Sequence record: MG655269.1 | Reading direction: 5' to 3' (one strand) | Length of the DNA: 64,000 nt | Shown here: positions 1 to 64,000 of the stretch, one piece after another | Layout of the letters: each line of letters opens with the position of its first letter | Numbering within the stretch: position 1 is the stretch's first letter | Notes under the pieces: model-generated | Told to the model about the DNA's origin: nothing | Database searches by the model: none | What the model saw: only the letters and a program-made list of their open reading frames with translations | Made by a program: the position numbers and the translations under genes

Positions 1-2
1 CT

Positions 3-1373
3 AACGACTATGACCTCTCGATCGAAGCTGACCGACAAGCCCTGAATAACCATCTGCGGGTGAGTTATGATACGGACATGTTCAGTGTCAAGCCGAAGTG
101 TCAGTGTGGACATACCAGCGGTGGTGATAAAGTTGGAAAGCTGTGTGTAAAGTGCGGCACGAAGGTCACCACTGTAACCGAAGAAGAGATTGAGTCTCAG
201 CTCTGGTTACGCAAGCCTGAAGGTGTAAAGGGCTTCATTAACCCACAGTTATGGTTATTGTTCTTTGAACCGTTTAATGTCAAAGGGTTCAATCCAATGG
301 AGTGGTTTGCAGACCGTTCCTATACTCCAGCCAAGGGGGGTATGGATTACAAGAACAAAGATGTGTACAAAGTCTGCGCGGACATGGGTATCGAACGAGG
401 CATAAACTCCTTGTACGATAACTTTGACGCTATCGTAACAAACCTACTTAACTCTCCGGTCGTGCGTGATCAGGTCACGTCACAAGAAGTGCTGCGTCAA
501 CGTTCTGATTTGTTTATTAAATACCGTGATCGTTTCTTCTGTGAACACTTACCGATGCCCTCCAAGCTGATGTTTGTGGTGGAGTCCAATGCAACCGGTC
601 GCTATGCTGCTCCTGAGATGAAACTGGCTCTGGATGCAGCGTTAACCGTCTGTTCAGCAAAACGCCAACTGCATACGGTGCGGGATGTGCGCTTTAATGA
701 AAGCATTGCGATTAAAGTGGTCCGTCAGATCTCGAAGTTCTATGCGACACATGACAGTGACAACTTTGCGGGTAAGTTAGGGTTACTGCGTAAGAACATT
801 GCTGGGGCAAAACATCCGTGGACCGGTCGTTGTGTGATTACCTCGCACACGGGTGATCATGACATGGATGAAGTGATCCTGCCACGTTGTTTGGCGATCC
901 CGATGTTGAAATACCACATCATCAACAAACTGCGTCGTCGGAACTACACCCCAACACAATGCCTCAAACTGATCCAGGCGGGTATTAAACAAACCATCCC
1001 AGTGATCGATGAGGTGTTAGATGAACTCCTCGCAGAAAGCCCTACAGCGTCGATACGGGTATATGTGCAACGAAACCCAACCCTGCGTTGGTTATCGAAC
1101 CGCCGGTTCCATTGCCGAACCATCAACCGTGATCCAAATGACATCAGTATCCGTATCAGTACCTTATCTATCAAATCCTCGAATGCGGACTTTGATGGTG
1201 ATGAACTGAACGTGATGTTACAGCTGGATAACGTCTCAGCGAACTATGCGGAAGCGTTCGGTTCACACAACTGTGTGCTAGACATGAACACTCCGCTGAA
1301 GATCTCTGGTGACGTGGGTCTGCCGGGTACGTTGATCTCGACCATGAACCGTTGGATGTACAGTAACGACTAA
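3..1373 (+). CDS. rpoC: Non-virion RNA polymerase beta' N-terminal/catalytic subunit (phiKZ gp55-like), 5'-truncated by the window edge
   Basis: NADFDGDELNV catalytic motif, QRNPTL and GRCVIT beta' motifs, Zn-finger CQCG..C..C. The frame is open from position 3 to the listed GTG at 60, so the gene starts outside the window. Confidence 0.93.
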   Translation, partial: NDYDLSIEADRQALNNHLRVSYDTDMFSVKPKCQCGHTSGGDKVGKLCVKCGTKVTTVTEEEIESQLWLRKPEGVKGFINPQLWLLFFEPFNVKGFNPMEWFADRSYTPAKGGMDYKNKDVYKVCADMGIERGINSLYDNFDAIVTNLLNSPVVRDQVTSQEVLRQRSDLFIKYRDRFFCEHLPMPSKLMFVVESNATGRYAAPEMKLALDAALTVCSAKRQLHTVRDVRFNESIAIKVVRQISKFYATHDSDNFAGKLGLLRKNIAGAKHPWTGRCVITSHTGDHDMDEVILPRCLAIPMLKYHIINKLRRRNYTPTQCLKLIQAGIKQTIPVIDEVLDELLAESPTASIRVYVQRNPTLRWLSNRRFHCRTINRDPNDISIRISTLSIKSSNADFDGDELNVMLQLDNVSANYAEAFGSHNCVLDMNTPLKISGDVGLPGTLISTMNRWMYSND

Positions 1374-1379
1374 ACTTAT

Positions 1380-1410
1380 GGCCAGGGGTAATTCCCTGGC
1401 CTTATTACCG
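1380..1410 (+). terminator. Hairpin GGCCAGGG-GTAATT-CCCTGGCC followed by TTATTACCG
   Basis: Perfect 8-bp stem immediately after the beta' stop codon; variant of the recurrent hairpin+TTATG element. Confidence 0.7.
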
Positions 1411-1424
1411 ACGGGATATTTTTT

Positions 1425-2072
1425 ATGGATAATTTGCTTGAAAGGGGACGGTTTCTTCTTGAGAACACTGCAGCCGCCATGAACCCTTATCCTTACACGA
1501 TCATTTTCGTCACCACCCCAATGGATTGGGATGCCGTGGTCACTGCCATGCATGCTAACGATCCTGCAGCAAACATCATTAAACATAAAGGACAGTTCAC
1601 GACCCGGCGCGATTACCAATATGTCATTTATCGAGATGAACATTGGTATATCGCTGGTGCGAATATGAGAAGCCTGCCTTACAACCATTACCATACCGGT
1701 GCGATGCTCGGCATTGCCATGGACCTGGGGCATGAAATCATTATCGATATCAGCAATCGCATCGGGAATGATGCGACTGCAGCTCCGGCGATAACGGCGA
1801 TCATGCACGATTGGTTTATGGTCAACTGGCGCGAAGCTGTATGCGTGACCCATGAGAACTACCTGGCATTTATTCCGGACGATGATTACTTGTACTTGAG
1901 TAACAACAAAAAAATACTCAGGCAAGTGATTCGCGCACAAGAACAACTGGGATCGCCCTTGGCATTGACGTCGGCGTTACAGCGTGAGTGTCAGCGCCTG
2001 ATGAACACCCAGGTGATGATCGAGCCCACTGGTTGGAACGCCACTACGTACTACAGCGGAGGTGAGGTATGA
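1425..2072 (+). CDS. Hypothetical protein, degenerate member of a tandem HExxH paralog family
   Basis: Shares IIFVT..DWDAVV, KHKGQF and C-terminal TGWNATTYY with the next two ORFs, but lacks an intact HExxH. Confidence 0.7.
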   Translation: MDNLLERGRFLLENTAAAMNPYPYTIIFVTTPMDWDAVVTAMHANDPAANIIKHKGQFTTRRDYQYVIYRDEHWYIAGANMRSLPYNHYHTGAMLGIAMDLGHEIIIDISNRIGNDATAAPAITAIMHDWFMVNWREAVCVTHENYLAFIPDDDYLYLSNNKKILRQVIRAQEQLGSPLALTSALQRECQRLMNTQVMIEPTGWNATTYYSGGEV

Positions 2073-2740
2073 CGTTTGCTGAAGCTGAACAGTATATTTA
2101 CAGTCTCAGTCAAGACGGCGGGGTCTATAAACAAGAGTTCATCTTTGTGTTTGATCCCGAGTCGTGGGATAAGGTGAACCTAGCGCTGGATATCCTGGAC
2201 AATAACCGTGGGATCTGGGTGAAGAACGTCGGAGAGTTCAAAACCGCTGGTATGACGACCTACGGACCGGTGTCGGGAAGGCTTAAAGGGTATGTTGTTA
2301 TTGCTGTCCATTTCATGGGCGAACGTAAACTGTTCAATCCAGGGTATCTGCAGCATGTGTTGAATACCGCGACCCATGAGTTGGTCCACGCTGCTCAGTT
2401 CGCTGTTCGGGCGCAGAGCTACCATGATCCATTGATTGCTGTAGAGCCATTGGCTTACCTGACCGGCTGGCTAATGGAGAAATGGATCTATGCGGTCTGG
2501 GAGAAGTTTAAAATCACGATTGCAACAACACCCACCGGCGAGATCTCATACAACGTGTTGTTTGACATGCTGTATCGGTTTAATGACCGCCGGCTGGCAG
2601 ATCGTCTGTGTGAGCTCACCATGACACAGATTCAGAGTGCTTTAGTTAGGGAGTCGATTAACAGTCTGAATAACGTGGCAGTGGTAAACGATATCGGTTG
2701 GTCCTCGACAACGTATCTGGATGGAGTTAACAAGAAATGA
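2069..2740 (+). CDS. Putative zinc metallopeptidase-like protein (HELVH...EP.AY)
   Basis: THELVHAAQ motif plus downstream EPLAYL; 4-nt overlap with neighbours (translational coupling). Confidence 0.65.
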   Translation: MTFAEAEQYIYSLSQDGGVYKQEFIFVFDPESWDKVNLALDILDNNRGIWVKNVGEFKTAGMTTYGPVSGRLKGYVVIAVHFMGERKLFNPGYLQHVLNTATHELVHAAQFAVRAQSYHDPLIAVEPLAYLTGWLMEKWIYAVWEKFKITIATTPTGEISYNVLFDMLYRFNDRRLADRLCELTMTQIQSALVRESINSLNNVAVVNDIGWSSTTYLDGVNKK

Positions 2741-3363
2741 AGATGCCGGTCAGTCAGTATGTAGATAAGTTTCTATTAAGGCTGTTCCCTTATCCGCGGC
2801 AGTTTATCTTTGTCACCAGTGTTGCGGATTTTGATGCGGTGGTTACCGAACTGGCACGTCGGCAGACTGCGGCTGGGATTAGCAATAAATGGCTGAGTCA
2901 CAGAGGGCATTTCAAAGGGAATGGGATTTGTGCTTCGGGGAATCAGATCTGTGTATTAGGTGCGCTTTATGATACCGGCACGCAGATCAGTCCGGCTAAC
3001 ATCGCCGGGACGATCGGTACCATGCAGCATGAAATCCAACACATGTTACTGCATACCTGTGCACAGATTGGTTATAACCCGATGCGCGAACACGAACCGT
3101 TTACGTATTTAACGAAGTGGGTGTTTGAGTTGTTCCTGGCGTTTATGCGTAATTACCACGGCGTGATGATCACCGATGTGCAGCGGCAAGATACTGGTAT
3201 GCTGAGTCGGTTGCAGAAGGGAGGGGCTTTTGAGTTACTGCACGCCCTGCCCGTTGAAAATGTTCGAGATTCATTAGCAAGAGAATCTCGTGCATTATTA
3301 AACAACGCGGTGGTCGTCAGTCCTATTGGTGCATCCCGTTCCACAACCTATTTCGAATTATAA
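2737..3363 (+). CDS. Putative zinc metallopeptidase-like protein (HEIQH...EP.TY), paralog of the preceding genes
   Basis: QHEIQHML plus EPFTYL; C-terminal IGASRSTTYF matches the paralogs. Confidence 0.65.
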   Translation: MKMPVSQYVDKFLLRLFPYPRQFIFVTSVADFDAVVTELARRQTAAGISNKWLSHRGHFKGNGICASGNQICVLGALYDTGTQISPANIAGTIGTMQHEIQHMLLHTCAQIGYNPMREHEPFTYLTKWVFELFLAFMRNYHGVMITDVQRQDTGMLSRLQKGGAFELLHALPVENVRDSLARESRALLNNAVVVSPIGASRSTTYFEL

Positions 3364-3369
3364 TTAACC

Positions 3370-3395
3370 CGACCAGGGAAACCTGGTCGTTATGC
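3370..3395 (+). terminator. Hairpin CGACCAGG-GAAA-CCTGGTCG followed by TTATGC
   Basis: Perfect 8-bp stem with GAAA tetraloop after the paralog triad. Confidence 0.75.
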
Positions 3396-3412
3396 TAATT
3401 AAGGAGGTAAGT

Positions 3413-4114
3413 ATGGGTATGTATACCGGCGTCTCATTTCGTTTGAAGGTCAGAAAAAATGCACCCTTGCCGGTGTTAGAGTTCATGGATAAGTTCTTCA
3501 TGGAAGGTGAAACACTGCAAGCAGTGAAAGACCTACAGAAAGAAACGGGTATCCAGTTCCAGTCCACAGCCATTGCATTACCGGGTGATCAGTTTCATTA
3601 CAGTGAAATTGCCGATATGGTCATGATGGTTCGCGGGCACTCTTCCAGTTTTGAAAGCTGGTACTGGCGTGTTAAAGAAGATAAGGGCGATTACTGGTTG
3701 TATGAAACCCGCGCCAATACCAAACGCCCTCACCATGACCTGGCCGCCAACCTTATCCAGGCATTATTACCATGTCTGGTTATCGAAGAAGGTGAGGTGG
3801 TGCTGCGCTCCATTTATGAAGACAGCGCCCAAGAACGCGTTCTGGCATTGGTAAATGGCAAGATTATTGAGGAACGTGGTTATGAGTACGAGGATGAATA
3901 CAATAGCCCGTGGAATGAAAAGGCGCCGATAGATTATGTCAAGGGTGATTTTGGTGCAATTGCACATATCCGCATCACCGAGGAAGAAGAGTTCACACCA
4001 CCTTGGACCTTACAGGAACTGCGGGCCGGTGAAGAAAAAGCACGGTTAGAGAAAGAAGCCGAGCACGAACGGATACGGGCAGAGGGCGGTGGTTTCGGTT
4101 TCGGTGGTTGGTAG
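3413..4114 (+). CDS. Conserved phage hypothetical protein
   Basis: Strong SD AAGGAGG before ATG 3413; MGMYT start typical of a widespread phage family (recall). Confidence 0.75.
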   Translation: MGMYTGVSFRLKVRKNAPLPVLEFMDKFFMEGETLQAVKDLQKETGIQFQSTAIALPGDQFHYSEIADMVMMVRGHSSSFESWYWRVKEDKGDYWLYETRANTKRPHHDLAANLIQALLPCLVIEEGEVVLRSIYEDSAQERVLALVNGKIIEERGYEYEDEYNSPWNEKAPIDYVKGDFGAIAHIRITEEEEFTPPWTLQELRAGEEKARLEKEAEHERIRAEGGGFGFGGW

Positions 4115-4142
4115 TTTTAATTAATTTAACCTGAGGTGCATT

Positions 4143-5171
4143 ATGAAACGTTTGGACGAACCAGAATTCTTGAAAGGTGAACTTAAGAATATCACCTATG
4201 TGGCCGGCACTAAAAAGATCGGCTGGCTTGATAAACTCAATCGTGCACTAACTGAAAATAAAGGGAAGGTAACGCCGTATAAGTTTTTGCGGGCCCGCGA
4301 TCTACACGATGCGTTTAAAGACGCGAAATTCAGTACCAAAGAACAGAGTGAATTTCATAAACTGGTCTCTGATCCGGTGCAGGGAGACTTTTGGGTATCA
4401 AGTATGTTGATGCTGTGGTTATGGTCAATCAACCGCGTGGTGTACCGCCTTCCCGTTGAATTGTTTGCAGCCGCTAACCAGAATTATGATGTGGGTAACG
4501 TTCCTATCGAAACCCTTACCCGTATGCCGCAGTGGACTACGTGTATCGCAATGGACTGGGAAGGCATTGCAATAGATAAAGACGGGCATTGTCAGCGCGG
4601 TCTCTTTTACAGTCTACAAATGCTCAACGGGAAAGAGTATCTGCAGATAGAGTTGTATGTCACGTTCCATCGCAGTGAATCAGGCACTGTTAAGTTTGGG
4701 TCGTATACCCTGCTTATTGATACTTCCAAGACAAATGTCAGAGAAGGTATGGAGCAGGCACTGATTGATATCCCCAAATATCAAAACATGGGGATGTCTT
4801 CAAGTGTTCGTATCGGGCTTGATGAATCTGAAGATATGCTTAGCGATATTATCACTGCGATCTCGCTGGTTAACGGTGAACACCGAAAATCAGAACTGGG
4901 CAAGACGGATATCAAATGGCCAGGCTACCAAATTCAAGGTACGTCAGGCTACAAGATCCGCCCGCGTTTGAAAGCAGTAGAGTTCATGGTGGGTGAAGAA
5001 TACGTTCCACAGTTACGTGCGGCTGGCATCTCTAACGAGCGTTCACAACGTAAGAGTCATATTCGTTGTGGTCACTGGCACACGTACTGGTTAGGTCCTC
5101 GTAGCGGTCCACGTACGCAAGAGCGGTACTGGCTAATGCCAATTGTTGTTTCTGGTAAAGCACCAGAATAA
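4143..5171 (+). CDS. acrVA2: AcrVA2/FinQ-family protein
   Basis: C-terminal SHIRCGHWHTYWLG...W.MPIVVSG matches the AcrVA2 HIRRGHWHGYWQG...WQPAVFVNSG motif; W...VYRL and P...L.RMPQW motifs present; 342 aa; SD GAGG. Confidence 0.8.
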   Translation: MKRLDEPEFLKGELKNITYVAGTKKIGWLDKLNRALTENKGKVTPYKFLRARDLHDAFKDAKFSTKEQSEFHKLVSDPVQGDFWVSSMLMLWLWSINRVVYRLPVELFAAANQNYDVGNVPIETLTRMPQWTTCIAMDWEGIAIDKDGHCQRGLFYSLQMLNGKEYLQIELYVTFHRSESGTVKFGSYTLLIDTSKTNVREGMEQALIDIPKYQNMGMSSSVRIGLDESEDMLSDIITAISLVNGEHRKSELGKTDIKWPGYQIQGTSGYKIRPRLKAVEFMVGEEYVPQLRAAGISNERSQRKSHIRCGHWHTYWLGPRSGPRTQERYWLMPIVVSGKAPE

Positions 5172-5194
5172 TCCAATTTAAATAAGGGTAGTTT

Positions 5195-5896
5195 ATGAAC
5201 GGTATGAAGATGATGATTGGTTCCCTGCCACTGAGCAGCATGATGGGTGGTAGTCGTTCAGACGCGGGGACTTTCAATCCTGCAGCGCACGCTGCCCCTT
5301 TCCGTGCAGTTGGCGAGTACATCGCGGATGCAGCGTTTGAAGATCGTGGGGTATTGGTTTCTGCAGACGGGATCGTTGCTACTGTGCGAGCCAAAAAGGT
5401 GACCTTCCAGGAAGCCGCAGATGCCCGCGGTGCAGCCACTGGACTGTATGCCATTATGTTCCCAGTCACTAACGGGGCGAAAGACGATACTGTCGTGATC
5501 ACCACTACCAGTCAGGCTGTGTTGTTTAACTTACTGGCAGTTGAAGATCTCCCTGATGAACTGTTTGTGCAGTTTGGCCTGGCAACGAATGCCGCGACGG
5601 TGAAAGCCATGACCAATGACAACAACGACCATATCCGGGTACTGGCCAATGCCGGCGGTATCGCCCCAAGCAATACTTCTCCGTCCCATTTGATTGTGGA
5701 CAAGCAGCGCAATCTGATCATTGGTCATATTGTAAAAGAAGGTGATGATCAAGCAGACTTCAGTATCTTCGCCGCCTCACGTAAATCCAAATCATCACAG
5801 GACTACATTATCAACGTGAGTACCGATGATAGTGATATCATCAAGCATATCGTCCAAGCTACAGTGGAAGAGATTGCACTGGGAGACGCGGTCTAG
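5195..5896 (+). CDS. Hypothetical protein
   Basis: 233-aa ORF in operon orientation with phage-like codon use. Confidence 0.7.
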   Translation: MNGMKMMIGSLPLSSMMGGSRSDAGTFNPAAHAAPFRAVGEYIADAAFEDRGVLVSADGIVATVRAKKVTFQEAADARGAATGLYAIMFPVTNGAKDDTVVITTTSQAVLFNLLAVEDLPDELFVQFGLATNAATVKAMTNDNNDHIRVLANAGGIAPSNTSPSHLIVDKQRNLIIGHIVKEGDDQADFSIFAASRKSKSSQDYIINVSTDDSDIIKHIVQATVEEIALGDAV

Positions 5897-5953
5897 TCTG
5901 TAATTGCAGACAAAACCGGCGGATGATATAGCACCAGAAATTAAGAGGTAACT

Positions 5954-6766
5954 ATGGTGGTAAGAGGTCAAGGCGGTATTGAGAAGGGACACAAATACGG
6001 TCGTCTTACTGCCGTACGTTTTATAGGTAAAAATAAAAATTACATGGCTAACTGGGAGTGGTTATGTGATTGCGGTAAGACTATTCAGGTCTATGCCGGG
6101 GATGTTAAATGCGGGCACACTACATCTTGCGGGTGTTATGTTAGAGAAATGATGGCTGATAAACAAACCACTCATGGCTTAAGCAAGACTCGGGAATACA
6201 AGATATGGGCAGGGATGATAAAACGCTGCACGAATGCTAATGTCGAAAACTATCACCTGTACGGCGGTAGGGGTATTAAGGTTTGTGAGAAGTGGGCTTC
6301 TTCATTTGAAGAGTTTCATAAGGACATGGGTTTTGCACCGAGCAAACAACACAGCATCGAGCGTATCGATGGTGATGGTAATTACGAACCTGGTAATTGT
6401 AAGTGGGCAACGAGTGCAGAACAAAGTGCTAACCGTAATAATAACCGCTGGGTTGAATATAAAGGCGAGCAGAGATTACTCTGTCATGTTGTCGCTGAAA
6501 TAGATACCCATGCAACAACTGTTTATTATTGGACGGATAAGGGGCTCACGGCTGATGAAATAGAAACCGTTGTAAACAGCACCCTTAAGAAAGGATTCAG
6601 GTTCTATGCACCTAGTGTAACTCATGTTGTCCTAAAGGCAACTGATTCATTAGCAGCAGTAATGGGAAAAGACTTTCATGTTGTTGTGAACAGCAGTCAT
6701 GATCAACACGGTAACGTAGTGTCTAAAGTCGTTCACGGGCATGTCAGGAAAATTAACCAGGAGTAG
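5954..6766 (+). CDS. HNH-family homing endonuclease (free-standing)
   Basis: YGRLT...CDCG...SCGC, HG..KTREY.IW..M..RC...YGGRGI.VC..W, SIERIDGDGNYEPGNCKWAT; relatively AT-rich. Confidence 0.88.
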   Translation: MVVRGQGGIEKGHKYGRLTAVRFIGKNKNYMANWEWLCDCGKTIQVYAGDVKCGHTTSCGCYVREMMADKQTTHGLSKTREYKIWAGMIKRCTNANVENYHLYGGRGIKVCEKWASSFEEFHKDMGFAPSKQHSIERIDGDGNYEPGNCKWATSAEQSANRNNNRWVEYKGEQRLLCHVVAEIDTHATTVYYWTDKGLTADEIETVVNSTLKKGFRFYAPSVTHVVLKATDSLAAVMGKDFHVVVNSSHDQHGNVVSKVVHGHVRKINQE

Positions 6767-6770
6767 AGTA

Positions 6771-7418
6771 ATGAGTGTAATGACCGGTGGATTTGGTGCT
6801 ATTAACGCGTTAATGTCGAACGGCAGACCGACGCAAGGAGCACTTGAGTATTTTAACAATCAGTATCAGGGCATGCTGCAAGCAGCGCAGCAGGTGGGTA
6901 GTGTAGCGATGCAGCAGATCTATCAGATCGCAACACACACCTATGAAAACCTGATGCAGACCCGTCCGTGGGAACTGGCAGAAGCAGCGTTGCGTCAAAC
7001 AGTGCACATGTTTGACCCGAACACGGTTCGTCAGCTTCTCAACCTGGCTGATATGCAAACCGCCAAACCGATCATGCAGCGGTGGGTGATGGCGCAACCG
7101 GATATCCGTCAGATGTATCATCAGCAGCGTATCGATGGTTACAGCGAAACGTATGAAGATGCCCAACCAGGGATGGTAGGTGCAGACCATTATGATTATC
7201 GTCGTGCAGCAAACGGCATGTTGCAGTTTGCACACACTGAAGAGGTGCCGATGGCGTCTTGGCAGGCGACGACCTATTATGAGCGTCTGGTAGAAGGTGA
7301 TAACGAACTGTCGTTCCATGAGAAGCGTGACATCCATGTAACCTGGGATGCGTGTCTGAATCTGATGAACACACAGGCGTATGATCCGACCTCCATCTTC
7401 AACATGAAGCTGGCGTAA
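6771..7418 (+). CDS. Conserved Chimalliviridae core protein (possibly phiKZ gp59/Imp3-like by position)
   Basis: MQRWVMAQP.IR.MY..QRIDGYSETY...HYDYRR motif recalled from phiKZ-like phages; SD GGAG before ATG 6771. Confidence 0.6.
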   Translation: MSVMTGGFGAINALMSNGRPTQGALEYFNNQYQGMLQAAQQVGSVAMQQIYQIATHTYENLMQTRPWELAEAALRQTVHMFDPNTVRQLLNLADMQTAKPIMQRWVMAQPDIRQMYHQQRIDGYSETYEDAQPGMVGADHYDYRRAANGMLQFAHTEEVPMASWQATTYYERLVEGDNELSFHEKRDIHVTWDACLNLMNTQAYDPTSIFNMKLA

Positions 7419-7426
7419 GTTAATCG

Positions 7427-7454
7427 GAGGAGGGGCAGCCCTCCTCTTATGCCG
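7427..7454 (+). terminator. Hairpin GAGGAGGG-GCAG-CCCTCCTC followed by TTATGCCG
   Basis: Perfect 8-bp stem after the 7418 stop; full consensus tail. Confidence 0.75.
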
Positions 7455-7487
7455 TTTGGGGGTAGCATGGCAAAAAAGGAACTCACG

Positions 7488-7691
7488 ATGAAGCGACTTC
7501 AGATAGACATCTCTGAACAGGGCTTTAGCAAACTCAATGCACTCAAGGTGAAAATGGAAACCACTGCCATGGGTAGCGTTGTCAGCCGCGCCTTATCGAT
7601 TACCGATCGTTTGTTCACCGCCAAGGAGAAAGGCAGTAAGATCCTGATCGTGGATAAAGATGGTAATGTCACCGAAATCGAATTACTGTAG
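7488..7691 (+). CDS. Ribbon-helix-helix (CopG-like) small DNA-binding protein
   Basis: KRLQIDIS beta-strand followed by two helices (LNALK, VVSRAL); AAGGA SD before ATG 7488 (alternative start 7467). Confidence 0.6.
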   Translation: MKRLQIDISEQGFSKLNALKVKMETTAMGSVVSRALSITDRLFTAKEKGSKILIVDKDGNVTEIELL

Positions 7692-7699
7692 AGGTTAAC

Positions 7700-7927
7700 A
7701 TGGCTTGGTCCAAACGCCGTGCAAAGAAACGCATCATTCACTTACGTGGTTTTCATTATCGTGTTCAATCACGTAGTATCGCAATCTGGGAACAGTATCG
7801 CGAATATCATCAAAATCGACCATTTGGATCTGGCGTTGGTTTATTGATGTTACTTGACCCTGAAACTGGTTGTCCAATAGGAGCTCATCGTGGCCTTAAG
7901 CAAAACAAAAATAAAGCGTCGTACTAA
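7700..7927 (+). CDS. Small basic hypothetical protein
   Basis: SD GAGG; K/R-rich N-terminus MAWSKRRAKKR. Confidence 0.6.
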   Translation: MAWSKRRAKKRIIHLRGFHYRVQSRSIAIWEQYREYHQNRPFGSGVGLLMLLDPETGCPIGAHRGLKQNKNKASY

Positions 7928-8174
7928 TGCGCTGTATAACTACAAAACGCTGGTTGAACGCATTAGCTATAAATGCATGATAGCCCACATCGATGCTCAG
8001 GGTATCAAGCTTGAATTGAACCGCACGGGTTCGTCAATTAAAAGTGAAGACATTCCTGCTGCAAAAGAAGCCCGTCTTGCATTGAAACGCGAAATCGTCC
8101 GTCTGCGGAATATCCAGGGGCGTCGTCGTATCGTGAATGCCGGTAAGATCAAAGCGGCAATCAGCCAGTATTAA
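7890..8174 (+). CDS. Small basic hypothetical protein
   Basis: GTG start with GGAG SD; overlaps the previous ORF by 38 nt; similar N-terminus MALSKTKIKRR. Confidence 0.6.
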   Translation: MALSKTKIKRRTNALYNYKTLVERISYKCMIAHIDAQGIKLELNRTGSSIKSEDIPAAKEARLALKREIVRLRNIQGRRRIVNAGKIKAAISQY

Positions 8175-8177
8175 TAG

Positions 8178-8207
8178 AAGGGACTTCGGTCCCTTTATTT
8201 TTTTTTG
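8178..8207 (+). terminator. Intrinsic terminator AAGGGAC-TTCG-GTCCCTT with T-tract
   Basis: UUCG tetraloop and long T run. Confidence 0.9.
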
Positions 8208-8234
8208 TCTTGAATAATGAAATTTTTACGCTGT

Positions 8235-8267
8235 AGAAAATCTTAGACCTATATAACGGCACTGATA
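8235..8267 (+). promoter_or_regulatory. Putative early (virion RNAP) promoter AGAAAATCTTAGACCTATAT-N8-TGATA
   Basis: Near-identical copies at 8841 and 31160; TATAT core resembles the phiKZ early consensus TATATTAC. Confidence 0.75.
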
Positions 8268-8297
8268 GAGTAATCTAAATTAACTTACGAGGTTATC

Positions 8298-8828
8298 ATG
8301 AAAAACACTACTTTTCTAATTGAGACCCTGAAACGTACCTTGGAAGAGCTGGACCAGGCAACGTTATCAACTGAAGAAAAAATTGAATTAACCACCATGG
8401 TTGAGAAAGAACATTTTGCTAAGCTGTTCGGTGTCCGCGCAGAAGAAACCACTCAGTTAAGTGAGCGCGATTTCTCTAAACTGACCGGTTATCAGTACAA
8501 CAGTGTTTACGCGGGGTTAGATTTGGTTGGTAATTTTGACTGGGTGATCACGGCGGATGGCGCAGTCGTAACAAGAGAAATGCCTCATCACGGCAGTAAC
8601 CATTGGTTGCCACCGCACAGGCAATTTATATTCAGACTGATCGATGAAGGTCGTGAAATATTTAATGAAGGCACTAGACTGCTTGTTATCAGAATTGAGA
8701 ACACCATCACCAAAGAGGTCTTTTCAATTAACTTTGAAGTTGCTGATATTCAAATCGGCAGTGCGGTTGTTAAAATGGTTGAGCGTTATCTGTTCGATTA
8801 TTACAGGGTCAGCGTCAAGAAACTGTAA
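8298..8828 (+). CDS. Hypothetical protein (putative early gene)
   Basis: SD GAGG; directly downstream of the promoter motif. Confidence 0.75.
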   Translation: MKNTTFLIETLKRTLEELDQATLSTEEKIELTTMVEKEHFAKLFGVRAEETTQLSERDFSKLTGYQYNSVYAGLDLVGNFDWVITADGAVVTREMPHHGSNHWLPPHRQFIFRLIDEGREIFNEGTRLLVIRIENTITKEVFSINFEVADIQIGSAVVKMVERYLFDYYRVSVKKL

Positions 8829-8840
8829 AATATGAGTTGC

Positions 8841-8873
8841 AGAAAATCTCAGACCTATATGACTGGGGTGATA
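8841..8873 (+). promoter_or_regulatory. Putative early promoter AGAAAATCTCAGACCTATAT-N8-TGATA
   Basis: 19 of 20 positions identical to the 8235 copy, with the same N8-TGATA spacing. Confidence 0.75.
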
Positions 8874-8931
8874 AAGAGTAGTGAATACTCTTAACCCCTA
8901 ACCCAATTAACCTTAAGTATGGAGTAGTATC

Positions 8932-9222
8932 ATGACTGTAACTTTCTCTCAGCAAATGCAGGTTGTCGAATCTATCGCTGTGATGCAGGAAAAAGCAATG
9001 GAACTGCAAGTTGCTACCAAAGCGTGTTACGACGAAGTCACCCGACTGGCCAACCGACTGGCTGACATCAACGATCCACTCGGCTTTCAGAAAGCCTATG
9101 AAGAATATCGTGCCAAGCTGGCAGAAGCGGATGTATTAGCCGATGCTACTCGCCTGGCTTACAACATGTCAGACGCTGCACTGAAAACCATCCTGGGTGA
9201 AGCTAACCCAACCTTTCATTAA
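8932..9222 (+). CDS. Small coiled-coil hypothetical protein (putative early gene)
   Basis: SD GGAG; helical A/E/K/Q-rich sequence. Confidence 0.7.
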   Translation: MTVTFSQQMQVVESIAVMQEKAMELQVATKACYDEVTRLANRLADINDPLGFQKAYEEYRAKLAEADVLADATRLAYNMSDAALKTILGEANPTFH

Positions 9223-9261
9223 TAGTTAATTACTCATCGTCATTACGCCTCGGAGAAACTC

Positions 9262-9471
9262 ATGAGCGATTTTATTAGCAACCTGTTCGAAATCGCTATT
9301 GCAGTTTCTTCTGTAGTGGCGATGGTTAAATTGATTAAATCTGATAATGCCTATATTGCAGAAACAGTTCGTATCATCGATGCCTGCGCTTCTTTACAGG
9401 AAGGGCAAGTAATTCAGGGCGAAGTGGTTAACACCAAAGCCCACACAACCAACTTATACATCACCCATTAA
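9262..9471 (+). CDS. Small membrane-associated hypothetical protein
   Basis: SD GGAG; hydrophobic N-terminal segment LFEIAIAVSSVVAMVKLI. Confidence 0.6.
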   Translation: MSDFISNLFEIAIAVSSVVAMVKLIKSDNAYIAETVRIIDACASLQEGQVIQGEVVNTKAHTTNLYITH

Positions 9472-9493
9472 TCTACTTGTAAGGAATACACCT

Positions 9494-9955
9494 ATGTCAA
9501 ACTCTATGTTCATCTGCCTGTCACTGTTAGCGGTTATCTCTGTCTCTGGTGGTATCGCCTTTGCCAAGAGCCTGTCACCGACCCATGCCATGATGACCGC
9601 CTTTGCTTACTTACGTGAGCAACTCGGTGATGACGCAGCACAGTACGAATACGATAAACGCTCACACCTTCTTTGCATGACAAACCTGGTGGAAACTAAC
9701 TATGCCCTGGTCTGCGGTAAGCACTTTGAACGCGCAGAACAAAAACGTGCATGGTTAGTTAAGGAAGCAGAAGAGATCCAGCTCACCCCGCGTCAACAAC
9801 TGATGCTGCTGGACTCCTTACTGAACCTGAACACCCGTCCTGAACAAGCAAAGAAAATTGTTAAAGTACGTTCAACCAAAGAGATCGTTGACTTGGCTGC
9901 GCAGTATGCGAGCGACAACCGTCGTATCGAAGCTCCGCTGGCCTTGTTCCGCTAA
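9494..9955 (+). CDS. Hypothetical protein with N-terminal signal or TM segment
   Basis: SD AAGGA; FICLSLLAVISVSGGIAFA hydrophobic leader. Confidence 0.7.
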   Translation: MSNSMFICLSLLAVISVSGGIAFAKSLSPTHAMMTAFAYLREQLGDDAAQYEYDKRSHLLCMTNLVETNYALVCGKHFERAEQKRAWLVKEAEEIQLTPRQQLMLLDSLLNLNTRPEQAKKIVKVRSTKEIVDLAAQYASDNRRIEAPLALFR

Positions 9956-9989
9956 TGTAAGCTGTAGTGTATTGGTCACCTCATGACCG

Positions 9990-10024
9990 GAGCTCACCCT
10001 AACCGGTGGGCTCTTTTTTTTTTT
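9990..10024 (+). terminator. Intrinsic terminator GAGCTCACC-loop-GGTGGGCTC with T-tract
   Basis: 9-bp stem followed by a long T run. Confidence 0.88.
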
Positions 10025-10081
10025 GTCTTCTTTTTTTTTGTTCGGGGATTATATGTAGTCCATATTAGCTAAGAGGACATT

Positions 10082-10486
10082 ATGGCAGAGCGTGTAGTTC
10101 CAACCATGTCCGTAACCGGGTACGTAACCGGCGTGACTGAAACCATTGACCGGATGTTTGCCTACTGGCTGACCGCACAATACTCTCAAACGTATCTTGC
10201 TCGCGGTAACATTCACTCCCTTCAATATTTGATCCAGCAGTATGACGGTAACCCAGAACGTCTGTGTGATGCGGTGGTGAAAGACCTCAAGAACTATTTT
10301 ACGGGTCCGTTTGATGCCGCCACGGTTACCTGTAATCCACGTTATGCGACCAGTGAGCGTGATGAGAAGTTCTATATGCTGGAGATCGATATCAAAGTCT
10401 CTAATGGCGATATCGGTTATGATGTTGGTCGCCGTCTGCTAGAGATTGAAGACGGTATCTTTAAACGCATTGTAGGTACTCTGTAA
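10082..10486 (+). CDS. Conserved jumbo-phage protein, possibly gp25-like baseplate/virion protein
   Basis: VPTMS..GYV....SQ...GNIHSLQ pattern recalled from phiKZ-like core genes; SD GAGG. Confidence 0.5.
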   Translation: MAERVVPTMSVTGYVTGVTETIDRMFAYWLTAQYSQTYLARGNIHSLQYLIQQYDGNPERLCDAVVKDLKNYFTGPFDAATVTCNPRYATSERDEKFYMLEIDIKVSNGDIGYDVGRRLLEIEDGIFKRIVGTL

Positions 10487-11088
10487 TGGCACAAACCGAA
10501 CACGATAAAATGATGCACCAGCGGGCAGGGTCGATTGAGCGTCGACTGGCACAGGCCGCCCAGCATGAACGTAATCCCCAAATCCAGGAAGCGGAGTTCA
10601 CACGGGTATTCCTGCCGATGTTTGTTGGCGGGGGCGAATACATTAATCAGGATGCTTGGGTAGCGGTTGCCGGTTCTGTTAATAATGAAGTCGATGTCTT
10701 CCGCGGGCAAGAGTATCTTTATACCCTGCCAGCCTTAGCCATCCCGATTCGCTCTGAGATCTCCAGTCGTAGCCAGAATGGTCGCATGGGTGATAACTGG
10801 ATGGGCACAGGCTTAAACGCCGCAGACGATCCAGGCTCAATTGAGAGCGTGATGTCGATCGATGCCAAGGGCAAACAGGTTGCGTTAGCCAGTACTGCTG
10901 AGGAGCACATGGCACGCTGGGATGAGGTGTTCAAACGTTACGGGCTGGACTACCGCGTAATCCGTGCTGACCTCCATGAACGTAAAACAGGTCAGAAAGT
11001 TAATCCCAACATTATCGATCAATCAGATAAGGCATTAGCGACTAAACAGGTTGAGCTCGATGACAACGGTGATTACGAAGACTACTAA
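10486..11088 (+). CDS. Conserved jumbo-phage hypothetical protein
   Basis: Coupled TAATG overlap; E..F...FLPMF and W..VAGS..NEVDV motifs. Confidence 0.7.
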   Translation: MAQTEHDKMMHQRAGSIERRLAQAAQHERNPQIQEAEFTRVFLPMFVGGGEYINQDAWVAVAGSVNNEVDVFRGQEYLYTLPALAIPIRSEISSRSQNGRMGDNWMGTGLNAADDPGSIESVMSIDAKGKQVALASTAEEHMARWDEVFKRYGLDYRVIRADLHERKTGQKVNPNIIDQSDKALATKQVELDDNGDYEDY

Positions 11089-12205
11089 AAAACCTGGCAT
11101 GGTACGGATTATTCAGACAGGCGATATTCACCTCTGTCATAAGCGCACCCCAACGGCGAACATTATCCGTACACTGAACTATATCTTTTATGAAAACGAA
11201 TCCTTGGCTGAAACTGACCTTATCATCCTTGCCGGGGATGTCTGGGATACTTTGGTAACCATGCCTAATGACGATGCATTATTAGCTCGTCAATGGATTC
11301 GTAAGTTTGTCGAAGATTGCGCATACCACAATGTGATCTTAGATGTGTTAGAAGGCACTCCTGATCATGATTGGGAGCAGTCTTCTGAATTCACCCTCTT
11401 TGAAACCAATTGTGAAGTGCGCTACATCAAAACCCTGCAGATTGTCCGTCATGAGCACTTGGATTTAAATATCCTTTATGTGCCCGATGAATGGCGCCCA
11501 ACCATCGAAGCGATCTGGGAAGATGTGTGTGTGGCGATGACTGGAGCTGGACTGGATAAGGTGGATGTCGCAGTGGTGCACGGGGGATTTGATTTTAACT
11601 TCCCGCCGGAGTACAACATCAAAGGCCACAGCGCTGAGCGCTTTAGTAGCATTGTCAAACATGCGGTGTTTGCTAACCACATCCACAAAGCCCAAAGCTT
11701 TATGAAAGTGCACGGTCCAGGTTCACCGGATCGATTAGCACAGGGTGAGGAAGGGGACAAAGGTTACCATCGGGTGGTGATTGATCAGAAGACCGATCAG
11801 ATGCGCATCCAGTGGATTAAGAACCCACATGCCTGGACCCATATCGCACTCAACGTTGCGGGTATGTCAGTTGAGGAGATCGTCGCCAAAGCCAAAGCGA
11901 TCGCAGCACCACTAAGAGCCGGCAGTTATCTGCGTTTTGATAACGGTGATCCCTTAGTGGTGAAAGCGGTACTGTGGGCATTGAAAGCAGAAATCCCGCA
12001 TGTGATCTTGGAATACAAAAACAAGAAGCAAGCAGGGATCACGCAAACGCACCAAACTTATGCCAAGAAGTTTTCTGGCACCCACATTAACCGCAACAAT
12101 GCCAAAGAGTCGATCGTCGGCTGGTTGCAGGGTAAGGGGTTAACGGACGACTCACAGGGTCAGTATTTAAGTGATATCTTACAGCGCGCCATGGCGCTGA
12201 AGTAG
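11060..12205 (+). CDS. sbcD: SbcD/Mre11-like metallophosphoesterase nuclease
   Basis: GDIH, GDVWD, GTPDHD, VHG and NHIH motifs; start at 11060 or 11099. Confidence 0.88.
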   Translation: MTTVITKTTKKPGMVRIIQTGDIHLCHKRTPTANIIRTLNYIFYENESLAETDLIILAGDVWDTLVTMPNDDALLARQWIRKFVEDCAYHNVILDVLEGTPDHDWEQSSEFTLFETNCEVRYIKTLQIVRHEHLDLNILYVPDEWRPTIEAIWEDVCVAMTGAGLDKVDVAVVHGGFDFNFPPEYNIKGHSAERFSSIVKHAVFANHIHKAQSFMKVHGPGSPDRLAQGEEGDKGYHRVVIDQKTDQMRIQWIKNPHAWTHIALNVAGMSVEEIVAKAKAIAAPLRAGSYLRFDNGDPLVVKAVLWALKAEIPHVILEYKNKKQAGITQTHQTYAKKFSGTHINRNNAKESIVGWLQGKGLTDDSQGQYLSDILQRAMALK

Positions 12206-12215
12206 TGAGGGTGTT

Positions 12216-13016
12216 ATGGCTGACAGGACCATGGGGATCTTGCCGATGTCAGTCGGCACCTCCCTTTCATTTGAAGCATTAATGGCAAAACCCATTGAAC
12301 CGATTGAAACCTTGGTGTTGAACATCGGGACCATCTTTCGTAATGTCTATCAGGCGTATGATACCGATGACCGCGATCGCTTAGGGATTGATAAGTTGCA
12401 TGACGATATGATTGCAGACATGTCAGCGATTTATGACATCTTAAAAGACATCGGGAAAGCGGGCGTGCCAGATTACAAACTGTATCACGGGCGTTATGAA
12501 CGGTTAGCTTCCGCCTTTCCACTGGCGAAGATCTGGGAGCCTTCTTCGGATATTCAGAAGACGTACGCACGGCTTGAACGCAACGTCCTGGAGAAGGTGA
12601 TCAAGACAATGCGGGGGTTAGTGCAAGAGGTGGATCACACCTTACCGATTTCCGTAAAGAATACCTATGTGATGACCCATCACATCGTAGACCTGGTTGT
12701 GCCGGCTGGTTACGGTGAAATTACGTTGGTGGAATCCCATACAGGTGCCTTGAAGAAGAAACCGTTATGGCACACCAAACTCACCAACGGGCGTTCGCTT
12801 GAGCGTATTCCGTTTAACCGACTGACCTTGCAGGTGTTCGGTGATAACTCTGTAAACTTCAAAGCCAACAGCTTTAAATACAAAGCGGCACTGATGAAGC
12901 TTGCAGAGGAGAACAAGTGGACACCCATGGCAACCCGTGATCGTATCAAGCTTGGCATTGAAACGTTAAAGGACGCGCAGCTGAAAGCGGACTTGTCAAA
13001 AATGCTCAGTGTATAA
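12216..13016 (+). CDS. Conserved Chimalliviridae core protein (phiKZ gp66-like by position)
   Basis: SD GAGG; lies between SbcD and the ChmC-like gene, as in phiKZ. Confidence 0.65.
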   Translation: MADRTMGILPMSVGTSLSFEALMAKPIEPIETLVLNIGTIFRNVYQAYDTDDRDRLGIDKLHDDMIADMSAIYDILKDIGKAGVPDYKLYHGRYERLASAFPLAKIWEPSSDIQKTYARLERNVLEKVIKTMRGLVQEVDHTLPISVKNTYVMTHHIVDLVVPAGYGEITLVESHTGALKKKPLWHTKLTNGRSLERIPFNRLTLQVFGDNSVNFKANSFKYKAALMKLAEENKWTPMATRDRIKLGIETLKDAQLKADLSKMLSV

Positions 13017-13079
13017 ATCAACATAACTGCTCTAACTTTATAGAGCAGTATAACTAATTAGTCCTAAAAGGAGCAACAC

Positions 13080-13850
13080 ATGGCTGGTCCACAGCGTCAA
13101 TTTAAAGCTCGTGAAAAATCTTACTTGAGCGAGTACTCGATGAACCTTCAGGGCCCGGTGCAAGCTGGCGCTCAGTTCCCTGCTGAATTCCGCATGGCCT
13201 TTGCAGCCAACAAGGTGGCCATTCAGGTTGAAACCAAAAACCGCGATAACAAAAATAACGGTCGCTTTGAAATCGTTGTTCCTTATCTGGGCGCTATCGG
13301 TGTGCTGAATACGATCGACAAGCTTATTCAGGACAAAGCACGCAGTAAGCTGCAATACAAAGTGAAAGACTTCGTTTACTTCGGTAAAGGTAACAAGTCT
13401 GACTCACCAATGATCAAAGGCACCCTGACCGTAGGGCGTGATAACGAAGGTTGTCTCTATATCGGCATGTCCGGTAAAGACATCACCCCAATCAAATTCA
13501 TCTTCGCCCTGCCGGCGCATGATGAACTGTGCGATGACTCAGGTCAGCGTCTGGGTGATGCTGAGCACTCTGAGTTTGCTGCGAAGAACTTCGTGGTTGG
13601 TTACCTGGGCCTGCTGCCAGTGGTAATGGGCATTCACTATACTCCACCTGAGCCGAAGAACCCAGATGGCGGTAATGGCGGTGGCGGTGGTCAAGGTGGT
13701 GGCGGCTGGGGTGGTAACGGTGGCGGAAACCGTGGCGGTGGTAATGGCGGGGGAAACCAGTACAACCAAGGCGGCAATCAGGGCGGCGGGAACGCCTCTG
13801 GTTCTGGTAGCAGCGGCGGTGGTGACTTCGCAGATGACCTGCCTTTCTAA
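13080..13850 (+). CDS. chmC: ChmC-like phage-nucleus-associated RNA/ssDNA-binding protein (phiKZ gp67-like)
   Basis: Folded N-terminal domain with G/N/Q-rich disordered tail ending DFADDLPF; upstream of gp68-like and PicA-like genes, matching known synteny. Confidence 0.7.
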   Translation: MAGPQRQFKAREKSYLSEYSMNLQGPVQAGAQFPAEFRMAFAANKVAIQVETKNRDNKNNGRFEIVVPYLGAIGVLNTIDKLIQDKARSKLQYKVKDFVYFGKGNKSDSPMIKGTLTVGRDNEGCLYIGMSGKDITPIKFIFALPAHDELCDDSGQRLGDAEHSEFAAKNFVVGYLGLLPVVMGIHYTPPEPKNPDGGNGGGGGQGGGGWGGNGGGNRGGGNGGGNQYNQGGNQGGGNASGSGSSGGGDFADDLPF

Positions 13851-13902
13851 ATAGACAGGACGATGAATTCAGCATAAGTCATTGTCTGGGTTCATCCACA
13901 AC

Positions 13903-13933
13903 AGAGGAGGGTGAAAACCCTCCTCTTGTGCCG
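13903..13933 (+). terminator. Hairpin AGAGGAGGGT-GAAA-ACCCTCCTCT followed by TGTGCCG
   Basis: Perfect 10-bp stem with GAAA loop; variant tail. Confidence 0.75.
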
Positions 13934-14251
13934 TCCACGGACTGGGCTATAGCTCACGCTTACTCCCCAGGGTATGGGCGATTTAAACGCCGACATTTCA
14001 GGAAGAATACGCGCAAGCGACCCCCACGGCCATGTAAGAATAAAAGTAAGTTGATGAAGGTGGCTCAGAGTAAGTTGGGTTATGCGATCATGACAGGCAG
14101 GGTAATCAGGCAGGCGGTATGTGATGAGTGTGAGGCGGATGAACGTATCGAACCTTTGCAAGTCAATTATGCTAAGCCGTATATCGTGCTGTGGCTTTGT
14201 CCACGTTGTCATGCTGACTGGTACCTGACAAATGAGCCGGCGTACAGCTGA
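13928..14251 (+). CDS. Small HNH-like Zn-binding protein
   Basis: CDEC...NYAKP..V.WLCPRCH pattern of short phage HNH-like proteins; start uncertain. Confidence 0.5.
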   Translation: MPSTDWAIAHAYSPGYGRFKRRHFRKNTRKRPPRPCKNKSKLMKVAQSKLGYAIMTGRVIRQAVCDECEADERIEPLQVNYAKPYIVLWLCPRCHADWYLTNEPAYS

Positions 14252-14288
14252 GGGTTTCGGCCCTCCTTTATGAGACCAAGAGGTGACA

Positions 14289-14681
14289 ATGTTTGAAGAA
14301 CCGACACATGTTCGTTATGCATTGGTAACCCGCCCTCAACACGACGAGAAAGTTATTTTGACACCCTGTGATAATCTGATCGAAGCGGTACACAAACAAG
14401 ACCGCTACGATTCGATTGCTTCTGTGGTGATCTGTGATGACTTCAAAGCGCAGGCGGTGGATGTCCGGTTACACTTTATCACGGGTCCGGATGACTCGGC
14501 GTACCGTGCAAAGGAAATGTTACTGGCTTCTTTTATACGCCAGAACAATGGTTGGATTCCCCGTCATGTTACGGGCTGTATGATAGACGCTTTTGATGAC
14601 GAGACCCTTACCTTCATCCAAAGCCTACTATCTTTCTTTGATTCACACAGAACCAATTTTGCTCGTTCGCTTGCTTCGTAA
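14289..14681 (+). CDS. Hypothetical protein
   Basis: SD GAGGTG before ATG 14289. Confidence 0.65.
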   Translation: MFEEPTHVRYALVTRPQHDEKVILTPCDNLIEAVHKQDRYDSIASVVICDDFKAQAVDVRLHFITGPDDSAYRAKEMLLASFIRQNNGWIPRHVTGCMIDAFDDETLTFIQSLLSFFDSHRTNFARSLAS

Positions 14682-14689
14682 TTTTTATT

Positions 14690-14725
14690 GCTGGATGCGG
14701 TAAACCCGCTCCAGCCCTTATGCCG
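14690..14725 (+). terminator. Hairpin GCTGGA(T)GCGG-TAAAC-CCGCTCCAGC followed by CCTTATGCCG
   Basis: Bulged 10-bp stem with consensus tail. Confidence 0.7.
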
Positions 14726-14776
14726 CCTGTAATATCGTACATTATTCTACTATCTATTAGAGGAACAAATAATCTT

Positions 14777-14800
14777 AAATATTTACAAGCCTACATTATC
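14777..14800 (+). promoter_or_regulatory. Putative phage promoter (AAGCCTACATTAT)
   Basis: CCTAYATNAY core shared with 8235, 8841, 19931, 31160 and 38830; AT-rich upstream region. Confidence 0.5.
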
Positions 14801-14858
14801 AACATGTCATAGCAGTATGTGATTTAACCTACCGTGTGATCACCGGGAGCAGCCACCA

Positions 14859-16403
14859 ATGATGTTTAAGTACACCACCAAATCGACCTCTGAGAAGGTA
14901 TGGTTAAACACAATCATAGTTGTCAGTCGTCATGGCGAAGAGATTGTGTTTAACGAAAACAACTTCTTCAAGTCGGAAGAGAAGGACCACAAAGGAACCT
15001 TCGACGAACTGAATCTCTATCTCTTGCGTTGCCTGAGTAACGAGCAACGTGACCGGATGTTTGAGTTCTATAAGCAAATCAGCTATATCCTGAAAACGGA
15101 ACTGTCGGTCACGAAGGTCCTTCTGCCAAAGTTGCAGCCTTTGGTTAAAGGGATCTACGACCTGGTTAGCTTAAGCGACCTGAACGTCTTCATGTATGAA
15201 AACAAACTGACGCACATCCCGAACAGCGTACTGGATACCATCCCGTCCTCGAAAGAGTACCCGACGATGACCACGTATGTGAAAGCGGATTACGTCAAGC
15301 TGGTTAACCTGTCGGTATTGTTGCATCTGATGGCGCCGATCATTGCGGACTATGTCAGCAAGGTCAGTGAGTCAACCGGCAAGCAGTTTAAAGAACACGC
15401 CGCCTTACCGTTACTGGAATACACCAACATCATGTATTCTGATGAGATGGTCAAGCTGCGTAACTTCGTGACCGCCAACTGCAGTAAAAAGCCAGTGCCG
15501 TTATCAGCCACCTTAGAAGGGATGTCAGAAGAGTCGTTCCCGGATTGGATGCTGGCTTCGGTCATTGCACGTAAGCTGTGTATCAACCATGTACGGCGTG
15601 GGGATGAAAACGGACACCTGGTTGCTGCGGTGTTTGCGTACATCAACTACAACATCAAACTGGATGGTAAGTTTGGTGGTGGGGTCATGCCAAAGAAAGA
15701 GCGTCGGGGTCTGGGAGAAGATGAGCGCGAGAAAGCGGTCATTGATAACTGGAAGATGAAAGAGGATGTGGACAAGATCGATATCTTAGCCTGTGCTGTT
15801 GGCTTTGATGATCCGGTTGCCGCGGCCAAGTTCATTGAGCCTGACATCGATCCAAACATGGTGATCCGTTGCCTGAATGCGATTCCACAAGCCTGGAACT
15901 TCAGCATGACTCGTCATCAGAGCATTCTGTTGCAGTGGGTAGTGGGTGAGCTTCTGCCGCATATCGGTGATACGTATGTGCCGCCGTTGACAGTTGAGTA
16001 TTACGATTACGATGTCTGCGTGAAGTTGGTCGGGATTGCACAAGCGGTACTGTGGCATCGGGGTTATCCGAAGCTTGCGGTGTTTGCTGCGACTTATCCG
16101 TCTGAAGTGGATGCCGGCGGGATGCCGAATGCCGTGATGCCATTAGAACTGAAAGTGATGGCAGAGCTGGAAGCGTATTACGGTAATGTGCGTCTGGGTA
16201 AACGTCAGGACAGCAGCGATGGCTTGGTGCATAAAACCATCAACACCATGGTTACCTCATTGTTAGAAGATGATTATCAGGTCGTAGGCCCTGATGAATT
16301 GTTAGCGTTATCTGGGGTGGTAGATTTCGAACGTCGAATCGTCATTCCTGAAAGCCTATATTACGATATTGCTGGCTACATTCGTTTCTTAGCCACTCGT
16401 TAA
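14859..16403 (+). CDS. Non-virion RNAP promoter-specificity subunit (phiKZ gp68-like)
   Basis: 514 aa; position two genes before gp70-like and three core genes before nvRNAP beta; size matches gp68. Confidence 0.7.
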   Translation: MMFKYTTKSTSEKVWLNTIIVVSRHGEEIVFNENNFFKSEEKDHKGTFDELNLYLLRCLSNEQRDRMFEFYKQISYILKTELSVTKVLLPKLQPLVKGIYDLVSLSDLNVFMYENKLTHIPNSVLDTIPSSKEYPTMTTYVKADYVKLVNLSVLLHLMAPIIADYVSKVSESTGKQFKEHAALPLLEYTNIMYSDEMVKLRNFVTANCSKKPVPLSATLEGMSEESFPDWMLASVIARKLCINHVRRGDENGHLVAAVFAYINYNIKLDGKFGGGVMPKKERRGLGEDEREKAVIDNWKMKEDVDKIDILACAVGFDDPVAAAKFIEPDIDPNMVIRCLNAIPQAWNFSMTRHQSILLQWVVGELLPHIGDTYVPPLTVEYYDYDVCVKLVGIAQAVLWHRGYPKLAVFAATYPSEVDAGGMPNAVMPLELKVMAELEAYYGNVRLGKRQDSSDGLVHKTINTMVTSLLEDDYQVVGPDELLALSGVVDFERRIVIPESLYYDIAGYIRFLATR

Positions 16404-16438
16404 CTTAATTTAATCTACACCGTTAGGAGTCACCCAAG

Positions 16439-17956
16439 ATGTTACCTACCCAAAACATTCAGTTCGAAGGCTATGTTGAGAAAGCTGCTATTTGCCGTAC
16501 ACCAGCTTATCAGGACATGTACCGTCGACCGTACAGCATGAATATCAGTCAGGACACCGCATCCGTTATTGGTAACATGAGTGCCGGTGTGGATTATTCT
16601 CGTGAGCGTTTAGCGCCGATTGCCGCATCGGTCATTGCGCCACAGACTTACGTTGAATCGGTTTGTAACGTACCAGAAGGCTGGGGTTCTGAGCGTTGTC
16701 TCTTCATCCTGAAGATCGTTCACGGTCGTCCGGGTGACCAGGGTCTGAACAAACGTGTGCAGTATCTGACCGGCTATACCAGTCACATGGGCATGATGCC
16801 AAGTCAGATGCGTGCGAATGATGTTATCGTTGATGACAACATGCGTCTGTTCTTTAACACCAGTATGCTGTTTAACGAAACCAGCCATATCGATGGCTAT
16901 GGCCGTAAGCTCGTCACTGCCATGCCGTTGATGGCAAGTCAGTTGGTAATGGGTCAGCACGGCGGGGTACACGGCCATAACGATCGTACGTTGCGTCCTG
17001 AAGATGTTTACTCAGCAATCAATGTCGGGCAGCTGATTCAGCAGAACAACCAGTATGATCAAAGCCGCGGTACCAATGGTCCGATTGGTCAGCTGTATGA
17101 TGGTCGTACTGCTTTCCAACCTGGTCAGCCGTATAAGCTTTCTCAGCTGAATAACCTGGTGCCTTCAAACTACCTCAGTAAAGTGCTGACCGGTGCAGCC
17201 ACCGAACAGCTGACCTTAGGTGGTCAACGTGCAAACCCAGCGGATACCAGCAATCAGATCGCAACTGGCCTGAACGAAGGTTATCTGTCTAACGACCTGA
17301 CCCTGCAACATATCCTGGATCGCACCGGTCTGCGTGAAAACTGCTCAATCACATTTGGTGAATTGCGTCGTATTCTGCCGAACATTGATGCACCGGGTAT
17401 TTTGACCAAAGCGGGTATGGAAGGTGTCGGTACTGGTCAGGTTGCCGGTGCGGTAGGTGGTGCTGGCTCTGAACATCATCAGGGTTCGAACTACGAAACC
17501 GTGATTGCCAACATGCTAAACAATGTGACCACTGCACTGATGATGGATCTGATGATCGGTGAGATTCATTGTAATGGCGGTAACATGACCGTAGCCGATG
17601 TGGCGACTGGTACAATGAGTGGTCAGTTCCTGTTGAACACGCCGTACGCAACTTCCTTCGTGGATGGTCGTGATGCGGTGGCGTTGTGTGAATCGTTTAA
17701 GCTGCGTCTGGTGCGTGAGTTCCTGTCAAGCTTTACCGGCCACAACCACGTGCCAATCGGTTTTGCAATCCATGCAAGTCTGATGGCCGAAACGGTTATT
17801 GATGTCTCTTACAATAACCAACCGAAGATTCGTTTCGTGTTCCCGGTCTTTGCGAACGCGTCATATACCCCGATTATCACTGGCGATCAGAACACTCTGA
17901 ACTCCATTGCCGTACACACACGTGAACTGGTCCAGCAGCTGACCAACGTCTTTTAA
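16439..17956 (+). CDS. picA: Phage nucleus protein-import factor (PicA/Imp1, phiKZ gp69-like)
   Basis: 505 aa; YRRPY, GW.SER..F.L and LRPEDV motifs; immediately after the gp68-like gene. Confidence 0.7.
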   Translation: MLPTQNIQFEGYVEKAAICRTPAYQDMYRRPYSMNISQDTASVIGNMSAGVDYSRERLAPIAASVIAPQTYVESVCNVPEGWGSERCLFILKIVHGRPGDQGLNKRVQYLTGYTSHMGMMPSQMRANDVIVDDNMRLFFNTSMLFNETSHIDGYGRKLVTAMPLMASQLVMGQHGGVHGHNDRTLRPEDVYSAINVGQLIQQNNQYDQSRGTNGPIGQLYDGRTAFQPGQPYKLSQLNNLVPSNYLSKVLTGAATEQLTLGGQRANPADTSNQIATGLNEGYLSNDLTLQHILDRTGLRENCSITFGELRRILPNIDAPGILTKAGMEGVGTGQVAGAVGGAGSEHHQGSNYETVIANMLNNVTTALMMDLMIGEIHCNGGNMTVADVATGTMSGQFLLNTPYATSFVDGRDAVALCESFKLRLVREFLSSFTGHNHVPIGFAIHASLMAETVIDVSYNNQPKIRFVFPVFANASYTPIITGDQNTLNSIAVHTRELVQQLTNVF

Positions 17957-17970
17957 GGAAAAGATAAACC

Positions 17971-19515
17971 ATGACAACTCCACTTATTAACTATTACACG
18001 GGCTTCCTGGAATCGACGGGCGCTGTGATTGATCAGTCCACCGGTGTGGTAAGCTATGAACGTTCCACCGGTTTAAAGCCGGTGTTAATTGATGGCAAAG
18101 AGCTGATCCTACCCATCCGTGCGTTTCAGGATAAGCCGGACTGGACGCGTTATGTGCCATTCCATCCGCTGTCTGAATCGATTGCTCGTGGTGAATCGGA
18201 AGTGCTGCAGAAAGCCAAAGAGCTGATCAGCCTGAAGTTGTTCCTGAAATATGCGGAACTGTCTGAAGCGCTGCTGATGCTGGCAGTGAACTCTGAATCG
18301 CAGGCGAAGCTTACCCCTACCCAAATGAAGTTCCTGGAAGGGCTGGGCGATGCGGATGAGAAAACGGTTGAGAACTTCTCAAAGATCCTGGCGAAATCCA
18401 AAGCGACCTTTGAAGGCGGTGAGAACCGTTGTCTGGTGTCGTTGTTCCTGAAACGTGGCGGTACACTCAATGGGCAGAAGTTTGCCCGTCTGTGTGTCGT
18501 GGCATTCCCGTACTACGAAGCGCTGTGTAAGATCGAAAACGAACCTGCGGATAAGCGCGTGGTGTTTGGTGTGCCATTGCGTGCCAAAGACATCAAAGTG
18601 CTGAAGCGTCTGCATGAAGTGATCGTACCGAACAGCGATGACGGGATCTACTCGATCGGGACTAACGTACAGACTGCGCCGTACTGGGGTGCCTTGATGA
18701 TGACTTACGTCAACATCCTGAACCAGTTCAACAGCGTAATCAAACCGTTCTCGAAAGTGATCAAATCGCTGAAGGCGGTTGATACCTCCTGGGATGTGGG
18801 TGATGAGTTGCAACAGTTCCGTGCTGAGATTCCACCGATGCCGTATAATGAAGGTGCAGATTCCAGCAAGCCAGCTGAAACAACCCAGCCCCTGCAGACC
18901 CAACAGCAGCCTGTTGCGACGCAGCCACAAACCATCCCACAGCCAACCGGTAATCTGGTACAGCAGCCAGCAACCATCCAGCAGGCGCCGAGCTTTAACG
19001 GTAATCAGAACCAGTCCAGCACAGTCACCCATCCGCCAGCTCACAACGTTAAACCATCTAACGGTGGCGGTGTGAACTTCGCTGATGCGATGAACAAGTC
19101 GGGCATGGGTATGATGCCACAAATGCAGATGCCGGGTATGATGCCGCAGATGTATCCTCAGCAGGGTTACCCACAGCAGCAGATGCCAATGTATCCGCAA
19201 CAGCAAATGTATCCTCAGATGCAGATGCAAATGCCGATGCAGCAGCTTCCAATGCCACCGGTCTCTCAGCCGCAGGGTCAGCAGCAATTCCCGCAGCAGA
19301 TGTATTATCAAAATGGTCAGTTGCCAATGCCGCCGGTTAGCCAGCAGCAACAGCAAGGTTACCCACAGCAGGGCATGTATCCTCAGCAGCAGATGATGCA
19401 ACCTCAAATGTACCCGCAGATGCAAATGCCTGGCATGATGCCACAAATGCAGATGCCGGGTATGATGCAACAGGGTTACCCGCAACAGCCACAGATGTTC
19501 CAGTTCGGGCGTTAA
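17971..19515 (+). CDS. Conserved core protein (phiKZ gp70-like) with Q/P/M/Y low-complexity C-terminus
   Basis: N-terminal FHPLSE.I.RGES motif; C-terminal third or more built from QMPGMMPQ and QQGYPQQ repeats. Confidence 0.75.
   Translation: MTTPLINYYTGFLESTGAVIDQSTGVVSYERSTGLKPVLIDGKELILPIRAFQDKPDWTRYVPFHPLSESIARGESEVLQKAKELISLKLFLKYAELSEALLMLAVNSESQAKLTPTQMKFLEGLGDADEKTVENFSKILAKSKATFEGGENRCLVSLFLKRGGTLNGQKFARLCVVAFPYYEALCKIENEPADKRVVFGVPLRAKDIKVLKRLHEVIVPNSDDGIYSIGTNVQTAPYWGALMMTYVNILNQFNSVIKPFSKVIKSLKAVDTSWDVGDELQQFRAEIPPMPYNEGADSSKPAETTQPLQTQQQPVATQPQTIPQPTGNLVQQPATIQQAPSFNGNQNQSSTVTHPPAHNVKPSNGGGVNFADAMNKSGMGMMPQMQMPGMMPQMYPQQGYPQQQMPMYPQQQMYPQMQMQMPMQQLPMPPVSQPQGQQQFPQQMYYQNGQLPMPPVSQQQQQGYPQQGMYPQQQMMQPQMYPQMQMPGMMPQMQMPGMMQQGYPQQPQMFQFGR
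19111..19468 (+). repeat. Coding direct repeats; exact 34-nt repeat at 19111-19144 and 19435-19468
   Basis: ATGATGCCACAAATGCAGATGCCGGGTATGATGC occurs twice; additional CAGGGTTACCC and ATGTATCC units. Confidence 0.85.
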
Positions 19516-19529
19516 TCTATAAATCTGAT

Positions 19530-19558
19530 CGGCATAAGGAGAGGCTACGGCCTCTCCT
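19530..19558 (-). terminator. Hairpin AGGAGAGGC/GCCTCTCCT with TTATGCCG on the minus strand, at a convergent junction
   Basis: CGGCATAA directly abuts a 9-bp stem between two convergent genes. Confidence 0.8.
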
Positions 19559-19567
19559 CTTTCAGAG

Positions 19568-19903
19568 TCATTTTTTATTTGAGTTGTAGAGATCTCTAAT
19601 AGATGACAGAAGTGAACTGTTTTCATCTATTAGAAGAATGTCCGTTGTAATGACATCCCATTTAAAGGGATTCATGATGTTGTTGATTCGCATAGTTAAC
19701 CAATGCATGTGATAAGGAACGCCGTATTCCAGTAGTAGCATGCGAAAGTCACCACGTTCTTCGTACTGTTCAAGAGGGGTAGGGGGAGTAAACTTAGTTG
19801 CATTCGCCCGAAGCAAATCGAGATGATGCACCAGGACCTGACGAAAGCCGTGATCTTGAAACAGCTTATCGGTCGGGTGTTTGATTTCGTTGCTGACTCG
19901 CAT
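19568..19903 (-). CDS. Small conserved protein, possible LysM-like baseplate component (T4 gp53-like)
   Basis: LLEYGVPYHMHWLTMRINNIMNP pattern; lone minus-strand gene in the core block. Confidence 0.5.
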   Translation of the reverse strand: MRVSNEIKHPTDKLFQDHGFRQVLVHHLDLLRANATKFTPPTPLEQYEERGDFRMLLLEYGVPYHMHWLTMRINNIMNPFKWDVITTDILLIDENSSLLSSIRDLYNSNKK

Positions 19904-19917
19904 ATGCGTAAATACCT

Positions 19918-19940
19918 ATACTTGTTTAAGCCTATATTAT
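19918..19940 (+). promoter_or_regulatory. Putative phage promoter (AAGCCTATATTAT) upstream of nvRNAP beta
   Basis: CCTATATTAT core close to the phiKZ early consensus. Confidence 0.55.
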
Positions 19941-19973
19941 CTCTTGGCAGTTAGGTTGATAAAAGGAATCATA

Positions 19974-22085
19974 ATGAGTCATATTACCGAGGCAAGTGAA
20001 CTCTCTGCAGAGTTGTTAGGCAGTGTGTTGTGTTTGAACCCAACCGTACATGGCGATAGCAGCCCACGTTCTGCTATGTTCGGAGGTCATGCAGGACAGG
20101 CCGTGACAATCGAGGGTAGCACGCCACGTATGTTAAAAACCGGGATCGAGTATGAGTACGGTCAACGGACCTTCAAGATTGAAGCGCCGTGTCAGATGCT
20201 CGTGATCGGTGTGATTAACCGTTTCGTCACCAACCACGTTGGTACTGGGGGTGTGAAAGAGAACCCTGAGAAATATGTGATCTATCAGAACTTAAGTGTA
20301 AATACGCCTACACCGACGTTCGGCATTCTGTGTATTCCGACCTATCACACACGTAACCACGCATTAGGGTTTAAGTATGTGATGGACAAGAAAGCAATTA
20401 ACCGTTTGTACAGTGTTGATGGTAAGGCGTATATCGAAAAGGGTGTGATCTTTGCCCGTTCCCCTAACTTGACCGAAGGTGGCGATTATAAGTACGGTCG
20501 TGAAACCAACGTAGCATTTATGTCATTACCGGAAGTCGAACAGGACGGAATGGTGGTAACAGAAAGCTTCGCACAAGCCATGGCCTGCACCAAGATCGAA
20601 AGCCGTATCGCACAGTGGGGCGATGATCAGGTGTTGTTGAACCTGTATGGCGACGATGAGAACTACAAAGCGTTTCCGGATATCGGCGATAAGATTCGTG
20701 AAGATGGGATGTTGTTTGCGGTACGTAAGATCATGCCAGGTACTGGCATTGTCAATCTGACCCCAAAAGCCCTTCGTACTTACGATCCGAACTTCGACTA
20801 TCCGCAGTATGCTGAAGCCGGTGCCACGGTGGTGAACGTCCAGGTGAACTCGGACCGCATGCGTACAGGACGTACCGATGTGCAGTTCTATGATAAACAA
20901 GCTGAACGGTATGAACGTGCAGCGCGTGAGTTCTCCAAGTCTCTGCGTAAGATCTACGACGACCTCTATCGTACGTATGGTCATGGCATGATTCTGGAAC
21001 CTGAACTCAACCGGATGGTGACGGATGCCATCTCGGATACCGGCGGTATGGATCGCAAGATGAATAATCAAGGACAGATTATCAGCGTGGACAAAGGCAC
21101 ACAGGTCTATAACAAAGTCCCGATTGGTGACTGGCGTGTGAAGATCACCTTTGTTAAACGGATTGAAGCCGGCGTGCGCTTTAAGATCACCGATACCCAT
21201 GGCGGTAAAGGTGTTATCGTAAACGTGATTCCTGACGCCGATGCGCCGACCGATGATTACGGTAACCGGGCGGATGTGATCATGGATGATGTGTCGATTA
21301 CCAAACGTATGAACCTGGGCAAGCCAACCGAGCAGTATATCAACGGTGCATCAGTATATGCAGCGAAGATTGCGCGCCAGATGGCAGCCAGCGGGGATCT
21401 GGATGGTGCCTGGAATCACCTCATGAGTTATTACCATGCAGCTGCGTATGAGCAATGGGAAATGATGCAATCACCAACGTACCTGGATAACAAACCGAAT
21501 CGCGATCATCATGTGCGTTGGGTGTGCGATCATGGTATTGAGTTGTTTGCACCAACTGACCGTCGCTACTTCGGGGCCGAGCAGGTACGGCGTATCATGA
21601 AGGAGCATGACTTCCCGGTTACACCCGTGACGTATCGTGCACCCGATGGGCGTATGGTCCGTACGCGTGATCCGGTGGTGATTGCACCGATCTATATCAT
21701 CCTGCTGGAAAAGATGGGCGAATACTGGGCGTCGTGTGCGATTCCAAAACTCACACACTTCGGTACACTCTCATCCTTAACACAGGCGGATAAGTTTGCG
21801 TTGCCGTGGCGTAACACCCCAACCCGTTTCGGTGAGTCTGAGTTGCGTCTGTTCTTAGCAGCGTGTCGTGGCTATTATGCGAACCGCCTGCAAAGCATGG
21901 CGAACACTCCGGCGATGCAGAAGGAAGCTGCATTGATGTTCTTGCGTCACGATACACCAATGAACATCCCGAACGTGATTGATGAAACGAAGACACCACT
22001 GGGGCGTGCACGTCCACTGCAGATGTATAAGCACAACCAGGGCTGTCGTGGTATTGAATTTGAAACAACCGTGTTAAATAAATAA
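19974..22085 (+). CDS. rpoB: Non-virion RNA polymerase beta C-terminal subunit (phiKZ gp71-73-like), uninterrupted
   Basis: SSPRSAMF..H..QA, EQDG, K.TDTHGGKGVI, RMNLG and RFGESE beta motifs; SD AAGGA before ATG 19974. Confidence 0.93.
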   Translation: MSHITEASELSAELLGSVLCLNPTVHGDSSPRSAMFGGHAGQAVTIEGSTPRMLKTGIEYEYGQRTFKIEAPCQMLVIGVINRFVTNHVGTGGVKENPEKYVIYQNLSVNTPTPTFGILCIPTYHTRNHALGFKYVMDKKAINRLYSVDGKAYIEKGVIFARSPNLTEGGDYKYGRETNVAFMSLPEVEQDGMVVTESFAQAMACTKIESRIAQWGDDQVLLNLYGDDENYKAFPDIGDKIREDGMLFAVRKIMPGTGIVNLTPKALRTYDPNFDYPQYAEAGATVVNVQVNSDRMRTGRTDVQFYDKQAERYERAAREFSKSLRKIYDDLYRTYGHGMILEPELNRMVTDAISDTGGMDRKMNNQGQIISVDKGTQVYNKVPIGDWRVKITFVKRIEAGVRFKITDTHGGKGVIVNVIPDADAPTDDYGNRADVIMDDVSITKRMNLGKPTEQYINGASVYAAKIARQMAASGDLDGAWNHLMSYYHAAAYEQWEMMQSPTYLDNKPNRDHHVRWVCDHGIELFAPTDRRYFGAEQVRRIMKEHDFPVTPVTYRAPDGRMVRTRDPVVIAPIYIILLEKMGEYWASCAIPKLTHFGTLSSLTQADKFALPWRNTPTRFGESELRLFLAACRGYYANRLQSMANTPAMQKEAALMFLRHDTPMNIPNVIDETKTPLGRARPLQMYKHNQGCRGIEFETTVLNK

Positions 22086-22092
22086 GGGGTGT

Positions 22093-24063
22093 GTGATGCA
22101 AAGCTATCATTGGCGTGATCTGTTGTCGATGTCTGAGGAGCAGATTTGGCAACTTGATCCTGCAATCAACAACCCAATCATTGAAGTGGTGGCAGAGGAT
22201 GCCACCTTCAAGATTCCTGCCCGGCAGGTTATCGGTAGCTGGTATTGCTGGCCGTTTCAAAAGCTCTATCGCAACATGGTGTTGTGTAAGCGTCATTTCA
22301 TCACAGCGTTTCGTCTGTCGAACAAAACCATCCTGGGGATCATGACCAACGGTTATCGTGATTATGATGCGATGATGAACGGCACTATCTTAGATGTCGT
22401 GGCATTAAACAGCTTGATTGCGAAAACGGCGAACCGCATTAACAATGCGTTTGTTACCAAGATCCCGGAGTATGTCACGACCTCGGGCATGAAGCAGTAT
22501 ATTGAAATCGTGGATGACCCTGAGTTTAAAGCGATTCGTGATGCAATGGAACCTAACCAGAACTCGATTCGTGATGGTTATGATGCGTCACTCAAACTGC
22601 TGATGGACCCGAAGAAGTATGTCGGTAATCAGGTGGCGGAGTATGTGAAGCAAGGATCAGCATCAGCAGGCCAGGCATTACAATGTCTGGTGGTGCGTGG
22701 TTATCTGACTGACCATAACTCGCGTATCTTTGTTAAGCCGGTCATGGGTAACTATGTCGAAGGGCTGGGTAAGTTCTACGACTCGTTCGTGGAATCACGC
22801 TCAGCAACCAAAGCGGCGTTGTTTACCAAGAAACCCCTGGAAGACTCCGAATGGTTTAACCGTAAAATGCAGCTGGTTGCACAAGCGGTGCAGAAGATCC
22901 ATCTGGGGGAGGATTGTGGGTCGACGATAACAGTGCCTATTGTTATGCGTCGTGGCTGGGCAAGTGCGATGGCCGGTACGTATTATCTGGATGATGATGG
23001 ATCGTACAAAATGATCACGGAAGAGGACAAGCATCTGGAGAACCGGTTACTCAATATCCGCTCTCCGATGTATTGTAATCATCCTGACCGTACCGGTATC
23101 TGTGAGCGGTGTTATGGGAAGTTAGCGGTATCCATTCCGTACTTCAATGTCGAAGGGAAAGTTGGGGATAACCAGGTGATCGTGGGGCACGTCAGTGCAA
23201 CGGAAATCGGTGAGGATCTCTCACAGAAGATGCTGTCAACCAAACACCTGGATACGTCCTCGACGGTAGATCCGTTTGCTATTCGTCGTGCCGATGCGTT
23301 GTATGTGAAACCAGGCTTGCGTGAAAACGCCATTCGCCTGAATCCACGTCTGCGTAATGAAAAGGTCACGATGAAGGTATCTTTCGACAAAACTACCGCA
23401 TTATCTGATATCGCAGTTGCCGAAAACTTAGATGAAGTAGCAACGCGTGTTTCCGGTTTCAATGAGATCGTGCTGGAGTTTGAGCGTGAAGATGGGGGTA
23501 AAGAGTCTATCCCAATCAACACCACCCAGGGTTCTCGTCAGGGTCAATTCACTGTCGACTTCCTGCGTTACTTGCAGCGCGTAAGCTGGACGAGTGCGGA
23601 CAAAGATTATATCTCTATCCGTCTGGATCAATTTGAATATGATTGCGATGTGGTTGAATTGCCGTTAGTGCATGAAGACATGATGGCGTATCAGAAACAG
23701 ATTGAATCCTACATCCGTTTCAGTAAGGAATCAGCGAACTGGAAAAACAAGTTTGTCACGCCGGATGAAGTGGGTGTGGTACTGGATGAGTTCTTCTCGT
23801 TACTGCGTCAGCGTTTGGGTGTGAACATTGTTCATGCACAGATCATGCTGTATTCAGTGATGACCATGGACCCAGCCAAAGGCGACTATCGTCTTCCGCG
23901 GGCGTATGAACCACGGCAGTTCTCTTCCTATCACGAATGTATCGAGTACCGTTCTCTCTCGGTCCAGCTCGTGTATCAGGAACAGGCTGCGGTGATGCTG
24001 AAGCCGTCCACTTTCCTCAATGACAAACGACAACCGCACCCGATGGATGAAATCTTCAAATAA
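22093..24063 (+). CDS. rpoC: Non-virion RNA polymerase beta' C-terminal subunit (phiKZ gp74-like)
   Basis: RGY.TD, EDCGS, RSPMYC...GICERCYG and SQKMLSTKH beta' motifs. Confidence 0.92.
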   Translation: MMQSYHWRDLLSMSEEQIWQLDPAINNPIIEVVAEDATFKIPARQVIGSWYCWPFQKLYRNMVLCKRHFITAFRLSNKTILGIMTNGYRDYDAMMNGTILDVVALNSLIAKTANRINNAFVTKIPEYVTTSGMKQYIEIVDDPEFKAIRDAMEPNQNSIRDGYDASLKLLMDPKKYVGNQVAEYVKQGSASAGQALQCLVVRGYLTDHNSRIFVKPVMGNYVEGLGKFYDSFVESRSATKAALFTKKPLEDSEWFNRKMQLVAQAVQKIHLGEDCGSTITVPIVMRRGWASAMAGTYYLDDDGSYKMITEEDKHLENRLLNIRSPMYCNHPDRTGICERCYGKLAVSIPYFNVEGKVGDNQVIVGHVSATEIGEDLSQKMLSTKHLDTSSTVDPFAIRRADALYVKPGLRENAIRLNPRLRNEKVTMKVSFDKTTALSDIAVAENLDEVATRVSGFNEIVLEFEREDGGKESIPINTTQGSRQGQFTVDFLRYLQRVSWTSADKDYISIRLDQFEYDCDVVELPLVHEDMMAYQKQIESYIRFSKESANWKNKFVTPDEVGVVLDEFFSLLRQRLGVNIVHAQIMLYSVMTMDPAKGDYRLPRAYEPRQFSSYHECIEYRSLSVQLVYQEQAAVMLKPSTFLNDKRQPHPMDEIFK

Positions 24064-24071
24064 GTAAGAGG

Positions 24072-25625
24072 TTGGCGATGCGCAATACTGCGACAATCAC
24101 TATCAATAGTCACGGCTTTACAGTCTCTGATTATAATAGTGAGTTCTACGAGAAGTTGAAGTTGTATTGCGCTCGTTTTGTCAAAACAAAAATGGTCTCT
24201 AAGGTCGTCCATGGACGGAGGATCTTGGCTAAAGAAAATGACCGTGTTTTTGCGAGCGCTCTAAGCAACCGTCGAGAGATCCGCTTTCACATCAACTGCT
24301 ATGAAGAGTTCAAACGTCATATGCAGCAGTGGGGATATAATGTCTCCCGCTTTAAGGAAGTGCGAACACCAATTCCAGAAGGCAAAGATGCTAACTTCGA
24401 ATTCAAGTTCGAAGGTGTGCAGCCCCGTGAGCATCAAGTGGAATGGTTGGAGTACCAGTTAAATAAAGACCAGGGTGAAGTCACCACAAAGATCAATACC
24501 TTGCAAACCGGTAAGGGAAAGAGCTTCTGCGGTATTTACAACATGGTCAAGCTGGGAAAAGTAACGGTCATTGTCATCATGCCAAAATACATCAATACGT
24601 GGATTGTGGCGCTGAATGACTTTGTCAAGTTAGGTGAGAAAGATATCATGGTGGTGCAAGGCTCGGGTGAACTCAACGGCTGCATGAAGTTGGCTGAAGA
24701 AGGTAAACTTGAATCCCGCATCATTATCATCAGTCTCCCCACCTTCCAATATTACATGTCGGAGTATGAAGATAACAACGGCGTGATGACGCATTACAAC
24801 TACACACCTGATCAATTCTGGGCGATGATCCAACCCGGGTTCCTCATTGTCGATGAAGGCCATGAGTCAATCCACGCGCTGTTCAAGTTCGACCTTTACA
24901 CCCATGTCAAAAATAAACTGGTGTTATCGGCCACCCTTGAGGCGGATGATCAGTTCATTAACGACATGTACTTTGTCATCTACCCGAATAAAATCAGGTT
25001 CCGTGGCGGCGAGTATGATAAGTACATCGAAGCAATTGCCTTGATGTATGGACTGGTGAGTAATAAGAAGGTCAAGACCAAAGGCTTCGGCGGGACGTAT
25101 AACCACGTCAAGTTTGAGCAAAGCATCATGAAAGACAAACAGCTGTTGAAGACGTACCTTACGCTCATCAACAAGGTGTTCTCCTTCTTCTTTATTAAAG
25201 TGAAGGAACCCGAACAACGCTGCCTCATTTATTGTGCCACGGTCGAGATGTGTTTGTACGTGACGGATTATCTGAGCAGTATTCATGATACCCTGATCGT
25301 GCGTAAGTATACCCAGGAAGACCCGAAAGAATCGTTGTATGAATCTGACGTGAGTGTTTCGACACTGAAGTCAGCCGGTACCGGTGTGGATATCCCAGGA
25401 CTCCGCACTTGCATCATGACGATCGCGATTGGGTCACGGCAAGCCAGTGATCAGGCATTGGGACGACTGCGGCGGTTGAAAGACTACCCGGACACTATCC
25501 CGACGTTTGTTTACTTCGCCTGCACGGGTATCGAAGCACACATGAAATACCACAGCAAGAAACTCGAACTCTTCCCAGTGAAGACGTTGAGTCTGCGTGA
25601 GGTGAACAGCGGCTTCTCGTTATAA
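24072..25625 (+). CDS. SF2 (DEAD/DExH-like) helicase (phiKZ gp75-like)
   Basis: QTGKGKS Walker A, IVDEGH Walker B, SAT motif III, GTGVDIP motif V, QALGRLRR motif VI. Confidence 0.92.
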   Translation: MAMRNTATITINSHGFTVSDYNSEFYEKLKLYCARFVKTKMVSKVVHGRRILAKENDRVFASALSNRREIRFHINCYEEFKRHMQQWGYNVSRFKEVRTPIPEGKDANFEFKFEGVQPREHQVEWLEYQLNKDQGEVTTKINTLQTGKGKSFCGIYNMVKLGKVTVIVIMPKYINTWIVALNDFVKLGEKDIMVVQGSGELNGCMKLAEEGKLESRIIIISLPTFQYYMSEYEDNNGVMTHYNYTPDQFWAMIQPGFLIVDEGHESIHALFKFDLYTHVKNKLVLSATLEADDQFINDMYFVIYPNKIRFRGGEYDKYIEAIALMYGLVSNKKVKTKGFGGTYNHVKFEQSIMKDKQLLKTYLTLINKVFSFFFIKVKEPEQRCLIYCATVEMCLYVTDYLSSIHDTLIVRKYTQEDPKESLYESDVSVSTLKSAGTGVDIPGLRTCIMTIAIGSRQASDQALGRLRRLKDYPDTIPTFVYFACTGIEAHMKYHSKKLELFPVKTLSLREVNSGFSL

Positions 25626-25638
25626 ACTGACTGTGTAA

Positions 25639-25672
25639 AAGACCAGGGGGCTTACTCCTTGGTCTTTTATGC
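25639..25672 (+). terminator. Hairpin AAGACCAGGGGG-CTTA-CTCCTTGGTCTT followed by TTATGC
   Basis: 12-bp stem with G-U pairs after the helicase stop. Confidence 0.7.
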
Positions 25673-25709
25673 TTTCTTTCCTTTTCTTTTTGTTAAGGAT
25701 ACACAGCTT

Positions 25710-26036
25710 ATGAATGGTAACCGGCCAGTAATGGTGATTGGCAGCATGGGGTTGAGTCCTGCATTGATTGAGCGCTTACGACAGTTAGACGACCTGGAGA
25801 TCAAGTTGGTGGCCGATGTGGCAATCAGTGATATCCTGGAGTTTGAACCGGGTTATGCTCGCGGCTTGGTTCAGGCGATTCAGCATCAGCAACAACGTGA
25901 GTGGAATCCCTTCCGGGAAAGCTACTGGGATAACTTCATTACCCTGCGACGTAAAGAAGTCAACGGACATACCCGCATTCCTCCCAAGAAAGCCACCTGC
26001 AGCTCCCGTCGTAAGGGACGGAGGTTCAAGGGATGA
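25710..26036 (+). CDS. Hypothetical protein with basic C-terminus
   Basis: SD AAGGA before ATG 25710. Confidence 0.65.
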   Translation: MNGNRPVMVIGSMGLSPALIERLRQLDDLEIKLVADVAISDILEFEPGYARGLVQAIQHQQQREWNPFRESYWDNFITLRRKEVNGHTRIPPKKATCSSRRKGRRFKG

Positions 26037-26356
26037 GCGAGATCGATTATCGTGCATTGAAGTATTGTGTCACCAAGGTTAGTCGGCGTATCCGCGACGG
26101 GGATTCCCGTAACGCGTCACGTTGCCTCTTCCAGTATGTTGAGACGCACGCCGCATTACAAGACATGGCCGCCATTGATCGTCTTTTAGCACAGTGCCGA
26201 GAAAATAAGGTACCCCTAAAAGAGATCAACAAAGTCTCGTTACTGCGTGCATGCTCGTGTTTACGCCCCCACCTTACAGAGTATCAGTCGTGTATGGACC
26301 TGTGGCGCCAGGACATTAAAGCGGCGGGTATGGAAAACTTATTAATAGGATTGTGA
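26033..26356 (+). CDS. Hypothetical protein
   Basis: ATGA overlap with the previous gene. Confidence 0.65.
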   Translation: MSEIDYRALKYCVTKVSRRIRDGDSRNASRCLFQYVETHAALQDMAAIDRLLAQCRENKVPLKEINKVSLLRACSCLRPHLTEYQSCMDLWRQDIKAAGMENLLIGL

Positions 26357-26357
26357 T

Positions 26358-26720
26358 ATGTCTGATTATTGTGCGGATATCTTTAAAGCGATCAGTTGCA
26401 AAACCCCCACCAAAGGCAGTGAACTATACATCGATGATTTCGGTGATCTGTGGATGTTGATTCCCAAGCTTAACCGCTTCGGTGAGCAGTCAGTGTTTCG
26501 TCAGTATGCCGGTAACCTTGCGTTGATGGCTGACCGCGGGCAGATGTATCAGGGTCAGTTATATGTGTGTGAGTTGATCCCGGGATATCACTTGGTGTTA
26601 ACCAACCAAGCCGTGATGGTCAACCAATACAGCCTGGTGCAGTATGTGAAGACCCGTGCTGCGAAAGTGGAAGCGCGCTACCGTAAGAAACCCAAGCCGA
26701 TGAGCCGAGCTTACGCGTAA
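26358..26720 (+). CDS. Hypothetical protein
   Basis: Tightly packed operon ORF. Confidence 0.65.
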   Translation: MSDYCADIFKAISCKTPTKGSELYIDDFGDLWMLIPKLNRFGEQSVFRQYAGNLALMADRGQMYQGQLYVCELIPGYHLVLTNQAVMVNQYSLVQYVKTRAAKVEARYRKKPKPMSRAYA

Positions 26721-26750
26721 GCAACCTGACTGACAAGAAAGGATAGACCT

Positions 26751-27260
26751 ATGTTCGAATGGTTCTCTGTGTTATTGATGAAGTGGTTGACCCGAAAGGA
26801 AAAGAAACACAACAGGACAGTGCGGGTAGAACCGGTGGTGTTTGAACCGCAACTCAAACCCACCCCGCAACCGTTGAGTAACGCGTTAAAAGAAGAAGCG
26901 CAGCAGATTCGGGACACCCTGCTGTTTGAGTCGCCGTTGAATAAATCCCGACCGATCCCGACCAAACCCACCTTACGGGTAGTAAGACCCAGTACAAGCT
27001 CCTCACGCCCACACGGTAAGGCGAACGATGACAGCATGCTAACACATGCCTTATTGATGCAGCAGGTGTTAGCAGACGATACAGCGCCGTCTGATCGTCA
27101 TCATCGTACTCATACCCCTCAGGATAACCACCGCCATGAAGACCGACCCTCGTACCATTCCACGCCCACTCATCATAGCAGCCCTAGTAGTAGTCGCGAT
27201 GATGATAACGGGAGTAATGATTACAGTAGCGGACCTAGTGACAGCGGTTCGTCTGATTAA
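26751..27260 (+). CDS. Hypothetical protein with H/S/D-rich disordered tail
   Basis: SD AAGGA; C-terminal SSPSSSRDDDNGSNDYSSGPSDSGSSD. Confidence 0.65.
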   Translation: MFEWFSVLLMKWLTRKEKKHNRTVRVEPVVFEPQLKPTPQPLSNALKEEAQQIRDTLLFESPLNKSRPIPTKPTLRVVRPSTSSSRPHGKANDDSMLTHALLMQQVLADDTAPSDRHHRTHTPQDNHRHEDRPSYHSTPTHHSSPSSSRDDDNGSNDYSSGPSDSGSSD

Positions 27261-27299
27261 CACCCTCGATTAACCTTACGTAATAAGGAACGCCTCACC

Positions 27300-28208
27300 A
27301 TGACAGATCCCCACCCCATTCTCGCCGCAGCCATCGGAGAGCCCCAGGATGACGATTGCTGGGATTTTCCGGGCGAGACTGTTGTTGGTCACGGTGACTT
27401 GATGTACACCAACGTCCATAAGCCTCAGGCGTTATGGAACGGTGTTATCCGGTCACTGCGAAAACGTTTCCTTACTGAGCCATCAATTAACCAAAAGGAT
27501 ACTTGTATGACCGAGCAATACAAGCCATTACCTGACACCGGGTACCAAAACCCTTTCTGCGAGCCCGATGCTCTCAACACAAACGACCGGATTTATCCCC
27601 GCAAGAGTCTGGTGGCCTTACTGGAGAAATTCCCCTCCGATAATTTTCGTGGAACACCCGCAGTTCGCTATCCTTTTATGCGCCGTCTGGCGGTGTTGTT
27701 TAAGATAGCGTTCTTACAGACCAGCCTTGACCAGAAAGCTTTATCCTTGAATACACGCCAGACCGGTAAGCCACGGATCACGCAACATTCATTAACCAGT
27801 ATCTGTAATTTAATGCACCAGCTGCATTATGAGCTCAGAGAGCTTCAGTATCAGAACCCCAATCCGATTGACCTGACCCGTTACCTGAAACTTTTAACCG
27901 GTAAGGATGTCTGGGAGAAGCCGGCTGTGGCTGCGTGGGCTAGTGAATTTACCGAGCTCTATTTTCATAGACATCAAGCAGGTGTTGGTAAGTCAATGTT
28001 CTACAACATGCTACCAAAAATCAAACTGCACCTGGCGGGTATTCATGCGACGTTCGGTGGTCGGCCGTGGATCTATGAGAGTAATTGCAGGGGTCCTGCT
28101 GGCTTCTGGCCTGCCACGATTGAATACGGCATGGCGCATAATGGACCGGCCATCACTGCTCAGTTAAATCGCGAGCGTCTGGTGAAACCTAAGAAAGGAA
28201 AAGCATAA
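27300..28208 (+). CDS. Hypothetical protein
   Basis: SD AAGGA; an alternative start exists at 27507. Confidence 0.7.
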   Translation: MTDPHPILAAAIGEPQDDDCWDFPGETVVGHGDLMYTNVHKPQALWNGVIRSLRKRFLTEPSINQKDTCMTEQYKPLPDTGYQNPFCEPDALNTNDRIYPRKSLVALLEKFPSDNFRGTPAVRYPFMRRLAVLFKIAFLQTSLDQKALSLNTRQTGKPRITQHSLTSICNLMHQLHYELRELQYQNPNPIDLTRYLKLLTGKDVWEKPAVAAWASEFTELYFHRHQAGVGKSMFYNMLPKIKLHLAGIHATFGGRPWIYESNCRGPAGFWPATIEYGMAHNGPAITAQLNRERLVKPKKGKA

Positions 28209-29347
28209 TGGCACTGGATCAAGAGTATTATGAAAAGGCATTGGGCATCCTACTGACCAAAGGTTTCTCTAACCAAGAAGCTGACCAGATCGCCACCACG
28301 CTTTCGGTATATCTCCCGATGCGTTTCATCAAAGCTGGTGTATGGGCACTCATGCCTTACGACCAGCATCCGGCCGATCCCCTGGCATTTAAACACATGC
28401 GGCTACTCGACCGTATCCCTGAGTTAAAGAAACCAGTGATCCTTCAAATGCCGACTGACTTTACTTACACCACGTATGGTCAGGAGTATTGCCCTGGTGC
28501 TGACGCACCGACATACACCACAGGACCCGATGGTTATACACATCATCCGGTTGGTTGGGAGAGTGGCATTACTGGCATGCCAGGCGCAATGGGTCCGGCT
28601 GGGGATGACAATATTGAAGTCAGTGATTTGACCTGTGATCACCCCCAAGGCGATTTTAGACTATCGTTACCTGCCGAATCAATGGTTAGTCAGTTTACCG
28701 TCGTCATGCGGGTTGGTGGTAAACCTATTAAAATGACGCTGGAAGAACTCATCCAGGAAATTGGAGGTTATGACAAACTTCCTGCTTCTGCACGTGCTGC
28801 GATTGATCGTGTTATGGAAGAGCATCGCAATGCCCCTGTAACTACTGTATCTGTCCGCACGCCGTTACCAGGTGGAGTATCTCAGGAGCAAGCTGACTAT
28901 CTGAAACTGGGCGACCTCAGCGACATCGAAGGGATCAAACGGGCTTACCCGCTCATCGACGAGAAAACAGCTGAACGGATGTCTAAGTTGCATTGTCAGC
29001 TTAATCAGCATATCGCGCGGGTTCATCGTGAGCCGAGAGACGTTGAGGTATTTGATCTGCTTGCGGACGATCACTCTCAGCGGATGTTCCAATCTCGTCA
29101 TGCTAAACGTCAGTACCCAAACAGTTTGTTTGAGAAGTTCCTGCCGGATCAAGCAGACATCGATGAACCCGAGGGCATGACTGTTAAAATCAAAACCCAC
29201 AGCGTACGTCACTTCGGACACGGTCTTGAAATTAGCACGCCTTTGTTTGGCCAATCCCACAAAAACCCTACTGGACCACAAACCATGCCGGGGCTTGAGA
29301 AAGGCCGTGATGGTAAACGTAAACGTAATAAGAAGGGCAGACGATGA
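28208..29347 (+). CDS. Hypothetical protein
   Basis: TAATG coupling; short GMPGAMGPAG segment; basic C-terminus. Confidence 0.72.
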   Translation: MALDQEYYEKALGILLTKGFSNQEADQIATTLSVYLPMRFIKAGVWALMPYDQHPADPLAFKHMRLLDRIPELKKPVILQMPTDFTYTTYGQEYCPGADAPTYTTGPDGYTHHPVGWESGITGMPGAMGPAGDDNIEVSDLTCDHPQGDFRLSLPAESMVSQFTVVMRVGGKPIKMTLEELIQEIGGYDKLPASARAAIDRVMEEHRNAPVTTVSVRTPLPGGVSQEQADYLKLGDLSDIEGIKRAYPLIDEKTAERMSKLHCQLNQHIARVHREPRDVEVFDLLADDHSQRMFQSRHAKRQYPNSLFEKFLPDQADIDEPEGMTVKIKTHSVRHFGHGLEISTPLFGQSHKNPTGPQTMPGLEKGRDGKRKRNKKGRR

Positions 29348-30117
29348 TCGATCGCAGTTTTGAAGGTGGCTGGGAGTCTATACTGCAATGGCATGGGTTT
29401 GCTGATCGTGCTAAACAGGGGCTGTCTGAGCACTTTGTTATCGTGGATTACGGAACCCAGGCAGAGGCCGCCGCTTTTGAGCAATTGACAGCGCTGGCGG
29501 AGAAAGTGAAGTATGTCTCAGTCGAGCGAGTTAAAGCCGTTGACTTTACCCCGACGCTTGTACGTACGCTACATGAACGTGAACATGGCTGGCATTACTG
29601 TCATGTCATGGGGCGATGTGGTTACGGCGGCCACGGGATAATGATCGGTGATAATGGCGGCTGGACAGGCGCGCACGGCGGTGCAGGTGATGCAGGTCAG
29701 CCCTCAACACCTGATGATGGCTCGATACTATACCAGACAGATTACAGTAGTCTCGGTATCCAGGACCGAGGATTTACTACGCTGCAAGACATGATGGAAA
29801 ATGCCAGCCCTTACGATTACCCTCGGGAGATTCGTATAGTAGGGGATCGGCATGACCCGGATGTCAAAGCGTTAACGCAGGCGGTGATAAAGCTTGTTGG
29901 GCGTCGAGCTATCAAAGTAGTTAGCATACCGCATGCCGACATGATGTATAGACCCGGCCCGCACCGAACGTATAACCTCGCGCCGGAGAAATACCGGGAG
30001 CGATTTGACATTGCTTATAAACAAGCATTAGAAAATGTCAACAAGGCGGCCATCCTACCGTATGCCCGTGGGCCATTGCAGTCTGTTCTGGCGACTCAAC
30101 GCAAGAAACACTTTTAA
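29344..30117 (+). CDS. Hypothetical protein
   Basis: ATGA overlap; central Gly-rich segment. Confidence 0.7.
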   Translation: MIDRSFEGGWESILQWHGFADRAKQGLSEHFVIVDYGTQAEAAAFEQLTALAEKVKYVSVERVKAVDFTPTLVRTLHEREHGWHYCHVMGRCGYGGHGIMIGDNGGWTGAHGGAGDAGQPSTPDDGSILYQTDYSSLGIQDRGFTTLQDMMENASPYDYPREIRIVGDRHDPDVKALTQAVIKLVGRRAIKVVSIPHADMMYRPGPHRTYNLAPEKYRERFDIAYKQALENVNKAAILPYARGPLQSVLATQRKKHF

Positions 30118-30144
30118 TCAGTTCCCCTCAACAGGAGAGTAACC

Positions 30145-30450
30145 ATGTGTAACATGCGATCGGATTGGTTTGTAGAAGACGAACCGTCCATGAAGGAAAG
30201 TGATCCGCATTTCGACAACAAAGCAATGGATGGCTTGATGGCAAAGATCCGTGACTTTGTTAAAGAGAGTGATGCGGCGACCTATGTCCCGCAAGCCCTG
30301 TTTGGCGAAGCCGGTAAAGTTAACCTGTCCAAAGTGGCAGCAGTAACCCGTCCGGTCGATCACCTCATTACCCTGAACCCAGTGGCCAATGACGGTGATG
30401 TGTATCTGGACTTCGCGCGAGGGAAGCGGCGTGGATACAAACCCCACTGA
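30145..30450 (+). CDS. Hypothetical protein
   Basis: SD GGAG. Confidence 0.62.
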   Translation: MCNMRSDWFVEDEPSMKESDPHFDNKAMDGLMAKIRDFVKESDAATYVPQALFGEAGKVNLSKVAAVTRPVDHLITLNPVANDGDVYLDFARGKRRGYKPH

Positions 30451-30661
30451 AGTTAACATCGAGCAGGCCAATCGTTATGAGGGGTCTACCGATGATTTGG
30501 TCCAGCAAGCTAATGATCGTGGTTTTCTCCAGGGGATTCGTATCACTTCTGGTGAGAACATCGATCCAAGCATTTGGACGCCTGAGAAGATCGAAAAGTT
30601 GAAAGCTGCACTTCGACATATTCGTGACTCAGAACAACGCATCAAAGGTAGCCAGGGGTAA
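30431..30661 (+). CDS. Small hypothetical protein
   Basis: GTG at 30431 with GAGGG SD, in frame with track ORF 30389-30661. Confidence 0.55.
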   Translation: MDTNPTEVNIEQANRYEGSTDDLVQQANDRGFLQGIRITSGENIDPSIWTPEKIEKLKAALRHIRDSEQRIKGSQG

Positions 30662-30679
30662 CACCCTGGCTTTATGCCG
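30651..30679 (+). terminator. Hairpin GCCAGGG-GTAACA-CCCTGGC followed by TTTATGCCG
   Basis: Nearly identical to the hairpin at 1380; consensus tail. Confidence 0.75.
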
Positions 30680-30699
30680 GTTTAACGAGGACGTGTAAC

Positions 30700-31155
30700 A
30701 TGGAATCGAGCGGTTTGATTACGCTGGCAATGGTCTTTTTAACCTTCGTCATTGGGTTATGTTGTTGGCTGACGCGTTTCATACGCTATCACACCAACCG
30801 CTACACCGTTGACACCAAGAAGGCGTTAAAGCAATTTGCCTGTAAGCTTGAAAGAGTACTGGATGTCCCGCAGCCGTATTCGCTGGCACAAAGCGAAATG
30901 ACAAGGCTGGATAATGAACTGAACGCTTCTCTCTTCCTCTTTGAAGAGATCACAGGGAAGATCCACGATGAAACCAGTCGACTGTACCTGGAGTCAAGTT
31001 TCATGGTGGTACGCGGCACTCAACACGATACCCCGATTCGTATCTGTGTGGCGAACACAATCTTCAGCCTGTCAACAACTAACCACAATCACCACAGCGT
31101 CATGAAGGTCATCAACGACTTTAATAACCGCTTGGCTAAAATTGTAGAAAGTTAA
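30700..31155 (+). CDS. Membrane-anchored hypothetical protein
   Basis: SD GAGG; N-terminal TM segment LITLAMVFLTFVIGLCCWL. Confidence 0.7.
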   Translation: MESSGLITLAMVFLTFVIGLCCWLTRFIRYHTNRYTVDTKKALKQFACKLERVLDVPQPYSLAQSEMTRLDNELNASLFLFEEITGKIHDETSRLYLESSFMVVRGTQHDTPIRICVANTIFSLSTTNHNHHSVMKVINDFNNRLAKIVES

Positions 31156-31159
31156 GCAC

Positions 31160-31192
31160 AGAAAAACTCAGACCTATATCACGCCCGTGATA
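31160..31192 (+). promoter_or_regulatory. Putative early promoter AGAAAAACTCAGACCTATAT-N8-TGATA
   Basis: Third copy of the motif, with identical spacing. Confidence 0.75.
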
Positions 31193-31230
31193 GACCCCTC
31201 AACCCCCATTAATCTTAAGTGAGTTCAATC

Positions 31231-31671
31231 ATGAAATACGTTTACGCTATTATCGCTGTTCTTGGTTTCTCTTTTGTGTCTGTTGCAGTTGCTGCAGATC
31301 AAACCAAAGTGGTGAAAGGCTGGTACGCTGAATACAACACGGCTTCGGTCCTGTATTCTGCTGGGCCAAAGAAAGGACAAGAATTGACCATGGAATGTGT
31401 ATTAGGTGGTTGGACGTTTGCGTATGCAGACAAGATGGGCGAGGAAGTAAACTCGGTCGATGATGACATGACAATCCTGGTCGACGGTGCAGCGTTTGCT
31501 GTGCCGAAGACTCAGGGTCAACGTGAGAAGTTATACGCAGCCATTCAGCACGCTAAGAGTGGTATTCAATACAAGACCCACGCCTATGGTGCGTCGGTAG
31601 TATTCCCAGTGGATGGCTTGGCCGAGATGTTTCGTGACCTGCCGTTTGAAGTCAGCCCGTGCATGAGCTAA
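31231..31671 (+). CDS. Secreted/periplasmic hypothetical protein
   Basis: Classical signal peptide MKYVYAIIAVLGFSFVSVAVA-A; two Cys residues. Confidence 0.75.
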   Translation: MKYVYAIIAVLGFSFVSVAVAADQTKVVKGWYAEYNTASVLYSAGPKKGQELTMECVLGGWTFAYADKMGEEVNSVDDDMTILVDGAAFAVPKTQGQREKLYAAIQHAKSGIQYKTHAYGASVVFPVDGLAEMFRDLPFEVSPCMS

Positions 31672-31684
31672 AAGGAAAACAATT

Positions 31685-32386
31685 GTGATGACCCCTACCA
31701 AACAAATTAAACGCAGCTACCGTCTGATCAAAGTGACTGCTGATGTAACACGGGATAACTGGGTCGGGAAAGACATCGACTTCATTGTTCAGCCCAATAA
31801 AGACATGATCGATGACACCACACGTGGTGGACCTAATCGCCTGCTCGCGACATACATCGTGCTGGGTAACCGTATTCCTGTAACCGTTAACAGCCATGCG
31901 ACCATTACCCGGGAAGAAGGCTTGCAGGATCTGCAGGTCAGTATTGTCGATGGTCAGTCAAACTACATTGACATCAGTAATGTGCGTTACGTTGTGTCGT
32001 GTGAGTTAGAAGAGCACTTCACCTACACCCCACCAAAAGAACCTTCGCTACTTGATCAGCTGGTTGGCGGACCAATGGGTGACCCAACCCATATGTTCAT
32101 TATCGATGAAAACTATAACGTCTTTGTCGGCACAGCGAACGATTCACAGGAAGATTATACCTTGGCTGGTCGTCTGATCAGTAACCTCGGTTCTCATGAT
32201 GCTGAAGCTAATGATTTGGAGATTATCGGCAGTTATCCTGATGACCAAGGTGACCACTACTACGTCTCCATTGACTGGAACAAGTCATTCATTTCCGGGA
32301 TTTCCAACAACGAGAAATGCGAATGGTTTAACCAACTCGATGCACTGGTAGCAATGTTGCTGGAAAAGATTAAAGTTACAGTGTAA
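31685..32386 (+). CDS. Hypothetical protein
   Basis: SD AAGGA; 233 aa. Confidence 0.7.
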   Translation: MMTPTKQIKRSYRLIKVTADVTRDNWVGKDIDFIVQPNKDMIDDTTRGGPNRLLATYIVLGNRIPVTVNSHATITREEGLQDLQVSIVDGQSNYIDISNVRYVVSCELEEHFTYTPPKEPSLLDQLVGGPMGDPTHMFIIDENYNVFVGTANDSQEDYTLAGRLISNLGSHDAEANDLEIIGSYPDDQGDHYYVSIDWNKSFISGISNNEKCEWFNQLDALVAMLLEKIKVTV

Positions 32387-32394
32387 GTAATATC

Positions 32395-32428
32395 AGGCAG
32401 GGGGACTACTCTCTGCCTTTATTTTTTG
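32395..32428 (+). terminator. Intrinsic terminator AGGCAGGGGG-ACTA-CTCTCTGCCT with TTATTTTTT
   Basis: 10-bp stem with G-U pairs and a T-tract. Confidence 0.85.
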
Positions 32429-32498
32429 TGGTATTCTGCCACAGAAAACTACTGGCCATACTACCAGTGGTATTCACTCAATAGACTGCGAGGAATAA

Positions 32499-33059
32499 AT
32501 GATGTTTGATAAAATTGAAGGATTGGCTGATGTGATCGAGCTGAAGTACGGCTTGCTTGATATCACCTATCACCGCGATAACGACAAAGACCTCTATGTC
32601 GATGTCTTTTATAAAGACACACGCTTGTCAAGCCGGCGTGACCTGACCGATGCCCTGGACTACGCTTATATCGGTGTGCGGTTGTGTAACCCTCAGTTCG
32701 GTGCCTGGTGTTATGGTGCTGAGCGTGAGTTAGTCATGTCGCATTTAATGGACGCATTGAGAATGGTGGGTAAGCCTGCACCCAGGGCTGTTGAAGACTC
32801 ACGGTTAAAGACAGGGATTCATCGTACCATTCAGCTGCTTGCCGAGAACGGTAACCTGCATCCGAAAGAGGATGATATCCGCATCACGATCCATCGTGCA
32901 GCACGAGTGGACTACGGTTCAACAGATACCATCGAAACAACCATCAGCATGACCAACCACGATATTACTATTAGTAAGCGACGGATTGAGTGTGTCAGTG
33001 GTGAGATGCGGGATTTACAAGCATGGGCGCGTAAGTTATATGCGAGACACTTTGAATAA
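32499..33059 (+). CDS. Hypothetical protein
   Basis: SD GAGGA. Confidence 0.7.
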   Translation: MMFDKIEGLADVIELKYGLLDITYHRDNDKDLYVDVFYKDTRLSSRRDLTDALDYAYIGVRLCNPQFGAWCYGAERELVMSHLMDALRMVGKPAPRAVEDSRLKTGIHRTIQLLAENGNLHPKEDDIRITIHRAARVDYGSTDTIETTISMTNHDITISKRRIECVSGEMRDLQAWARKLYARHFE

Positions 33060-33069
33060 CGAGGTAGCT

Positions 33070-33471
33070 ATGGGTAGTGCGTACTGTAAGGTTGTGGCAA
33101 TCCACAGCATCTATGTACACAGTGCAGCGATGGAAGCGGTATCCGCTAAATACAGGAGCTGTTTTCGTTTGGCGTATAACTTCGTGAATGCTACGCAGTT
33201 AGCCCAACAGCTACGGCTTGCCGTGAAGAACAGCGAAATCCTGATTGTCGATACCAGTGACTTTACTCGCCGGGCACTTAACAATCTTAATGAGCAGTTC
33301 TACTGCATCTATCCGGGTGAGGAACAACATTCCGATATGTCAATCAAGCATCAGCGTAACTGTCGCATGACGCCTGACTGTATTCATATCGAAATTCAAA
33401 ACCTCAGCGACTTTGAGCGCTTAAACTGGGAAGTTCGACCCGATGCAGGGTTAAGGATATCACGCCGTTAG
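33070..33471 (+). CDS. Hypothetical protein
   Basis: SD GAGGT before ATG 33070. Confidence 0.65.
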   Translation: MGSAYCKVVAIHSIYVHSAAMEAVSAKYRSCFRLAYNFVNATQLAQQLRLAVKNSEILIVDTSDFTRRALNNLNEQFYCIYPGEEQHSDMSIKHQRNCRMTPDCIHIEIQNLSDFERLNWEVRPDAGLRISRR

Positions 33472-33473
33472 AA

Positions 33474-33525
33474 CGGCATATAGGCCCTCCGTAATGGAGG
33501 GCCTTTTATGACATCTTTTTTTTTG
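33474..33525. terminator. Bidirectional hairpin AGGCCCTCC-GTAAT-GGAGGGCCT flanked by CGGCATAT and TTTATGAC
   Basis: Perfect 9-bp stem at a convergent junction with motif-like flanks on both sides. Confidence 0.8.
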
Positions 33526-33535
33526 GTTTACAGCG

Positions 33536-33982
33536 TTATACCAGGCGCTGAGTTAACTGCGAACTATATTGAATAGCGTGATAGGTCGCAGGTTTCTCAA
33601 GCTGCTCGGTGCAGCGGTAGACCGGGGTCTTCATAAAAGGGCAACCGGCATTCATTAATGCCTCACGGTTGCTGGGCGACTCATCCACGCGAATCACCAC
33701 ATCCGTGGACTGGAAGCCAAAGACTTCCCGCTTCGTTGCAGTATATTCTGCATCCAGCACCACGATCTTACGGTTGATCACCAGCTTCACGGCCACCGGG
33801 TATTTGATTACCAGGTCTGACCCTAAGCCCGCCAAGACAAACTTAATGACAAACTTCTTAAGTCCATTTAGCAACTGACTCTCACTGGCCCAACTTTTAA
33901 CAATCTGCAGCATGTGTGTATTTCCACTCATATAAGGGGAAGTTAAGAAAAGCAACCTGAGGGCCCGTCCGTGATCCCTCAT
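33536..33982 (-). CDS. Hypothetical protein
   Basis: 148-aa minus-strand ORF; start may be further downstream. Confidence 0.6.
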   Translation of the reverse strand: MRDHGRALRLLFLTSPYMSGNTHMLQIVKSWASESQLLNGLKKFVIKFVLAGLGSDLVIKYPVAVKLVINRKIVVLDAEYTATKREVFGFQSTDVVIRVDESPSNREALMNAGCPFMKTPVYRCTEQLEKPATYHAIQYSSQLTQRLV

Positions 33983-33988
33983 AATGTA

Positions 33989-34543
33989 TTACTTCATACC
34001 GTCCAACTGCTTTTGAAGTTCCTTTAACTGACGGCTTGCATCCGGCGTCTCGGCGTCATGATCTCTGATCGCTTCAATAAACGACTTCCGTTTGCAATAA
34101 GGATACTTCATCCATTTATCAAATGACAAACCAAATTTGCCCAAGATATCCGCACGCAGATATTCGAGCTCATACTTTCGATACCCAACTAACGCCAGCG
34201 AGTCTTCCTGCTCGACCTGTAAGATTAACGAGAGCGGCGAGGTTTCCGCGTTATGGTCAATAATCCCAAACGTGTCATCGTAAAGCTCTGTTAATCGAAT
34301 TAGTGGATACTCCCAGTTCTCGGTAAGAAACGTGGGGTTTTCTAACGCGACATCCCAGGCATCGGACCGATCACTTTCGGACAGACCGAAATCCCAATGG
34401 ATTAGATGTCGGCTTGATCGAACGTCTGATTCAGTGTATTCGTCATTAGGGTAAAAAAAACCCGTGCTACGTTCAGCGGGGTGTATGCCGGGAAGGTGTT
34501 GCTCACCAGCGGTTGACGCGCCTGGCAGTTCGGGCATTTCCAA
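33989..34543 (-). CDS. C-terminal partner ORF of a tail/baseplate assembly chaperone, probably reached by -1 frameshift
   Basis: Overlaps the upstream ORF by about 140 nt, has no SD-supported start, and no ATG after the upstream stop until near its end; FGLSFDKWMKYP resembles gpT/gp51-type C-termini. Confidence 0.6.
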   Translation of the reverse strand: MEMPELPGASTAGEQHLPGIHPAERSTGFFYPNDEYTESDVRSSRHLIHWDFGLSESDRSDAWDVALENPTFLTENWEYPLIRLTELYDDTFGIIDHNAETSPLSLILQVEQEDSLALVGYRKYELEYLRADILGKFGLSFDKWMKYPYCKRKSFIEAIRDHDAETPDASRQLKELQKQLDGMK

Positions 34544-36021
34544 CGCGGTACTGCGACCACACCGACCGTTACCCGGTTGATGAACTTGTTCAGCTCTTCA
34601 AAGAACGGTTTACGCATATCCGGGGTTGCACTGAATTGCTTCAGCAGCAATGCCACGTCATCGGCCGACTCAACATAGTTGCCATCGTTGAACTCGATCT
34701 TAGTCACCCAGTGGGCGTAACCACGCATGGAGGACAGCGCTGCCTGTTTGTTGATGTGCTGCTCACGCTGCTCACGCGTCATGCTGTCGTTGAAGCTGTC
34801 GGTGATCGCTTGTTGAATGCCGTTGATCCAGGCATAGCCCGCTGCATTCTTATCTTCGAGTGATGGCACCCGCAGATAGAACTTCACATCTTTCACAGTG
34901 ATGACATTGTCTTTCATCACTTCAAAGCCGGTCTGATAGGCAATGACCTGCTCGACGGTACGGCCGCTGAAGTGAGACATGTGCGCACGCTGGGTTGGTG
35001 ACAGACGATTGTTGTCAATGATCGACAGACGAGAGACGTTAACTTTCGCTGCTTCAACATGCACACACTTCTTCGGATCGGCGGCACAGGCAGTAACCAT
35101 GTGGTAGCCAGACTTAAAGCGTGCGCCCAGGTAGGCGTTAGCGATCAGATCAAGATCCTGCTCTTTGATTAACGGCAGCAGGGTTTTCTTATCGGAGACA
35201 CCGATGCTGCTGTCAGTGACCATACCCAGCAGGAAGTCAGTCATGTGCTTACGCACCACGACATCCAGGTTGTTAAACACCAGACCGTTGGTACGACGAC
35301 CGAGGATCGCTTTCTCAGCCATGATGGCGGTTTGCATATCCACAAACTCATCATCACCGGCAATCAGCAACGTAACCCAGATACCAGAATGTGGCAGCGG
35401 CAGATGGACATAGTCGCCCATGTTCATCACACCACGAGCACGCATCACTGCCTGTGGACCGGTCAGCAGTTTAGTGCCTTCGGTACTGCGCTTCACTGGC
35501 GGGCGAGAAACACCCTGCACTTTGTTGCTGTCAAGCAGAATACCTTGCAGCCACTGCGCGCCATCCTGACGAATGGTCAGATTCAGACCAGAACGGTACG
35601 ACAGGTTGGTGATGGCATTACTGGCCAGGGATAGCCAGATCATCGCTTTATCAGCACCGTACAGACTGACGATCTCTTTTAAGATCTTCTTGTCTTCGGT
35701 GTTGGTGTCGATCTCATTGATCAACGCCGTCGCTGCATCGTAATCCTGATGCATGATAGACAGCACACCTTCCGTGCCGACATCCTCCATGGAGTTCAGC
35801 TTTTCAATGATCGGGTTCTGATAGAGCGGATCGAACGCCTGCTCAACGGCTTCAACTTCAGGTGCTTCAGCTTCGCCCTGTTGGCTGGTTTCTGCTGGCT
35901 CGGGATCGGTGCCAATAGTACCAGTAGTCGCCGGACGGCCTGGATCAACTTCAGGAATACCAGAGTGGTTTTCTTCAACAGGCTCTTGCTGTGACAGAAT
36001 GGATGGGTTATCACCGGACAT
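34402..36021 (-). CDS. Putative tail/baseplate hub assembly protein (T4 gp26/gp51-like)
   Basis: 539 aa; Y..V.ACAADPKKC and RWKCPNCQ Cys pairs; P.NVARVFF end typical of hub-assembly chaperones (recall). Confidence 0.55.
   Translation of the reverse strand: MSGDNPSILSQQEPVEENHSGIPEVDPGRPATTGTIGTDPEPAETSQQGEAEAPEVEAVEQAFDPLYQNPIIEKLNSMEDVGTEGVLSIMHQDYDAATALINEIDTNTEDKKILKEIVSLYGADKAMIWLSLASNAITNLSYRSGLNLTIRQDGAQWLQGILLDSNKVQGVSRPPVKRSTEGTKLLTGPQAVMRARGVMNMGDYVHLPLPHSGIWVTLLIAGDDEFVDMQTAIMAEKAILGRRTNGLVFNNLDVVVRKHMTDFLLGMVTDSSIGVSDKKTLLPLIKEQDLDLIANAYLGARFKSGYHMVTACAADPKKCVHVEAAKVNVSRLSIIDNNRLSPTQRAHMSHFSGRTVEQVIAYQTGFEVMKDNVITVKDVKFYLRVPSLEDKNAAGYAWINGIQQAITDSFNDSMTREQREQHINKQAALSSMRGYAHWVTKIEFNDGNYVESADDVALLLKQFSATPDMRKPFFEELNKFINRVTVGVVAVPRWKCPNCQARQPLVSNTFPAYTPLNVARVFFTLMTNTLNQTFDQADI
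34451..34463 (-). other. Candidate -1 slippery site GGG-TTTTTTTT-AC
   Basis: Minus strand 0-frame CGG GTT TTT TTT ACC versus -1 frame GGT TTT TTT TAC; T_TTT_TTT heptamer. Confidence 0.6.
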
Positions 36022-36038
36022 TATGCTTATCCTTACCT

Positions 36039-36506
36039 TTACTTTTTAGTGGGGTCGACCTGAACCGGGTCATTGAGTTTGCTTGCTGCGCCAGCGGCAA
36101 CCGCGTTAGCATGGGCGCTGTCTGACATGGTCAGAATGGCAGCACCGTGACGCTGCATCGCATCCAGCAATTTACTTTGCAGGACGATGTATTGTTCGTG
36201 CACACTGAGGAAGTCAGCGATGGTGCTGTCATGCAAGGCATAACCGGCTTTGCCTTGATGCTGCTGCTTGATCATCGGCAGTGTTTCATCGATCTCTTTG
36301 ACTACAGCCAGCGCCGCTTCGATGTGCGAGCTTAACGCAGAGGGGTTTGGCTGAAAGCGAATGATGTTGGTGTTGACGGCCATGAGACAAGTATTGCTCA
36401 GCTCATTGCGCAAATTAATCGTATAAGTTGCCGCAGAATCCAGGTACTCCCAGAACTGATCGGGCTGATGGACCTCTGGTGCGAGAGGCGGTTCATTGGT
36501 TGACAT
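36039..36506 (-). CDS. Hypothetical protein
   Basis: SD AAGGA; helical 155-aa ORF. Confidence 0.68.
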   Translation of the reverse strand: MSTNEPPLAPEVHQPDQFWEYLDSAATYTINLRNELSNTCLMAVNTNIIRFQPNPSALSSHIEAALAVVKEIDETLPMIKQQHQGKAGYALHDSTIADFLSVHEQYIVLQSKLLDAMQRHGAAILTMSDSAHANAVAAGAASKLNDPVQVDPTKK

Positions 36507-36598
36507 AACGGGTCCTTGAGGTGATTTATCTTGTGGCTTACATATATTGACACTACTAATGTCAACAATTACAACGTTTATACGGAAAAGGCGCGGTC

Positions 36599-37510
36599 AT
36601 GAGTGATTTTACTGACTTAACGAAATTGAAGACCGAATTACCACAAAACATCCAAAAGATTGATGAGCAGGATGATGTGGGTGACTTCAGCGATCTTAAC
36701 GACTACCTCATGACCATCATTCCGGATGAACGGCGTGAGCGCTTGATCGCGATCTGTCAAAACTTGAGCACCCTGCAGTACCATCAAGTCCAGCCCGATG
36801 TGGATCGGTTACTGATGATGGCTAACGACGGTGAAGCGCCGTCGGTACTCGATGACCTGACCCGGTTGTTATTTGAACACGCTTATGACTTAACGAAAAA
36901 CATGGGCTTTAACTGGGCTGATGAGATTGAGTTTGATCAGCTGTTCCTGCTCGGTGATGTAATCGAAGGTGCCATGTTGATTGATGGCATGGAAGACTAC
37001 GGCGACCTCTCAGCGATCCTGGATGGCGATGACTCGGTTGAAGAGAAGGTGGTGGATATCTGGGGCCTGGTGCTCGACAAAGACATGCACCATCTCTTTG
37101 AACAAATCCAGTCCATCGAACCGGCAGTGATCAGCGGGATCAAACAAGTCACGACCCGCCCGTATGCCGAAGACGATTATGCAGATGTGCAACGTCCACT
37201 TGAGTTCGTGGTTGAGCGGTTGGTGAAAGTCCGTGAGATGATGAAGACCGATGGCATTGCTTACCAGCATGTGGCCAAGGGCGGGGCATTAGGCGTTGAA
37301 CTCGATTCACTGATTACGCTATACACCCCTGAGTTGAATGCCGTAACCGATCCGATCGAACTGACCGACCTGCTGGTTGCCTTTACCCTGATCAGCAACA
37401 CCCCAGATGGTTTGGTGAAATCCACCGCATCCCGGCTGGCAGAAAAATGGATTGATGATATCGAAGTCATCAATGTGGTAGGTAAACATATCGACAGGTA
37501 TCCCGTGTGA
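36599..37510 (+). CDS. Acidic conserved protein (phiKZ gp79-like by position, probably virion-associated)
   Basis: Immediately upstream of, and coupled to, the virion RNAP beta'-C gene. Confidence 0.6.
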   Translation: MSDFTDLTKLKTELPQNIQKIDEQDDVGDFSDLNDYLMTIIPDERRERLIAICQNLSTLQYHQVQPDVDRLLMMANDGEAPSVLDDLTRLLFEHAYDLTKNMGFNWADEIEFDQLFLLGDVIEGAMLIDGMEDYGDLSAILDGDDSVEEKVVDIWGLVLDKDMHHLFEQIQSIEPAVISGIKQVTTRPYAEDDYADVQRPLEFVVERLVKVREMMKTDGIAYQHVAKGGALGVELDSLITLYTPELNAVTDPIELTDLLVAFTLISNTPDGLVKSTASRLAEKWIDDIEVINVVGKHIDRYPV

Positions 37511-38817
37511 ATATTCGCGACTATTTAATCATGGCCTTTCGGGCAGGGGCTTACAAGCAACGCCAGTGGGTGTTGAGTGTCATGAGTATCACCCAGACCC
37601 CGGATGGTAAATCCGTAGCAGACAGTATGATCCCGTATCAGGCACACCGCATCAACATCGGTGCGACACTCGACTGGGCTTACTGGGATGACTTCAACAA
37701 AACCTTTGTGCCGATTGAGGGAGTGGATGTTAACTTCCCGTTGTTTCGACCCGAGGATCAATACACACTACAACCTGGGGATTTCGCCAATGTCACTGAA
37801 GAAGTTACTACTACTTTCGGCCGTATTCTGGCTAACCATTATTATTTTATCGATGTGGTCGGTGAACGTGTCCCCTTTCAGAACGTAGAATTCAACCGCG
37901 GGATGCTGGAGAAGATCTACAAGGCCCGGGTATTAGAAGACGCCCAGGACTTGCGGCGTTCTGATCCGTTCTACCTGACCGTCGATGAATTCAAACGCTC
38001 CGTGGATAATGGCTTTGCCTTGGGTGGGTTGTCGAAACTTTGTGTACCGACTGCCTGTCCGGAAACCATGTATCCGCCGAAGTTCATCATCGAGATGCGT
38101 GACCGTCTGTTTGAAGAACACAAGGATGAGCTCAACAACCCGGTCGTCATGGGGCGTATTCAGGATGAGCTGTTAAAGCACTACCGTGAGTTCCTGATGT
38201 CCACCCCGTCAGCCAAGTTCTTTGTGATCAAGAAGACCATCGACCAGGCCTTCAACAACATGTTCCTGACCGGCGGTATTGCGGGGGCTTTTGGCGGTAA
38301 CACTGTTATTACCAACTCGCTGTACGAAGGCTGGAACCTGAAGAACTTCCCGGCGTTAGTGAATGGCTCTATCGAAGCTTCCTTTGACCGTGGTGCAGCT
38401 ACAGCTGATGGCGGCGAGAAAGTGAAGATGTTGATCCGTGCCACGCAGAACATCCGTATCACCGATGATGATTGTGGAACTCAGCTTGGGGTGCCGTGGG
38501 TGATTGAAGATGCCGGCAAGGCACGCTTCATTAACTCTTACATACTGGATAAGGGTGTGACGATTCTGTTAACTCCGGAGAACATTGATAAGTTCGTCGG
38601 TAAACCAGTCATGACCCGTTCACCCAGCTTCTGTAAGAAATCCCATGGCGACTCCTGTAAGTTCTGCGTCGGTGCGCATAACGCCACCAACCCACGCGGG
38701 ATGTCTTCTGGTACCTCGAAGATCGGTTCTACCCTGATGTTGTTATCGATGAAAGCGATGCATAAAGGCAGTAAGATCGATCTGATCGAGTATAACCTTG
38801 ATGAGGTCTTTAACTGA
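37507..38817 (+). CDS. rpoC: Virion RNA polymerase beta' C-terminal subunit (phiKZ gp80-like)
   Basis: SFDRGAATADGG, I.DDDCGT, TRSPSFCK...SCKFCVG and LMLLSMKAMH beta' motifs; a second, distinct beta'-C copy. Confidence 0.88.
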   Translation: MNIRDYLIMAFRAGAYKQRQWVLSVMSITQTPDGKSVADSMIPYQAHRINIGATLDWAYWDDFNKTFVPIEGVDVNFPLFRPEDQYTLQPGDFANVTEEVTTTFGRILANHYYFIDVVGERVPFQNVEFNRGMLEKIYKARVLEDAQDLRRSDPFYLTVDEFKRSVDNGFALGGLSKLCVPTACPETMYPPKFIIEMRDRLFEEHKDELNNPVVMGRIQDELLKHYREFLMSTPSAKFFVIKKTIDQAFNNMFLTGGIAGAFGGNTVITNSLYEGWNLKNFPALVNGSIEASFDRGAATADGGEKVKMLIRATQNIRITDDDCGTQLGVPWVIEDAGKARFINSYILDKGVTILLTPENIDKFVGKPVMTRSPSFCKKSHGDSCKFCVGAHNATNPRGMSSGTSKIGSTLMLLSMKAMHKGSKIDLIEYNLDEVFN

Positions 38818-38840
38818 GGATATCTGAAACCTACATTATA
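38817..38840 (+). promoter_or_regulatory. Putative phage promoter (AAACCTACATTAT)
   Basis: CCTAYATNAY core upstream of 38872. Confidence 0.5.
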
Positions 38841-38871
38841 AGAGGGAGATAACTTTTATAAGGAACGTACC

Positions 38872-39588
38872 ATGTATGGTTTATTAATCCTCGCCTTGCC
38901 TCAGTCACCGTACGTCCACATGAGTGCGATGACTGCGGACAGGTTTACTGAACTGCTCCCACAACTCCAGAAAGAGCTCGATGCAGATATCTTTCCTAAT
39001 GTGTGTTTCCAGGGTGCATTCAATGTCAGTAATACCCGTACGGTCACTCAGCTGTTTATTCCGTGTAGCGGATTGGTGGCGGCACGGGAGTTGGGGTATG
39101 AACAGATCCGCAATATTCTCGCCAACCCAGAGAAGGAAGTCCAGCATGTCACCAACATCGGTGATTGGCTGGGTATTCCTGGTAAGGTGATGTTTGATAA
39201 TGCGGATGGATCTGTGGATGAGGTCGTTGTGACTGACATGTACAAATATCTGGTACATGAAAGAAGAGAGCGCTCTGTCTTTCGGTTCAGTCCTATTGAT
39301 CTTAGTATAACCGATACCGAACCATTACCAACTCACCTCTACCCACGTGATCATTTCTACGACCAGGTCTACCTCGATAAAGACGGTGAGCGTGCTTTCC
39401 TGTCTTATGGGTCGTGTGGTGAAGAAGGCTGTGTCATAGAACCCAGAGAAGAGAAACCCGTGCAAGTGTACGGCGTTACCTACTCGTCACTGGATGAAGT
39501 GGCCCGATGCTATAACCTGCCTGAACAGTACGTGAAAGAACGCGTTGAATCTGACAGCCTTGAATGGCTGGAGTGGTCATATTTGTAA
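38872..39588 (+). CDS. Hypothetical protein, paralog of 43137-43919, with NUMOD1-like HTH C-terminus
   Basis: TNIGDWL, VTD.YKYL and PVQVYGVTYSSLDEVA motifs. Confidence 0.7.
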   Translation: MYGLLILALPQSPYVHMSAMTADRFTELLPQLQKELDADIFPNVCFQGAFNVSNTRTVTQLFIPCSGLVAARELGYEQIRNILANPEKEVQHVTNIGDWLGIPGKVMFDNADGSVDEVVVTDMYKYLVHERRERSVFRFSPIDLSITDTEPLPTHLYPRDHFYDQVYLDKDGERAFLSYGSCGEEGCVIEPREEKPVQVYGVTYSSLDEVARCYNLPEQYVKERVESDSLEWLEWSYL

Positions 39589-39716
39589 AAGTATTTGGGG
39601 ATGAGACGCAGAGCTGATTCCCATCTACGGTAAGTTGTTCAAGGAAGCAGCAAACCGGTTATAAAAAATGAAAGGGTTTTCGTAAGATAGTCAGTGCTCC
39701 GTACCCGAGACAATAC

Positions 39717-39914
39717 ATGACCACAAACCCGCAGTTTATTTTCGTGGCTCAGAATTCTGATGCTACACACAGCGTAGAGAAACTGGAAGTAGGACGCGAT
39801 ACCGATACCCAGAAGAACCTCACGGAACTTCGTAAAGGTTTGCCGTTCGACTTCTCGTTTATCATGTCTGAAGAGGCGATCTATCAACTTCGACAGGCAG
39901 GGCACATCAACTAA
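39717..39914 (+). CDS. Small hypothetical protein
   Basis: 65-aa ORF in operon orientation. Confidence 0.5.
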   Translation: MTTNPQFIFVAQNSDATHSVEKLEVGRDTDTQKNLTELRKGLPFDFSFIMSEEAIYQLRQAGHIN

Positions 39915-39929
39915 ACTGCTGAGGTAGTC

Positions 39930-40382
39930 ATGACGAACAAATCGGAGATCTCACACGGTGGTGGTGATCAGCCTATGGAAAAAGAGCAAAGCAACTTATC
40001 CGTACTGGTGAACTACTCCACAGGTGTGATGGAAGGTGACCGTTTTAATTACTCGGTTGCATTGGCGCTGTTGAAAGACGGCATCAAAGTGAAACGCGAA
40101 GACTGGAAGAACGCTTTCCTGGTGTTCGTCCCGGGTAGTCAGAATGTTGAACTGCCAAAAGGGTCGCCGTATGAAGTCGCACTCCACGGTAAGAAGTCCG
40201 TTGCCAATATTCGTCCGCACATCGATCTGTACACGGAGTACGGTGAATTCGAAGTCGGTTGGACCGCCAACCAGGAAGACACCAACGCCGATGACTGGAT
40301 GATTGTCTTAGACAAGAACACCAATCAAGACGACAGTGCCGACGAAGAGAAAGAGTCCTCAAACGACGACTCGAAGTCATAA
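39930..40382 (+). CDS. tad2: DUF2829 / Tad2-family protein (putative immune-signal sponge)
   Basis: FNYSVALALLKDG.KV.R.DW...FLVFVPG...PHIDL...GW.A.Q.D..ADDW.IV is the DUF2829 signature; SD GAGGT. Confidence 0.8.
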   Translation: MTNKSEISHGGGDQPMEKEQSNLSVLVNYSTGVMEGDRFNYSVALALLKDGIKVKREDWKNAFLVFVPGSQNVELPKGSPYEVALHGKKSVANIRPHIDLYTEYGEFEVGWTANQEDTNADDWMIVLDKNTNQDDSADEEKESSNDDSKS

Positions 40383-40387
40383 ACCCC

Positions 40388-40415
40388 AGGAGAGCTTCGG
40401 CTCTCCTTTTATGCC
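40388..40415 (+). terminator. Hairpin AGGAGAGC-TTCG-GCTCTCCT followed by TTTATGCC
   Basis: Perfect 8-bp stem, UUCG loop, consensus tail. Confidence 0.8.
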
Positions 40416-40431
40416 CATTAAGGAACATGTC

Positions 40432-40791
40432 ATGAGTGAAAAGAAAGCGTTCGAAGTGGTATTAGACAGTCGTCATGAACCGTACGAGGCTTACCAGTTA
40501 TTAGTGGCGCGTATCAATACGTTATTACGCACCGGTCAAGGCTACCATGAAGTGAAACTCACGAAATGGCAGCTTTACGATAACGGTCTTCTTATCAAAG
40601 GAGATGATGATGTGCATATCTCCTTGTTGCGTCATTTCTATTACGATAAGCAACGCAATACATTTGGTGGTGGCTTCATGACCTTTGAAATCCTGGAAGA
40701 TCTGGGTCGTTACTACAAAGTGTCCGATATCACAGAAGGGATGAGCGAGAACGTTGGTCTCGTCTTTACGATCACGGTAACCACACCATAA
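40432..40791 (+). CDS. Hypothetical protein, paralog array member 1
   Basis: VKLTKWQLY and C-terminal VFTITV motifs; SD AAGGA. Confidence 0.68.
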   Translation: MSEKKAFEVVLDSRHEPYEAYQLLVARINTLLRTGQGYHEVKLTKWQLYDNGLLIKGDDDVHISLLRHFYYDKQRNTFGGGFMTFEILEDLGRYYKVSDITEGMSENVGLVFTITVTTP

Positions 40792-40800
40792 GAGGTTTAG

Positions 40801-41166
40801 ATGAAACCACTCTTCGCCATGAAGTTCGATACCCGTGATGCGTCATTTACCAGTCAGCTGGATTTACTGCAATCCCGTATCAAGAGCTTCTCTAAACGTG
40901 GCACAACGATTAAGGATGTGGCAGTCACTAGTTGGCAGCTGTTTTCAAACAACATGGTGGTGGCTGGCGACGACCCCGCCTACGTCACCATCATCCACAA
41001 CTACCAGTATGACATTGAACAGCAGTGTGTAGTTGGTGGCGCCAGCGCGGTAGATACTCTCAGAGAGATCTGGTCGGCATATGGTCCTGACTCGACACTC
41101 CCACGTTACGGGTCTGTGCCGGGTGCTATCGATATTCAATACACGATTACTGTGTTCACTATTTAA
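40801..41166 (+). CDS. Hypothetical protein, paralog array member 2
   Basis: VAVTSWQLF and C-terminal IQYTITV motifs; SD GAGG. Confidence 0.68.
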   Translation: MKPLFAMKFDTRDASFTSQLDLLQSRIKSFSKRGTTIKDVAVTSWQLFSNNMVVAGDDPAYVTIIHNYQYDIEQQCVVGGASAVDTLREIWSAYGPDSTLPRYGSVPGAIDIQYTITVFTI

Positions 41167-41179
41167 AGGAGATACCCGT

Positions 41180-41572
41180 ATGGGAGTTTCTACTGCTGCT
41201 GCTCGTCGTTCTAAAGAAGGGGTGTTTACCCGGAGTATTGAAGTGCGTCATGATCACTGGAAACGGGACATCACGGATTTAGGACTGGATGTCCATAACC
41301 TGGTGTTGTGTAAACAGGAGATCGTATCCGTTACCCTCACTGCCTGGCGGGCGTATGATGAGTGCGGTGTATTGCGCGGCAGTGCCAAAGAGTTGAAGTT
41401 AGACATTACGGAATGGTTCCTCGGTGACAAAGGCCCGGTCATTAATGATGCGATCAAACCTCTCACGTTTGCCTTCATCATTAATCAACAACGCAGCCAA
41501 CGCACGCCCTGGGTAAAAGATGTCCGCTTAGGGCTTAACCTGTCCATTGTCTACAAGAGGATTCAGCAATAA
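41180..41572 (+). CDS. Hypothetical protein, paralog array member 3
   Basis: VTLTAWRAY and C-terminal LNLSIVY motifs; SD AAGGAG before ATG 41180. Confidence 0.68.
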   Translation: MGVSTAAARRSKEGVFTRSIEVRHDHWKRDITDLGLDVHNLVLCKQEIVSVTLTAWRAYDECGVLRGSAKELKLDITEWFLGDKGPVINDAIKPLTFAFIINQQRSQRTPWVKDVRLGLNLSIVYKRIQQ

Positions 41573-41916
41573 TGGAAATTGTCCACCAACTCGATCTTAG
41601 CCACGGCTGGGAGCCCTTCAACCGCCTGAAAGCCGCCTTTGCCAAGAAACCCCCGGAGGCAATCTACATCACTGCCTGGGTTGCTCATGGTTATAAAGGA
41701 AACCTCATCGGTGATGAGCAAGTGGCGAAAGGGTCGTGTCAGGAGTGCCGGATTGATGTGACCCACATCTTCTTCCCCAGTCGGCCTGAGATCTTGATTG
41801 GTTTGTCGAGCTTCATTAACACTATTAACCGTGACGGGCCGGTGAAGATCCCGGCCTGGACCGGATCGATTACTCTTTGTCTTGAATTAGCGATAAGTTA
41901 TACGGATAGAATTTAA
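41572..41916 (+). CDS. Hypothetical protein, paralog array member 4
   Basis: IYITAWVAH and C-terminal LELAISY motifs; TAATG coupling. Confidence 0.62.
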   Translation: MEIVHQLDLSHGWEPFNRLKAAFAKKPPEAIYITAWVAHGYKGNLIGDEQVAKGSCQECRIDVTHIFFPSRPEILIGLSSFINTINRDGPVKIPAWTGSITLCLELAISYTDRI

Positions 41917-42023
41917 TCGGCATATATTCTGTCTCGTTAGCGTAAGCTCGCTAAAAACCCTTTTAAAGTTTTGTATAACAAACTATCAACTTTGTAGAAA
42001 GAAACAAATAGGAAATTAATCTC

Positions 42024-42734
42024 ATGTTGCATGAAAACTTTGAAGCCTTAGTGGCGAACATCGCCAACCAAATCAATCAGCTGGAACCCGAGGATCTGCC
42101 GTCACTGATCCTGACCAAGAGCGAGGTCTACATCAACGACAAGCGACACGATCGCACGCGTCTACTGCTGAACCTGTTTACCCCACAACCCGGGCACACG
42201 CACGACGTGACCTTCGATCAAGAGCTGCAGGATGCCTTCGCTCACAACAACCTGGAGTTTATCAAAGTCGGTGAAGGGATCGCCTACGGACTACTGCGTA
42301 CCAGTATCGTTAACAACGAACCCGCAGTGTTCTGGATTCACGCTGATGTCTCCGATGATGCATCATTACTGAAGCAAGCCTGGGATATCATCACCGACCT
42401 GAAGAAGAATGCGGGTTACCCCCAGGCGTTTAACATTGACGTGCTCGACGTAAGCTGGCATGCGTTAAGCTGGGCACAACTGCTGGGGACTTTGCTTGAC
42501 CGCACTGACCCGACACGCCGGTTCCGTTTGGCAACTAACCCCGACTACGATTTTGTGTTATCCCAGAAAGCCATCACGTATTACCAGGAGACGTTGAGTA
42601 AACGTCCGATGGCACCGGTTGCTTACCTCGATGACACTAACCTGTTTAATGGTGGCGACTTTAACGACAGTGATCGCAACTGGGCAATCGCCCCGAACGA
42701 CAGCACCCGTCCTATCGTGAAGGTGTATGTTTAA
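42024..42734 (+). CDS. Hypothetical protein
   Basis: SD AGGA; AT-rich promoter-like upstream region containing CATATATT at 41921. Confidence 0.72.
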   Translation: MLHENFEALVANIANQINQLEPEDLPSLILTKSEVYINDKRHDRTRLLLNLFTPQPGHTHDVTFDQELQDAFAHNNLEFIKVGEGIAYGLLRTSIVNNEPAVFWIHADVSDDASLLKQAWDIITDLKKNAGYPQAFNIDVLDVSWHALSWAQLLGTLLDRTDPTRRFRLATNPDYDFVLSQKAITYYQETLSKRPMAPVAYLDDTNLFNGGDFNDSDRNWAIAPNDSTRPIVKVYV

Positions 42735-42792
42735 ATAAACACAAGCTCCAGATGGTATACTTGGAAACATTTATTGATCTGGAGCCCCAATC

Positions 42793-43092
42793 ATGCAAAA
42801 CAATGACGATGTGGTGCCGATGCACTATAACCACAACGTGGACATGAACAACCCGCTCGACGTGGATGAAGAGGCGTTAAAAGTTCGCTTTGCCGCACGC
42901 CTGTGCAGCTTCCTTGATCTTGCCGAGCAACTGAATAAGGATGACTTAACCCAAAACGATATCAGTCAGTTCACCGTCGGTATCGTAAACTTAGTGTGTG
43001 ACTCAATGGGCAGTAGTCCCAAACGAGACCTTTACAGGAGACAGATGGTTGACAAACTTGAACCTGTTCTGTCGAGGCATCTGATTAAATAG
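42793..43092 (+). CDS. Hypothetical protein
   Basis: SD GGAG. Confidence 0.65.
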   Translation: MQNNDDVVPMHYNHNVDMNNPLDVDEEALKVRFAARLCSFLDLAEQLNKDDLTQNDISQFTVGIVNLVCDSMGSSPKRDLYRRQMVDKLEPVLSRHLIK

Positions 43093-43136
43093 TCGGAGGC
43101 GTGACGGAACGCGACTACATTGCAGTATAAAAGGAT

Positions 43137-43919
43137 ATGGCTATGACGTTCGAAAAAGAAGGGGACACGTTGCACATTGTGCGACTGAGAACCAAAGGCT
43201 GGTACCACATGACGGTAACCAGCGATCCTGATGCGAGTATGGATATCGTTAACACGAACTTACGTCAGGGCACTTTTACTGATCCACTTTTACAACACCA
43301 GTACGACATCTGTAAAAAAGAGATGGGGCAAGACCCCAATCCAAATGACATCGTTTTCCACCAGTTCGTGACCACGCCAGACCAGACCGGGTATCAGTCT
43401 GGCCACTGGATGATTCGTGATCACATTCGCCACGGCTATTCACTGAAGTGTTTGACTAACATCGGTGACTGGCTTTCGACCGCAGCCTATCTTTATATCC
43501 CAGACCCTGATGATAAAGAGGGTGGTGAGAGAAAATACAAAGTAACTGACTTAGGTAAGTATCTCGACAAGGAAGAGTTGTTGGGTCACTCCGACCACCT
43601 GCCGATGTATTTCTTGCCTGATGAGGAACCGGGTGACAGCTATGATGAGTTGATTGAAACCCATCGTCTTCCGCAACCTGACAAAGGTTACTCTTGTGTG
43701 GCCATCAAGAACGGTATGTCGTTTAGTTTGCTGACGTACAACAACTCCAAGCGGGTGCTTTCAGAAGAGGAAGAACTGCAAACCACAACCGTCCCAGTCA
43801 GGGCAGATGGTTTGCTGTACAGCTCCGTCTTAGAGTTGGCTATGGCTAAGAACGCCCCAGTCTGGTTTGTCTTGGAGATGCTAACCTCCGAAACCGACCC
43901 AAACTGGCATTTCGTCTAA
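43137..43919 (+). CDS. Hypothetical protein, paralog of 38872-39588
   Basis: TNIGDWL, VTDLGKYL and VRADGLLYSSVLELA motifs. Confidence 0.7.
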   Translation: MAMTFEKEGDTLHIVRLRTKGWYHMTVTSDPDASMDIVNTNLRQGTFTDPLLQHQYDICKKEMGQDPNPNDIVFHQFVTTPDQTGYQSGHWMIRDHIRHGYSLKCLTNIGDWLSTAAYLYIPDPDDKEGGERKYKVTDLGKYLDKEELLGHSDHLPMYFLPDEEPGDSYDELIETHRLPQPDKGYSCVAIKNGMSFSLLTYNNSKRVLSEEEELQTTTVPVRADGLLYSSVLELAMAKNAPVWFVLEMLTSETDPNWHFV

Positions 43920-44007
43920 CCGAGATTGGCTGTGGGGAATCCTATGCAATTGCAAAGTGTAGAGAGAACCACGGCCAATCGTAAGCTGTATCATAAGGAG
44001 AGAGATT

Positions 44008-45588
44008 GTGAGTGAAGCTAACCAGAACATCGTAGAAAGCTACGACGACCTGCCGAAGAACGCGCAGAAAGGTGATCGCTATACCGTGCGTGAAGACGCG
44101 ATCGTTTACGAACTCCAGGAAGATGGTTCTTGGAAAGACGTAGACATCAACGAACAGGTTGATCAGGAAAACGAAGAGCAGGCGCAGACCGAAGATGGTC
44201 AGCAGTCTGACACCGGCGCAACTGATCAACCTGCCTCTGATGAAGAGGGCGATGCTGATTCGTCTAAAACTGCAGCTACCGATGAAGAAGACCAGGTAGA
44301 TGACAACGGCGATGACAAGCAGACTCCGGCTGAAGAGAAGCAGGAAGAAGCAGCGCAGGCGGTTGATGAAACCCAACCACGTGATGACCCTTACGTACGA
44401 GGAGCGAACAGCGATGCCAATCCGGCACAACCTGAAGATGCGAATCAAACGCAAGATCAGACTGACGAAGCAGGACAAACTCCTGATTCTTCTGACGATA
44501 CCAACACGCAGCAGGAAAGCACTGATGGCGTTGCGACGCAGGATGCGAAAGAGCAGGCTAACATCCCGGAAGGGGTAGATCCTGAAGAAGCGCAACCTGA
44601 CAACCAACCGCTGGCAGTAGCGCCAGTTGAGCAACCCCCTGTCCAGCACGAAGCGGTCGCGGTTGATCCTAACGCTGACCAGCCATCACCTGAAGCGCGT
44701 CCAGACAGCAAGATCGAAGAAGCGGCTGAACTGAACGCACAGAAAGAAGATGCAGCTCGTGATGAGATCGCTGAAGCCGGTGCCGATGCGCAAGCTGCGA
44801 TCTCTGCTGAGCAGACTGACGCTGGCAAAGCCAAAGAAGACGCACAGGCTGAAGGCCAGTTGCCGAACGATGGTGCTGCTGATGATGTCGCCGCTGGTAA
44901 ACCACGTAATGACCAGACCTACACCGAAGATCAGAAAGCGGCGAACACGCCAGCTCCTGAAATCGTGCAGGCTCAGGAAAACCATACGTCAGAGCCTGAT
45001 CCGGTAGTCAGCCAGGAAGAGACCCATGTGCAGAACGCCACGGACCCTGACCAGCCGACTATCATCCCGCAGGAAGCGAAGTCTGAATCACTGGCGCATC
45101 AAGCTACCGATCCAACGCAGGAAACTGTGTTTGTTAAGCAGGATGAAAACCTGGACCCGGAAGTGCGCGTGCTGCAACAGCGCATTGAAGAGTACATCGG
45201 CAACATGGGTGTGAACGGTAAGCACGATCGCCGTGACGGTCCGAAGTATCAGGCTCGCCTGTACAAAGACCTGCACTCCATCATGGCGCTGGAGCCAGTG
45301 AAGTTCAAGCAAGTGATGGACTACCTGCTGAACCGTGTGTATGAAGAACGTGCCGGTGCTTTCTCTGACACCTATACGCGCCGTTACTTCGATCAGCTGT
45401 CACCGATGCACATGCAGACCGATCGCGTGCGTGAGTTTGACAACATCCTGTCGCTGGTAACCACTGTGGGTCATTCCAAAAACCGCAGTCGTGCCCTGCA
45501 GCAGGTTGATCTGCAACGCGCCCTGAAGAACATTCAGGATGCCGGTAAGCAGCAGCGTATGGCAGCGTACTTTGATGCTCTGCGCTAA
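44008..45588 (+). CDS. Highly acidic, largely disordered protein with a conserved helical C-terminal domain (possibly virion or assembly related)
   Basis: GTG with AAGGAG SD; about 380 aa rich in D/E/Q/A/P; highly-expressed-type codon usage. Confidence 0.75.
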   Translation: MSEANQNIVESYDDLPKNAQKGDRYTVREDAIVYELQEDGSWKDVDINEQVDQENEEQAQTEDGQQSDTGATDQPASDEEGDADSSKTAATDEEDQVDDNGDDKQTPAEEKQEEAAQAVDETQPRDDPYVRGANSDANPAQPEDANQTQDQTDEAGQTPDSSDDTNTQQESTDGVATQDAKEQANIPEGVDPEEAQPDNQPLAVAPVEQPPVQHEAVAVDPNADQPSPEARPDSKIEEAAELNAQKEDAARDEIAEAGADAQAAISAEQTDAGKAKEDAQAEGQLPNDGAADDVAAGKPRNDQTYTEDQKAANTPAPEIVQAQENHTSEPDPVVSQEETHVQNATDPDQPTIIPQEAKSESLAHQATDPTQETVFVKQDENLDPEVRVLQQRIEEYIGNMGVNGKHDRRDGPKYQARLYKDLHSIMALEPVKFKQVMDYLLNRVYEERAGAFSDTYTRRYFDQLSPMHMQTDRVREFDNILSLVTTVGHSKNRSRALQQVDLQRALKNIQDAGKQQRMAAYFDALR

Positions 45589-45603
45589 TTGATCATTTGA
45601 TCA

Positions 45604-45650
45604 GCATAAGGAGAGGCCTCGCGCCTCTCCTGTTTATGCCGCCTTTTTTT
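45604..45650. terminator. Bidirectional hairpin AGGAGAGGC-CTCGC-GCCTCTCCT flanked by GCATAA and TTTATGCCG plus T-tract
   Basis: Convergent junction; motif present on both strands. Confidence 0.85.
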
Positions 45651-45651
45651 T

Positions 45652-46155
45652 TTACACTAAAATGCCGTTAAAAGCCACCGGGTCATTACCCAGGAATGGG
45701 TTGTACCGAACCACGGACCCTAATGTGTAATCGTAATAAATGAAATCCAAGCATTGCGCACCCTGGTAGGTAGTCCATGACTTTGATAGATAACCATTGC
45801 GATCTAACGCAACGTAAGCTGGACGACTCGATAACGGGGTAAACTTCATCAACACTTGTGGCTGGTTGTTGAGGTTGTTTGTAAATACAGGCAGGGAAGG
45901 ATGAGCATGCCTTGCAATGGAGCACAACCAAGAGTCGTAGGTAAACCACTCTTTATACGGTGTGCCGTACATGTTGTTGGATGTGTTCAATGTAGTATTA
46001 ACATATTTACCGGCAGTAGCAGACATACTGGTACTTGCGTTCGCTACCTTTGTATATTTAGCGGTATTAGCTGTAAGCCACTCCTGGAATTGCGCATAGG
46101 TCATCTTAGTACCTATCTGTGGCTGTGACTTACTGCCCATTAACATCTCTAACAT
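45652..46155 (-). CDS. Hypothetical protein, paralog of 46168-46677 (possible tail-fibre-associated)
   Basis: MLEMLM start; WL..NT.KY, MYGTPY, IARHA.P, LNRNGY.S and LDFIYYD motifs shared with the neighbour. Confidence 0.78.
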   Translation of the reverse strand: MLEMLMGSKSQPQIGTKMTYAQFQEWLTANTAKYTKVANASTSMSATAGKYVNTTLNTSNNMYGTPYKEWFTYDSWLCSIARHAHPSLPVFTNNLNNQPQVLMKFTPLSSRPAYVALDRNGYLSKSWTTYQGAQCLDFIYYDYTLGSVVRYNPFLGNDPVAFNGILV

Positions 46156-46167
46156 GGTAACTCCTGA

Positions 46168-46677
46168 TTAGATCAACACCCCGTTAAACGGTACCGGTGT
46201 GCCGCCATTTAACGGAGTCCACCGCATCACAACACCCTGGGTATTGTCGTAGTAAATAAAGTCAAGCACAGTACGACCGTTAAATGATCCGTAAGACAAG
46301 CTGGTGTAACCGTTACGATTGAGGCCTGAATAGGCACTTTTGGTAACATAAGGTCCAAGCTTCATTAAACAAAACTGTTTATTCGCCAACATGTAATCAA
46401 ACATCGTTTGTGCCGGACACGCATGTCGTGCGATCCTTGCCCAAGTTGAATCGTGAGTACAGGAGTTTAAATAGGGGGTACCCCACATGTTACCGCCATC
46501 AGCCGTCATGGAGATCCTGGCATAGCCGTTCGTAAACGTGGTGGACGAAGGGGTGCCTGTATTCGACGCTGCACTGACCGCACTGTACTTAGTGGTATTG
46601 GTATTTAACCAAGTAACAAAATCCGCATAGCTCATCTTTACAGTTTTCTTGCCAGCGTACATTAATAACTCGAGCAT
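46168..46677 (-). CDS. Hypothetical protein, paralog of 45652-46155
   Basis: MLELLM start; SD GAGGTGGAG; same motifs as the neighbour. Confidence 0.78.
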   Translation of the reverse strand: MLELLMYAGKKTVKMSYADFVTWLNTNTTKYSAVSAASNTGTPSSTTFTNGYARISMTADGGNMWGTPYLNSCTHDSTWARIARHACPAQTMFDYMLANKQFCLMKLGPYVTKSAYSGLNRNGYTSLSYGSFNGRTVLDFIYYDNTQGVVMRWTPLNGGTPVPFNGVLI

Positions 46678-46748
46678 AACTCCACCTCAAAATAAAATCC
46701 CGTTAGCAAGGGTTCTGGTTCTCTAATACATGACTTATAGGATTTAGC

Positions 46749-46778
46749 CGGCATAACGGAGCAGGCAACGCCTACTCC
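46749..46778 (-). terminator. Hairpin GGAG.AGGC/GCCT.CTCC with TTATGCCG on the minus strand
   Basis: CGGCATAA two bases from the stem; downstream of the minus gene ending at 46819. Confidence 0.65.
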
Positions 46779-46818
46779 TGAATCCTGGTGTGAATAACGG
46801 TTGGTCGATTGGGGTATT

Positions 46819-47796
46819 TTAACCCGCTGTAGTTTGATCTGGGTAACCTCGACCTGTCCCCCAGACAATACGAACAATACCATCAGCACCACTACCTAAC
46901 AAACTGGTGCCGTCACTCTTGTACTGACTTGCCCCGCCGCCGCCTGCGCCCCCACCTGGAATCGCGGTAGGTATCCCCGCCCCTGATCCTGGCATATCCT
47001 TGATACGTCCTGTCGATTTAATTCCCCCACCACCTCGACCAGTATAGATCTTGGTAGTGCCTTGGGTCGTCAGGGTAACATTCCCGCCATAACCCGCTCC
47101 CGTATCCGCAGGGTTAGTGGGGGTTGCACCATAAGCACATCCTGTGCCGCCATCGCCCATGTAACCGCCTGCACCGCCACCGCCGACCGCACGTGTCGTT
47201 AATGACCCGGTGCCACCCTTTCCACCTGTACCACCCCCAACAATAGGTTTGGTAGCAGGGTTCTGGATAGGGTTGTTCGCGATCCCGGCTAACACACCGC
47301 CGACGACATTTAACAGCCCGCCGACCAAACCGCCTACTAATCCCCCTACTATATCCACCAATACCAGATCCAGGAGATTACCGGAAAGTCCATTCGACTG
47401 CGGCATGACGGTAACTGCCGTGTTACCGGATGCGTCCTCCCCGCCACCCACTGCTTTTAACAGATAAGTGCCATTACGCGCTATCCCGGAGAAAGACCCT
47501 TTATTCGCCGTGAAGGCGGTTTTAACGGGTGTTGGCGTACCAATCCCACCTTGCCCTACCACAACCGTCATCTTCTCACCAGGAGTCACAGGGATCGCAT
47601 TACGATAACGTAACGTTCCGCCATTCCCGCCGGTGTGTACAAGGGTAGTGCTACTGGCTGATTGCCCACCCCCTACTGCGACGGCACTCATGCTCGTTGC
47701 CCCTTCTGGCACAATCAGTTCGTACACCCCCGCCTTTGTGAAGAGCGTCTCTAGGGGTAACTTAATGTGTGTCTTGTTTAACAATAACCCAATCAT
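46819..47796 (-). CDS. Glycine-rich putative virion/tail-fibre-associated protein
   Basis: VPEGATSMSAVAVGGG, GGNGG.L.Y.N.IPVTPGE and G.G.DG.VRI.WG motifs of phage glycine-rich domains. Confidence 0.72.
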   Translation of the reverse strand: MIGLLLNKTHIKLPLETLFTKAGVYELIVPEGATSMSAVAVGGGQSASSTTLVHTGGNGGTLRYRNAIPVTPGEKMTVVVGQGGIGTPTPVKTAFTANKGSFSGIARNGTYLLKAVGGGEDASGNTAVTVMPQSNGLSGNLLDLVLVDIVGGLVGGLVGGLLNVVGGVLAGIANNPIQNPATKPIVGGGTGGKGGTGSLTTRAVGGGGAGGYMGDGGTGCAYGATPTNPADTGAGYGGNVTLTTQGTTKIYTGRGGGGIKSTGRIKDMPGSGAGIPTAIPGGGAGGGGASQYKSDGTSLLGSGADGIVRIVWGTGRGYPDQTTAG

Positions 47797-47853
47797 GCAT
47801 CATCCTTCTAGAATGAGTACCTTGACGACCTACTCGCGTCATAGCATTCCAGC

Positions 47854-47897
47854 CGGCATAAGGGAGTGGATACCCTGACCGTAGCCAAGGTATCCAC
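47854..47897 (-). terminator. Hairpin GTGGATACC/GGTATCCAC with CTTATGCCG on the minus strand
   Basis: 9-bp perfect stem just after the DNA polymerase stop, with CGGCATAAG four bases beyond the stem. Confidence 0.7.
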
Positions 47898-47905
47898 GTG
47901 GTGCG

Positions 47906-49627
47906 TCAAGCCGCAGCCATGAAATCGATCTCGATGTGTTTTTCTACCATAAAGTCTTTCAGTAACGTAATGGTCTCAGGTGCTTTGTACAACTTACGTG
48001 CAAGTTCACCGGCATTGTTCATACCGCCGGCTGCCAGGTTTACTGCCACCTGACGATATTCGGTATCATCCAATCCTTCGATCTGGGTCATCTCAATCCA
48101 GGTGGTTTGTTTCCCCACATTCATGATAACCGTACCGGTCGGGTATGCCCCTTCTACGTCGATGTCGTTCGTACCGGTGCGCACATAGGACTTGACATTC
48201 GGCAGTTCTTTAAACATCGCTTTGCCGTTTAAAGCAACCAGCTCTGTTGGGAGCATGACGATCCAGCCACCCAGCCCCTGAATGTGATCATCCAGTTCGG
48301 TACGCATCTGATCTGATGTGGTACCCCAGATATACCCTTCTTTCATCACATCGTAATGCATCGCCTCAGCGATACGTGTCGGCTGCGATATAAAGTTACG
48401 GTAGTCTGACACCCCGCAGAACGTTGGAACCGCTACAGAGAGATCTGAGGTCTTCTCGTCCATCATTTCAACCACGATGCAGTCGAAGATGTTATACATC
48501 ACATATTCGTACTTGTAGTTACTCTGCATGAACTCATGCCAGTCCGCCCCGTGGTACCCTTCAGCTTCACTGAACTTCATCTTGGTCACCCCGAGTACTT
48601 TCTCAGCGATGTTATCCAGTTTGTAGTTCAGCTCTTTACCGTTCATGGTGCGCAGGTAGTAATAGGCTGACATCGATTCAGCCCAACGGAACGACGCAGG
48701 GGCATTGACGTAAGGCCACTTCTCATAGTTAGCTAATGATGTCTTGGTGACTTCTTTGCCATCATTTTTTACTTTGTGGGTTTTGCCCTCGTAGTAATAA
48801 ACGTTACGGTACTCTTGCGGTACCGAGGGATCGCAAATAACGTCAGCAGGGTTGATGCCGGCATTAGTTAATGTTTGGGTAAGGACCTTGTAGTCGAACT
48901 CGAGTACGTTCCAACCAGTGATAAAATCAGGCATCCACTCATGGGCGCGTTCAAACAGTTTGACAAAGCCATCCGCCGCACTGTCAACCAACACGAACTC
49001 TGGGTTGGTGATGCTGCGTTTGGTTGCCCAGTCGCCCAGGTATTTATCCCAGGCCAGTTTCAGCTTCTGATGAATACGCTCATCCGCTTCCCCGCCAAAG
49101 TAGCGACGGATCACAAAGGTAAAGGTGCGTTCTTTAAAGGTTAAGGATGCCATGATCGGCTCACCCTTATACCGCTCGTCTACCATTTCGGTTTCGATAT
49201 CGAACACACTGATTTTGTACGGTGTAAAGGTATCAGGAAACTTCGCTTCATACATCGCTTTGACAATCGAAGAGGGTTCGATGTCAGCGCCATACACGTA
49301 CGGACTGCGACACACCCGACGCAACTGCTGATCAGTAGCGCCTTTTCCCAGCATCTTTGAGATGTGGTTAGGAAGATCCCACTGCGGGCAACTGAACTTC
49401 TGCAGCTTGGACAGCTCTTCGTAATCTTTCTTATCCTGGTGATTGCGGTACGCTGGTTTGGTGAGGTAGTAATCACGCTTCATGTCTTTGATGATGCGGG
49501 TGTGGGGTTTGCTGTTCCCGTTCTCGTCAATCACATTCTCTTTCACGAAGATGATGTCTGATTTGCCGCGCAGAGAAAGGGTATAGATCGCGTGCTTGCA
49601 TTCGAAACGAAGGTTATTGCTGCTCAT
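47906..49627 (-). CDS. Split family-B DNA polymerase, 3'-5' exonuclease/N-terminal subunit (phiKZ gp82-like)
   Basis: ExoI FDIETE, ExoII GWNVLEFD, ExoIII YNIFD and motif A DIDVEGAYP; lacks the remaining palm motifs. Confidence 0.9.
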   Translation of the reverse strand: MSSNNLRFECKHAIYTLSLRGKSDIIFVKENVIDENGNSKPHTRIIKDMKRDYYLTKPAYRNHQDKKDYEELSKLQKFSCPQWDLPNHISKMLGKGATDQQLRRVCRSPYVYGADIEPSSIVKAMYEAKFPDTFTPYKISVFDIETEMVDERYKGEPIMASLTFKERTFTFVIRRYFGGEADERIHQKLKLAWDKYLGDWATKRSITNPEFVLVDSAADGFVKLFERAHEWMPDFITGWNVLEFDYKVLTQTLTNAGINPADVICDPSVPQEYRNVYYYEGKTHKVKNDGKEVTKTSLANYEKWPYVNAPASFRWAESMSAYYYLRTMNGKELNYKLDNIAEKVLGVTKMKFSEAEGYHGADWHEFMQSNYKYEYVMYNIFDCIVVEMMDEKTSDLSVAVPTFCGVSDYRNFISQPTRIAEAMHYDVMKEGYIWGTTSDQMRTELDDHIQGLGGWIVMLPTELVALNGKAMFKELPNVKSYVRTGTNDIDVEGAYPTGTVIMNVGKQTTWIEMTQIEGLDDTEYRQVAVNLAAGGMNNAGELARKLYKAPETITLLKDFMVEKHIEIDFMAAA

Positions 49628-49727
49628 GATGAATGATAATCCTATGTCAAAACACTACAAAGTGCACCAGTGTTTAATACGCGTTATAACATCAGGCGTG
49701 CAACTACATTTATACAAAGGAGATCAC

Positions 49728-50990
49728 ATGATCCTATCTAGCGGTCTGGAAGCGATTAGCTTTCAAAAGAATCCGCTCTTTTACAAACAGCTGGTTGTCG
49801 AATTCGGCCGTCTGATGGAACTTGCTAAAGCCAACGGTAAGAAGCGCTTGACCGAAGAGATGATGGCGCAATCTAACCTGGCGAAGATCACCATGGCGAA
49901 CACCGGTATCAAAGTCTCGCCTGGGGTGGATACCCGCATGCAGTGTAATGCGTACGTTATGATCCCAAGTATCAACTCCTATCACGTCTTCAATGATCGC
50001 ATGCGTCAGATCTTCTCAGGGTATGCCGAATCGTTTGAGCAGTTTCGTAAAGCCAACGATGTGTTGATTGGGTTGGTTGATCTGCAGAACTCCAAAGTGG
50101 GCGGGGTCTTCTCGACTATTGATCACCGCATCTGTCTGTCGTACGACATGATGACCGACTACGACATGACTCCGGGTGAAGTCGCCGCCATCTACATGCA
50201 TGAAGTCGGCCATGCTTTTACCTTCCTGGAGATGCTGCATTATACCGCTACCACTAACCTGGTGCTGACGGCCGGCATTGAAGCGATCATCAAATCAGAA
50301 ACTTCTCGTAAGCATGTCATCTTAAGTGATATCGAAAACTCCTTAGGGATTAAGATCGATAATAAAGATGAACTGGTCGCTTACGACAAGTATGAAGATT
50401 ATGCTGTCACGATCCTGTCGAAGTACAACCGCACCCTAGCGGCAGCCCTGGGTTCACCGGCACACGATGAATCGATGTCTGAGCAGATGGCGGATATGTT
50501 TGCCACCCGACATGGCGCGGGATTGGATCTGGCGCGCGGATTGTCCCGTATTCACAAATATTACAATTCACCGAAGTTTAAGTTTGCCCGCTATCTGGAG
50601 ATCTTTGTTGGCATCCTGCAGACCATGGGTTTGTCCCTGGTGTTCGATGTGCTGGGAGTGATCGTTGTCCTGACTGTCGGTAACTTCTTTGGTGGGACGT
50701 ATGACCGGGCGAAAGACCGTTTCATCCGCATGCGTAATGAGATCGTGGTCGGCCTGAAAGATGAAGAGATCAGTGCAGCTGACCGCAAACTCTTGATCAG
50801 TCATATCGCCGAGCTGGACAAGATCATTGCCCAGGCCAAAAACGAAAGCTCCTTTGTCGAGCAGCTGTCCCTGGTGGTGCGCGCCAGCCAGCGTGAGCGT
50901 TATGCCAGCAAGTACCTGCAAAAGGATCTTGAAGCCCTTCTTAATAATCCGCTCTATGTCAGTGCGGCCAAACTGAAAACATTGCAATAA
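49728..50990 (+). CDS. Virion head protein (phiKZ gp83-like) with an HExxH metallopeptidase motif
   Basis: SD AAGGAG before ATG 49728; N-terminal SGLE-A maturation site; YMHEVGH and EQMADMFA motifs. Confidence 0.72.
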   Translation: MILSSGLEAISFQKNPLFYKQLVVEFGRLMELAKANGKKRLTEEMMAQSNLAKITMANTGIKVSPGVDTRMQCNAYVMIPSINSYHVFNDRMRQIFSGYAESFEQFRKANDVLIGLVDLQNSKVGGVFSTIDHRICLSYDMMTDYDMTPGEVAAIYMHEVGHAFTFLEMLHYTATTNLVLTAGIEAIIKSETSRKHVILSDIENSLGIKIDNKDELVAYDKYEDYAVTILSKYNRTLAAALGSPAHDESMSEQMADMFATRHGAGLDLARGLSRIHKYYNSPKFKFARYLEIFVGILQTMGLSLVFDVLGVIVVLTVGNFFGGTYDRAKDRFIRMRNEIVVGLKDEEISAADRKLLISHIAELDKIIAQAKNESSFVEQLSLVVRASQRERYASKYLQKDLEALLNNPLYVSAAKLKTLQ

Positions 50991-51003
50991 GGATTCATCA
51001 GAA

Positions 51004-51510
51004 ATGATTATTGACGTAGCAGAATTAAAGAAACAGATCGTGTCGGTGCGTTCTATTGCAGAGATCCCAACTACCCTGCGTACTAAACTGATTGAAACCG
51101 GTCTGGCCCGTGCGGTAGCGTATGGTGTTGATCTGCCAAAAGAGCTGGTCGGTAACCCGGTCTCCTATTTCGCCAGCAACGCCACTGACGCTAAGCAGGC
51201 ACTGGCGGTGATCAACGAAACCAACGTGATCAACATCTCCCGTATCCTGTCACTCGCCACCATCATCTGGCAGGCACGCTACAACATGGTTTATCTGCCA
51301 GCCACTCGCGAGTCCATGGAGTTGACTCATCAGGTATTGTCCGATCAACGCGAATGGTTATTCGATGCAGAGCAGCAGGATTTCCTGTCGGCGACCATTG
51401 GCGACGGCACTGTGCAAGACAGCCTGAAGCTGGCTCTGTTAACCTTCACCTGCCCGGCTGTGATCAACCCTAACCAGGTAGCACCAGTCACCACCGCTGA
51501 CGAGGAGTAA
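51004..51510 (+). CDS. Virion structural protein (phiKZ gp84-like by position)
   Basis: SD AAGGA; position in the head/baseplate cluster. Confidence 0.62.
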   Translation: MIIDVAELKKQIVSVRSIAEIPTTLRTKLIETGLARAVAYGVDLPKELVGNPVSYFASNATDAKQALAVINETNVINISRILSLATIIWQARYNMVYLPATRESMELTHQVLSDQREWLFDAEQQDFLSATIGDGTVQDSLKLALLTFTCPAVINPNQVAPVTTADEE

Positions 51511-51512
51511 TC

Positions 51513-52979
51513 ATGTCTATTGATCTGATCGCTTCCTTTATCGACGATTCGGGCAATGTCCCGATGACGGCGCTGACTGTGGTAAAGAAAGAGAACGACG
51601 AAGCCAACGCACAACTGCCGAAACAGGTAGCGATGCTGAAAGCCTCTAACGAACGTATCGTTGAACTTCAGTCTGTGATCGAGCGCGTACGTCGTGAAGG
51701 CATGAGTCGTGAAGTTGCCGCGATTGTTGCCTCGATTGCACCTGAAGCGTTGCCGGTTGGCTACGGTGCTGAAGGTTTCACTGAGCAACCCTCAAAGCTC
51801 GGGATGGCTGCTGGTCTGGAATCGATCACCGCCTATGTGATTGATGGTATCAAACGTCTGATTGCGTTCCTGATTGATAAGGCCAAGAAAGCCGCTGCCT
51901 TTATTGTGGATCAGTATCGTCGTCTGACGGGCATTGCTCCCACTGCGTACAAGATCGATCGTCGTGCTGCTTATCTTACGGCGATGTCTGCCCGGTTTGC
52001 TCAGCATTTCGGTACGGATCTGGCGACCCTGTTAGAGCAGGATATCAATGCCGGTTTTACCAGTATCGAAAGTACTCGCATGGTATTAAGCGGTATGTTT
52101 GCTGATGCGGAAGTGTTGCAGGCGGATCTGTCTAAATATGGCAAGCACATCAATGTCATGTCCAAACAGATCGAAGCGTTACTGGCAGATGCGCCAACGC
52201 GTGTGGTGCGGGTCAATGCGATTGTTAATGATGTCACGGTATCGCGCAATGGCAGCAACGATCGCAGTGCAGAGATCCTGCGTCTGATCGACACCCGTAA
52301 CCTCGATGCCCTGGTCAGTACCTTGCGCAGCGTCAGTAAGTTACTGGTCAGCAGCCCGATGTACAAATCCACTGGCACTGGTAAAGACGGCAAAATCAAA
52401 CAGACTATCCTTGAGCAGTTAAACAGCGATGGTTTCCGTGAGATGATGTCCGGCCTTTCCATGGCTGCTAATGCTGGCATGACCCACACCATGGACATGA
52501 CGGATGCCTCGGCGATCATTCGTTCACGTAATCTGGCTGAGGCTGTTAAAGAGCTCACCAATTACGAAGAAGTGAAGAAGCGTTCACTGGATGACCTCAA
52601 GTCTGCTACTGGTTCGATCAACAGCAACAAATATGTGCAGGCCGCTGAACAGTCACCGGGTGATGACCCGACCATGGCAGCTGTGGTGCAGTTTAACCAA
52701 TACTGGGATGATGTCACGACCGCCGTAAAAGTGGCACAGGACATCACCACCGCCTACGCGGAGACAGTATTCAAACTGCAGCTGTTCTCGGTGCGTTGTC
52801 AAGACCTGGCGCTGGTACAGTGGTCCGCTAACCCAGCCAATGCCGGCCTGGCAGAAGCCAATGCCGCGACTGAACGTCTGCAGGCGGTGGTCAAGCAGTA
52901 TCTGGATAAGGTCGTGAAGAACACCACGGGCTTGAAAGGTGCGCTGGATGACCTCGGCAAACTGGTCAATCAACTGTAA
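51513..52979 (+). CDS. Internal head (ejection) protein, protease-processed
   Basis: GF T..PS..G..AGLE-S motif shared with the next ORF; S/A/G-X-E cleavage site. Confidence 0.7.
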   Translation: MSIDLIASFIDDSGNVPMTALTVVKKENDEANAQLPKQVAMLKASNERIVELQSVIERVRREGMSREVAAIVASIAPEALPVGYGAEGFTEQPSKLGMAAGLESITAYVIDGIKRLIAFLIDKAKKAAAFIVDQYRRLTGIAPTAYKIDRRAAYLTAMSARFAQHFGTDLATLLEQDINAGFTSIESTRMVLSGMFADAEVLQADLSKYGKHINVMSKQIEALLADAPTRVVRVNAIVNDVTVSRNGSNDRSAEILRLIDTRNLDALVSTLRSVSKLLVSSPMYKSTGTGKDGKIKQTILEQLNSDGFREMMSGLSMAANAGMTHTMDMTDASAIIRSRNLAEAVKELTNYEEVKKRSLDDLKSATGSINSNKYVQAAEQSPGDDPTMAAVVQFNQYWDDVTTAVKVAQDITTAYAETVFKLQLFSVRCQDLALVQWSANPANAGLAEANAATERLQAVVKQYLDKVVKNTTGLKGALDDLGKLVNQL

Positions 52980-52988
52980 GGAAATCGC

Positions 52989-54245
52989 ATGGAATCCACA
53001 TTACTTCAAACGATCAATGAAACCACGGAGTTGTGTGACTCTTTGATTTCGTTGTCACAACGTCTTGAGATGTTGGGTCCCATTGCTGCTGAATCCGTTA
53101 ACTTCGCAAAGATCCATGAATCGATTAACCTGAAGGTGGCGAAGATTGCCGCTTCGATGGAGTCGATTGAAGCTAACGGCATCAACCAGGAGGCAGTGTT
53201 AGAAATCAATACTGCCATGCCTGGTATCATTCCCAACACCATCCCTCTTAATGGATACACCAAAGCCCGCAGTCAGATGAATGTGGGGTTTGCCTTAGAG
53301 TCGTTGGAGTCAGGTAAAGCAGCAATGATCTCCGGTTCAGTAACAGGGATCGTGGCCGTGATCGTCAAACTGTTTCGTTGGGTTGTCATGACCATCAAGC
53401 AGTATGTCAAATCACGCCGTGATGCGAACCGTCTCGGTGTCTCTGTGACACAAGCACTGCAACGCGCGGGAACGATCAACGAATACCTGTTAGAGCAGTT
53501 GGCGAAAACCCCTGAAGCCAAAGCCGCTCGTCCGGGCTTTGAATGGCTGGTATCGATCTGGCGTCCGCAGGCTGGGATCTTTAAGTTCAATGAAGATGCA
53601 CTGGTGCAGTGGTGGCCAGAACTCGTCAATGAACTGGAGTACGAATACAACCAGATCAGCAAGGCGTTTGAAACCCTGCGTAGCGGTGGGTCGTTTGTCC
53701 CGAACATTGCGAAAGCGCATCAGTCTCCCTCCATGAAGCGTTTCTTTGAAGCCTTACCGCAAGGGACGGATCGTCAAGGGAACATCGTTGAGGTAGAGCT
53801 GGCGAAGAAGCAGTTTCAGGAGAACCCACAGCGTGCGTTGTTCCAGCTGGCTGAGCGTCTGCGCTACATGATCATGCGCGAGCCTAAATCAAAAGGTACT
53901 GACTTTGGGCAAGAGCTGATCTCAGTAGGTCGCAGTATTGAAGCTTACACCAATGTGGATCGTCTGGTGTTTGATCAGCTGAATACCTACGACACCAACA
54001 ACCGATTAGGGAAACTGGAAGAGGCGTTTGGTGCGTTGTATAAGCAAGTCCAAGCCACACGCTACACTGCAGACAAAGCCCTGGTTGATGAGTTCGTGGG
54101 TTACCTGAACCGTTATTCAGAAAAGCTTAACTGTTTCGTGCAACTGATCACCATTGTGAGTTACCTGGATAGCTGTAGTTTCCAGATCCTTGACAATGTA
54201 TCCAAAGCCACCATGAAGTACGTTGATATTGCTGCCAGTAATTAA
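52989..54245 (+). CDS. Internal head (ejection) protein, paralog of the previous gene
   Basis: GY T...S......ALE-S; multiple AXE/SXE sites in the N-terminal propeptide. Confidence 0.7.
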   Translation: MESTLLQTINETTELCDSLISLSQRLEMLGPIAAESVNFAKIHESINLKVAKIAASMESIEANGINQEAVLEINTAMPGIIPNTIPLNGYTKARSQMNVGFALESLESGKAAMISGSVTGIVAVIVKLFRWVVMTIKQYVKSRRDANRLGVSVTQALQRAGTINEYLLEQLAKTPEAKAARPGFEWLVSIWRPQAGIFKFNEDALVQWWPELVNELEYEYNQISKAFETLRSGGSFVPNIAKAHQSPSMKRFFEALPQGTDRQGNIVEVELAKKQFQENPQRALFQLAERLRYMIMREPKSKGTDFGQELISVGRSIEAYTNVDRLVFDQLNTYDTNNRLGKLEEAFGALYKQVQATRYTADKALVDEFVGYLNRYSEKLNCFVQLITIVSYLDSCSFQILDNVSKATMKYVDIAASN

Positions 54246-54247
54246 AT

Positions 54248-54299
54248 CGGCATAAAGGCCTGGCCCTCCGCAAGGAAGGCCAGAGCCTTACTTATGCCG
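54248..54299. terminator. Long bidirectional hairpin CGGCATAA...GCAA loop...TTATGCCG
   Basis: Nested inverted repeats (CGGCATAA/TTATGCCG, AAGGC/GCCTT, CTGGCC/GGCCAG) at a convergent junction; the right arm contains the minus-gene stop codon. Confidence 0.82.
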
Positions 54300-57249
54300 T
54301 TAAGCTTGACTTCGCTGAGGTATGTTTCAGGAAGGTGATGGAGATGTCTTCTTTCACCGTTAAGGTTTCATCCGACGCCACATCTACCCGTTTCTTGATA
54401 GCACACCGCATGGTGTCATCTAATGCGGTCATGACTTTGATATCACCGTTCACCCCGAGTGCTTTAAACTCGATGTCAACCACATCCGACGTTCGATACG
54501 GTTTCAGCGCATCAACCAGATCTGTCAGACCAAAGGTTGCCCGGGCAATCACTGCAGCAATCGCTGGACTCACTTTCGCTGACAGGTTGTCACGCAACGA
54601 GGTGTTCTTGTAACCGTTGTCGGTCATGTAGAAGGTTACGTCAAAACCAATCGCGGCGGAGATCTGACGAGACTCTCGTGCATTGGCAATCACATCGATC
54701 AAGCCCAGGGTTTGTTTCGGTCGTAACGACACCGTGGTCTTCTCAAGCAACTGCCGCTTCACCGTGACCATATCTTGCGTCACCCAGTCAACCAGATCAG
54801 AGATCACATCAGTGATGTATGTCTTATCCAGCGGGTTACCGGTAAAGTAGTAGACACCATCCAGACCCACCACATCGATCTCACGCACCACCACACGTTC
54901 ATTAAGCGGGATAGGGTTACCTTGCTCATCCGACTTAATGTCACCCACCCGATAACGATAGATGATGTTGTTATCAGCGTCATACATGATGTCGCCTTTG
55001 GCGTGCAGGATGATCGGTTGGTTGTTGCTGTCAAACACCAATTGGTTAGTGACCGCATCACGCTGATACACCGTCTCTGCATAACGCCATGGTACATCGA
55101 CATCGTACTTCTGATACTCGATGTCAGACACCACTGAACGCGACCGCTGGTACAGATAGGTCAGGGCTTTACCCATCACCACATCGTAGGACTGCTCCGT
55201 CACCACCACGAACTGCTGATCCAGGTAGAAACTCCCCAGCTTCTTATCACTGTCGCTGTACACCACGTCATTCGGTGATTTGGCCACCGCAATACAGTTC
55301 AGCAGGATGAAGTTCTTTTCCAGTACCGAGCGCAACTTAGACGGTGCATTACCAAACTGACCAAAGGAGGTCAGGATGATCTCGTCCTCGTTGGTGATGT
55401 CGAGATTACTGTCAATATCAAACTGCCAGACACGTTCGCGGGTTGCTGTCCGACCGATCATCACGCCATTGAGGTAGCCGTAGTTGCTTTCCCCTTCCGG
55501 CATGAACAGTAACTGACACGCCACATCACTGTCCGCCAGGTCTTTGTAGTAATCACCTGAACTCGTCACCACGGTTGCTCTAAAGCCATTGGCGGTTTTG
55601 GTAAAGGTAAAACTGTCCGCCACAAGTTCAACACCGATGGAGTTGTTCTCATAGCTGAATACCCGACCTGCCACAGAAGGACGATCCAGATCATAGACCC
55701 GAGTGGTAAACGCATCGTTATTCGCATCCAGCACCATGTAGAAAGGTGAGAACATGAACACGTTGTTGTTGACCGTCAAGGCCCGGCTGTCTAATCCCGC
55801 GCCGTTGATCGTGGCCAGCTCCGCATCCGATACCATGTTGTAGATACCGTTGACCAACCGGTATAAGGCTGTCGGAGTGATGGTGATGCGATTGCCGTTA
55901 TCACGCACTGCGGTATTACTGACCAACTGCAACATCGATGACTGCAGGGTAATAATCCCGGTGCCGGCCGGCGTATTGATGCCAGACTTGTTGGTCTGCG
56001 GATTCAGTGACCGTGTCGCGTGGTAAATGCGTTGCGTCACTGTGTCTTCTGATTTCAATGCCCCGTAGCCTAAATCGACCAGGGTTTGTGAGACCTGCGC
56101 TTCAGTAATCGGTAAGACCGTTTTGTTGGCCGAATAGATCACCGCTTCACGCAACGCTTCAACACTGAGACCATTCACCCCACCGCTGACACCGCTGCTG
56201 ATCGACATGGTCTTTTCATTAAAGACGGTCAATGGGGTAGAGTACTTATCCAACACCCGATCTTCGTAATTGAAGTCGCGGTAGACCGCACTGATTGAAG
56301 AAGACTGCAGCGCCAGCGTTTCGATAACCAGGTTACCTTTACTGGTGTAGACATCTGCCCGCACCTGACGACCCACTGCCAGATTGTTGGAGATGTAGAT
56401 TTCCGGTAGCACAACCTTCACTGAGTCTTCTAACACCTGGGCGACGAAGGTCAGCTTGGTGTTGTCATAGACCAGGTCATCATGGGTGACATACGCCTCT
56501 TCCCACTCATCGGTGACATTCGCCCGTGTAAAGACACGCAGGTAATAGAACTGATCACCTTTTAATGGATAGGTATTGCGATACCCACTCATGCTGGTAA
56601 TCTGACCGTAATAAGGCTGGGCTTTGAACTGACGTAAAGGTACCGTGATGTAGAGCAGTTCAACCCCGTTGAAGATCGCAGTCCGCCAGGTTAACTGGTT
56701 GGTCTCAACCGTCAGTAACGGACTGGGTTGCGACACATCGTACACCACCACAAAGCCGCCATGTTTCATCACCCGGATTTCAATCGGATACTCCAGACTG
56801 AAGGTGACATCCATCACCGTGATTTCCGTGTTGCGTGGAATCACCATCTTCGAGTAGATGCTGTCGATGTCATCGTTGCCACTGCTGTCGAGCTGCACTG
56901 CACGCGCCCGAATCTCATCGGCATTGAAAATGAAGTTGGTGGTGATACGTGACGGGGTACAGAAACGGTTCTTGTAATCCTCATCACTCATGTTGCGATA
57001 CAGATCTTCATACGTCCGCGCCATCTTCGGGTAGTACGCCGTATAAAGGTCTTCATGGTTTTGCATCACTGCTGAACCGGTCAGAGCAACCAGCTCAAAA
57101 GCAAACATCGCGGGGTTGGTGGCATTCATGATATCAATCGTGCCATCCATGTTTTGATCTAACAGATCGAGTGTGTAGTCCATCATCAAAGATGGATCAT
57201 TACGCAGGTCGATCATTTTCTGTTTACGTACGTCGATGCTGTCGCTCAT
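54292..57249 (-). CDS. Baseplate wedge protein (phiKZ gp87-like, T4 gp6/baseplate J-like)
   Basis: 985 aa; GG...LSVEALRE.....LPITEAQ gp6-type motif; synteny. Confidence 0.72.
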   Translation of the reverse strand: MSDSIDVRKQKMIDLRNDPSLMMDYTLDLLDQNMDGTIDIMNATNPAMFAFELVALTGSAVMQNHEDLYTAYYPKMARTYEDLYRNMSDEDYKNRFCTPSRITTNFIFNADEIRARAVQLDSSGNDDIDSIYSKMVIPRNTEITVMDVTFSLEYPIEIRVMKHGGFVVVYDVSQPSPLLTVETNQLTWRTAIFNGVELLYITVPLRQFKAQPYYGQITSMSGYRNTYPLKGDQFYYLRVFTRANVTDEWEEAYVTHDDLVYDNTKLTFVAQVLEDSVKVVLPEIYISNNLAVGRQVRADVYTSKGNLVIETLALQSSSISAVYRDFNYEDRVLDKYSTPLTVFNEKTMSISSGVSGGVNGLSVEALREAVIYSANKTVLPITEAQVSQTLVDLGYGALKSEDTVTQRIYHATRSLNPQTNKSGINTPAGTGIITLQSSMLQLVSNTAVRDNGNRITITPTALYRLVNGIYNMVSDAELATINGAGLDSRALTVNNNVFMFSPFYMVLDANNDAFTTRVYDLDRPSVAGRVFSYENNSIGVELVADSFTFTKTANGFRATVVTSSGDYYKDLADSDVACQLLFMPEGESNYGYLNGVMIGRTATRERVWQFDIDSNLDITNEDEIILTSFGQFGNAPSKLRSVLEKNFILLNCIAVAKSPNDVVYSDSDKKLGSFYLDQQFVVVTEQSYDVVMGKALTYLYQRSRSVVSDIEYQKYDVDVPWRYAETVYQRDAVTNQLVFDSNNQPIILHAKGDIMYDADNNIIYRYRVGDIKSDEQGNPIPLNERVVVREIDVVGLDGVYYFTGNPLDKTYITDVISDLVDWVTQDMVTVKRQLLEKTTVSLRPKQTLGLIDVIANARESRQISAAIGFDVTFYMTDNGYKNTSLRDNLSAKVSPAIAAVIARATFGLTDLVDALKPYRTSDVVDIEFKALGVNGDIKVMTALDDTMRCAIKKRVDVASDETLTVKEDISITFLKHTSAKSSLTA

Positions 57250-57258
57250 CGTAGCCTC

Positions 57259-58284
57259 TTATTTTTGATCCTTCGGAACCCACCACTGGAATTCGTTCGT
57301 CATCACGTCGATATAAGGATAACCAATAAAGTTGTAGCGCTGCATTTCACCCGGGGAGATTTTGCGGAAGAACGTGTTACGGTTCGCGGCTTTCATCTGC
57401 GGGTTAAATAACTCGACACAACTGTTGAAATCCAGGATCAGGGATTGCGTGTTATAGCGCCAGCCCACACACTGCCAGTTACAACTGATTTGGTTATTGT
57501 TCTTGATCAGTGGGGTGTCTTTGGTGGTGCCAAAGTCAAACGCATTACCAATCGGGTTGGTGGTACAGATTGCTGCGTAGGGTGCACCGATCTTTGTCAC
57601 ATAGCGTGAAGTCTGATCCAGGATGATGCGATAGAAGCGCATGGTGTAATCAATATAGTTGTTAACAATGGCGTCCCAATAGGGAACCATGTCGCCAAGG
57701 TATACCGATGAGCTGTACGTTTGCAGCAGATCCAGAATCATGGTGATCGGGTCACCTGAGATGTTGGTGTGCGTTGATGTCACCTGATAGGCTTCATTAA
57801 ACTCCGACTGACCATCAACCATCGACCAGGTTTCTTTACGTGAGCCTGGTGGTGCAGTAAAGGTATCAATCACGATATCGGGAAAACCGGTCATCGATTC
57901 CAGGGTGTTTGATAAAATGGACACGAAGGCCTGTTGGTTATCAAACAGTCTGGAGTAGCTTTTTCGATCAATTGTGCCGGTCGCATCAAACATCGAACGG
58001 ATCGCACCTGGGATCGTATCGGCGTTGTTTGAAGCAAGCGAAAGCAGCTTTTCTTGTCGATTCAGATTATCGTATGACAGGTTAAGGATTGGGCGTGTGA
58101 AAAAGGTATACCCCATGACGTCTTTGTTGATGGGTAGAAAGGCGCTACGGTTACTGAATTTGTTCAAACCCCAATAGTTATGCGCAAGCGATGAGGTTAC
58201 ACTACCATACCCGGACTCCCTTGCAGCCGAGTCAATACTCTCGGTCCACAACCCAGGATTGTAGTCGTCATTGTCATTGGCCAT
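57259..58284 (-). CDS. Virion baseplate/tail-tube-like protein (phiKZ gp88-like)
   Basis: GYTFFTRP.LNLS and GFPD motifs recalled from phiKZ-like virion proteins; synteny. Confidence 0.6.
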   Translation of the reverse strand: MANDNDDYNPGLWTESIDSAARESGYGSVTSSLAHNYWGLNKFSNRSAFLPINKDVMGYTFFTRPILNLSYDNLNRQEKLLSLASNNADTIPGAIRSMFDATGTIDRKSYSRLFDNQQAFVSILSNTLESMTGFPDIVIDTFTAPPGSRKETWSMVDGQSEFNEAYQVTSTHTNISGDPITMILDLLQTYSSSVYLGDMVPYWDAIVNNYIDYTMRFYRIILDQTSRYVTKIGAPYAAICTTNPIGNAFDFGTTKDTPLIKNNNQISCNWQCVGWRYNTQSLILDFNSCVELFNPQMKAANRNTFFRKISPGEMQRYNFIGYPYIDVMTNEFQWWVPKDQK

Positions 58285-58337
58285 TACTCATCACCTCTTT
58301 GAAATAGAATATCCGTTGAATCCATAGGAGTACTTTT

Positions 58338-59504
58338 ATGTTACCATTAGTTACGGGGGCGATTACACTGGCCAGTTCGCTTGCGCTTGTCGCCGAACGT
58401 ATTCTGGCAGCCAAGAAAGCTGCTGGTGAAGTCGCTGGTACTGTTGACAATACGTTGGCCACGTTAGGCCAGATGGGCACACGTGATTTGGTAACCTTTA
58501 CCAAGGTGACCCGCATGGAACCTCTGGTGTTGTTAGATGATCGTTTGAAGTTTGATCCTTCGACCCCGGAGATCCTGCAAGTACTGACCAGTTTGATTGC
58601 CGGCTACTATACCCAGGCGTTTGCCCTGCTGGGCCAGGTCGACGGTATTGACGTCATCGGCACCCTGGATAAGCTGAACCCGTCACGTACTGGTATTGGC
58701 CTGAACAACTTTGAAGGTGATCTTGAGAAAGACGGCCTCCATAAATTTAGTAACCAGTCAAATACCCCTCTCTATAGTATCGGGCTGGAAGCACTGACTG
58801 AAGTGCAGAGCGCCGAGAACAAGCCGGTTAAAATCCAGACCGATAAAAATGTCGTGGCTGATATTTCGGCACCGACTAACCTGGCGCTGGGTAAGATGAT
58901 CAAGGTGACCTTGTCAGCTAATGGCAACACCATTGAGATCCCAATCACCATCCGTGTGAAACCTGTCACTACCGGTAGCGATGCCGTTACGGCGATTCTG
59001 GCCATCGGTACCACGAAGAACACCGTGGCTGAGCGCTGGAACCGTTTCAAAGCTGGCGAGCTGACCTTCACTAACCTGGCCACTGGTGATGACGTGATTC
59101 GTCAACACAAGAAGATCCTGGTGCAGGATACCTCGGGCTTCTATGCCGAGATCACCCGTCGTGCCCGTGGTAATGCGAAGAAAGGCGCCCTGTCCGGTAA
59201 CCTGTCGCTGGCTACGGATTCTAACGTGGTAATGATCTCTTCAGCCACGGCGCTGGATGTGGGTCGCGAGCTCGGCGGTGAACTGTCCAACTTCCGTATC
59301 CGTGAAGCGATGTTCGCCAAGGTGTACTCTAACATGCTGATCATCGTGGATGACCTGCGTGGCATGGTCTCCTTCTACTACCGCGGTGAGTCATTACCAA
59401 ACGTGCTGTCGCTGCAGGATATCAAACTGTATAACAAAGGCAGCGGTCCAGACATCATGTCGATCTTCAGTGCGTTTGCTGAAAACAAAATCCCTTCCCT
59501 TTAA
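58338..59504 (+). CDS. Virion head protein (phiKZ gp89-like)
   Basis: SD GGAG; IGLE-A processing site; NLA.GK.I.V motif. Confidence 0.68.
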   Translation: MLPLVTGAITLASSLALVAERILAAKKAAGEVAGTVDNTLATLGQMGTRDLVTFTKVTRMEPLVLLDDRLKFDPSTPEILQVLTSLIAGYYTQAFALLGQVDGIDVIGTLDKLNPSRTGIGLNNFEGDLEKDGLHKFSNQSNTPLYSIGLEALTEVQSAENKPVKIQTDKNVVADISAPTNLALGKMIKVTLSANGNTIEIPITIRVKPVTTGSDAVTAILAIGTTKNTVAERWNRFKAGELTFTNLATGDDVIRQHKKILVQDTSGFYAEITRRARGNAKKGALSGNLSLATDSNVVMISSATALDVGRELGGELSNFRIREAMFAKVYSNMLIIVDDLRGMVSFYYRGESLPNVLSLQDIKLYNKGSGPDIMSIFSAFAENKIPSL

Positions 59505-59516
59505 GGATCTCGTTCG

Positions 59517-60410
59517 ATGAACATTTTTAACTACGTCAAAGGCCTGATTGGTACGGTTGACAAACGCGATGTCCTAAGCGAGATCGATGCCCTGCGTGAT
59601 GAGCTCACCCGGTTCACCATTAACAACTATGCGAAAGCCATGGATGTTAATGTCAACACCGACGGCAGTAATTACTACGTAAAACAGATCAGCCGTGAAT
59701 TCGCGAAAGTGAAACAGGTTGAAGGTTTACGTGGTCAGAACCTGATCGCTCAAACGTACATCTCCTTAAAGCAGCTGACCCTGACCCTGGAGTGGATGCG
59801 CAAACAGGTTGAGCGTGAGTACGGCGGTCGTATTGCCCGTGAAGCCGTTGACTTTAAACAAGCCAACTTCCTGCGCTATATCGACTCGATCGACTTCTAC
59901 CTGCGTTACGCTCGCTCCATGCTGCTCGTGGTGACGTCCCTGAATGCTAACCCATCAGCGGATATCACTAAAGGCTTCACGGTGCATGAGATCCGTTTCC
60001 TGACCGATACTGCTGTGCACTTCATCTACCTGACCTCGCTGTTCTCACAGCCGGTGAGTGTGACTGAGAAAGTGTTCGATGCGGTGCCATCGGTTGTGGT
60101 CTCCGATGCGGATCAGCAAGCGATCGAAGCAGTACTGGGTAACAAGACTGATGTGGCGAGGTCTAACTTCATCCCATTGGGTTACAACCCGTTCTTCCTG
60201 ATTGGTCGTCTGCGTGCTGAACGTCGTGTGAAACGCCTGCGGGCAGCTGAAGCGGCAGCCATTGCCACTGAGCTGACCTTGAGCAAGCTCATGGACAAAC
60301 AAGCAGGCGGGTCAGAAGACCCCACCATTCAGAAACAAATTGATCATTATCAGAATCAGTTGAACCGACTGAACTTTGAGATCGATCAGATCAAATCCGA
60401 AGTCGAGTAA
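59517..60410 (+). CDS. Virion head protein (phiKZ gp90-like)
   Basis: SD AAGGA; NF...GYNPFFLIG motif with C-terminal coiled coil. Confidence 0.66.
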   Translation: MNIFNYVKGLIGTVDKRDVLSEIDALRDELTRFTINNYAKAMDVNVNTDGSNYYVKQISREFAKVKQVEGLRGQNLIAQTYISLKQLTLTLEWMRKQVEREYGGRIAREAVDFKQANFLRYIDSIDFYLRYARSMLLVVTSLNANPSADITKGFTVHEIRFLTDTAVHFIYLTSLFSQPVSVTEKVFDAVPSVVVSDADQQAIEAVLGNKTDVARSNFIPLGYNPFFLIGRLRAERRVKRLRAAEAAAIATELTLSKLMDKQAGGSEDPTIQKQIDHYQNQLNRLNFEIDQIKSEVE

Positions 60411-60420
60411 GGAGTCCGTC

Positions 60421-60960
60421 ATGGCAGATCGTGTTAGTACTGGTGCAGAGATTATCTACGGCACCGGCTTTACCTCCCATGGCGGCCCAGGACAGCAAGG
60501 CGTAAAGATCAACGTCGACAACAACGTCATTGATCTTTACCAGCGTTTGGCAGGCAACATCACGCTCGCCGGTAACTTTAACTTCCGAAAAGAAGTGTGT
60601 GTTACTGCTGCACGACTGTTACTGCCATTGCCAAACTGGCTCCTGGCCACCCGTAGTAATTACCTGCACTCCAAACACGCGCTGTTGTTCGCCCGTGACC
60701 TGGGGTTGATTGCGATGGGTAAGAGTCCGGACATGAGTGTGATGACGCGCATGCGTCTGTTTTCACCCAGTTCTGTGAAGTCCAACCCGGGTGAGCTGAA
60801 TGCGTCGAATTACGATGCACTCTCGTTGATCCCTAATAAGTTCATTGATGAGCTGCGTACCTATTCCAATGGTGCACAGCTGGCTAACCTGACCCGCGAC
60901 GCACAGCATGTGAAAGACCTGGTCACGTCATTATATGTCATGTTTGGTTCTGTTGAATAA
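60421..60960 (+). CDS. Virion structural protein (phiKZ gp91/92-like by position)
   Basis: SD AAGGAG before ATG 60421. Confidence 0.62.
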   Translation: MADRVSTGAEIIYGTGFTSHGGPGQQGVKINVDNNVIDLYQRLAGNITLAGNFNFRKEVCVTAARLLLPLPNWLLATRSNYLHSKHALLFARDLGLIAMGKSPDMSVMTRMRLFSPSSVKSNPGELNASNYDALSLIPNKFIDELRTYSNGAQLANLTRDAQHVKDLVTSLYVMFGSVE

Positions 60961-60997
60961 CAGGCCTCAAAATCGGAATGTAGAGGATACGTAAAAA

Positions 60998-62587
60998 ATG
61001 AGTAAAGCATACCTCCATACCCTGCTGACTGCAGGTAATGAAGCGTTTGATGCAGCCGGCGAACCAGTGGGTGTGACTGTGGTTGATGCCCCGATCGAAG
61101 TGCCTGTTGTTGCAGACCCAGCAGTTGAGCCAGAAGCCCCAGCGGTAACTGATGCGCCAGTGGTTACGCAGGACCCGGTTGAGCCTGATCCAGAACCAGC
61201 AGCGGTCGTCGTTGCCATCAACGAAGATGAGAAAGAGCTGGTCATTGCGTCTACTGAAGCGGCTGCGGCCGAAGTGGTTGTGATCGAATCTGATTGCGCG
61301 CTGGAAGAAGTTGAAGACCTGCTCGACGACCAGATCCAGGTTGTAGCGGAAACTGAAAACATCGTCGCCTCTATGGAATCGTTCGTCGGTTCTGCGATGA
61401 CCATGCAGGATGCGCAAGCCCTGCAGCAGTGGGTGCATAACGCCACCCGTGGTCAGTATGATCAAGCTAAAGTTGTCGGCTCTCTGGAAGCGTTCGGTAA
61501 CGACGTCTCTACCGATGATGCGCTGAACGCTGGCCTGGAAGGGATCGGCGAGTTCCTGAAAGCTGCCCGTAACAAAGCAGCTGATCTGCGTAAAGTCATG
61601 GTTGCGCGCTGGAACGCTTTCTTCAAAGATGTGTTCGTGGGCTTTGATAAAGTTGCACGTCGTGCTGATGCGCTGGGTAAACTGGCGAAAGGTACTTCAG
61701 GCGAATCCAACTCCTCTACTATTCAGCTGCCGCTGGATACGGCCTGGCGTCTGGTGAAAGATGGTAAGGTTTCTCAGAACCTGCCGAAAGATCTGGGTGA
61801 CCTGGGTAAATTTGCCAAGGCGGTCTTTAAAGACAACCCGGAAGCGCTGCTGGTGCATCGTAAGAAACTGGTTGACATCGCTGTTCGTCTGTCTACTGCT
61901 GACTATGACGACGCACTGAAGATCGGCAAAGAGCTGGTGAACTTCGAACTGCCAAGCGTTGGCGTGTGCAAAACCAAAGTGGTCAACAACTCCAACACGG
62001 TTGATGTGTATCGCTCTGATGAGTTCCTGGGTGCGCTGTCTATTTTCTATTGCAAGCCTGTTGACAAAATCAATGCGCAGTTACCACTGCCGCGTCAGCT
62101 GTCTGACAAGTTCAACTCCATCATCGCGATCGATGTGAGCGTGTCTGAAACCGGTAAGAAAACACCGAAGCTGGATGTCTCTATTGATACCCTGCAGCCG
62201 GCTGAAATCGCCAAAGTGGCTGATGATGTTAACGCTATCCTGGGTGACATCCGTCAGTACCGCACCAACTACGGTGAGTGGTATGCTGCGAACAGCGATC
62301 TGGATCGTGTGATCGGTATCCTGGCGAACGTACCGTGGTCTGGCGATGCTGGCACCACTACTGTCGACAGCACCACTGATGCCGAGGGTAACACCTCAAC
62401 CATCGTGAACATCATCGGTCTGAACCGCGACCTGGCGGATGTGATTGAAGGCATGCATGACATGTATAGCTACCTGTCTGTGAGCCCGATCCGTGTCCTG
62501 TCTGCTGAACTGCTGCCAATCCTGAACCGTGCACTGGAAGTGGGTGAACGTTCTCTGGCAACCTACAGCGACAACAACCTGGCGTAA
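60998..62587 (+). CDS. Abundant internal head protein (phiKZ gp93-family) with acidic propeptide
   Basis: AGNE-A, SME-S, SLE-A and AGLE-G cleavage motifs in an E/V/A/P-rich N-terminus. Confidence 0.75.
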   Translation: MSKAYLHTLLTAGNEAFDAAGEPVGVTVVDAPIEVPVVADPAVEPEAPAVTDAPVVTQDPVEPDPEPAAVVVAINEDEKELVIASTEAAAAEVVVIESDCALEEVEDLLDDQIQVVAETENIVASMESFVGSAMTMQDAQALQQWVHNATRGQYDQAKVVGSLEAFGNDVSTDDALNAGLEGIGEFLKAARNKAADLRKVMVARWNAFFKDVFVGFDKVARRADALGKLAKGTSGESNSSTIQLPLDTAWRLVKDGKVSQNLPKDLGDLGKFAKAVFKDNPEALLVHRKKLVDIAVRLSTADYDDALKIGKELVNFELPSVGVCKTKVVNNSNTVDVYRSDEFLGALSIFYCKPVDKINAQLPLPRQLSDKFNSIIAIDVSVSETGKKTPKLDVSIDTLQPAEIAKVADDVNAILGDIRQYRTNYGEWYAANSDLDRVIGILANVPWSGDAGTTTVDSTTDAEGNTSTIVNIIGLNRDLADVIEGMHDMYSYLSVSPIRVLSAELLPILNRALEVGERSLATYSDNNLA

Positions 62588-62605
62588 CCGTCATAAGGCA
62601 AAGAG

Positions 62606-63991
62606 ATGTCTTTACACCAAAAGCTCCTCTCTGCCGGGCTGGAGGCGTTTGATGCGCCTCCGGCTGCTCCGGTAGTAGCGGCAGTAGTACCTGCTCCATT
62701 TGATAACAACGCCCCGGTTAGCGAAGACCCGGAACTGCTTCGTGAAGAGACTGCTGCCCGTTTAGCGCTCGTGTCGATCATCGAAGCGGAACGTGACGAA
62801 GAAGACTCTCGGTCAGCGGTTTATGAACTGCGTCGTCTGTCTGATGGTTTGGAAGGGTTGATGGTTGAGATTCAAAACGTCAACAACCCAGAAGAACCGA
62901 CTGAAGACGAAATGGCGATGTTGAAAGCCACCGCCCAGCAAGTACGTAAAGAGCTGCTGGAAGATGGTGAGCAAGAACTCGTCATCAATGTCGAAAACGG
63001 CATTCTGGTTGGTTCACAGGAAGGTCTGGCTGATGCCCTCAGTAATGTGGCGAAGAAGATCGGTTTTGCATTAGGTAATGCAGCGAAAGGTTTACTGAGC
63101 AAAGGCGAGCAGGCGAAAGCGCCGTTGTCTTATAACCGTAAACTGGCAGCTGAACTGAAAGCGAAAATCGATAAGCTCGGCACGACTGAATTTGACTTTA
63201 CCATGCCAGCTGATCTGGTCCGTCAGATTCGTGTGAGTGATACCGGTCCGGTTGATGCACTCAAAGCAGTAGCAGACTTCCCGGCAGCACTTGAGGCTTG
63301 GTATCTGACCCCTGCTGATGCAGCAATGAACCTGTTTGAAAAACACGCCAACATCGTGCAGGCGATTGCCGGTAGCAAGACTCTCGAAGAGTTCAATACG
63401 AATTATGCGAAACTGAGCTCACTGGCGCCACCGCTGCCTGCAGGCGCTAAACGCCTTGATCCGATTAACACGCGGGATTATATCTTCGACGTTAATGAAC
63501 ATCACCCAAGTATGGGTCGTGTGGCTCGCTACTATTATGTTGCGCGTCCGGATGTGGGTAAAACGCCTGAAGATAAAGCGCTGGATAATGTCATTGCTTT
63601 GGCGCAGTATTCGACCGGGATCTATCCGTTCGATAAGATCTCTAAACGCAAAGCAACTGATGAGCAGGTGAAGTTCAGCGCGGCTGAAGTCAAAGGCTTG
63701 CTGGATGACATGCTGAAAGCGTGTGACGTGGTTGATAAGTACCTTTCACGTCTTGCAGTCGCCAGCACAATGGATAAGCGCTACAACGCTCTGGTTGATT
63801 TACTCAATAGCGACTTGCGTAAACAAGAGTGGTGTTCCACAGAAGTCAACCGCATGGCACGCGTTGCGTTGATCTCAATGGATGCGTATTATTCATACGG
63901 GTTTGCTTATACCAGTCGTGCTTACGAGCTGATGGAGGTGATCGTCAAGTTGGTGAAGAAAGCCGTGTATAAATCTGACCTCAGTAAGTAA
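62606..63991 (+). CDS. Internal head protein (phiKZ gp93-97 family paralog)
   Basis: N-terminus LH.KLL.AGLEAFD parallels 60998 (LHTLL.AGNEAFD); GSQE-G site. Confidence 0.75.
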   Translation: MSLHQKLLSAGLEAFDAPPAAPVVAAVVPAPFDNNAPVSEDPELLREETAARLALVSIIEAERDEEDSRSAVYELRRLSDGLEGLMVEIQNVNNPEEPTEDEMAMLKATAQQVRKELLEDGEQELVINVENGILVGSQEGLADALSNVAKKIGFALGNAAKGLLSKGEQAKAPLSYNRKLAAELKAKIDKLGTTEFDFTMPADLVRQIRVSDTGPVDALKAVADFPAALEAWYLTPADAAMNLFEKHANIVQAIAGSKTLEEFNTNYAKLSSLAPPLPAGAKRLDPINTRDYIFDVNEHHPSMGRVARYYYVARPDVGKTPEDKALDNVIALAQYSTGIYPFDKISKRKATDEQVKFSAAEVKGLLDDMLKACDVVDKYLSRLAVASTMDKRYNALVDLLNSDLRKQEWCSTEVNRMARVALISMDAYYSYGFAYTSRAYELMEVIVKLVKKAVYKSDLSK

Positions 63992-64000
63992 ACGGAGAAA

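Follow-up and report, generated by a model that had tools for sequence, protein, structure and literature searches.

Across a 64,000-nucleotide stretch of the genome of Erwinia phage vB_EamM_MadMel (Agricanvirus; MG655269.1, bases 186001-250000; the window below), genes repeatedly end in a GC-rich hairpin followed by TTATGC or a close variant, and the question is whether this element stops transcription, restarts it or labels the RNA for another purpose. MadMel is a phiKZ-like, nucleus-forming jumbo phage with RNA polymerase (RNAP) beta/beta' fragments annotated in the window and in the genome, and thus belongs with the jumbo phages that have virion (vRNAP) and non-virion (nvRNAP) multisubunit polymerases. 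Mapped RNA ends are available for phiKZ, where ONT-cappable-seq defined 61 terminators with a stem-loop and YTTATKYYGT (full consensus BCCYCCCCHWWDGGGRRGGBYTTATKYYGT; Putzeys et al. 2024, Microlife, PMC10914365). In 201phi2-1, terminator motif A (n=59) resembles the phiKZ motif, an A/B combination also occurs, and eight terminators were active in a reporter assay and were functional, too, in P. chlororaphis cells free of phage, where they arrested the host RNAP (Microb Biotechnol 2024, PMC11512511).

The MadMel element is very probably an intrinsic transcription terminator of the kind typical of phiKZ-like (Chimalliviridae) jumbo phages. Judged by its sequence, it matches the mapped terminators of phiKZ and 201phi2-1 in motif, position and phage family, which bears out the terminator reading among those proposed in a preliminary description of this DNA. 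The basic discovery, motif included, has already been published for those two phages, and the MadMel element is its Erwinia-phage version; since the terminator is already mapped there, it is a useful annotation and not a new type of signal.

Enrichment of the tail next to hairpins

The preliminary description had staked its proposal on enrichment of the motif next to hairpins relative to shuffled DNA, and such enrichment is found. The window contains nine exact copies of TTATGCCG, whereas shuffled sequence contains 1.75 +/- 1.27 (0/100 shuffles reach nine), and all nine have a GC-rich hairpin directly 5' of them, on the strand of the upstream gene. In a motif-independent scan of the whole 275-kb genome, in which 720 GC hairpins were located and the words in their 3' flanks then counted, the most enriched were TTATGC, with 49 occurrences where 1.0 was expected, and TTATGCCG, with 31 where 0.3 was expected. 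Among intergenic 7-mers, TTATGCC and TATGCCG lead in over-representation, second only to T7, and 33 of the 42 genomic copies of TTATGCCG are intergenic, though intergenic DNA makes up 9% of the genome; the nine copies within coding sequence are close to the chance expectation. The published degenerate YTTATKYYG by itself shows no significant excess across the window (13 vs 7.4), and the signal resides in the specific tail adjoining a hairpin, not in the degenerate pattern alone. The window gave no match to Rfam families at the gathering score.

All previously named sites were recovered at or within a few bases of where they had been placed (Table 1), and the recurrent motif is present at them, with looser variants at 1380, 13903 and 14250. 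Fold z-scores lie between -3.2 and -6.5 in 17 of 18 strand-specific window elements, the exception being 14250, so that both these folds and the genome-wide hairpin scan point to the GC-rich stem-loop of a phiKZ-type terminator. The ordinary U-tract terminators described at 8178, 9990 and 32395 are also present, and the latter two indeed close early-promoter units. Some MadMel sense hairpins carry neither tail nor T-run.

Table 1. Terminator elements in the window (window coordinates; putative function from sequence)
Position	Strand	Hairpin and context	Tail	Fold z-score
1380..1410	+	hairpin 1380-1401, 3' of gp225 (RNAP beta-like)	variant TTATTACCG	-3.9
3370..3397	+	hairpin 3370-3389, 3' of gp228	TTATGCTA	-4.6
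7427..7455	+	hairpin 7427-7446, 3' of gp233	TTATGCCGT	-3.2
8177..8206	+	T-run class, 3' of gp235	TTTAT + T-run	
9989..10040	+	T-run class, end of early-promoter unit gp236-239		
13903..13934	+	hairpin 13903-13926, gp244/gp245 gap	looser variant TGTGCCGT (TGTGCCG)	-5.7
14250..14274	+	weak hairpin overlapping gp245 stop codon; weakest member	looser variant TTTATGAG	-1.2
14690..14726	+	hairpin 14690-14715, 3' of gp246; early-type promoter downstream at 14790	CC + TTATGCCG at 14718-14725	-4.3
19529..19557	-	hairpin 19538-19557, convergent gp249> <gp250	TTATGCCGA	-4.9
25639..25700	+	hairpin 25639-25664, end of early nvRNAP-subunit/helicase operon gp251-253	TTTATGC, then T-rich stretch	-6.5
30651..30680	+	hairpin 30651-30670, gp262 stop codon in loop	TTTATGCCGG	-4.6
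32396..32428	+	T-run class, end of early-promoter unit gp264-265	TTTATTTTTTG	
33474..33524	both	bidirectional, gp267> <gp268, hairpin 33483-33503	minus TATATGCCG (33482-33474); plus TTTTATGAC, then T9 run	-5.5 each strand
40389..40416	+	hairpin 40389-40406, 3' of gp276; mirror CATAA upstream	TTTTATGCCC	-4.2
45602..45653	both	bidirectional, gp284> <gp285, hairpin 45610-45630	plus GTTTATGCCG, then T10 run; minus TTATGCTG	-3.9, -4.3
46749..46778	-	hairpin 46758-46778, 3' of gp287	GTTATGCCG	-4.1
47854..47897	-	hairpin 47866-47897, 3' of DNA polymerase gene gp288	CCTTATGCCG	-5.2
54248..54299	both	bidirectional, gp292> <gp293, long hairpin	CGGCATAA before, TTATGCCG after; full tail on each strand	-4.2, -4.6

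Placement and anatomy

A strict orientation 3' of genes had been taken to favour an RNA-level role, and the genome-wide survey agrees: 52 of 60 intergenic tail-bearing hairpins are situated 3' of a co-oriented gene, the tail is tied to the hairpin and not to the next gene, and the RNA 3' ends of 201phi2-1 fall inside it (see below). The hairpin follows the stop codon at a median of 11 nt (IQR 8-22) and the tail precedes the next start by 64 nt (IQR 24-105); a co-oriented downstream gene is absent at 27 of the 52 elements, and several tandem junctions have the next start codon 15-25 nt after the tail.

Beyond the anchoring TATG, the tail logo (n=52) has T at position 0 (45/52), C at position 5 (49/52), a pyrimidine at position 6 (52/52) and G at position 7 (39/52), with position 8 random. 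The TATG stands 1-3 nt from the last G:C pair in 42/52, so the logo reproduces the phiKZ-type YTTATKYYG(T) tail 0-3 nt past the stem, and the C-rich -10 position corresponds to the 3' arm of the stem.

At the convergent junctions of the window (19530, 33474, 45604, 54248) a tail is found on at least one strand in all four cases and on both strands in three; at gp249> <gp250 the plus-strand reading has TCTTTCAGAG followed by a T6 run, without the motif. Motif-like flanks on both sides, able to extend the stem, had been described for 33474, 45604 and 54248; the double flanks are there, and genome-wide a stem-extending mirror CATA occurs at 22/27 convergent vs 5/25 tandem sites, the tail being mostly unpaired. 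The mirror half is read as a sign of two terminators sharing a single hairpin, and this bidirectionality, together with the sense placement 3' of genes, is as in phiKZ.

Conservation in other phages

The earlier proposal of a search across this and related phages has been followed, and the tail is enriched after hairpins in MadMel and several relatives. The stems at four orthologous junctions are unrelated in sequence among MadMel, AH06, pEa_SNUABM_48, SA002 and Proteus phage 10, a set that spans Erwinia, Salmonella and Proteus phages, yet the tail is kept. The junction following gp288 retains its tail in five phages with unrelated stems, the gp287 terminator has a different stem and the same tail in AH06, and the gp267> <gp268 stem shows compensatory changes in AH06. 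The same post-hairpin flank is enriched in phiKZ (examined directly in 125 kb of phiKZ sequence), 201phi2-1, PhiPA3, AH06 and Proteus phage 10; the enrichment is absent in T4, AR9 and E. coli K-12. The relative SPN3US has T-run terminators without the tail and Goslar a weak tail, and the tail is therefore not obligatory for the jumbo-phage polymerase family.

Mapped termination sites and a proposed mechanism

When the eight reporter-validated published termination sites of 201phi2-1 were placed on its genome, the tail was present at all eight terminators. All eight RNA ends lie 8 nt past the last G:C pair and seven of the eight fall on the pyrimidine immediately 5' of the conserved G, at an ONT end resolution of ~1-2 bases (up to 2 bp according to the authors, for start sites) and with exonuclease trimming back to the hairpin possible in principle. 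The tail therefore comprises the final 8 nt of the transcript together with the G at +1, and this register, with the RNA end at the pyrimidines and the conserved G as +1, is the new detail here. By analogy, MadMel RNAs probably end within the tail too.

In the mechanism proposed, a GC-rich stem-loop would form in the nascent RNA ahead of the fixed tail (Y)TTATGCCG, and the tail would be the ~8-nt RNA:DNA hybrid that remains once the hairpin has formed. Its first half (UUAU or UUUAU) would act as a short, easily unwound proximal U-tract; release would take place at CC, with the conserved G as the next, unincorporated base. The pyrimidine(-1)/G(+1) step may constitute a pause site at which the polymerase is held 8 nt beyond the stem until release, and such a pause could substitute for the missing distal U-tract. 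At convergent pairs each strand has its own tail, giving CGGCATAA-hairpin-TTATGCCG. A pausing role of this step for phage RNAPs is suggested by bacterial RNAP pausing: the consensus elemental pause reportedly emerged from the E. coli NET-seq studies of 2014 as G-10, Y-1, G+1. The mapped 201phi2-1 ends share the terminal pyrimidine and the following G (7/8 sites), whereas -10 of the terminators is C-rich, being the 3' stem arm, and the extension to jumbo-phage RNAPs is one of analogy.

Comparison with known terminators

The phiKZ terminator and the MadMel element have in common a GC-rich stem-loop followed directly by YTTATKYYG(T), a position at the 3' ends of genes, a bidirectional form between convergent genes, and a phage family that has two multisubunit RNAPs of its own. 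The tail is more sharply defined in MadMel (TTATGCCG, with C at position 5 almost throughout) than in phiKZ (K, Y and Y), GGAGAGG/CCTCTCC predominates in the MadMel stem arms where phiKZ has CCYCCCC/GGGRRGG, and the phiKZ sites come from mapped RNA ends whereas the MadMel elements are known here from sequence. Compared with motifs A and A/B of 201phi2-1, a phage of another genus and host, the tail is identical in kind; the published 201phi2-1 termination sites fall 8 nt beyond the stem, ahead of the conserved G. The stem-lengthening A/B combination may correspond to the CGGCATAA...TTATGCCG arrangement of the MadMel convergent junctions; the 201phi2-1 authors took long stems as resistance to antitermination (PMC11512511), whereas the mirror half in MadMel is associated with convergent transcription.

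The element resembles canonical Rho-independent terminators in its GC hairpin, its U-rich proximal segment, a release point 7-9 nt from the hairpin and, in the 201phi2-1 reporter, function with host RNAP. It differs in having a fixed GCCG after UUAU in place of a tract of 5-8 U: at least five U within 8 nt past the stem, the canonical requirement, are not found. The preliminary description, which saw the motif 'instead of' a U-tract, was half right, because the long tract is missing but a short proximal UUAU/UUUAU is retained. As the element lacks the 5-8 U tract, a standard scan catches only T-run members: a consensus terminator scan of positions 1-20000 found 8177 and 9989 with their T-run tails and zero TTATGCCG elements, since the entries it gave for 3370 (minus strand) and 14247 are due to other T-rich bases.

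Alternative explanations

A doubtful but conceivable alternative is that terminators are specific to polymerase class, TTATGCCG hairpins stopping the nvRNAP (middle/late) and hairpins with a T-run the vRNAP (early). Units with the early-type promoter CCTAYATTAC do tend to end in T-runs (T-run vs tail-without-T 11:5, 19:35 elsewhere; OR 4.1, p = 0.02, both strands), but the tendency does not reach significance when the plus strand is taken by itself (OR 2, p = 0.37), and several early units close with full-tail hairpins, e.g. at genome positions 5419, 40415 and 103904. Among minus-strand genes, mostly virion genes, a tail lacking a T-run is nearly universal, and the AH06 counterpart of the gp251-253 terminator has lost TATG and kept its T-rich tail; against this, T-run terminators mostly retain a TTTAT core and the eight tail-bearing 201phi2-1 terminators also stop host RNAP. 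The weak early/T-run link and the host result likewise weaken the earlier suggestion that one phage RNAP reads the element.

Stop-restart punctuation, in which the polymerase would stop at CC and could start anew from the G of TATG, two bases 5' of that point, so that the next gene gains its own 5' end, appears unlikely. Its appeal is that the four non-template bases of the late promoter core recur in the tail: the phiKZ nvRNAP requires TATG and initiates at its G, and a beta-lobe pocket of GP123 contacts non-template TATG (PMC4666361, PMC12809450); MadMel gp2 aligns with GP123 as its ortholog (7/14 pocket residues identical), and the short tail-to-start spacing at several tandem junctions would also fit. 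However, the 27 elements without a co-oriented downstream gene face a convergent one, where TATG as a promoter would fire antisense, and the tail is equally well conserved there. The element keeps its position relative to the stop codon upstream and not to the downstream start, whose distance varies widely. In 49/52 terminators TATG is followed by C, a base that comes after only 5/45 TATGs of promoter-only divergent regions (T after 23/45; p = 4e-18); terminator TATG is followed by CCG. The model late promoter P119L works without a hairpin, whereas the MadMel element stands at gene ends even where no gene follows. The word TATG is absent from the texts of both ONT papers, so neither discusses the link. 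The element thus does not behave as a phiKZ late promoter upstream of a driven gene, and the terminator-promoter fusion raised earlier is not needed, divergent regions carrying TATGT-type sites and not TATGCCG.

Because the tail contains the word bound at late promoters, the nvRNAP pocket could also act as a sequence-specific elongation brake and permit restart at that G, two bases before the site of release, which is an improbable addition to the terminator reading. If true, a short-U hairpin would be an efficient stop for the phage enzyme, which has its sigma-like subunit built in, and one protein pocket would read both 'start' and 'stop'.

It is very improbable that the element, in place of being a terminator, is a tag for processing, stability or nuclear export of the RNA to which a phage protein such as ChmC binds. 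Such a tag would remain at the RNA 3' end, and its conservation in sequence is more than a purely structural terminator would need. Yet PhiPA3 ChmC eCLIP peaks lie 25-30 bp 3' of start codons, with a binding motif not found, which leaves the earlier ChmC suggestion unsupported; the eight 201phi2-1 terminators cut downstream reporter expression in uninfected cells, without phage protein; and the mapped RNA stops short of the conserved G, which means that the motif is in part read as DNA/template.

A REP/MITE-like palindrome or chance pattern with no transcription role is extremely improbable: a few look-alike stem groups exist (GGAGAGG, GAGGAGG, CCAGGG), but stems vary and covary, differing between copies and orthologous sites while the tail alone is fixed, orientation tracks the upstream gene, enrichment is far above shuffles and coding-sequence copies are at chance level.

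Implications for annotation

For the terminator reading, the register offers a concrete, testable model of termination by giant-phage RNA polymerases, for which a biochemical answer was not found in the literature searched. Ordinary terminator finders miss the elements because they lack a U-tract, and recognition of "hairpin + TTATGCCG" therefore allows transcription units to be drawn, in Agricanvirus and in many other phiKZ-like genomes. Annotation also calls for care with the ATG that the tail contains, since it may be misread as a start codon. The same pattern could flag jumbo-phage contigs in metagenomes: in IMG/VR, 18 of 33 matches to the bidirectional form with an inner hairpin come from contigs of at least 180 kb, against 0/47 of the hairpin-less chance matches.

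Recurrence of the hairpin-tail element

The window is 100% identical to bases 186001-250000 of Erwinia phage vB_EamM_MadMel (MG655269.1), which belongs to the genus Agricanvirus (RAY/Ea35-70 group) and thereby to the phiKZ-like nucleus-forming jumbo phages, and it carries 75 annotated genes, including several RNA polymerase beta/beta' fragments and a DNA polymerase. The GC-rich hairpin followed by the tail TTATGCCG, which the preliminary description had listed at a series of gene ends, is a real and strongly selected signal. Every listed site is present in the sequence, and the window holds nine exact copies of the tail where 1.75 are expected, far above the shuffled counts, none of which reached nine. 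When 18 strand-specific elements in the window were folded, 17 gave z-scores of -3.2 to -6.5 with the tail mostly unpaired, while the element at 14250 folds weakly.

Statistics were taken over the whole 275-kb MadMel genome, beyond the 64-kb window. A scan that ignored the motif and ended stems at the last G:C pair found 720 GC hairpins, and the most enriched words in their 3' flanks were TTATGC (49 versus 1.0 expected) and TTATGCCG (31 versus 0.3). Among over-represented intergenic 7-mers T7 ranks first, with TTATGCC and TATGCCG next. The full tail has 42 copies, 33 of them in the intergenic 9% of the genome; the nine coding copies are about the number expected by chance. General-purpose tools pass over the element: an Rfam search of the window matched no family, and a U-tract terminator scan of window positions 1-20000 listed only two T-run hairpins (8177 and 9989) and none of the TTATGCCG elements.

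Placement at gene ends

Genome-wide gene context was taken from a map of greedily called ORFs (316 genes versus 321 annotated), which makes placement counts approximate; on this map 60 hairpins lie between genes and have TATG in their flank, of which 52 sit 3' of a same-strand gene, and 27 of the 52 have no co-oriented gene downstream. The median distance from the stop codon to the hairpin is 11 nt (IQR 8-22), versus 64 nt (IQR 24-105) from the tail to the next start codon, and the element belongs to the preceding gene. A start-codon context for the motif was rejected, as the SD-like stem arm is paired and some 17 nt away from the ATG, and no ORF follows the convergent sites. At two sites (see the table) a mechanical ORF begins at the tail ATG and shares the reading frame of the next gene, and an ATG in a terminator tail is a trap for start-codon calling in such phages.

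At convergent junctions the tail is found on both strands, giving CGGCATAA-hairpin-TTATGCCG. The mirror half accompanies 22/27 convergent sites versus 5/25 tandem ones (background 3%), which means that the tail needs no pairing, and an obligatory pairing with an upstream mirror was rejected on the same count. The five co-directional junctions with CATAA 5' of the stem resemble bidirectional terminators without a convergent gene, and possibly guard against antisense transcripts.

Two further sites in the window deserve mention. The hairpin that terminates gp262 has the gp262 stop codon in its loop, and translation can therefore be completed only once the ribosome has opened the 5' stem arm. A gap of 203 nt that carries no annotation is predicted to be strongly structured (-46.6 kcal/mol over 110 nt); it contains a variant element, and could be a small RNA or part of a longer gp245 (GTG ORF from 13928).

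Coordinates of features in the window, the MadMel genome and Erwinia phage AH06
Feature	Position	Strand	Remark
Early-promoter-like CCTAYATNAY	window 8248-8257	+	motif match; GAAAA(T/A)CT(T/C)AGA box 5'
Early-promoter-like CCTAYATNAY	window 8854-8863	+	motif match; same box 5'
Early-promoter-like CCTAYATNAY	window 14790-14799	+	motif match
Early-promoter-like CCTAYATNAY	window 19931-19940	+	motif match
Early-promoter-like CCTAYATNAY	window 31173-31182	+	motif match; same box 5'
Early-promoter-like CCTAYATNAY	window 38830-38839	+	motif match
Tail-ATG ORF	window 3392..4114		annotated gp229 at 3413
Tail-ATG ORF	window 7449..7691		annotated gp234 at 7488
Co-directional CATAA sites	window 40377-40416; genome 5419, 53553, 58516, 274088		mirror half 5' of stem
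gp262 terminator hairpin	window 30651-30670		stop codon TAA at 30659-30661
Unannotated gap	window 13851-14053		variant element at 13903
nvRNAP-subunit operon terminator	window 25626-25709; AH06 L013:2973-3058		early operon
Promoter-proximal terminator	genome 79598-79640 (genome part L004:29598-29640)		5' of gp105

Anatomy of the tail

A logo of the 52 elements was anchored on TATG, and bias was scored at positions outside this selection. The preceding base is T in 45/52; after TATG come C (49/52), a pyrimidine (52/52) and G (39/52), whereas the base after the conserved G is random, with a weak T/C bias beyond. TATG begins 1-3 nt past the last G:C pair in 42/52. Many hairpins without the full tail still start with TTAT or TTTAT, and T-run terminators read TTTAT followed by Ts; the common core is therefore hairpin plus (T)TTAT, completed by either GCCG or a T-run. 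A strand bias of T-runs was rejected, because the split of runs of at least eight (19 on the plus versus 3 on the minus strand) matches the 269:47 ratio of genes.

Relation to published terminators and the RNA 3' end

In Agricanvirus the element represents a terminator class that has already been described and mapped in phiKZ and 201phi2-1, so that terminator, the first guess of the preliminary description, was the right one. In phiKZ, RNA 3' ends mapped by ONT-cappable-seq accompany 61 predicted intrinsic terminators with a common stem-loop and TTAT region, BCCYCCCCHWWDGGGRRGGBYTTATKYYGT (Putzeys et al. 2024, PMC10914365), a consensus that the MadMel sequence TTATGCCGT fits. In 201phi2-1, motif A (n=59) of 132 termination sites 'strongly resembles' the phiKZ motif, a second motif makes the hairpin longer, and a two-colour reporter showed eight terminators to work in P. 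chlororaphis cells that were not infected (PMC11512511). The exact strings TTATGCCG and CGGCATAA were found in no paper in the literature search, which also returned no Erwinia jumbo-phage transcriptome.

When the published positions of these eight validated 201phi2-1 termination sites (PMC11512511) were placed on NC_010821.1, all eight, on the plus strand, fell exactly 8 nt past the point where the G:C pairs of a GC hairpin end and within a tail of the form TTTATG-Y-Y-G; in seven the site is the pyrimidine directly 5' of the conserved G, and in one it lies one base earlier in the motif register. Read from these positions, the final bases of the transcript are ...UUUAUGYY, and incorporation stops short of the conserved G. 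The motif thus spans the final RNA:DNA hybrid and position +1, the layout that an intrinsic terminator has, and since the conserved G lies beyond the RNA end, part of the motif is read on the DNA/template side and not in the released RNA. The hairpin, the fixed tail, their placement and their conservation are direct observations, as are, for 201phi2-1, the RNA end in the tail and termination in the reporter.

In the proposed mechanism, UUAU would make the hybrid weak in its upstream half, and a pause at the pyrimidine(-1)/G(+1) step would stand in for the distal U-tract, an idea drawn from known bacterial RNAP pausing and carried to the phage enzymes by analogy.

One MadMel terminator is promoter-proximal, with an early-type promoter followed directly by a hairpin and TTTTATGCC. 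The 201phi2-1 paper ties such terminators to premature termination and small RNAs (PMC11512511).

Proposed polymerase specificity, promoter fusion and export

Sigma-70-type promoter-like sites occur at chance level (25 versus 28.1 expected; generic scan of window 1-20000), which fits transcription that does not rely on the host RNA polymerase. The MadMel motif CCTAYATNAY is similar to the AT-rich early promoter that the virion RNAP uses in phiKZ, and 26 early-type promoters (CCTAYATTAC) were found genome-wide, all intergenic and on the plus strand. Units that start from them more frequently have a T-run hairpin at their end (OR 4.1, p = 0.02), but no effect remains when the plus strand is taken by itself (p = 0.37), and a number of early units close with a full tail; of the earlier proposal of a terminator class read by one phage RNAP, the terminator stands and the link to one polymerase is just a hint.

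A terminator-promoter fusion had also been suggested, and it draws on the phiKZ non-virion RNAP (nvRNAP), which requires TATG and initiates at its G, and on a 2026 structure in which a pocket in the beta-lobe of its subunit GP123 holds the non-template TATG (PMC4666361, PMC12809450). However, the model promoter P119L has no hairpin, half of the elements face a convergent gene, and in 18 divergent promoter-only MadMel spacers TATG is followed by T in 23/45 and C in 5/45 cases, versus C in 49/52 terminators (p = 4e-18); restarting at tandem sites is a function of low probability, and the motif can be explained without it. GP123 orthologs are present in 279 phage records; the one in MadMel is gp2 (27-28% identity), gp251 having been rejected. 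Of 14 pocket residues, 11 are identical in 201phi2-1, seven in MadMel, seven in Goslar and five in SPN3US; Goslar equals MadMel despite its weak tail, and the ortholog of the tail-less SPN3US is without both phosphate-binding lysines. This pattern is suggestive at most of a link to the tail, and there is a low probability that the overlap of the tail TATG with the pocket explains why the motif is TATG-CC-G and not just any weak hybrid.

A tag bound by ChmC or used for export is unsupported, as PhiPA3 ChmC eCLIP peaks (data set GSE243675) lie 25-30 bp downstream of start codons and show no motif.

Conservation among relatives

To the class known from phiKZ and 201phi2-1, the present analysis adds, besides the RNA 3' end just 5' of the conserved G at the 201phi2-1 sites, the reach of the tail into Erwinia, Salmonella and Proteus phages and metagenomic jumbo contigs, its absence from SPN3US, and different kinds of selection on stem and tail at orthologous sites. 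Four orthologous junctions were compared among MadMel, Erwinia phages AH06 and pEa_SNUABM_48, Salmonella phage SA002 and Proteus phage 10. Genes on either side share 72-81% identity among these phages and the stems are unrelated in sequence and length, yet TTATGCCG or its mirror is retained throughout. Between MadMel and AH06, the stem at 33474 shows compensatory changes, and at 46749 the spacer is nearly unalignable but the stem end and tail are retained. Selection therefore acts on the structure of the stem and on the sequence of the tail. Where the early nvRNAP-subunit operon terminates, AH06 reads TTTTACAC versus TTTTATGC in MadMel; the T-rich tail is kept, and TATG seems dispensable there.

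The flank is enriched after hairpins in phiKZ (three loci), 201phi2-1, PhiPA3, AH06 and Proteus phage 10, is weak in Goslar, and is absent in AR9, T4 and a 50-kb stretch of E. coli K-12. The Salmonella chimallivirus SPN3US (sequences L020 and L141) has no TTATGYYG tail after hairpins and uses T-runs, which give a strong signal (11 versus 1.3 expected).

In IMG/VR, more than 115 loci matched the bidirectional form, and 44 of these enclose a strong hairpin. Within the first 80 loci, contigs of 180 kb or more account for 18/33 hairpin-positive versus 0/47 hairpin-less loci (p = 3e-9), and further elements per locus number 4.5 in hairpin-positive loci versus 0.8. Two such contigs are related to jumbo phages of Burkholderia, Ralstonia, Pseudomonas and Vibrio. 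Some of the jumbo contigs (L026, L032, L056, L072, L108, L134) carry a run of about ten As between CGGCATAA and the hairpin; the opposite strand reads hairpin, T10, 4 nt and TTATGCCG, and therefore the T-run displaces the tail from the stem, whereas in MadMel the order is reversed, with the tail first and then T10.

Follow-up and report, generated by a model that had tools for sequence, protein, structure and literature searches.

To our knowledge, AcrVA2 stands alone so far among bacterial proteins in recognising a nascent polypeptide and eliminating the mRNA encoding it. A first-pass annotation of the DNA considered here proposed that the gene MADMEL_230, which lies in the genome of a jumbo phage, encodes a full-length protein of the AcrVA2/FinQ family. 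This raises the question of whether MADMEL_230 is truly a member of that family and, if so, what a protein of this kind might silence in a phage that builds a nucleus around its own DNA. The window that we analysed, 64,000 nt long, corresponds to bases 186001-250000 of record MG655269.1, the genome of Erwinia phage vB_EamM_MadMel, and window positions 3000-9000 are 100% identical to record positions 189000-195000.

The gene for chimallin, MADMEL_224, lies 4.4 kb upstream of MADMEL_230, just beyond the window edge. Its product matches PF25677 (E=2.1e-46) and phrog_4795, 'nuclear shell protein' (E=8e-261), and is 100% identical to the protein annotated as chimallin in phage RAY. The chimallin nucleus of RAY has been seen by fluorescence microscopy and cryo-tomography, and RAY does not degrade the host DNA. 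Since the two chimallins are identical and the RAY nucleus is experimentally established, we strongly infer that MadMel is likewise a nucleus-forming jumbo phage (Chimalliviridae), as the first-pass annotation had stated. A further Erwinia phage, Asesino, is nucleus-forming by experiment and also leaves the host DNA intact.

MADMEL_230 sits in a long block of co-directional genes, downstream of the chimallin gene and of an RNA polymerase subunit gene. It carries the label 'hypothetical protein' in GenBank, starts with ATG, and encodes 342 aa followed by a TAA stop at 5169-5171. It is separated by 28 nt from the stop of the gene upstream and by 23 nt from the next start. A Shine-Dalgarno-like sequence precedes the start codon (Table 1); in the junction alignment, RAY and phage Deimos-Minion, which have an empty site here, show GACGT where MadMel has GAGGT. 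Scans for sigma-70 promoters and for terminators near the gene returned background levels, and the first strong plus-strand terminator-like site after it is found at 8177-8196. An AT-rich boundary motif at 4115-4130 was considered as a repeated promoter-like element and rejected, as it had only 3 loose matches. There were no tRNAs and no Rfam families within the window.

Table 1. Features of the MADMEL_230 locus, in window coordinates, with the evidence on which each is based.
Feature	Position	Strand	Basis
CDS, AcrVA2/FinQ-family protein MADMEL_230 (AUG86658.1)	4143..5171	+	ORF, GenBank annotation, family membership
Shine-Dalgarno-like GAGGT, 5 nt 5' of the ATG	4133..4137	+	Sequence, junction alignment
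Segment differing from RAY-like siblings (1043 nt)	4135..5177	+	blastn, junction alignment, annotations
N-terminal all-helical domain, residues 1-97 (six predicted helices)	4143..4433	+	AlphaFold secondary structure
Middle alpha/beta domain, residues 98-255	4434..4907	+	AlphaFold model, clade identity, dN/dS 0.15
Conserved C-terminal module, small beta-meander, residues 256-342	4908..5168	+	Model, column shares, dN/dS 0.025
H-I-R-C-G-H-W-H motif, residues 306-313	5058..5081	+	PDB alignment, column shares

To examine family membership, we compared MADMEL_230 and its relatives with proteins of known structure, taking the correspondence with AcrVA2 solely from the alignments that the tools produced. 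When searched against the PDB as a single sequence, MADMEL_230 matched AcrVA2 alone, and weakly (7ci1, E=0.013, C-terminal motif only); a 6-sequence profile gave a marginal match (E=0.009). An exhaustive HMM search of 1.84 billion representatives, seeded with the six closest relatives, yielded 324 proteins at E<=1e-3, mostly 310-350 aa in length. A 97-sequence profile then matched AcrVA2 (7ci1) with E=8.1e-49 over chain residues 8-319 of 323. This likeness is not a product of profile drift, because the 10-member jumbo-phage clade by itself reaches AcrVA2 (E=5.3e-9, in two collinear stretches), and the clade aligns with 86 distant members over residues 78-342 (HHalign probability 100%, E=1.3e-41). 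The profile of the distant members without the clade matches AcrVA2 with E=3.7e-50.

The predicted structure leads to the same family. The AlphaFold2 model of MADMEL_230 (pLDDT 85.9, pTM 0.87) consists of a helical N-terminal domain, an alpha/beta middle domain and a small C-terminal beta domain, as does AcrVA2. In a Foldseek search of the PDB, the only matches were AcrVA2 chains (7ci2_A and 7ci1_A/B), with E=4e-11 to 2e-10, probability 1.00, and TM 0.51-0.61 over about 350 aligned columns; the next PDB match had E=0.024. The precomputed Pfam match for MADMEL_230 itself is PF26125, 'AcrVA2-like', and PHROG 6160 (phrog_6160) matches the protein end to end (E=9e-89). A scan of MADMEL_230 and 97 relatives with a copy of Pfam-A that lacks PF26125 returned nothing relevant, and PADLOC gave no match for MADMEL_230 and its two neighbours. 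An NCBIfam match to RNase HII scored 12 bits, where the cutoff is 251, and was rejected as noise. The resemblance to AcrVA2 far exceeds what chance would give, and the data firmly support MADMEL_230 as a genuine, intact member of the AcrVA2/FinQ family. The first-pass annotation was thus right to call it full-length, and the profile search against the AcrVA2 family that it proposed as a check gave a significant match, accompanied by a structural one.

Which residues does MADMEL_230 share with AcrVA2? In AcrVA2, the substitutions H286A, R288A and H291A abolish down-regulation of the Cas12a mRNA while binding is kept, and W79A and D89A reduce function, the loss being moderate for D89 (Marino et al., bioRxiv 10.1101/2022.11.29.518452). 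On the cas12a mRNA, the loss is reported to set in just behind the 5' coding end. We inferred that the numbering of the PDB chain equals that of the paper plus one, because all five named residues then land on the correct letters. In the PDB alignment, H286, R288 and H291 correspond to H306, R308 and H311 of MADMEL_230, and W79 corresponds to W94, a near-invariant residue of the N-terminal helical domain. The H-x-R-x-G-H-W-H motif to which the first-pass annotation drew attention is therefore present, and three of its residues match those needed for AcrVA2 activity. The other motifs that it quoted also occur in the translation (the full set lies at residues 91-103, 120-131, 280-285, 304-318 and 329-338) and coincide with the most conserved columns of the 97-sequence alignment. 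Among the 97 members, H306, R308, P129 and G318 are each shared by all 97, H311 by 96, W330 by 95, W94, P121 and G284 by 94, H313 and W316 by 93, and P333 by 92. The D89 column is occupied by P104 in MADMEL_230, with Glu106 two residues further on. Across the 97 members this column holds D in 56, P in 15 and E in 9; D89 is not universal in the family and thus does not define membership, so that Pro104 represents a minority state and no disqualifier.

The three domains are conserved to very different degrees. The C-terminal module is the best-conserved part of the protein and is the sole part that tblastn detects in many other jumbo phages. Within the clade, variation is greatest in the middle domain, notably at residues 141-160 and 181-240; this domain corresponds to the region of the AcrVA2 peptide-binding pocket (pocket residues from Marino et al., placed through the PDB alignment), an alignment that is of low confidence in this domain. 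Residues 1-77 are unalignable to the bulk of the family and weakly alignable to FinQ.

Plasmid-borne FinQ gives a fuller alignment than the AcrVA2-like members do. The homolog from phage SA002, 36% identical to MADMEL_230, matches 604 plasmid records, 545 of them conjugative, at genes annotated finQ. As comparator we used a 363-aa ORF at the finQ locus of one IncI-gamma/K1 E. coli plasmid. This FinQ aligns with MADMEL_230 by pairwise BLASTP (E=1e-12, 22% identity) over residues 1-337 against FinQ residues 3-347, and with the clade profile by HHalign (98.9%, E=2.6e-17, 317 columns). Because the alignment starts at residue 1, the two proteins are collinear even across the N-terminal ~77 residues that remain unaligned to the AcrVA2-like members. 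In the FinQ literature, FinQ lowers F tra mRNA, and tra transcription is terminated at several sites. Nothing suggests that MADMEL_230 itself acts on conjugation.

A tblastn search with MADMEL_230 found family matches in 68 phage records at E<=0.01 and in 93 at E<=1. The records are from phages of Erwinia (47-60), Klebsiella, Serratia, Salmonella, Dickeya, Leptospira, Moraxella and others; a viral structure library gave 11 matches. Each genome has one family locus, and a tblastn search for a second copy within genomes found none. Where tblastn detected only the C-terminal part, the proteins are still of family size, as in Y3_246 (339 aa) and Asesino gp235 (308 aa), and the latter is a member of the family by HHalign (99.5%, E=4e-23). 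With the MadMel query, chimallin was found in 20 Erwinia records, as against 47-60 with a family match, and since chimallin is detectable in only these 20, the family is not specific to nucleus-forming phages. Conversely, 68 Pseudomonas records carry chimallin, and none is named among the family matches listed; as this is based on one tblastn query, the absence of the family from Pseudomonas chimallin phages is a hint only. There is no conserved partner gene, the contexts differing among SA002, RisingSun, Y3, Asesino and a metagenomic contig. Since no neighbour is conserved across lineages, MADMEL_230 probably acts alone, as AcrVA2 and FinQ do.

Among close relatives of MadMel, the gene is present in some phages and cleanly absent from others. 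Among 17 related phage records it is confined to MadMel and Special G (two records), whose proteins are 99.7% identical; the difference between them amounts to 8 nt and 1 aa. Window positions 4135-5177 are replaced in RAY and Deimos-Minion by an intergenic stretch of about 28 nt between the homologs of MADMEL_229 and MADMEL_231. The RAY-like siblings without the gene are 97-98% identical to MadMel at the nucleotide level, and no RAY-like genome is present among the 60 of the 93 family-match records that were listed. MADMEL_230 is thus an accessory gene. Its history can be read from more distant relatives. In phage AH06 (Agricanvirus, host E. billingiae), as on a 225-kb metagenomic contig, the gene occupies the same slot, located downstream of the genes for chimallin and for the RNA polymerase subunit, and the products of MadMel and AH06 share 64% identity, a value that those of the flanking genes bracket (49-86%). 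This shared slot and flank-like divergence led us to reject a recent insertion in MadMel, and for the same reasons ancestral presence followed by loss in the RAY-like lineage is the parsimonious account. A caveat to the loss reading is that dS of the gene (2.5) is higher than that of the flanks (1.0-1.3), but it is saturated.

The gene has been kept under constraint where it persists. Between MadMel and AH06, dN/dS is 0.106 overall, 0.025 over aligned codons 241-340 and 0.14-0.15 elsewhere, ratios that are approximate because dS is saturated. Within the clade, residues 61-80 and 181-240 show the lowest identity and residues 241-342 the highest. MADMEL_230 is under purifying selection, and from the dN/dS values together with the identity pattern we conclude that the gene is functional. 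Such a pattern is also expected where a conserved effector module is joined to a recognition part that diverges. A decaying passenger gene without function would be dispensable, as this gene evidently is in its siblings; against such decay, the ORF is intact and has a good ribosome-binding site, the dN/dS values are low overall and lowest in the C-terminal module, Special G differs by only 8 nt and 1 aa, and the key residues are invariant. We consider decay scarcely credible.

What, then, might MADMEL_230 do? We favour the reading that it belongs to the AcrVA2/FinQ family as a functional, accessory member and serves as a conflict gene, silencing a target other than Cas12a in the cytoplasm; we give this reading as a whole a probability of roughly 0.5. 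Under such a scheme, drawn by analogy with AcrVA2, the MADMEL_230 mRNA would be exported from the phage nucleus and the protein made in the cytoplasm. The variable N-terminal and middle parts would bind one specific protein, probably while it is still a nascent chain on the ribosome and probably through its N-terminal peptide, and the conserved C-terminal H-x-R...H module would bring about loss of that protein's mRNA. The target would more likely be one of the proteins newly synthesised in the course of infection, encoded on DNA that RAY-type phages do not degrade; candidate sources are the host chromosome, a resident plasmid, a prophage or a co-infecting rival. Because RAY and Asesino leave the host DNA intact, genes of the host, of plasmids, of prophages and of rival phages could still be expressed during infection, and a selective silencer of newly made proteins would fit a role in conflict. 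The role would accordingly be one of anti-defence or competition between elements, not that of a core replication gene. A precedent for homologs that act on targets other than Cas12a is found in Marino et al. (bioRxiv 10.1101/2022.11.29.518452), and FinQ, with its effect on F tra mRNA, offers another.

Several observations temper this picture. A silencer of new synthesis cannot clear proteins that have already been made, and since these stay, its value to a lytic phage would be limited unless the target is induced or short-lived. Identity to AcrVA2 is just 14-15%, with Pro104 in the D89 column. Furthermore, siblings thrive without the gene, so that its benefit may be narrow.

The target that the name AcrVA2 brings to mind is Cas12a, and MADMEL_230 would then be a true anti-CRISPR. 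It does share the family, the fold and the catalytic-type motif with AcrVA2. However, overall identity is low, and the residues that contact the Cas12a 618-634 peptide in AcrVA2, namely E98, D129 and D195, which are dispensable in vivo (Marino et al., bioRxiv 10.1101/2022.11.29.518452), align as follows: E98 corresponds to Gln113, the counterpart of D129 is Asp145, within a stretch that scores low, and D195 is unmappable. The same study found AcrVA2 homologs mostly in hosts without Cas12a. The phage nucleus already shields the DNA from DNA-targeting Cas enzymes. E. amylovora has type I CRISPR-Cas systems, and we know of no Cas12a in this species. Given the shielding of the phage DNA by the nucleus and the general absence of Cas12a where homologs occur, shut-off of Cas12a by MADMEL_230 strikes us as very improbable indeed. 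The doubt that the first-pass annotation had voiced about an anti-Cas12a role thus gains ground, with one of the two mappable contact residues changed and homologs typically found in Cas12a-free hosts.

The main rival to the favoured reading is an action at the level of transcription, as described for FinQ, in which premature Rho-independent termination or transcript loss would occur with no reading of a nascent peptide. FinQ aligns with MADMEL_230 over its whole length, more fully than do the AcrVA2-like members, to which residues 1-77 remain unaligned, and the literature has FinQ terminating tra transcription at several sites. The FinQ data of 1989, however, measure loss of mRNA, which translation-coupled mRNA destruction would explain equally well (Marino et al.), and the conserved residues that are shared are those tied to mRNA down-regulation by AcrVA2. 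We regard a purely transcriptional action as unlikely, and the two readings may in fact describe one mechanism. The family fold might instead have been reused for other biochemistry, for example as a nuclease or a binding protein, in which case the analogy with AcrVA2 would mislead. In its favour, the Foldseek search of the PDB matched no known enzyme fold, and the N-terminal 77 residues are shared only by the clade and FinQ. Against this, the best-conserved residues of the family are the ones needed for mRNA down-regulation by AcrVA2, which argues for a shared effector chemistry and makes such reuse rather unlikely. Regulation of the phage's own expression, such as a temporal shut-off of early phage mRNA, would suit the position of the gene within a co-directional block, where chimallin and the RNA polymerase subunit gene lie 4.4 kb upstream and no strong plus-strand terminator-like site follows until 8177-8196. 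Siblings that are 97-98% identical are nonetheless viable without the gene, and homologs elsewhere stand in unrelated contexts, which is not the pattern of a core regulator; self-regulation is accordingly quite improbable.

The favoured reading, a cytoplasmic silencer of a target other than Cas12a, can be taken a step further. The clade may block synthesis of a specific protein, of the host or of a rival element, that threatens nucleus-forming phages in the cytoplasm; we offer this as a tentative extension, possible rather than probable. One example would be an induced defence that targets RNA or acts by abortive infection; another would be a protein that a competing phage or plasmid makes early. 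If true, this would be the first counter-measure of the kind described for Chimalliviridae, and the AcrVA2/FinQ family would gain its first new class of target; it might serve RAY and Asesino relatives most, as the host DNA stays transcriptionally available in their infections.

How much of this is new? The first-pass annotation had envisaged an undescribed phage system of post-transcriptional silencing, and that claim goes too far. The Special G gene, 99.7% identical, is annotated 'putative protein FinQ' in GenBank, a GenBank note for SA002 cites a FinQ match, and PF26125 already describes the family. Al-Shayeb et al. (2019) reported that proteins of huge phages cluster with AcrVA2, and Marino et al. 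(bioRxiv 10.1101/2022.11.29.518452) described homologs carried by plasmids and megaphages, in most cases without Cas12a, and considered other targets probable. The family identification of MADMEL_230 is therefore not new, and the novelty claim was overstated. What we add is a rigorous confirmation for MADMEL_230, the mapping of its residues, a domain-wise pattern of selection, and a polymorphism in which the gene is cleanly present or absent among nucleus-forming phages that are near-identical and experimentally tractable, together with the recurrence of the family in Asesino.

This polymorphism gives the locus its main use. There are roughly 1,800 AcrVA2 homologs, and the targets named so far are Cas12a and, loosely, the F tra genes. 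MadMel and Special G, which have the gene, and RAY and Deimos-Minion, which do not, form a natural contrast at 97-98% nucleotide identity; these phages share the same host, the cell biology of RAY is characterised, and the host DNA stays intact. If expression were compared between these natural isolates, a second target of the family might come to light. Because the identification itself is not new, the value of MADMEL_230 is that of a lead, not a discovery: a sound but modest one, whose interest would rise considerably with the discovery of a new target class.

Among the nearest known systems are the members of other jumbo phages. Asesino gp235, RisingSun gp126, Y3_246, SA002 MGA_78 and those of Dickeya phage JA13 and Klebsiella phage FBKp24 belong to the same family, are of the same size and stand alone, as MADMEL_230 does; in Asesino, RisingSun, Y3, SA002 and others, the contexts are unrelated and the N-terminal and middle parts are strongly diverged. 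PF26125 and PHROG 6160 are the sequence families that contain MADMEL_230, and their phage members carry no assigned function. AcrVA2 itself, an anti-CRISPR from a Moraxella bovoculi prophage (PDB 7ci1/7ci2), is similar in size (322-323 aa, against 342 for MADMEL_230) and belongs to the same family, with the same fold and the same order of three domains, and its H-x-R...H motif and Trp are kept in MADMEL_230. The two differ in that identity is about 14-15%, the equivalent of D89 is Pro and that of E98 is Gln in MADMEL_230, and MADMEL_230 has no adjacent AcrVA1-like partner; AcrVA2 resides in a temperate prophage, whereas MADMEL_230 resides in a lytic, nucleus-forming jumbo phage. FinQ, the fertility inhibitor of IncI-type conjugative plasmids, is plasmid-borne beside transfer genes and acts on the F tra genes, in which it differs from MADMEL_230. 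It has the same C-terminal motif, and it offers the likeness of a stand-alone gene on a mobile element that lowers the transcripts of a rival element.

The few kilobases downstream of the gene for chimallin, the nuclear shell protein, have the look of a hotspot for the turnover of accessory genes. An HNH endonuclease gene downstream of MADMEL_230, the AcrVA2-like gene, occurs in MadMel and Deimos-Minion but not in RAY or Special G; across these four phages its presence or absence is independent of that of the AcrVA2-like gene, and the region therefore resembles such a hotspot. The slot of MADMEL_229, directly upstream of MADMEL_230, holds a different, shorter gene in Deimos-Minion (597 versus 702 nt). 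Because the two phages share only a left-edge stretch of ~120 nt and a 24-nt intergenic boundary, comparison of the sequences suggests a cassette replacement, bounded by conserved AT-rich intergenic sequence. Further upstream, all three of the tandem paralogs MADMEL_226, 227 and 228 match phrog_4857 (E=1e-96 to 1e-110), and the triple array is also kept in AH06 and in a metagenomic relative, with ortholog identities of 49-65%.

Within the first 10 kb of the window, the + strand has only one strong intrinsic-terminator-like hairpin, the one that follows MADMEL_235. A single long transcription unit may run to this hairpin from the RNA polymerase subunit gene or from further upstream. The palindromic hairpin between MADMEL_228 and MADMEL_229 is without a T-run on the + strand.

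Features of the MadMel window and of the loci compared with it
Feature	Location	Strand	Details
MADMEL_226, 227, 228	window 1425-3363	+	three tandem paralogous genes, 208-223 aa
Palindromic hairpin	window 3370-3389		perfect 8-bp, GC-rich; in 49-nt gap
MADMEL_229	window 3413-4114		702 nt
Intergenic boundary	window 4111-4134		24 nt
HNH endonuclease gene	window 5954-6766	+	phrog_374, E=1e-66
Terminator-like hairpin	window 8177-8196	+	8-bp stem, then T-run
Deimos-Minion gene in MADMEL_229 slot	L003 1893-2489		597 nt
RisingSun gp125 and gp126	L008 3189-4705		neighbour and family member
Plasmid finQ, RefSeq	L009 440-1219		259 aa
Plasmid finQ, full ORF	L009 128-1219		363 aa
Asesino gp235	L013 1805-2731		family member

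Among the matches listed for one tblastn query of the phage collection, none to the AcrVA2-like protein lay in a Pseudomonas phage; chimallin is encoded in 68 Pseudomonas records of the collection. The nucleus-forming Erwinia phages with a family member (RAY relatives and Asesino) reportedly do not degrade host DNA. Presence of the family and intact host DNA could be correlated in nucleus-forming phages.

Elsewhere in the AcrVA2/FinQ family, the column of H313, the last histidine of the MADMEL_230 motif, is His in 93 of 97 members. In Asesino gp235 the equivalent residue is Gln, and the first three key residues of H-x-R-x-x-H-W-H are kept. The RefSeq start of finQ in plasmid NZ_MW598246.1 is probably too far downstream, judging from the alignment: the ORF reaches 128, and the N-terminal stretch that this adds can be aligned to the phage protein, beginning at residue 3. 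The annotation of RisingSun gp126 as 'putative mycothiosynthase' is probably wrong. This family member is directly preceded by gp125, a GNAT-type 'acetyltransferase family protein', a pairing that is curious given that AcrVA5, another Cas12a inhibitor, is an acetyltransferase.

Follow-up and report, generated by a model that had tools for sequence, protein, structure and literature searches.

A probable programmed -1 ribosomal frameshift in core gene cg18 of nucleus-forming jumbo phages

Introduction

Is the small reading frame that lies downstream of gene MADMEL_270 in Erwinia phage vB_EamM_MadMel (Agricanvirus) a gene in its own right, or is it a C-terminal extension that is translated only by ribosomes that change frame at the end of the gene upstream? 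The question was raised by a sequence-only reading of a 64,000-nucleotide stretch of the MadMel record MG655269.1 (hereafter the window), which proposed that a programmed -1 frameshift gives rise to two forms, of 539 and about 677 aa, of a tail/baseplate assembly protein. The phiKZ-like nucleus-forming phages to which the locus belongs are intensively studied models, and the gene in question, cg18, is one of about 70 core genes that they share.

The analysis described here indicates that the mRNA of cg18, the homolog of phiKZ gp77, probably carries a site of programmed -1 ribosomal frameshifting (probability roughly 0.8); the trans-frame protein itself has yet to be observed. The proposal of two forms is strongly supported by the anatomy of the site, by the family-wide retention (40 lineages) of the heptamer, of its register and of the -1 ORF, by coding selection in a -1 frame that lacks start codons, and by the absence of a fused form of the gene. 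A search of the literature, restricted to open-access publications, found no published description of a cg18 frameshift in phiKZ-like jumbo phages or Chimalliviridae.

Results

Identity of the gene and its surroundings

The features of the locus are listed in Table 1. MADMEL_270 is a homolog of phiKZ gp77, 201phi2-1 gp136, PhiPA3 gp074, Goslar gp081 and RAY gp267. Homology and gene order identify it as cg18, a core gene of the nucleus-forming phages (Chimalliviridae) to which no function has been assigned. Matches to it were obtained with tblastn in 221 phage records, PHIKZ077 among them, and synteny with the homologs of gp78, gp79 and gp80 is kept, which satisfies the test for membership. A published core-gene table equates RAY gp267 with PhiKZ gp077 and Goslar gp081 (PMC10299810, supplement). 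The N-terminal 100 or so residues of the MadMel protein are variable and acidic or proline-rich, and the core that follows is conserved and contains four invariant cysteines (C312, C319, C496 and C499). Neighboring genes encode homologs of gp78, gp79, gp80 (virion RNA polymerase beta') and the gp75 helicase.

Table 1. Features of the cg18 locus, in coordinates of the window
Feature	Position	Strand	Remarks
0-frame ORF MADMEL_270	34402..36021	minus	539 aa + stop
Slippery heptamer T_TTT_TTT	34453..34459	minus	inside the T8 run 34453-34460
Dual-coding overlap	34402..34453	minus	last 16 codons of the 0 frame + stop; first 16-17 codons of the extension
-1 frame extension	33989..34453	minus	154 codons + stop; C-terminal part of annotated MADMEL_269
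Hairpin GAGGG...CCCTC, then T-rich tract	33944..33980	minus	9 nt past the stop of the -1 ORF

The hairpin beyond the -1 ORF is possibly a terminator that ends the transcription unit. Most relatives have a hairpin at the equivalent place, with different stem letters in AH06, and a simple terminator scan did not detect the one in MadMel.

The slippery site and the overlap in MadMel

The run of eight Ts that the sequence-only reading had placed within CGG GTT TTT TTT ACC, 16 codons before the stop of the 539-aa ORF, was confirmed. The 0-frame codons at the site are GTT TTT TTT ACC (34453-34461), which encode V521, F522, F523 and T524, and the heptamer lies across them in the X_XXY_YYZ register. 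TTT TTT (F522 and F523) occupy the P-site and A-site, preceded by GTT and followed by ACC, and MadMel meets the criterion of a canonical in-register heptamer that allows both tRNAs to re-pair. A slip of -1 after F523 enters the ORF 33989-34543 at its 31st codon (Y31), which starts at 34453 and from which 154 codons are read to the stop. The predicted length of the long product given earlier was borne out by the arithmetic (523 + 154 = 677 aa).

The T run by itself is unremarkable, since such runs are enriched across the window (14 overlapping 8-nt matches to T8, from six separate T runs, versus 2.9 expected). Where it goes beyond chance is in register, position and conservation. Among close relatives within Agricanvirus, each of the 16 records aligns in a single piece along the full 2033 nt, and 15 of them span exactly 2033 nt with zero net length change; the remaining record, Simmy50, spans 2042 nt owing to a 9-nt in-frame difference. 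All 16 retain the same overlap of 49 nt between the two frames. In the 0 frame the dual-coding overlap encodes a conserved C-terminal helix tail, and synonymous divergence within it is lowered in both frames.

Conservation across 40 lineages

The locus was compared in 40 independently sequenced lineages, drawn from isolates and metagenomes and extending down to about 20% identity, which included phiKZ, PhiPA3, 201phi2-1, Goslar, PCH45, SPN3US-like phages, Vibrio phages and a Bacillus phage. At the equivalent place, homologous -1 ORFs 149-173 codons long are present in every lineage, and 37 lineages retain the motif NNT TTT TTN. The three exceptions carry degenerate heptamers (GTG TTT TTT in PhiPA3, ATA TTT TTC in PA1C and CTT TTT ACG in Vibrio pVp-JHP1101). 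The codon before TTT TTN encodes eight different amino acids across the lineages, yet its third base is T in 37 of the 40, and 39 use TTT as the P-site codon despite a gene-wide preference for TTC (456 vs 334). Conservation of the slippery run and of the overlap in orthologous loci, which had been put forward as a check on the frameshift proposal, was found.

In the 15 closer lineages (40-80% amino acid identity), the distance from the end of the T7/T8 run to the 0-frame stop is without exception exactly 48 nt, and the -1 frame stays open over 153-163 codons, with its first start codon at +23 to +103. An in-frame stop lies just three codons 5' of the site in 10 of these 15. Invariably, the opening of the -1 frame coincides with the heptamer or precedes it slightly.

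This distribution rules out a homopolymer sequencing error, which the sequence-only reading had listed among its alternatives, and equally the recent breakage of a single gene. Although homopolymers are error-prone in some chemistries, the two-frame layout recurs in 40/40 independently sequenced lineages, a fused ORF is absent from every database searched, and the 16-codon tail of the 0 frame is itself conserved. No fused single-ORF form was found among 1.84 billion representative proteins, where the matches to the extension are all shortened gene calls of 72-186 aa (14/14). The homologs of the upstream ORF are all 539-558 aa (14/14). Two arrangements in orthologs would have refuted the proposal, a single fused ORF or a pair of ORFs with independent starts led by Shine-Dalgarno (SD) sequences and without a slippery site, and neither is seen.

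A change of frame could also take place during transcription, with host or phage RNA polymerase stuttering on the T run so that altered mRNAs yield the same long protein. The run is T7-T8 in MadMel and most relatives, and a U8 tract could support slipping. These phages employ their own multisubunit polymerases, the slippage behavior of which is not known to us; the protein product would be indistinguishable from that of a ribosomal shift; and no conserved RNA structure that would stimulate ribosomal shifting was found. What has been conserved, however, is the codon register (NNT TTT TTN in 37/40 lineages) and not the length of the run. Six lineages have a run of just T5-T6, and in 10 the heptamer ends in C, A or G. 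Slippage by known polymerases requires longer runs. Since the register and not the run length is kept, a ribosomal mechanism fits better than a transcriptional one; the ribosomal nature of the shift is an inference, and transcriptional slippage remains a possible but unlikely route to the long product.

The -1 frame as an extension without a start

Homologs of the extension include phiKZ gp076.4, PhiPA3 gp073, 201phi2-1 gp135 and Goslar gp082. The extension protein is conserved from its first codon (alignment A2), and in tblastn searches with the extension the match of every relative begins at query residue 1. With a profile of alignment A2, 37 of the 40 -1 ORFs were matched at E<=1e-3, and all 40 after one iteration. 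The extension is predicted to be helical, with residues 90-154 modeled confidently.

The claim that the downstream ORF lacks a supported start also held. Upstream of the site, the only start codons in the -1 frame of MadMel are a TTG at -30 codons and an ATG at -28 codons (at 34537), the latter being the annotated start of MADMEL_269, and the SD-like GGA that precedes this ATG is poor. The first 102 codons of the extension contain no ATG, GTG or TTG; the earliest start codon is at +103 and the first ATG at +114. Across the 40 lineages, 39 have no start codon 5' of the site, and the first one downstream ranges from +8 to +103. The start-less stretch is under purifying selection in the -1 frame only. 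Thirteen lineages were compared over codons 18-50 after the site, a segment that lies past the 0-frame stop and, in most of them, ahead of the first start codon; pN/pS there is 0.34 for the -1 frame versus 1.2-1.3 for the other registers.

These observations bear on whether the locus simply encodes two separate proteins, with the downstream ORF translated from an internal or non-canonical start or by termination-reinitiation, and with the T run being no more than a pair of phenylalanine codons. Every database record is annotated in this way, and a start codon is found near the 0-frame stop in 201phi2-1 (TTG at +8), Wellington (TTG at +12) and PhiPA3 (+21), such that coupled re-initiation is conceivable in the first two; in MadMel, the ATG at -28 might serve. 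The position of the start is not conserved, however, and the stretch without starts is maintained as protein from codon 1. The opening of the -1 frame at the heptamer, and the retention of the synonymous Ts of the heptamer against codon preference, also speak against independent translation. As for the ATG at -28, its GGA is too close as well as poor, and the codon is missing in AH06. Two independently initiated proteins are therefore very unlikely, and the extension is better read as the product of a frameshift.

RNA structure downstream of the site

A stimulatory structure 5-9 nt downstream is common at -1 sites but not obligatory, and this criterion was not met. The downstream structure in MadMel has a z-score of -1.2, a stable downstream hairpin (z<-2) is predicted in only six of the 40 lineages, and Rfam gave no family match at the site. 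A single consensus hairpin was obtained, around the 0-frame stop; it begins some 40 nt from the heptamer and shows no covariation, and it was rejected as evidence of structure, as all of its pairs are invariant and lie within dual-coding sequence. The small stems pointed out in the sequence-only reading, 60-90 nt downstream, are indeed present in MadMel, but they are not conserved in relatives (alignment A5) and are too distant for a usual stimulator, and were likewise rejected. Given that no conserved stimulator was seen, the efficiency of frameshifting is probably low and set by the heptamer alone.

Searches for function

The 539-aa MadMel protein has no match in Pfam, NCBIfam or PDB, searches of PHROGs yielded no functional name, and a fold search of PDB returned nothing for the models of either the 539-aa ORF or the extension. 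The phiKZ non-virion RNA polymerase subunit gp68 and the solved phiKZ and Goslar virion proteins were considered as candidates and rejected, as neither piece, nor the profiles, had a sequence match to them in PDB. Goslar gp81 and gp82 are not mentioned in the paper on the Goslar virion structure, and neither product is listed in crude-lysate mass spectrometry of RAY and Deimos-Minion.

The label of tail/baseplate assembly protein fared less well than the frameshift itself. One of 29 relatives (the L016 protein, residues 357-498) scored 23.5 bits against PF12322 (T4_baseplate), for which the cut-off is 24.5, and neither the MadMel protein nor any of the 29 exceeded the gathering threshold. In BFVD, the 539-aa model matched baseplate hub assembly or subunit proteins of about 250 aa (E 1.8e-6 to 4e-3, TM 0.5-0.6 on the target), and the query model, built on 12 sequences, is of low confidence (pLDDT 53). 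Two GenBank records carry names of the baseplate hub type. The label thus rests on one sub-threshold match and on fold matches of a low-confidence model, and is weakly supported.

Discussion

In the proposed mechanism, the majority of ribosomes would stay in the 0 frame and terminate 16 codons beyond the heptamer, which would give the 539-aa protein, the final residues of which complete a predicted C-terminal helix. Some ribosomes, with two Phe-tRNAs on TTT TTT, would slip by -1 on T_TTT_TTT, where both tRNAs can re-pair perfectly, and would read 154 codons in the -1 frame to give a protein of about 677 aa. The long form would have residues 1-523 in common with the short form, and would carry a linker and a helical domain in place of the short tail. 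The downstream ORF would then be the C-terminal extension of the long isoform and not an independent gene. The conservation of the 0-frame C-terminal tail argues that the short form is functional too, and as both C-termini are conserved, it is inferred that both isoforms are needed.

What might the two forms do? Our best guess is that cg18 serves as an assembly factor outside the virion and is a remote relative of the T4-type baseplate-hub assembly proteins, and that the frameshift fixes the ratio of its two forms. Isoforms made in a fixed ratio and apparently absent from virions point to a role in assembly. A more specific and only tentative suggestion is that the cg18 isoforms are the counterpart, in nucleus-forming jumbo phages, of the G/GT-like assembly chaperones that are controlled by frameshifting. 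On this view cg18 would be a baseplate-hub or tail assembly factor. The helical domain of the long form may recruit a second partner, with the frameshift setting the stoichiometry, and the feature may be ancient, older than the split between the lineages that infect Gram-negative bacteria and those that infect Bacillus, and would be a hidden addition to the core proteome of the family.

Should the frameshift prove real, the downstream ORF is wrongly annotated in more than 200 deposited genomes, as a shortened small gene with an arbitrary start, and both a conserved domain and a second cg18 isoform are to be added to the core proteome. It would also be the first recoding event described in the family, as far as the literature was searched.

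Comparison with known systems

The lambda-type G/GT system is a conserved -1 frameshift in the tail assembly genes of tailed dsDNA phages, and the sequence-only reading had likened the MadMel locus to it. The likeness of architecture is upheld. In both, the heptamer that directs the shift is located a few codons short of where the upstream ORF terminates, the downstream ORF lacks its own start and would be produced only as a C-terminal extension, and the two products share an N-terminal body. In both, the arrangement is kept among relatives with strongly diverged sequences, a strong stimulatory structure is not required, and neither product is apparent in virions.

The likeness does not extend to the position of the locus or to family membership. 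The upstream ORF of cg18 (539 aa) is about four times larger than its G counterpart, its heptamer is an all-T motif, and it does not lie between the tail tube and tape measure genes, but adjoins the virion RNA polymerase genes (homologs of gp79 and gp80) and a helicase gene. No sequence match to a chaperone family was obtained for cg18 in Pfam, PHROG functions or NCBIfam, and folds of tail assembly chaperones were matched only at E 0.08-0.9. The cg18 protein also differs from the T4 gp26/gp51 type (PF12322) in being twice as long, and we know of no frameshift described in the T4 baseplate hub assembly genes.

Outside of tail assembly, the T7 capsid proteins 10A/10B, E. coli dnaX (tau/gamma) and orfAB of IS3-family elements are -1 frameshifts that give two isoforms. 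None of them is homologous to the cg18 locus. The shift in dnaX differs in that it shortens the product and uses strong stimulators both upstream and downstream, and that in IS elements in that it fuses two transposase domains. What cg18 would have in common with all three is the use of tandem tRNA slippage on an X_XXY_YYZ heptamer to set the ratio of two proteins.

The recoding site and its conservation

Comparative sequence evidence gives good support to a real −1 recoding site, conserved and most likely ribosomal, in cg18, a core gene of the phiKZ-like nucleus-forming phages. Its predicted products are a 539-aa form and a form of about 677 aa, the latter length being computed by arithmetic only; the sequence-only reading had proposed both forms through a −1 shift, and the comparisons support it. 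In the open-access literature, no account of a frameshift at the locus turned up, and an earlier mention elsewhere is not excluded; the shift thus appears to be previously undescribed, and the site is of clear interest for the jumbo-phage field.

The region matches Erwinia phage vB_EamM_MadMel (MG655269.1), of the genus Agricanvirus, at 100% identity; for the 15 further Agricanvirus records the figure is 96.8-99.4%. On the minus strand, the frame of the 539-aa ORF reads GTT TTT TTT ACC. Codon 31 of the −1 ORF starts with the last T of this run, and 154 codons then lead to the stop; no ATG, GTG or TTG is found in the MadMel −1 frame from the site to codon +103 (counted downstream of the site). 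The T8 run, its register, the −1 ORF and the start-less stretch are all present as the sequence-only reading had described them. The run alone is no proof since T8 is over-represented across the window, with 14 overlapping matches in six separate runs versus 2.9 expected in shuffles (about fivefold).

Features of the cg18 locus and other T runs in the window
Feature	Coordinates	Strand	Remark
MADMEL_270 (539-aa ORF)	34402-36021	minus	annotated hypothetical protein
Residues 1-100 of MADMEL_270	35720-36021	minus	acidic, Pro-rich, predicted disordered
MADMEL_269	annotated ATG 34537 to 33989	minus	overlaps MADMEL_270 end
−1 ORF	33989-34543	minus	
T8 run at the site	34453-34460	minus	16 codons before the stop of the 539-aa ORF
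Hairpin 1, GAGGG...CCCTC + T-rich tail	33944-33980	minus	equivalent place in relatives' loci L002, L007, L023-L030
Hairpin 2, TTCC...GGAA	about 33920-33940	minus	equivalent place in L002, L007, L023-L030
Other runs of T8 and longer	8198-8206, 10014-10039, 33516-33524, 45644-45653	plus	window scan

Among close Agricanvirus records, 15 of 16 align across exactly 2033 nt with no net change in length, and the Simmy50 span of 2042 nt differs by 9 nt, in frame. The T8 run, the 16-codon tail and the open −1 frame of MadMel recur in Erwinia phage AH06 (80% nt identity); its −1 frame lacks a start codon over 85 codons, and the downstream gene is annotated there at only 68 aa. The 49-nt overlap is kept in Salmonella phage SA002, Erwinia phage pEa_SNUABM_37 and Proteus phage 10 (~40% aa identity), where tblastn matches to the extension start at residue 1. 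The preceding codon in SA002 and pEa_SNUABM_37 is GCT, which makes the run T7 and leaves T_TTT_TTT in register. Ten more metagenomic lineages (42-64% identity) behave in the same way. In 15 of 15 lineages, exactly 48 nt separate the end of the run from the 0-frame stop, and 153-163 codons of the −1 frame stay open; in 10 of them, a −1 frame stop lies only three codons upstream of the site. The −1 translations align from codon 1, and invariant residues occur throughout, including the stretch before any start codon.

A tblastn search with the upstream ORF gave matches in 221 phage records, its homologs including phiKZ gp77, 201phi2-1 gp136, PhiPA3 gp074 and Goslar gp081. PhiKZ gp077, Goslar gp081 and RAY gp267 are listed under core gene cg18, a "hypothetical protein" (Prichard et al. 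2023 supplement, PMC10299810). Forty distinct lineages were compared, comprising isolates on Pseudomonas, Erwinia, Salmonella, Serratia, Escherichia, Proteus, Vibrio and Bacillus together with metagenomic contigs. The sequence-only reading had suggested checking orthologous loci for the slippery run and overlap. Of the 40 lineages, 37 carry NNT TTT TTN in the 0-frame register, and a −1 ORF of 149-173 codons follows the site in all 40, with mutual homology throughout. No start codon lies upstream of the site in the −1 frame in 39 of 40, and the first downstream start varies from +8 to +103. In phiKZ, ACT TTT TTT ACT precedes 165 open −1 codons, and the first −1 start, at +85, is that of the annotated PHIKZ076.4. 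The codon before the heptamer phenylalanines in the canonical lineages specifies eight amino acids through nine codons, yet it ends in T, and 39 of 40 lineages use TTT as the P-site codon despite a gene-wide preference for TTC (456 TTC, 334 TTT). Non-canonical heptamers occur in PhiPA3 (GTG TTT TTT), PA1C (ATA TTT TTC) and Vibrio phage pVp-JHP1101 (CTT TTT ACG).

Thirteen lineages were compared for selection over codons 18-50 downstream of the site, a segment that in most of them falls between the 0-frame stop and the first start codon. There the −1 frame gives a pN/pS of 0.34, and the two remaining registers give 1.19 and 1.32. Both frames show reduced synonymous divergence in the 15-codon overlap, the pattern that dual coding predicts. 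Conservation extends to the 0-frame tail, which is predicted to complete a C-terminal helix. In Serratia phages PCH45 and Moabite, the 0-frame runs 37-44 codons past the heptamer, versus 8-21 elsewhere, which implies a longer private tail of the short isoform and a dual-coding overlap of more than 110 nt.

A homopolymer sequencing error within a single gene is ruled out because no fused form occurs in either protein collection. All 14 upstream-ORF homologs among 5.8 billion proteins are 539-558 aa. When the full set of 1.84 billion representatives was scanned with the extension, the 14 proteins found were truncated gene calls of 72-186 aa, with no long fusion among them.

The annotated start of the downstream ORF is different and arbitrary in nearly every genome, with products of 68-184 aa (only 80 aa for phiKZ gp076.4). 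The MadMel start ATG (34535-34537) lies inside the upstream gene and is missing from AH06. The conserved extension has no core-gene entry in the published core-genome table.

Mode of slippage and RNA structure

Transcriptional slippage would yield an identical protein by another route. The codon register is kept rather than the run length, however, with runs as short as T5-T6 among the 40 lineages, and the last base of the heptamer is C, A or G in ten lineages. Because the register is what is conserved, ribosomal slippage is favoured over transcriptional, which remains an inference from sequence and not a demonstration.

The sequence-only reading had pointed to small downstream stems. These are present in MadMel but absent from the 15-lineage consensus fold, which contains only an invariant hairpin at the 0-frame stop, ~40 nt from the heptamer and without covariation. 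The 133 nt from the MadMel site show no greater folding stability than shuffles (z −1.2), and the site region matches no Rfam family. A 50-nt stretch taken from 5 nt past the heptamer has a mean z of −0.34 over the 40 lineages, and a clearly stable hairpin follows the heptamer in only six, Goslar among them (−16.7 kcal/mol), and in none of the MadMel clade. In Goslar and the loci L015, L016, L017 and L019, the hairpin begins ~9-12 nt past the heptamer, with z below −2.4. Gain or loss of a stimulator in the course of the family's evolution is possible. Since none was found in MadMel, its site appears to rely on the heptamer alone, with an efficiency that cannot be estimated here.

Two hairpins lie directly 3' of the −1 ORF stop. 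Most relatives preserve the stems, with different letters in AH06. They look like a terminator or another regulatory element closing the transcription unit.

Possible role of cg18

Neither the 539-aa ORF nor the extension matched Pfam, NCBIfam or a functional PHROG, and no sequence relative of either was found in the PDB, profiles included. For the 539-aa ORF, AlphaFold gave a weak model (pLDDT 53, core 60-88) without a PDB fold match; in BFVD, the hits after the jumbo-phage homologs were to several ~250-aa proteins from T4-like phages that carry the name baseplate hub assembly protein or hub subunit (E 1.8e-6 to 4e-3). One distant relative scored 23.5 bits against PF12322 (T4_baseplate), one bit below threshold. 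The extension model is helical, with the C-terminal 65 residues confident, and gave no fold match. GenBank virion-protein notes mark the neighbours phiKZ gp79/gp80 and 201phi2-1 gp138/gp139 and are absent for gp77/gp136 and the extension in these phages; in the paper on the Goslar virion structure, neither gp81 nor gp82 is mentioned. With the weak hub-assembly matches, these absences make a non-virion assembly factor a reasonable but unproven reading of cg18. C312, C319, C496 and C499 (CX6C ... CX2C) are invariant in 29 relatives at identities down to 21%, suggesting a putative zinc site in the core, just upstream of the frameshift site. Conservation is poor and length variable over the N-terminal ~100 residues.

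The sequence-only reading had likened the locus to the lambda-type G/GT architecture. The cg18 gene is four times larger and lies outside a tail tube/tape measure context, so membership of that family does not hold; the likeness to lambda G/GT is instead one of the way the locus works.
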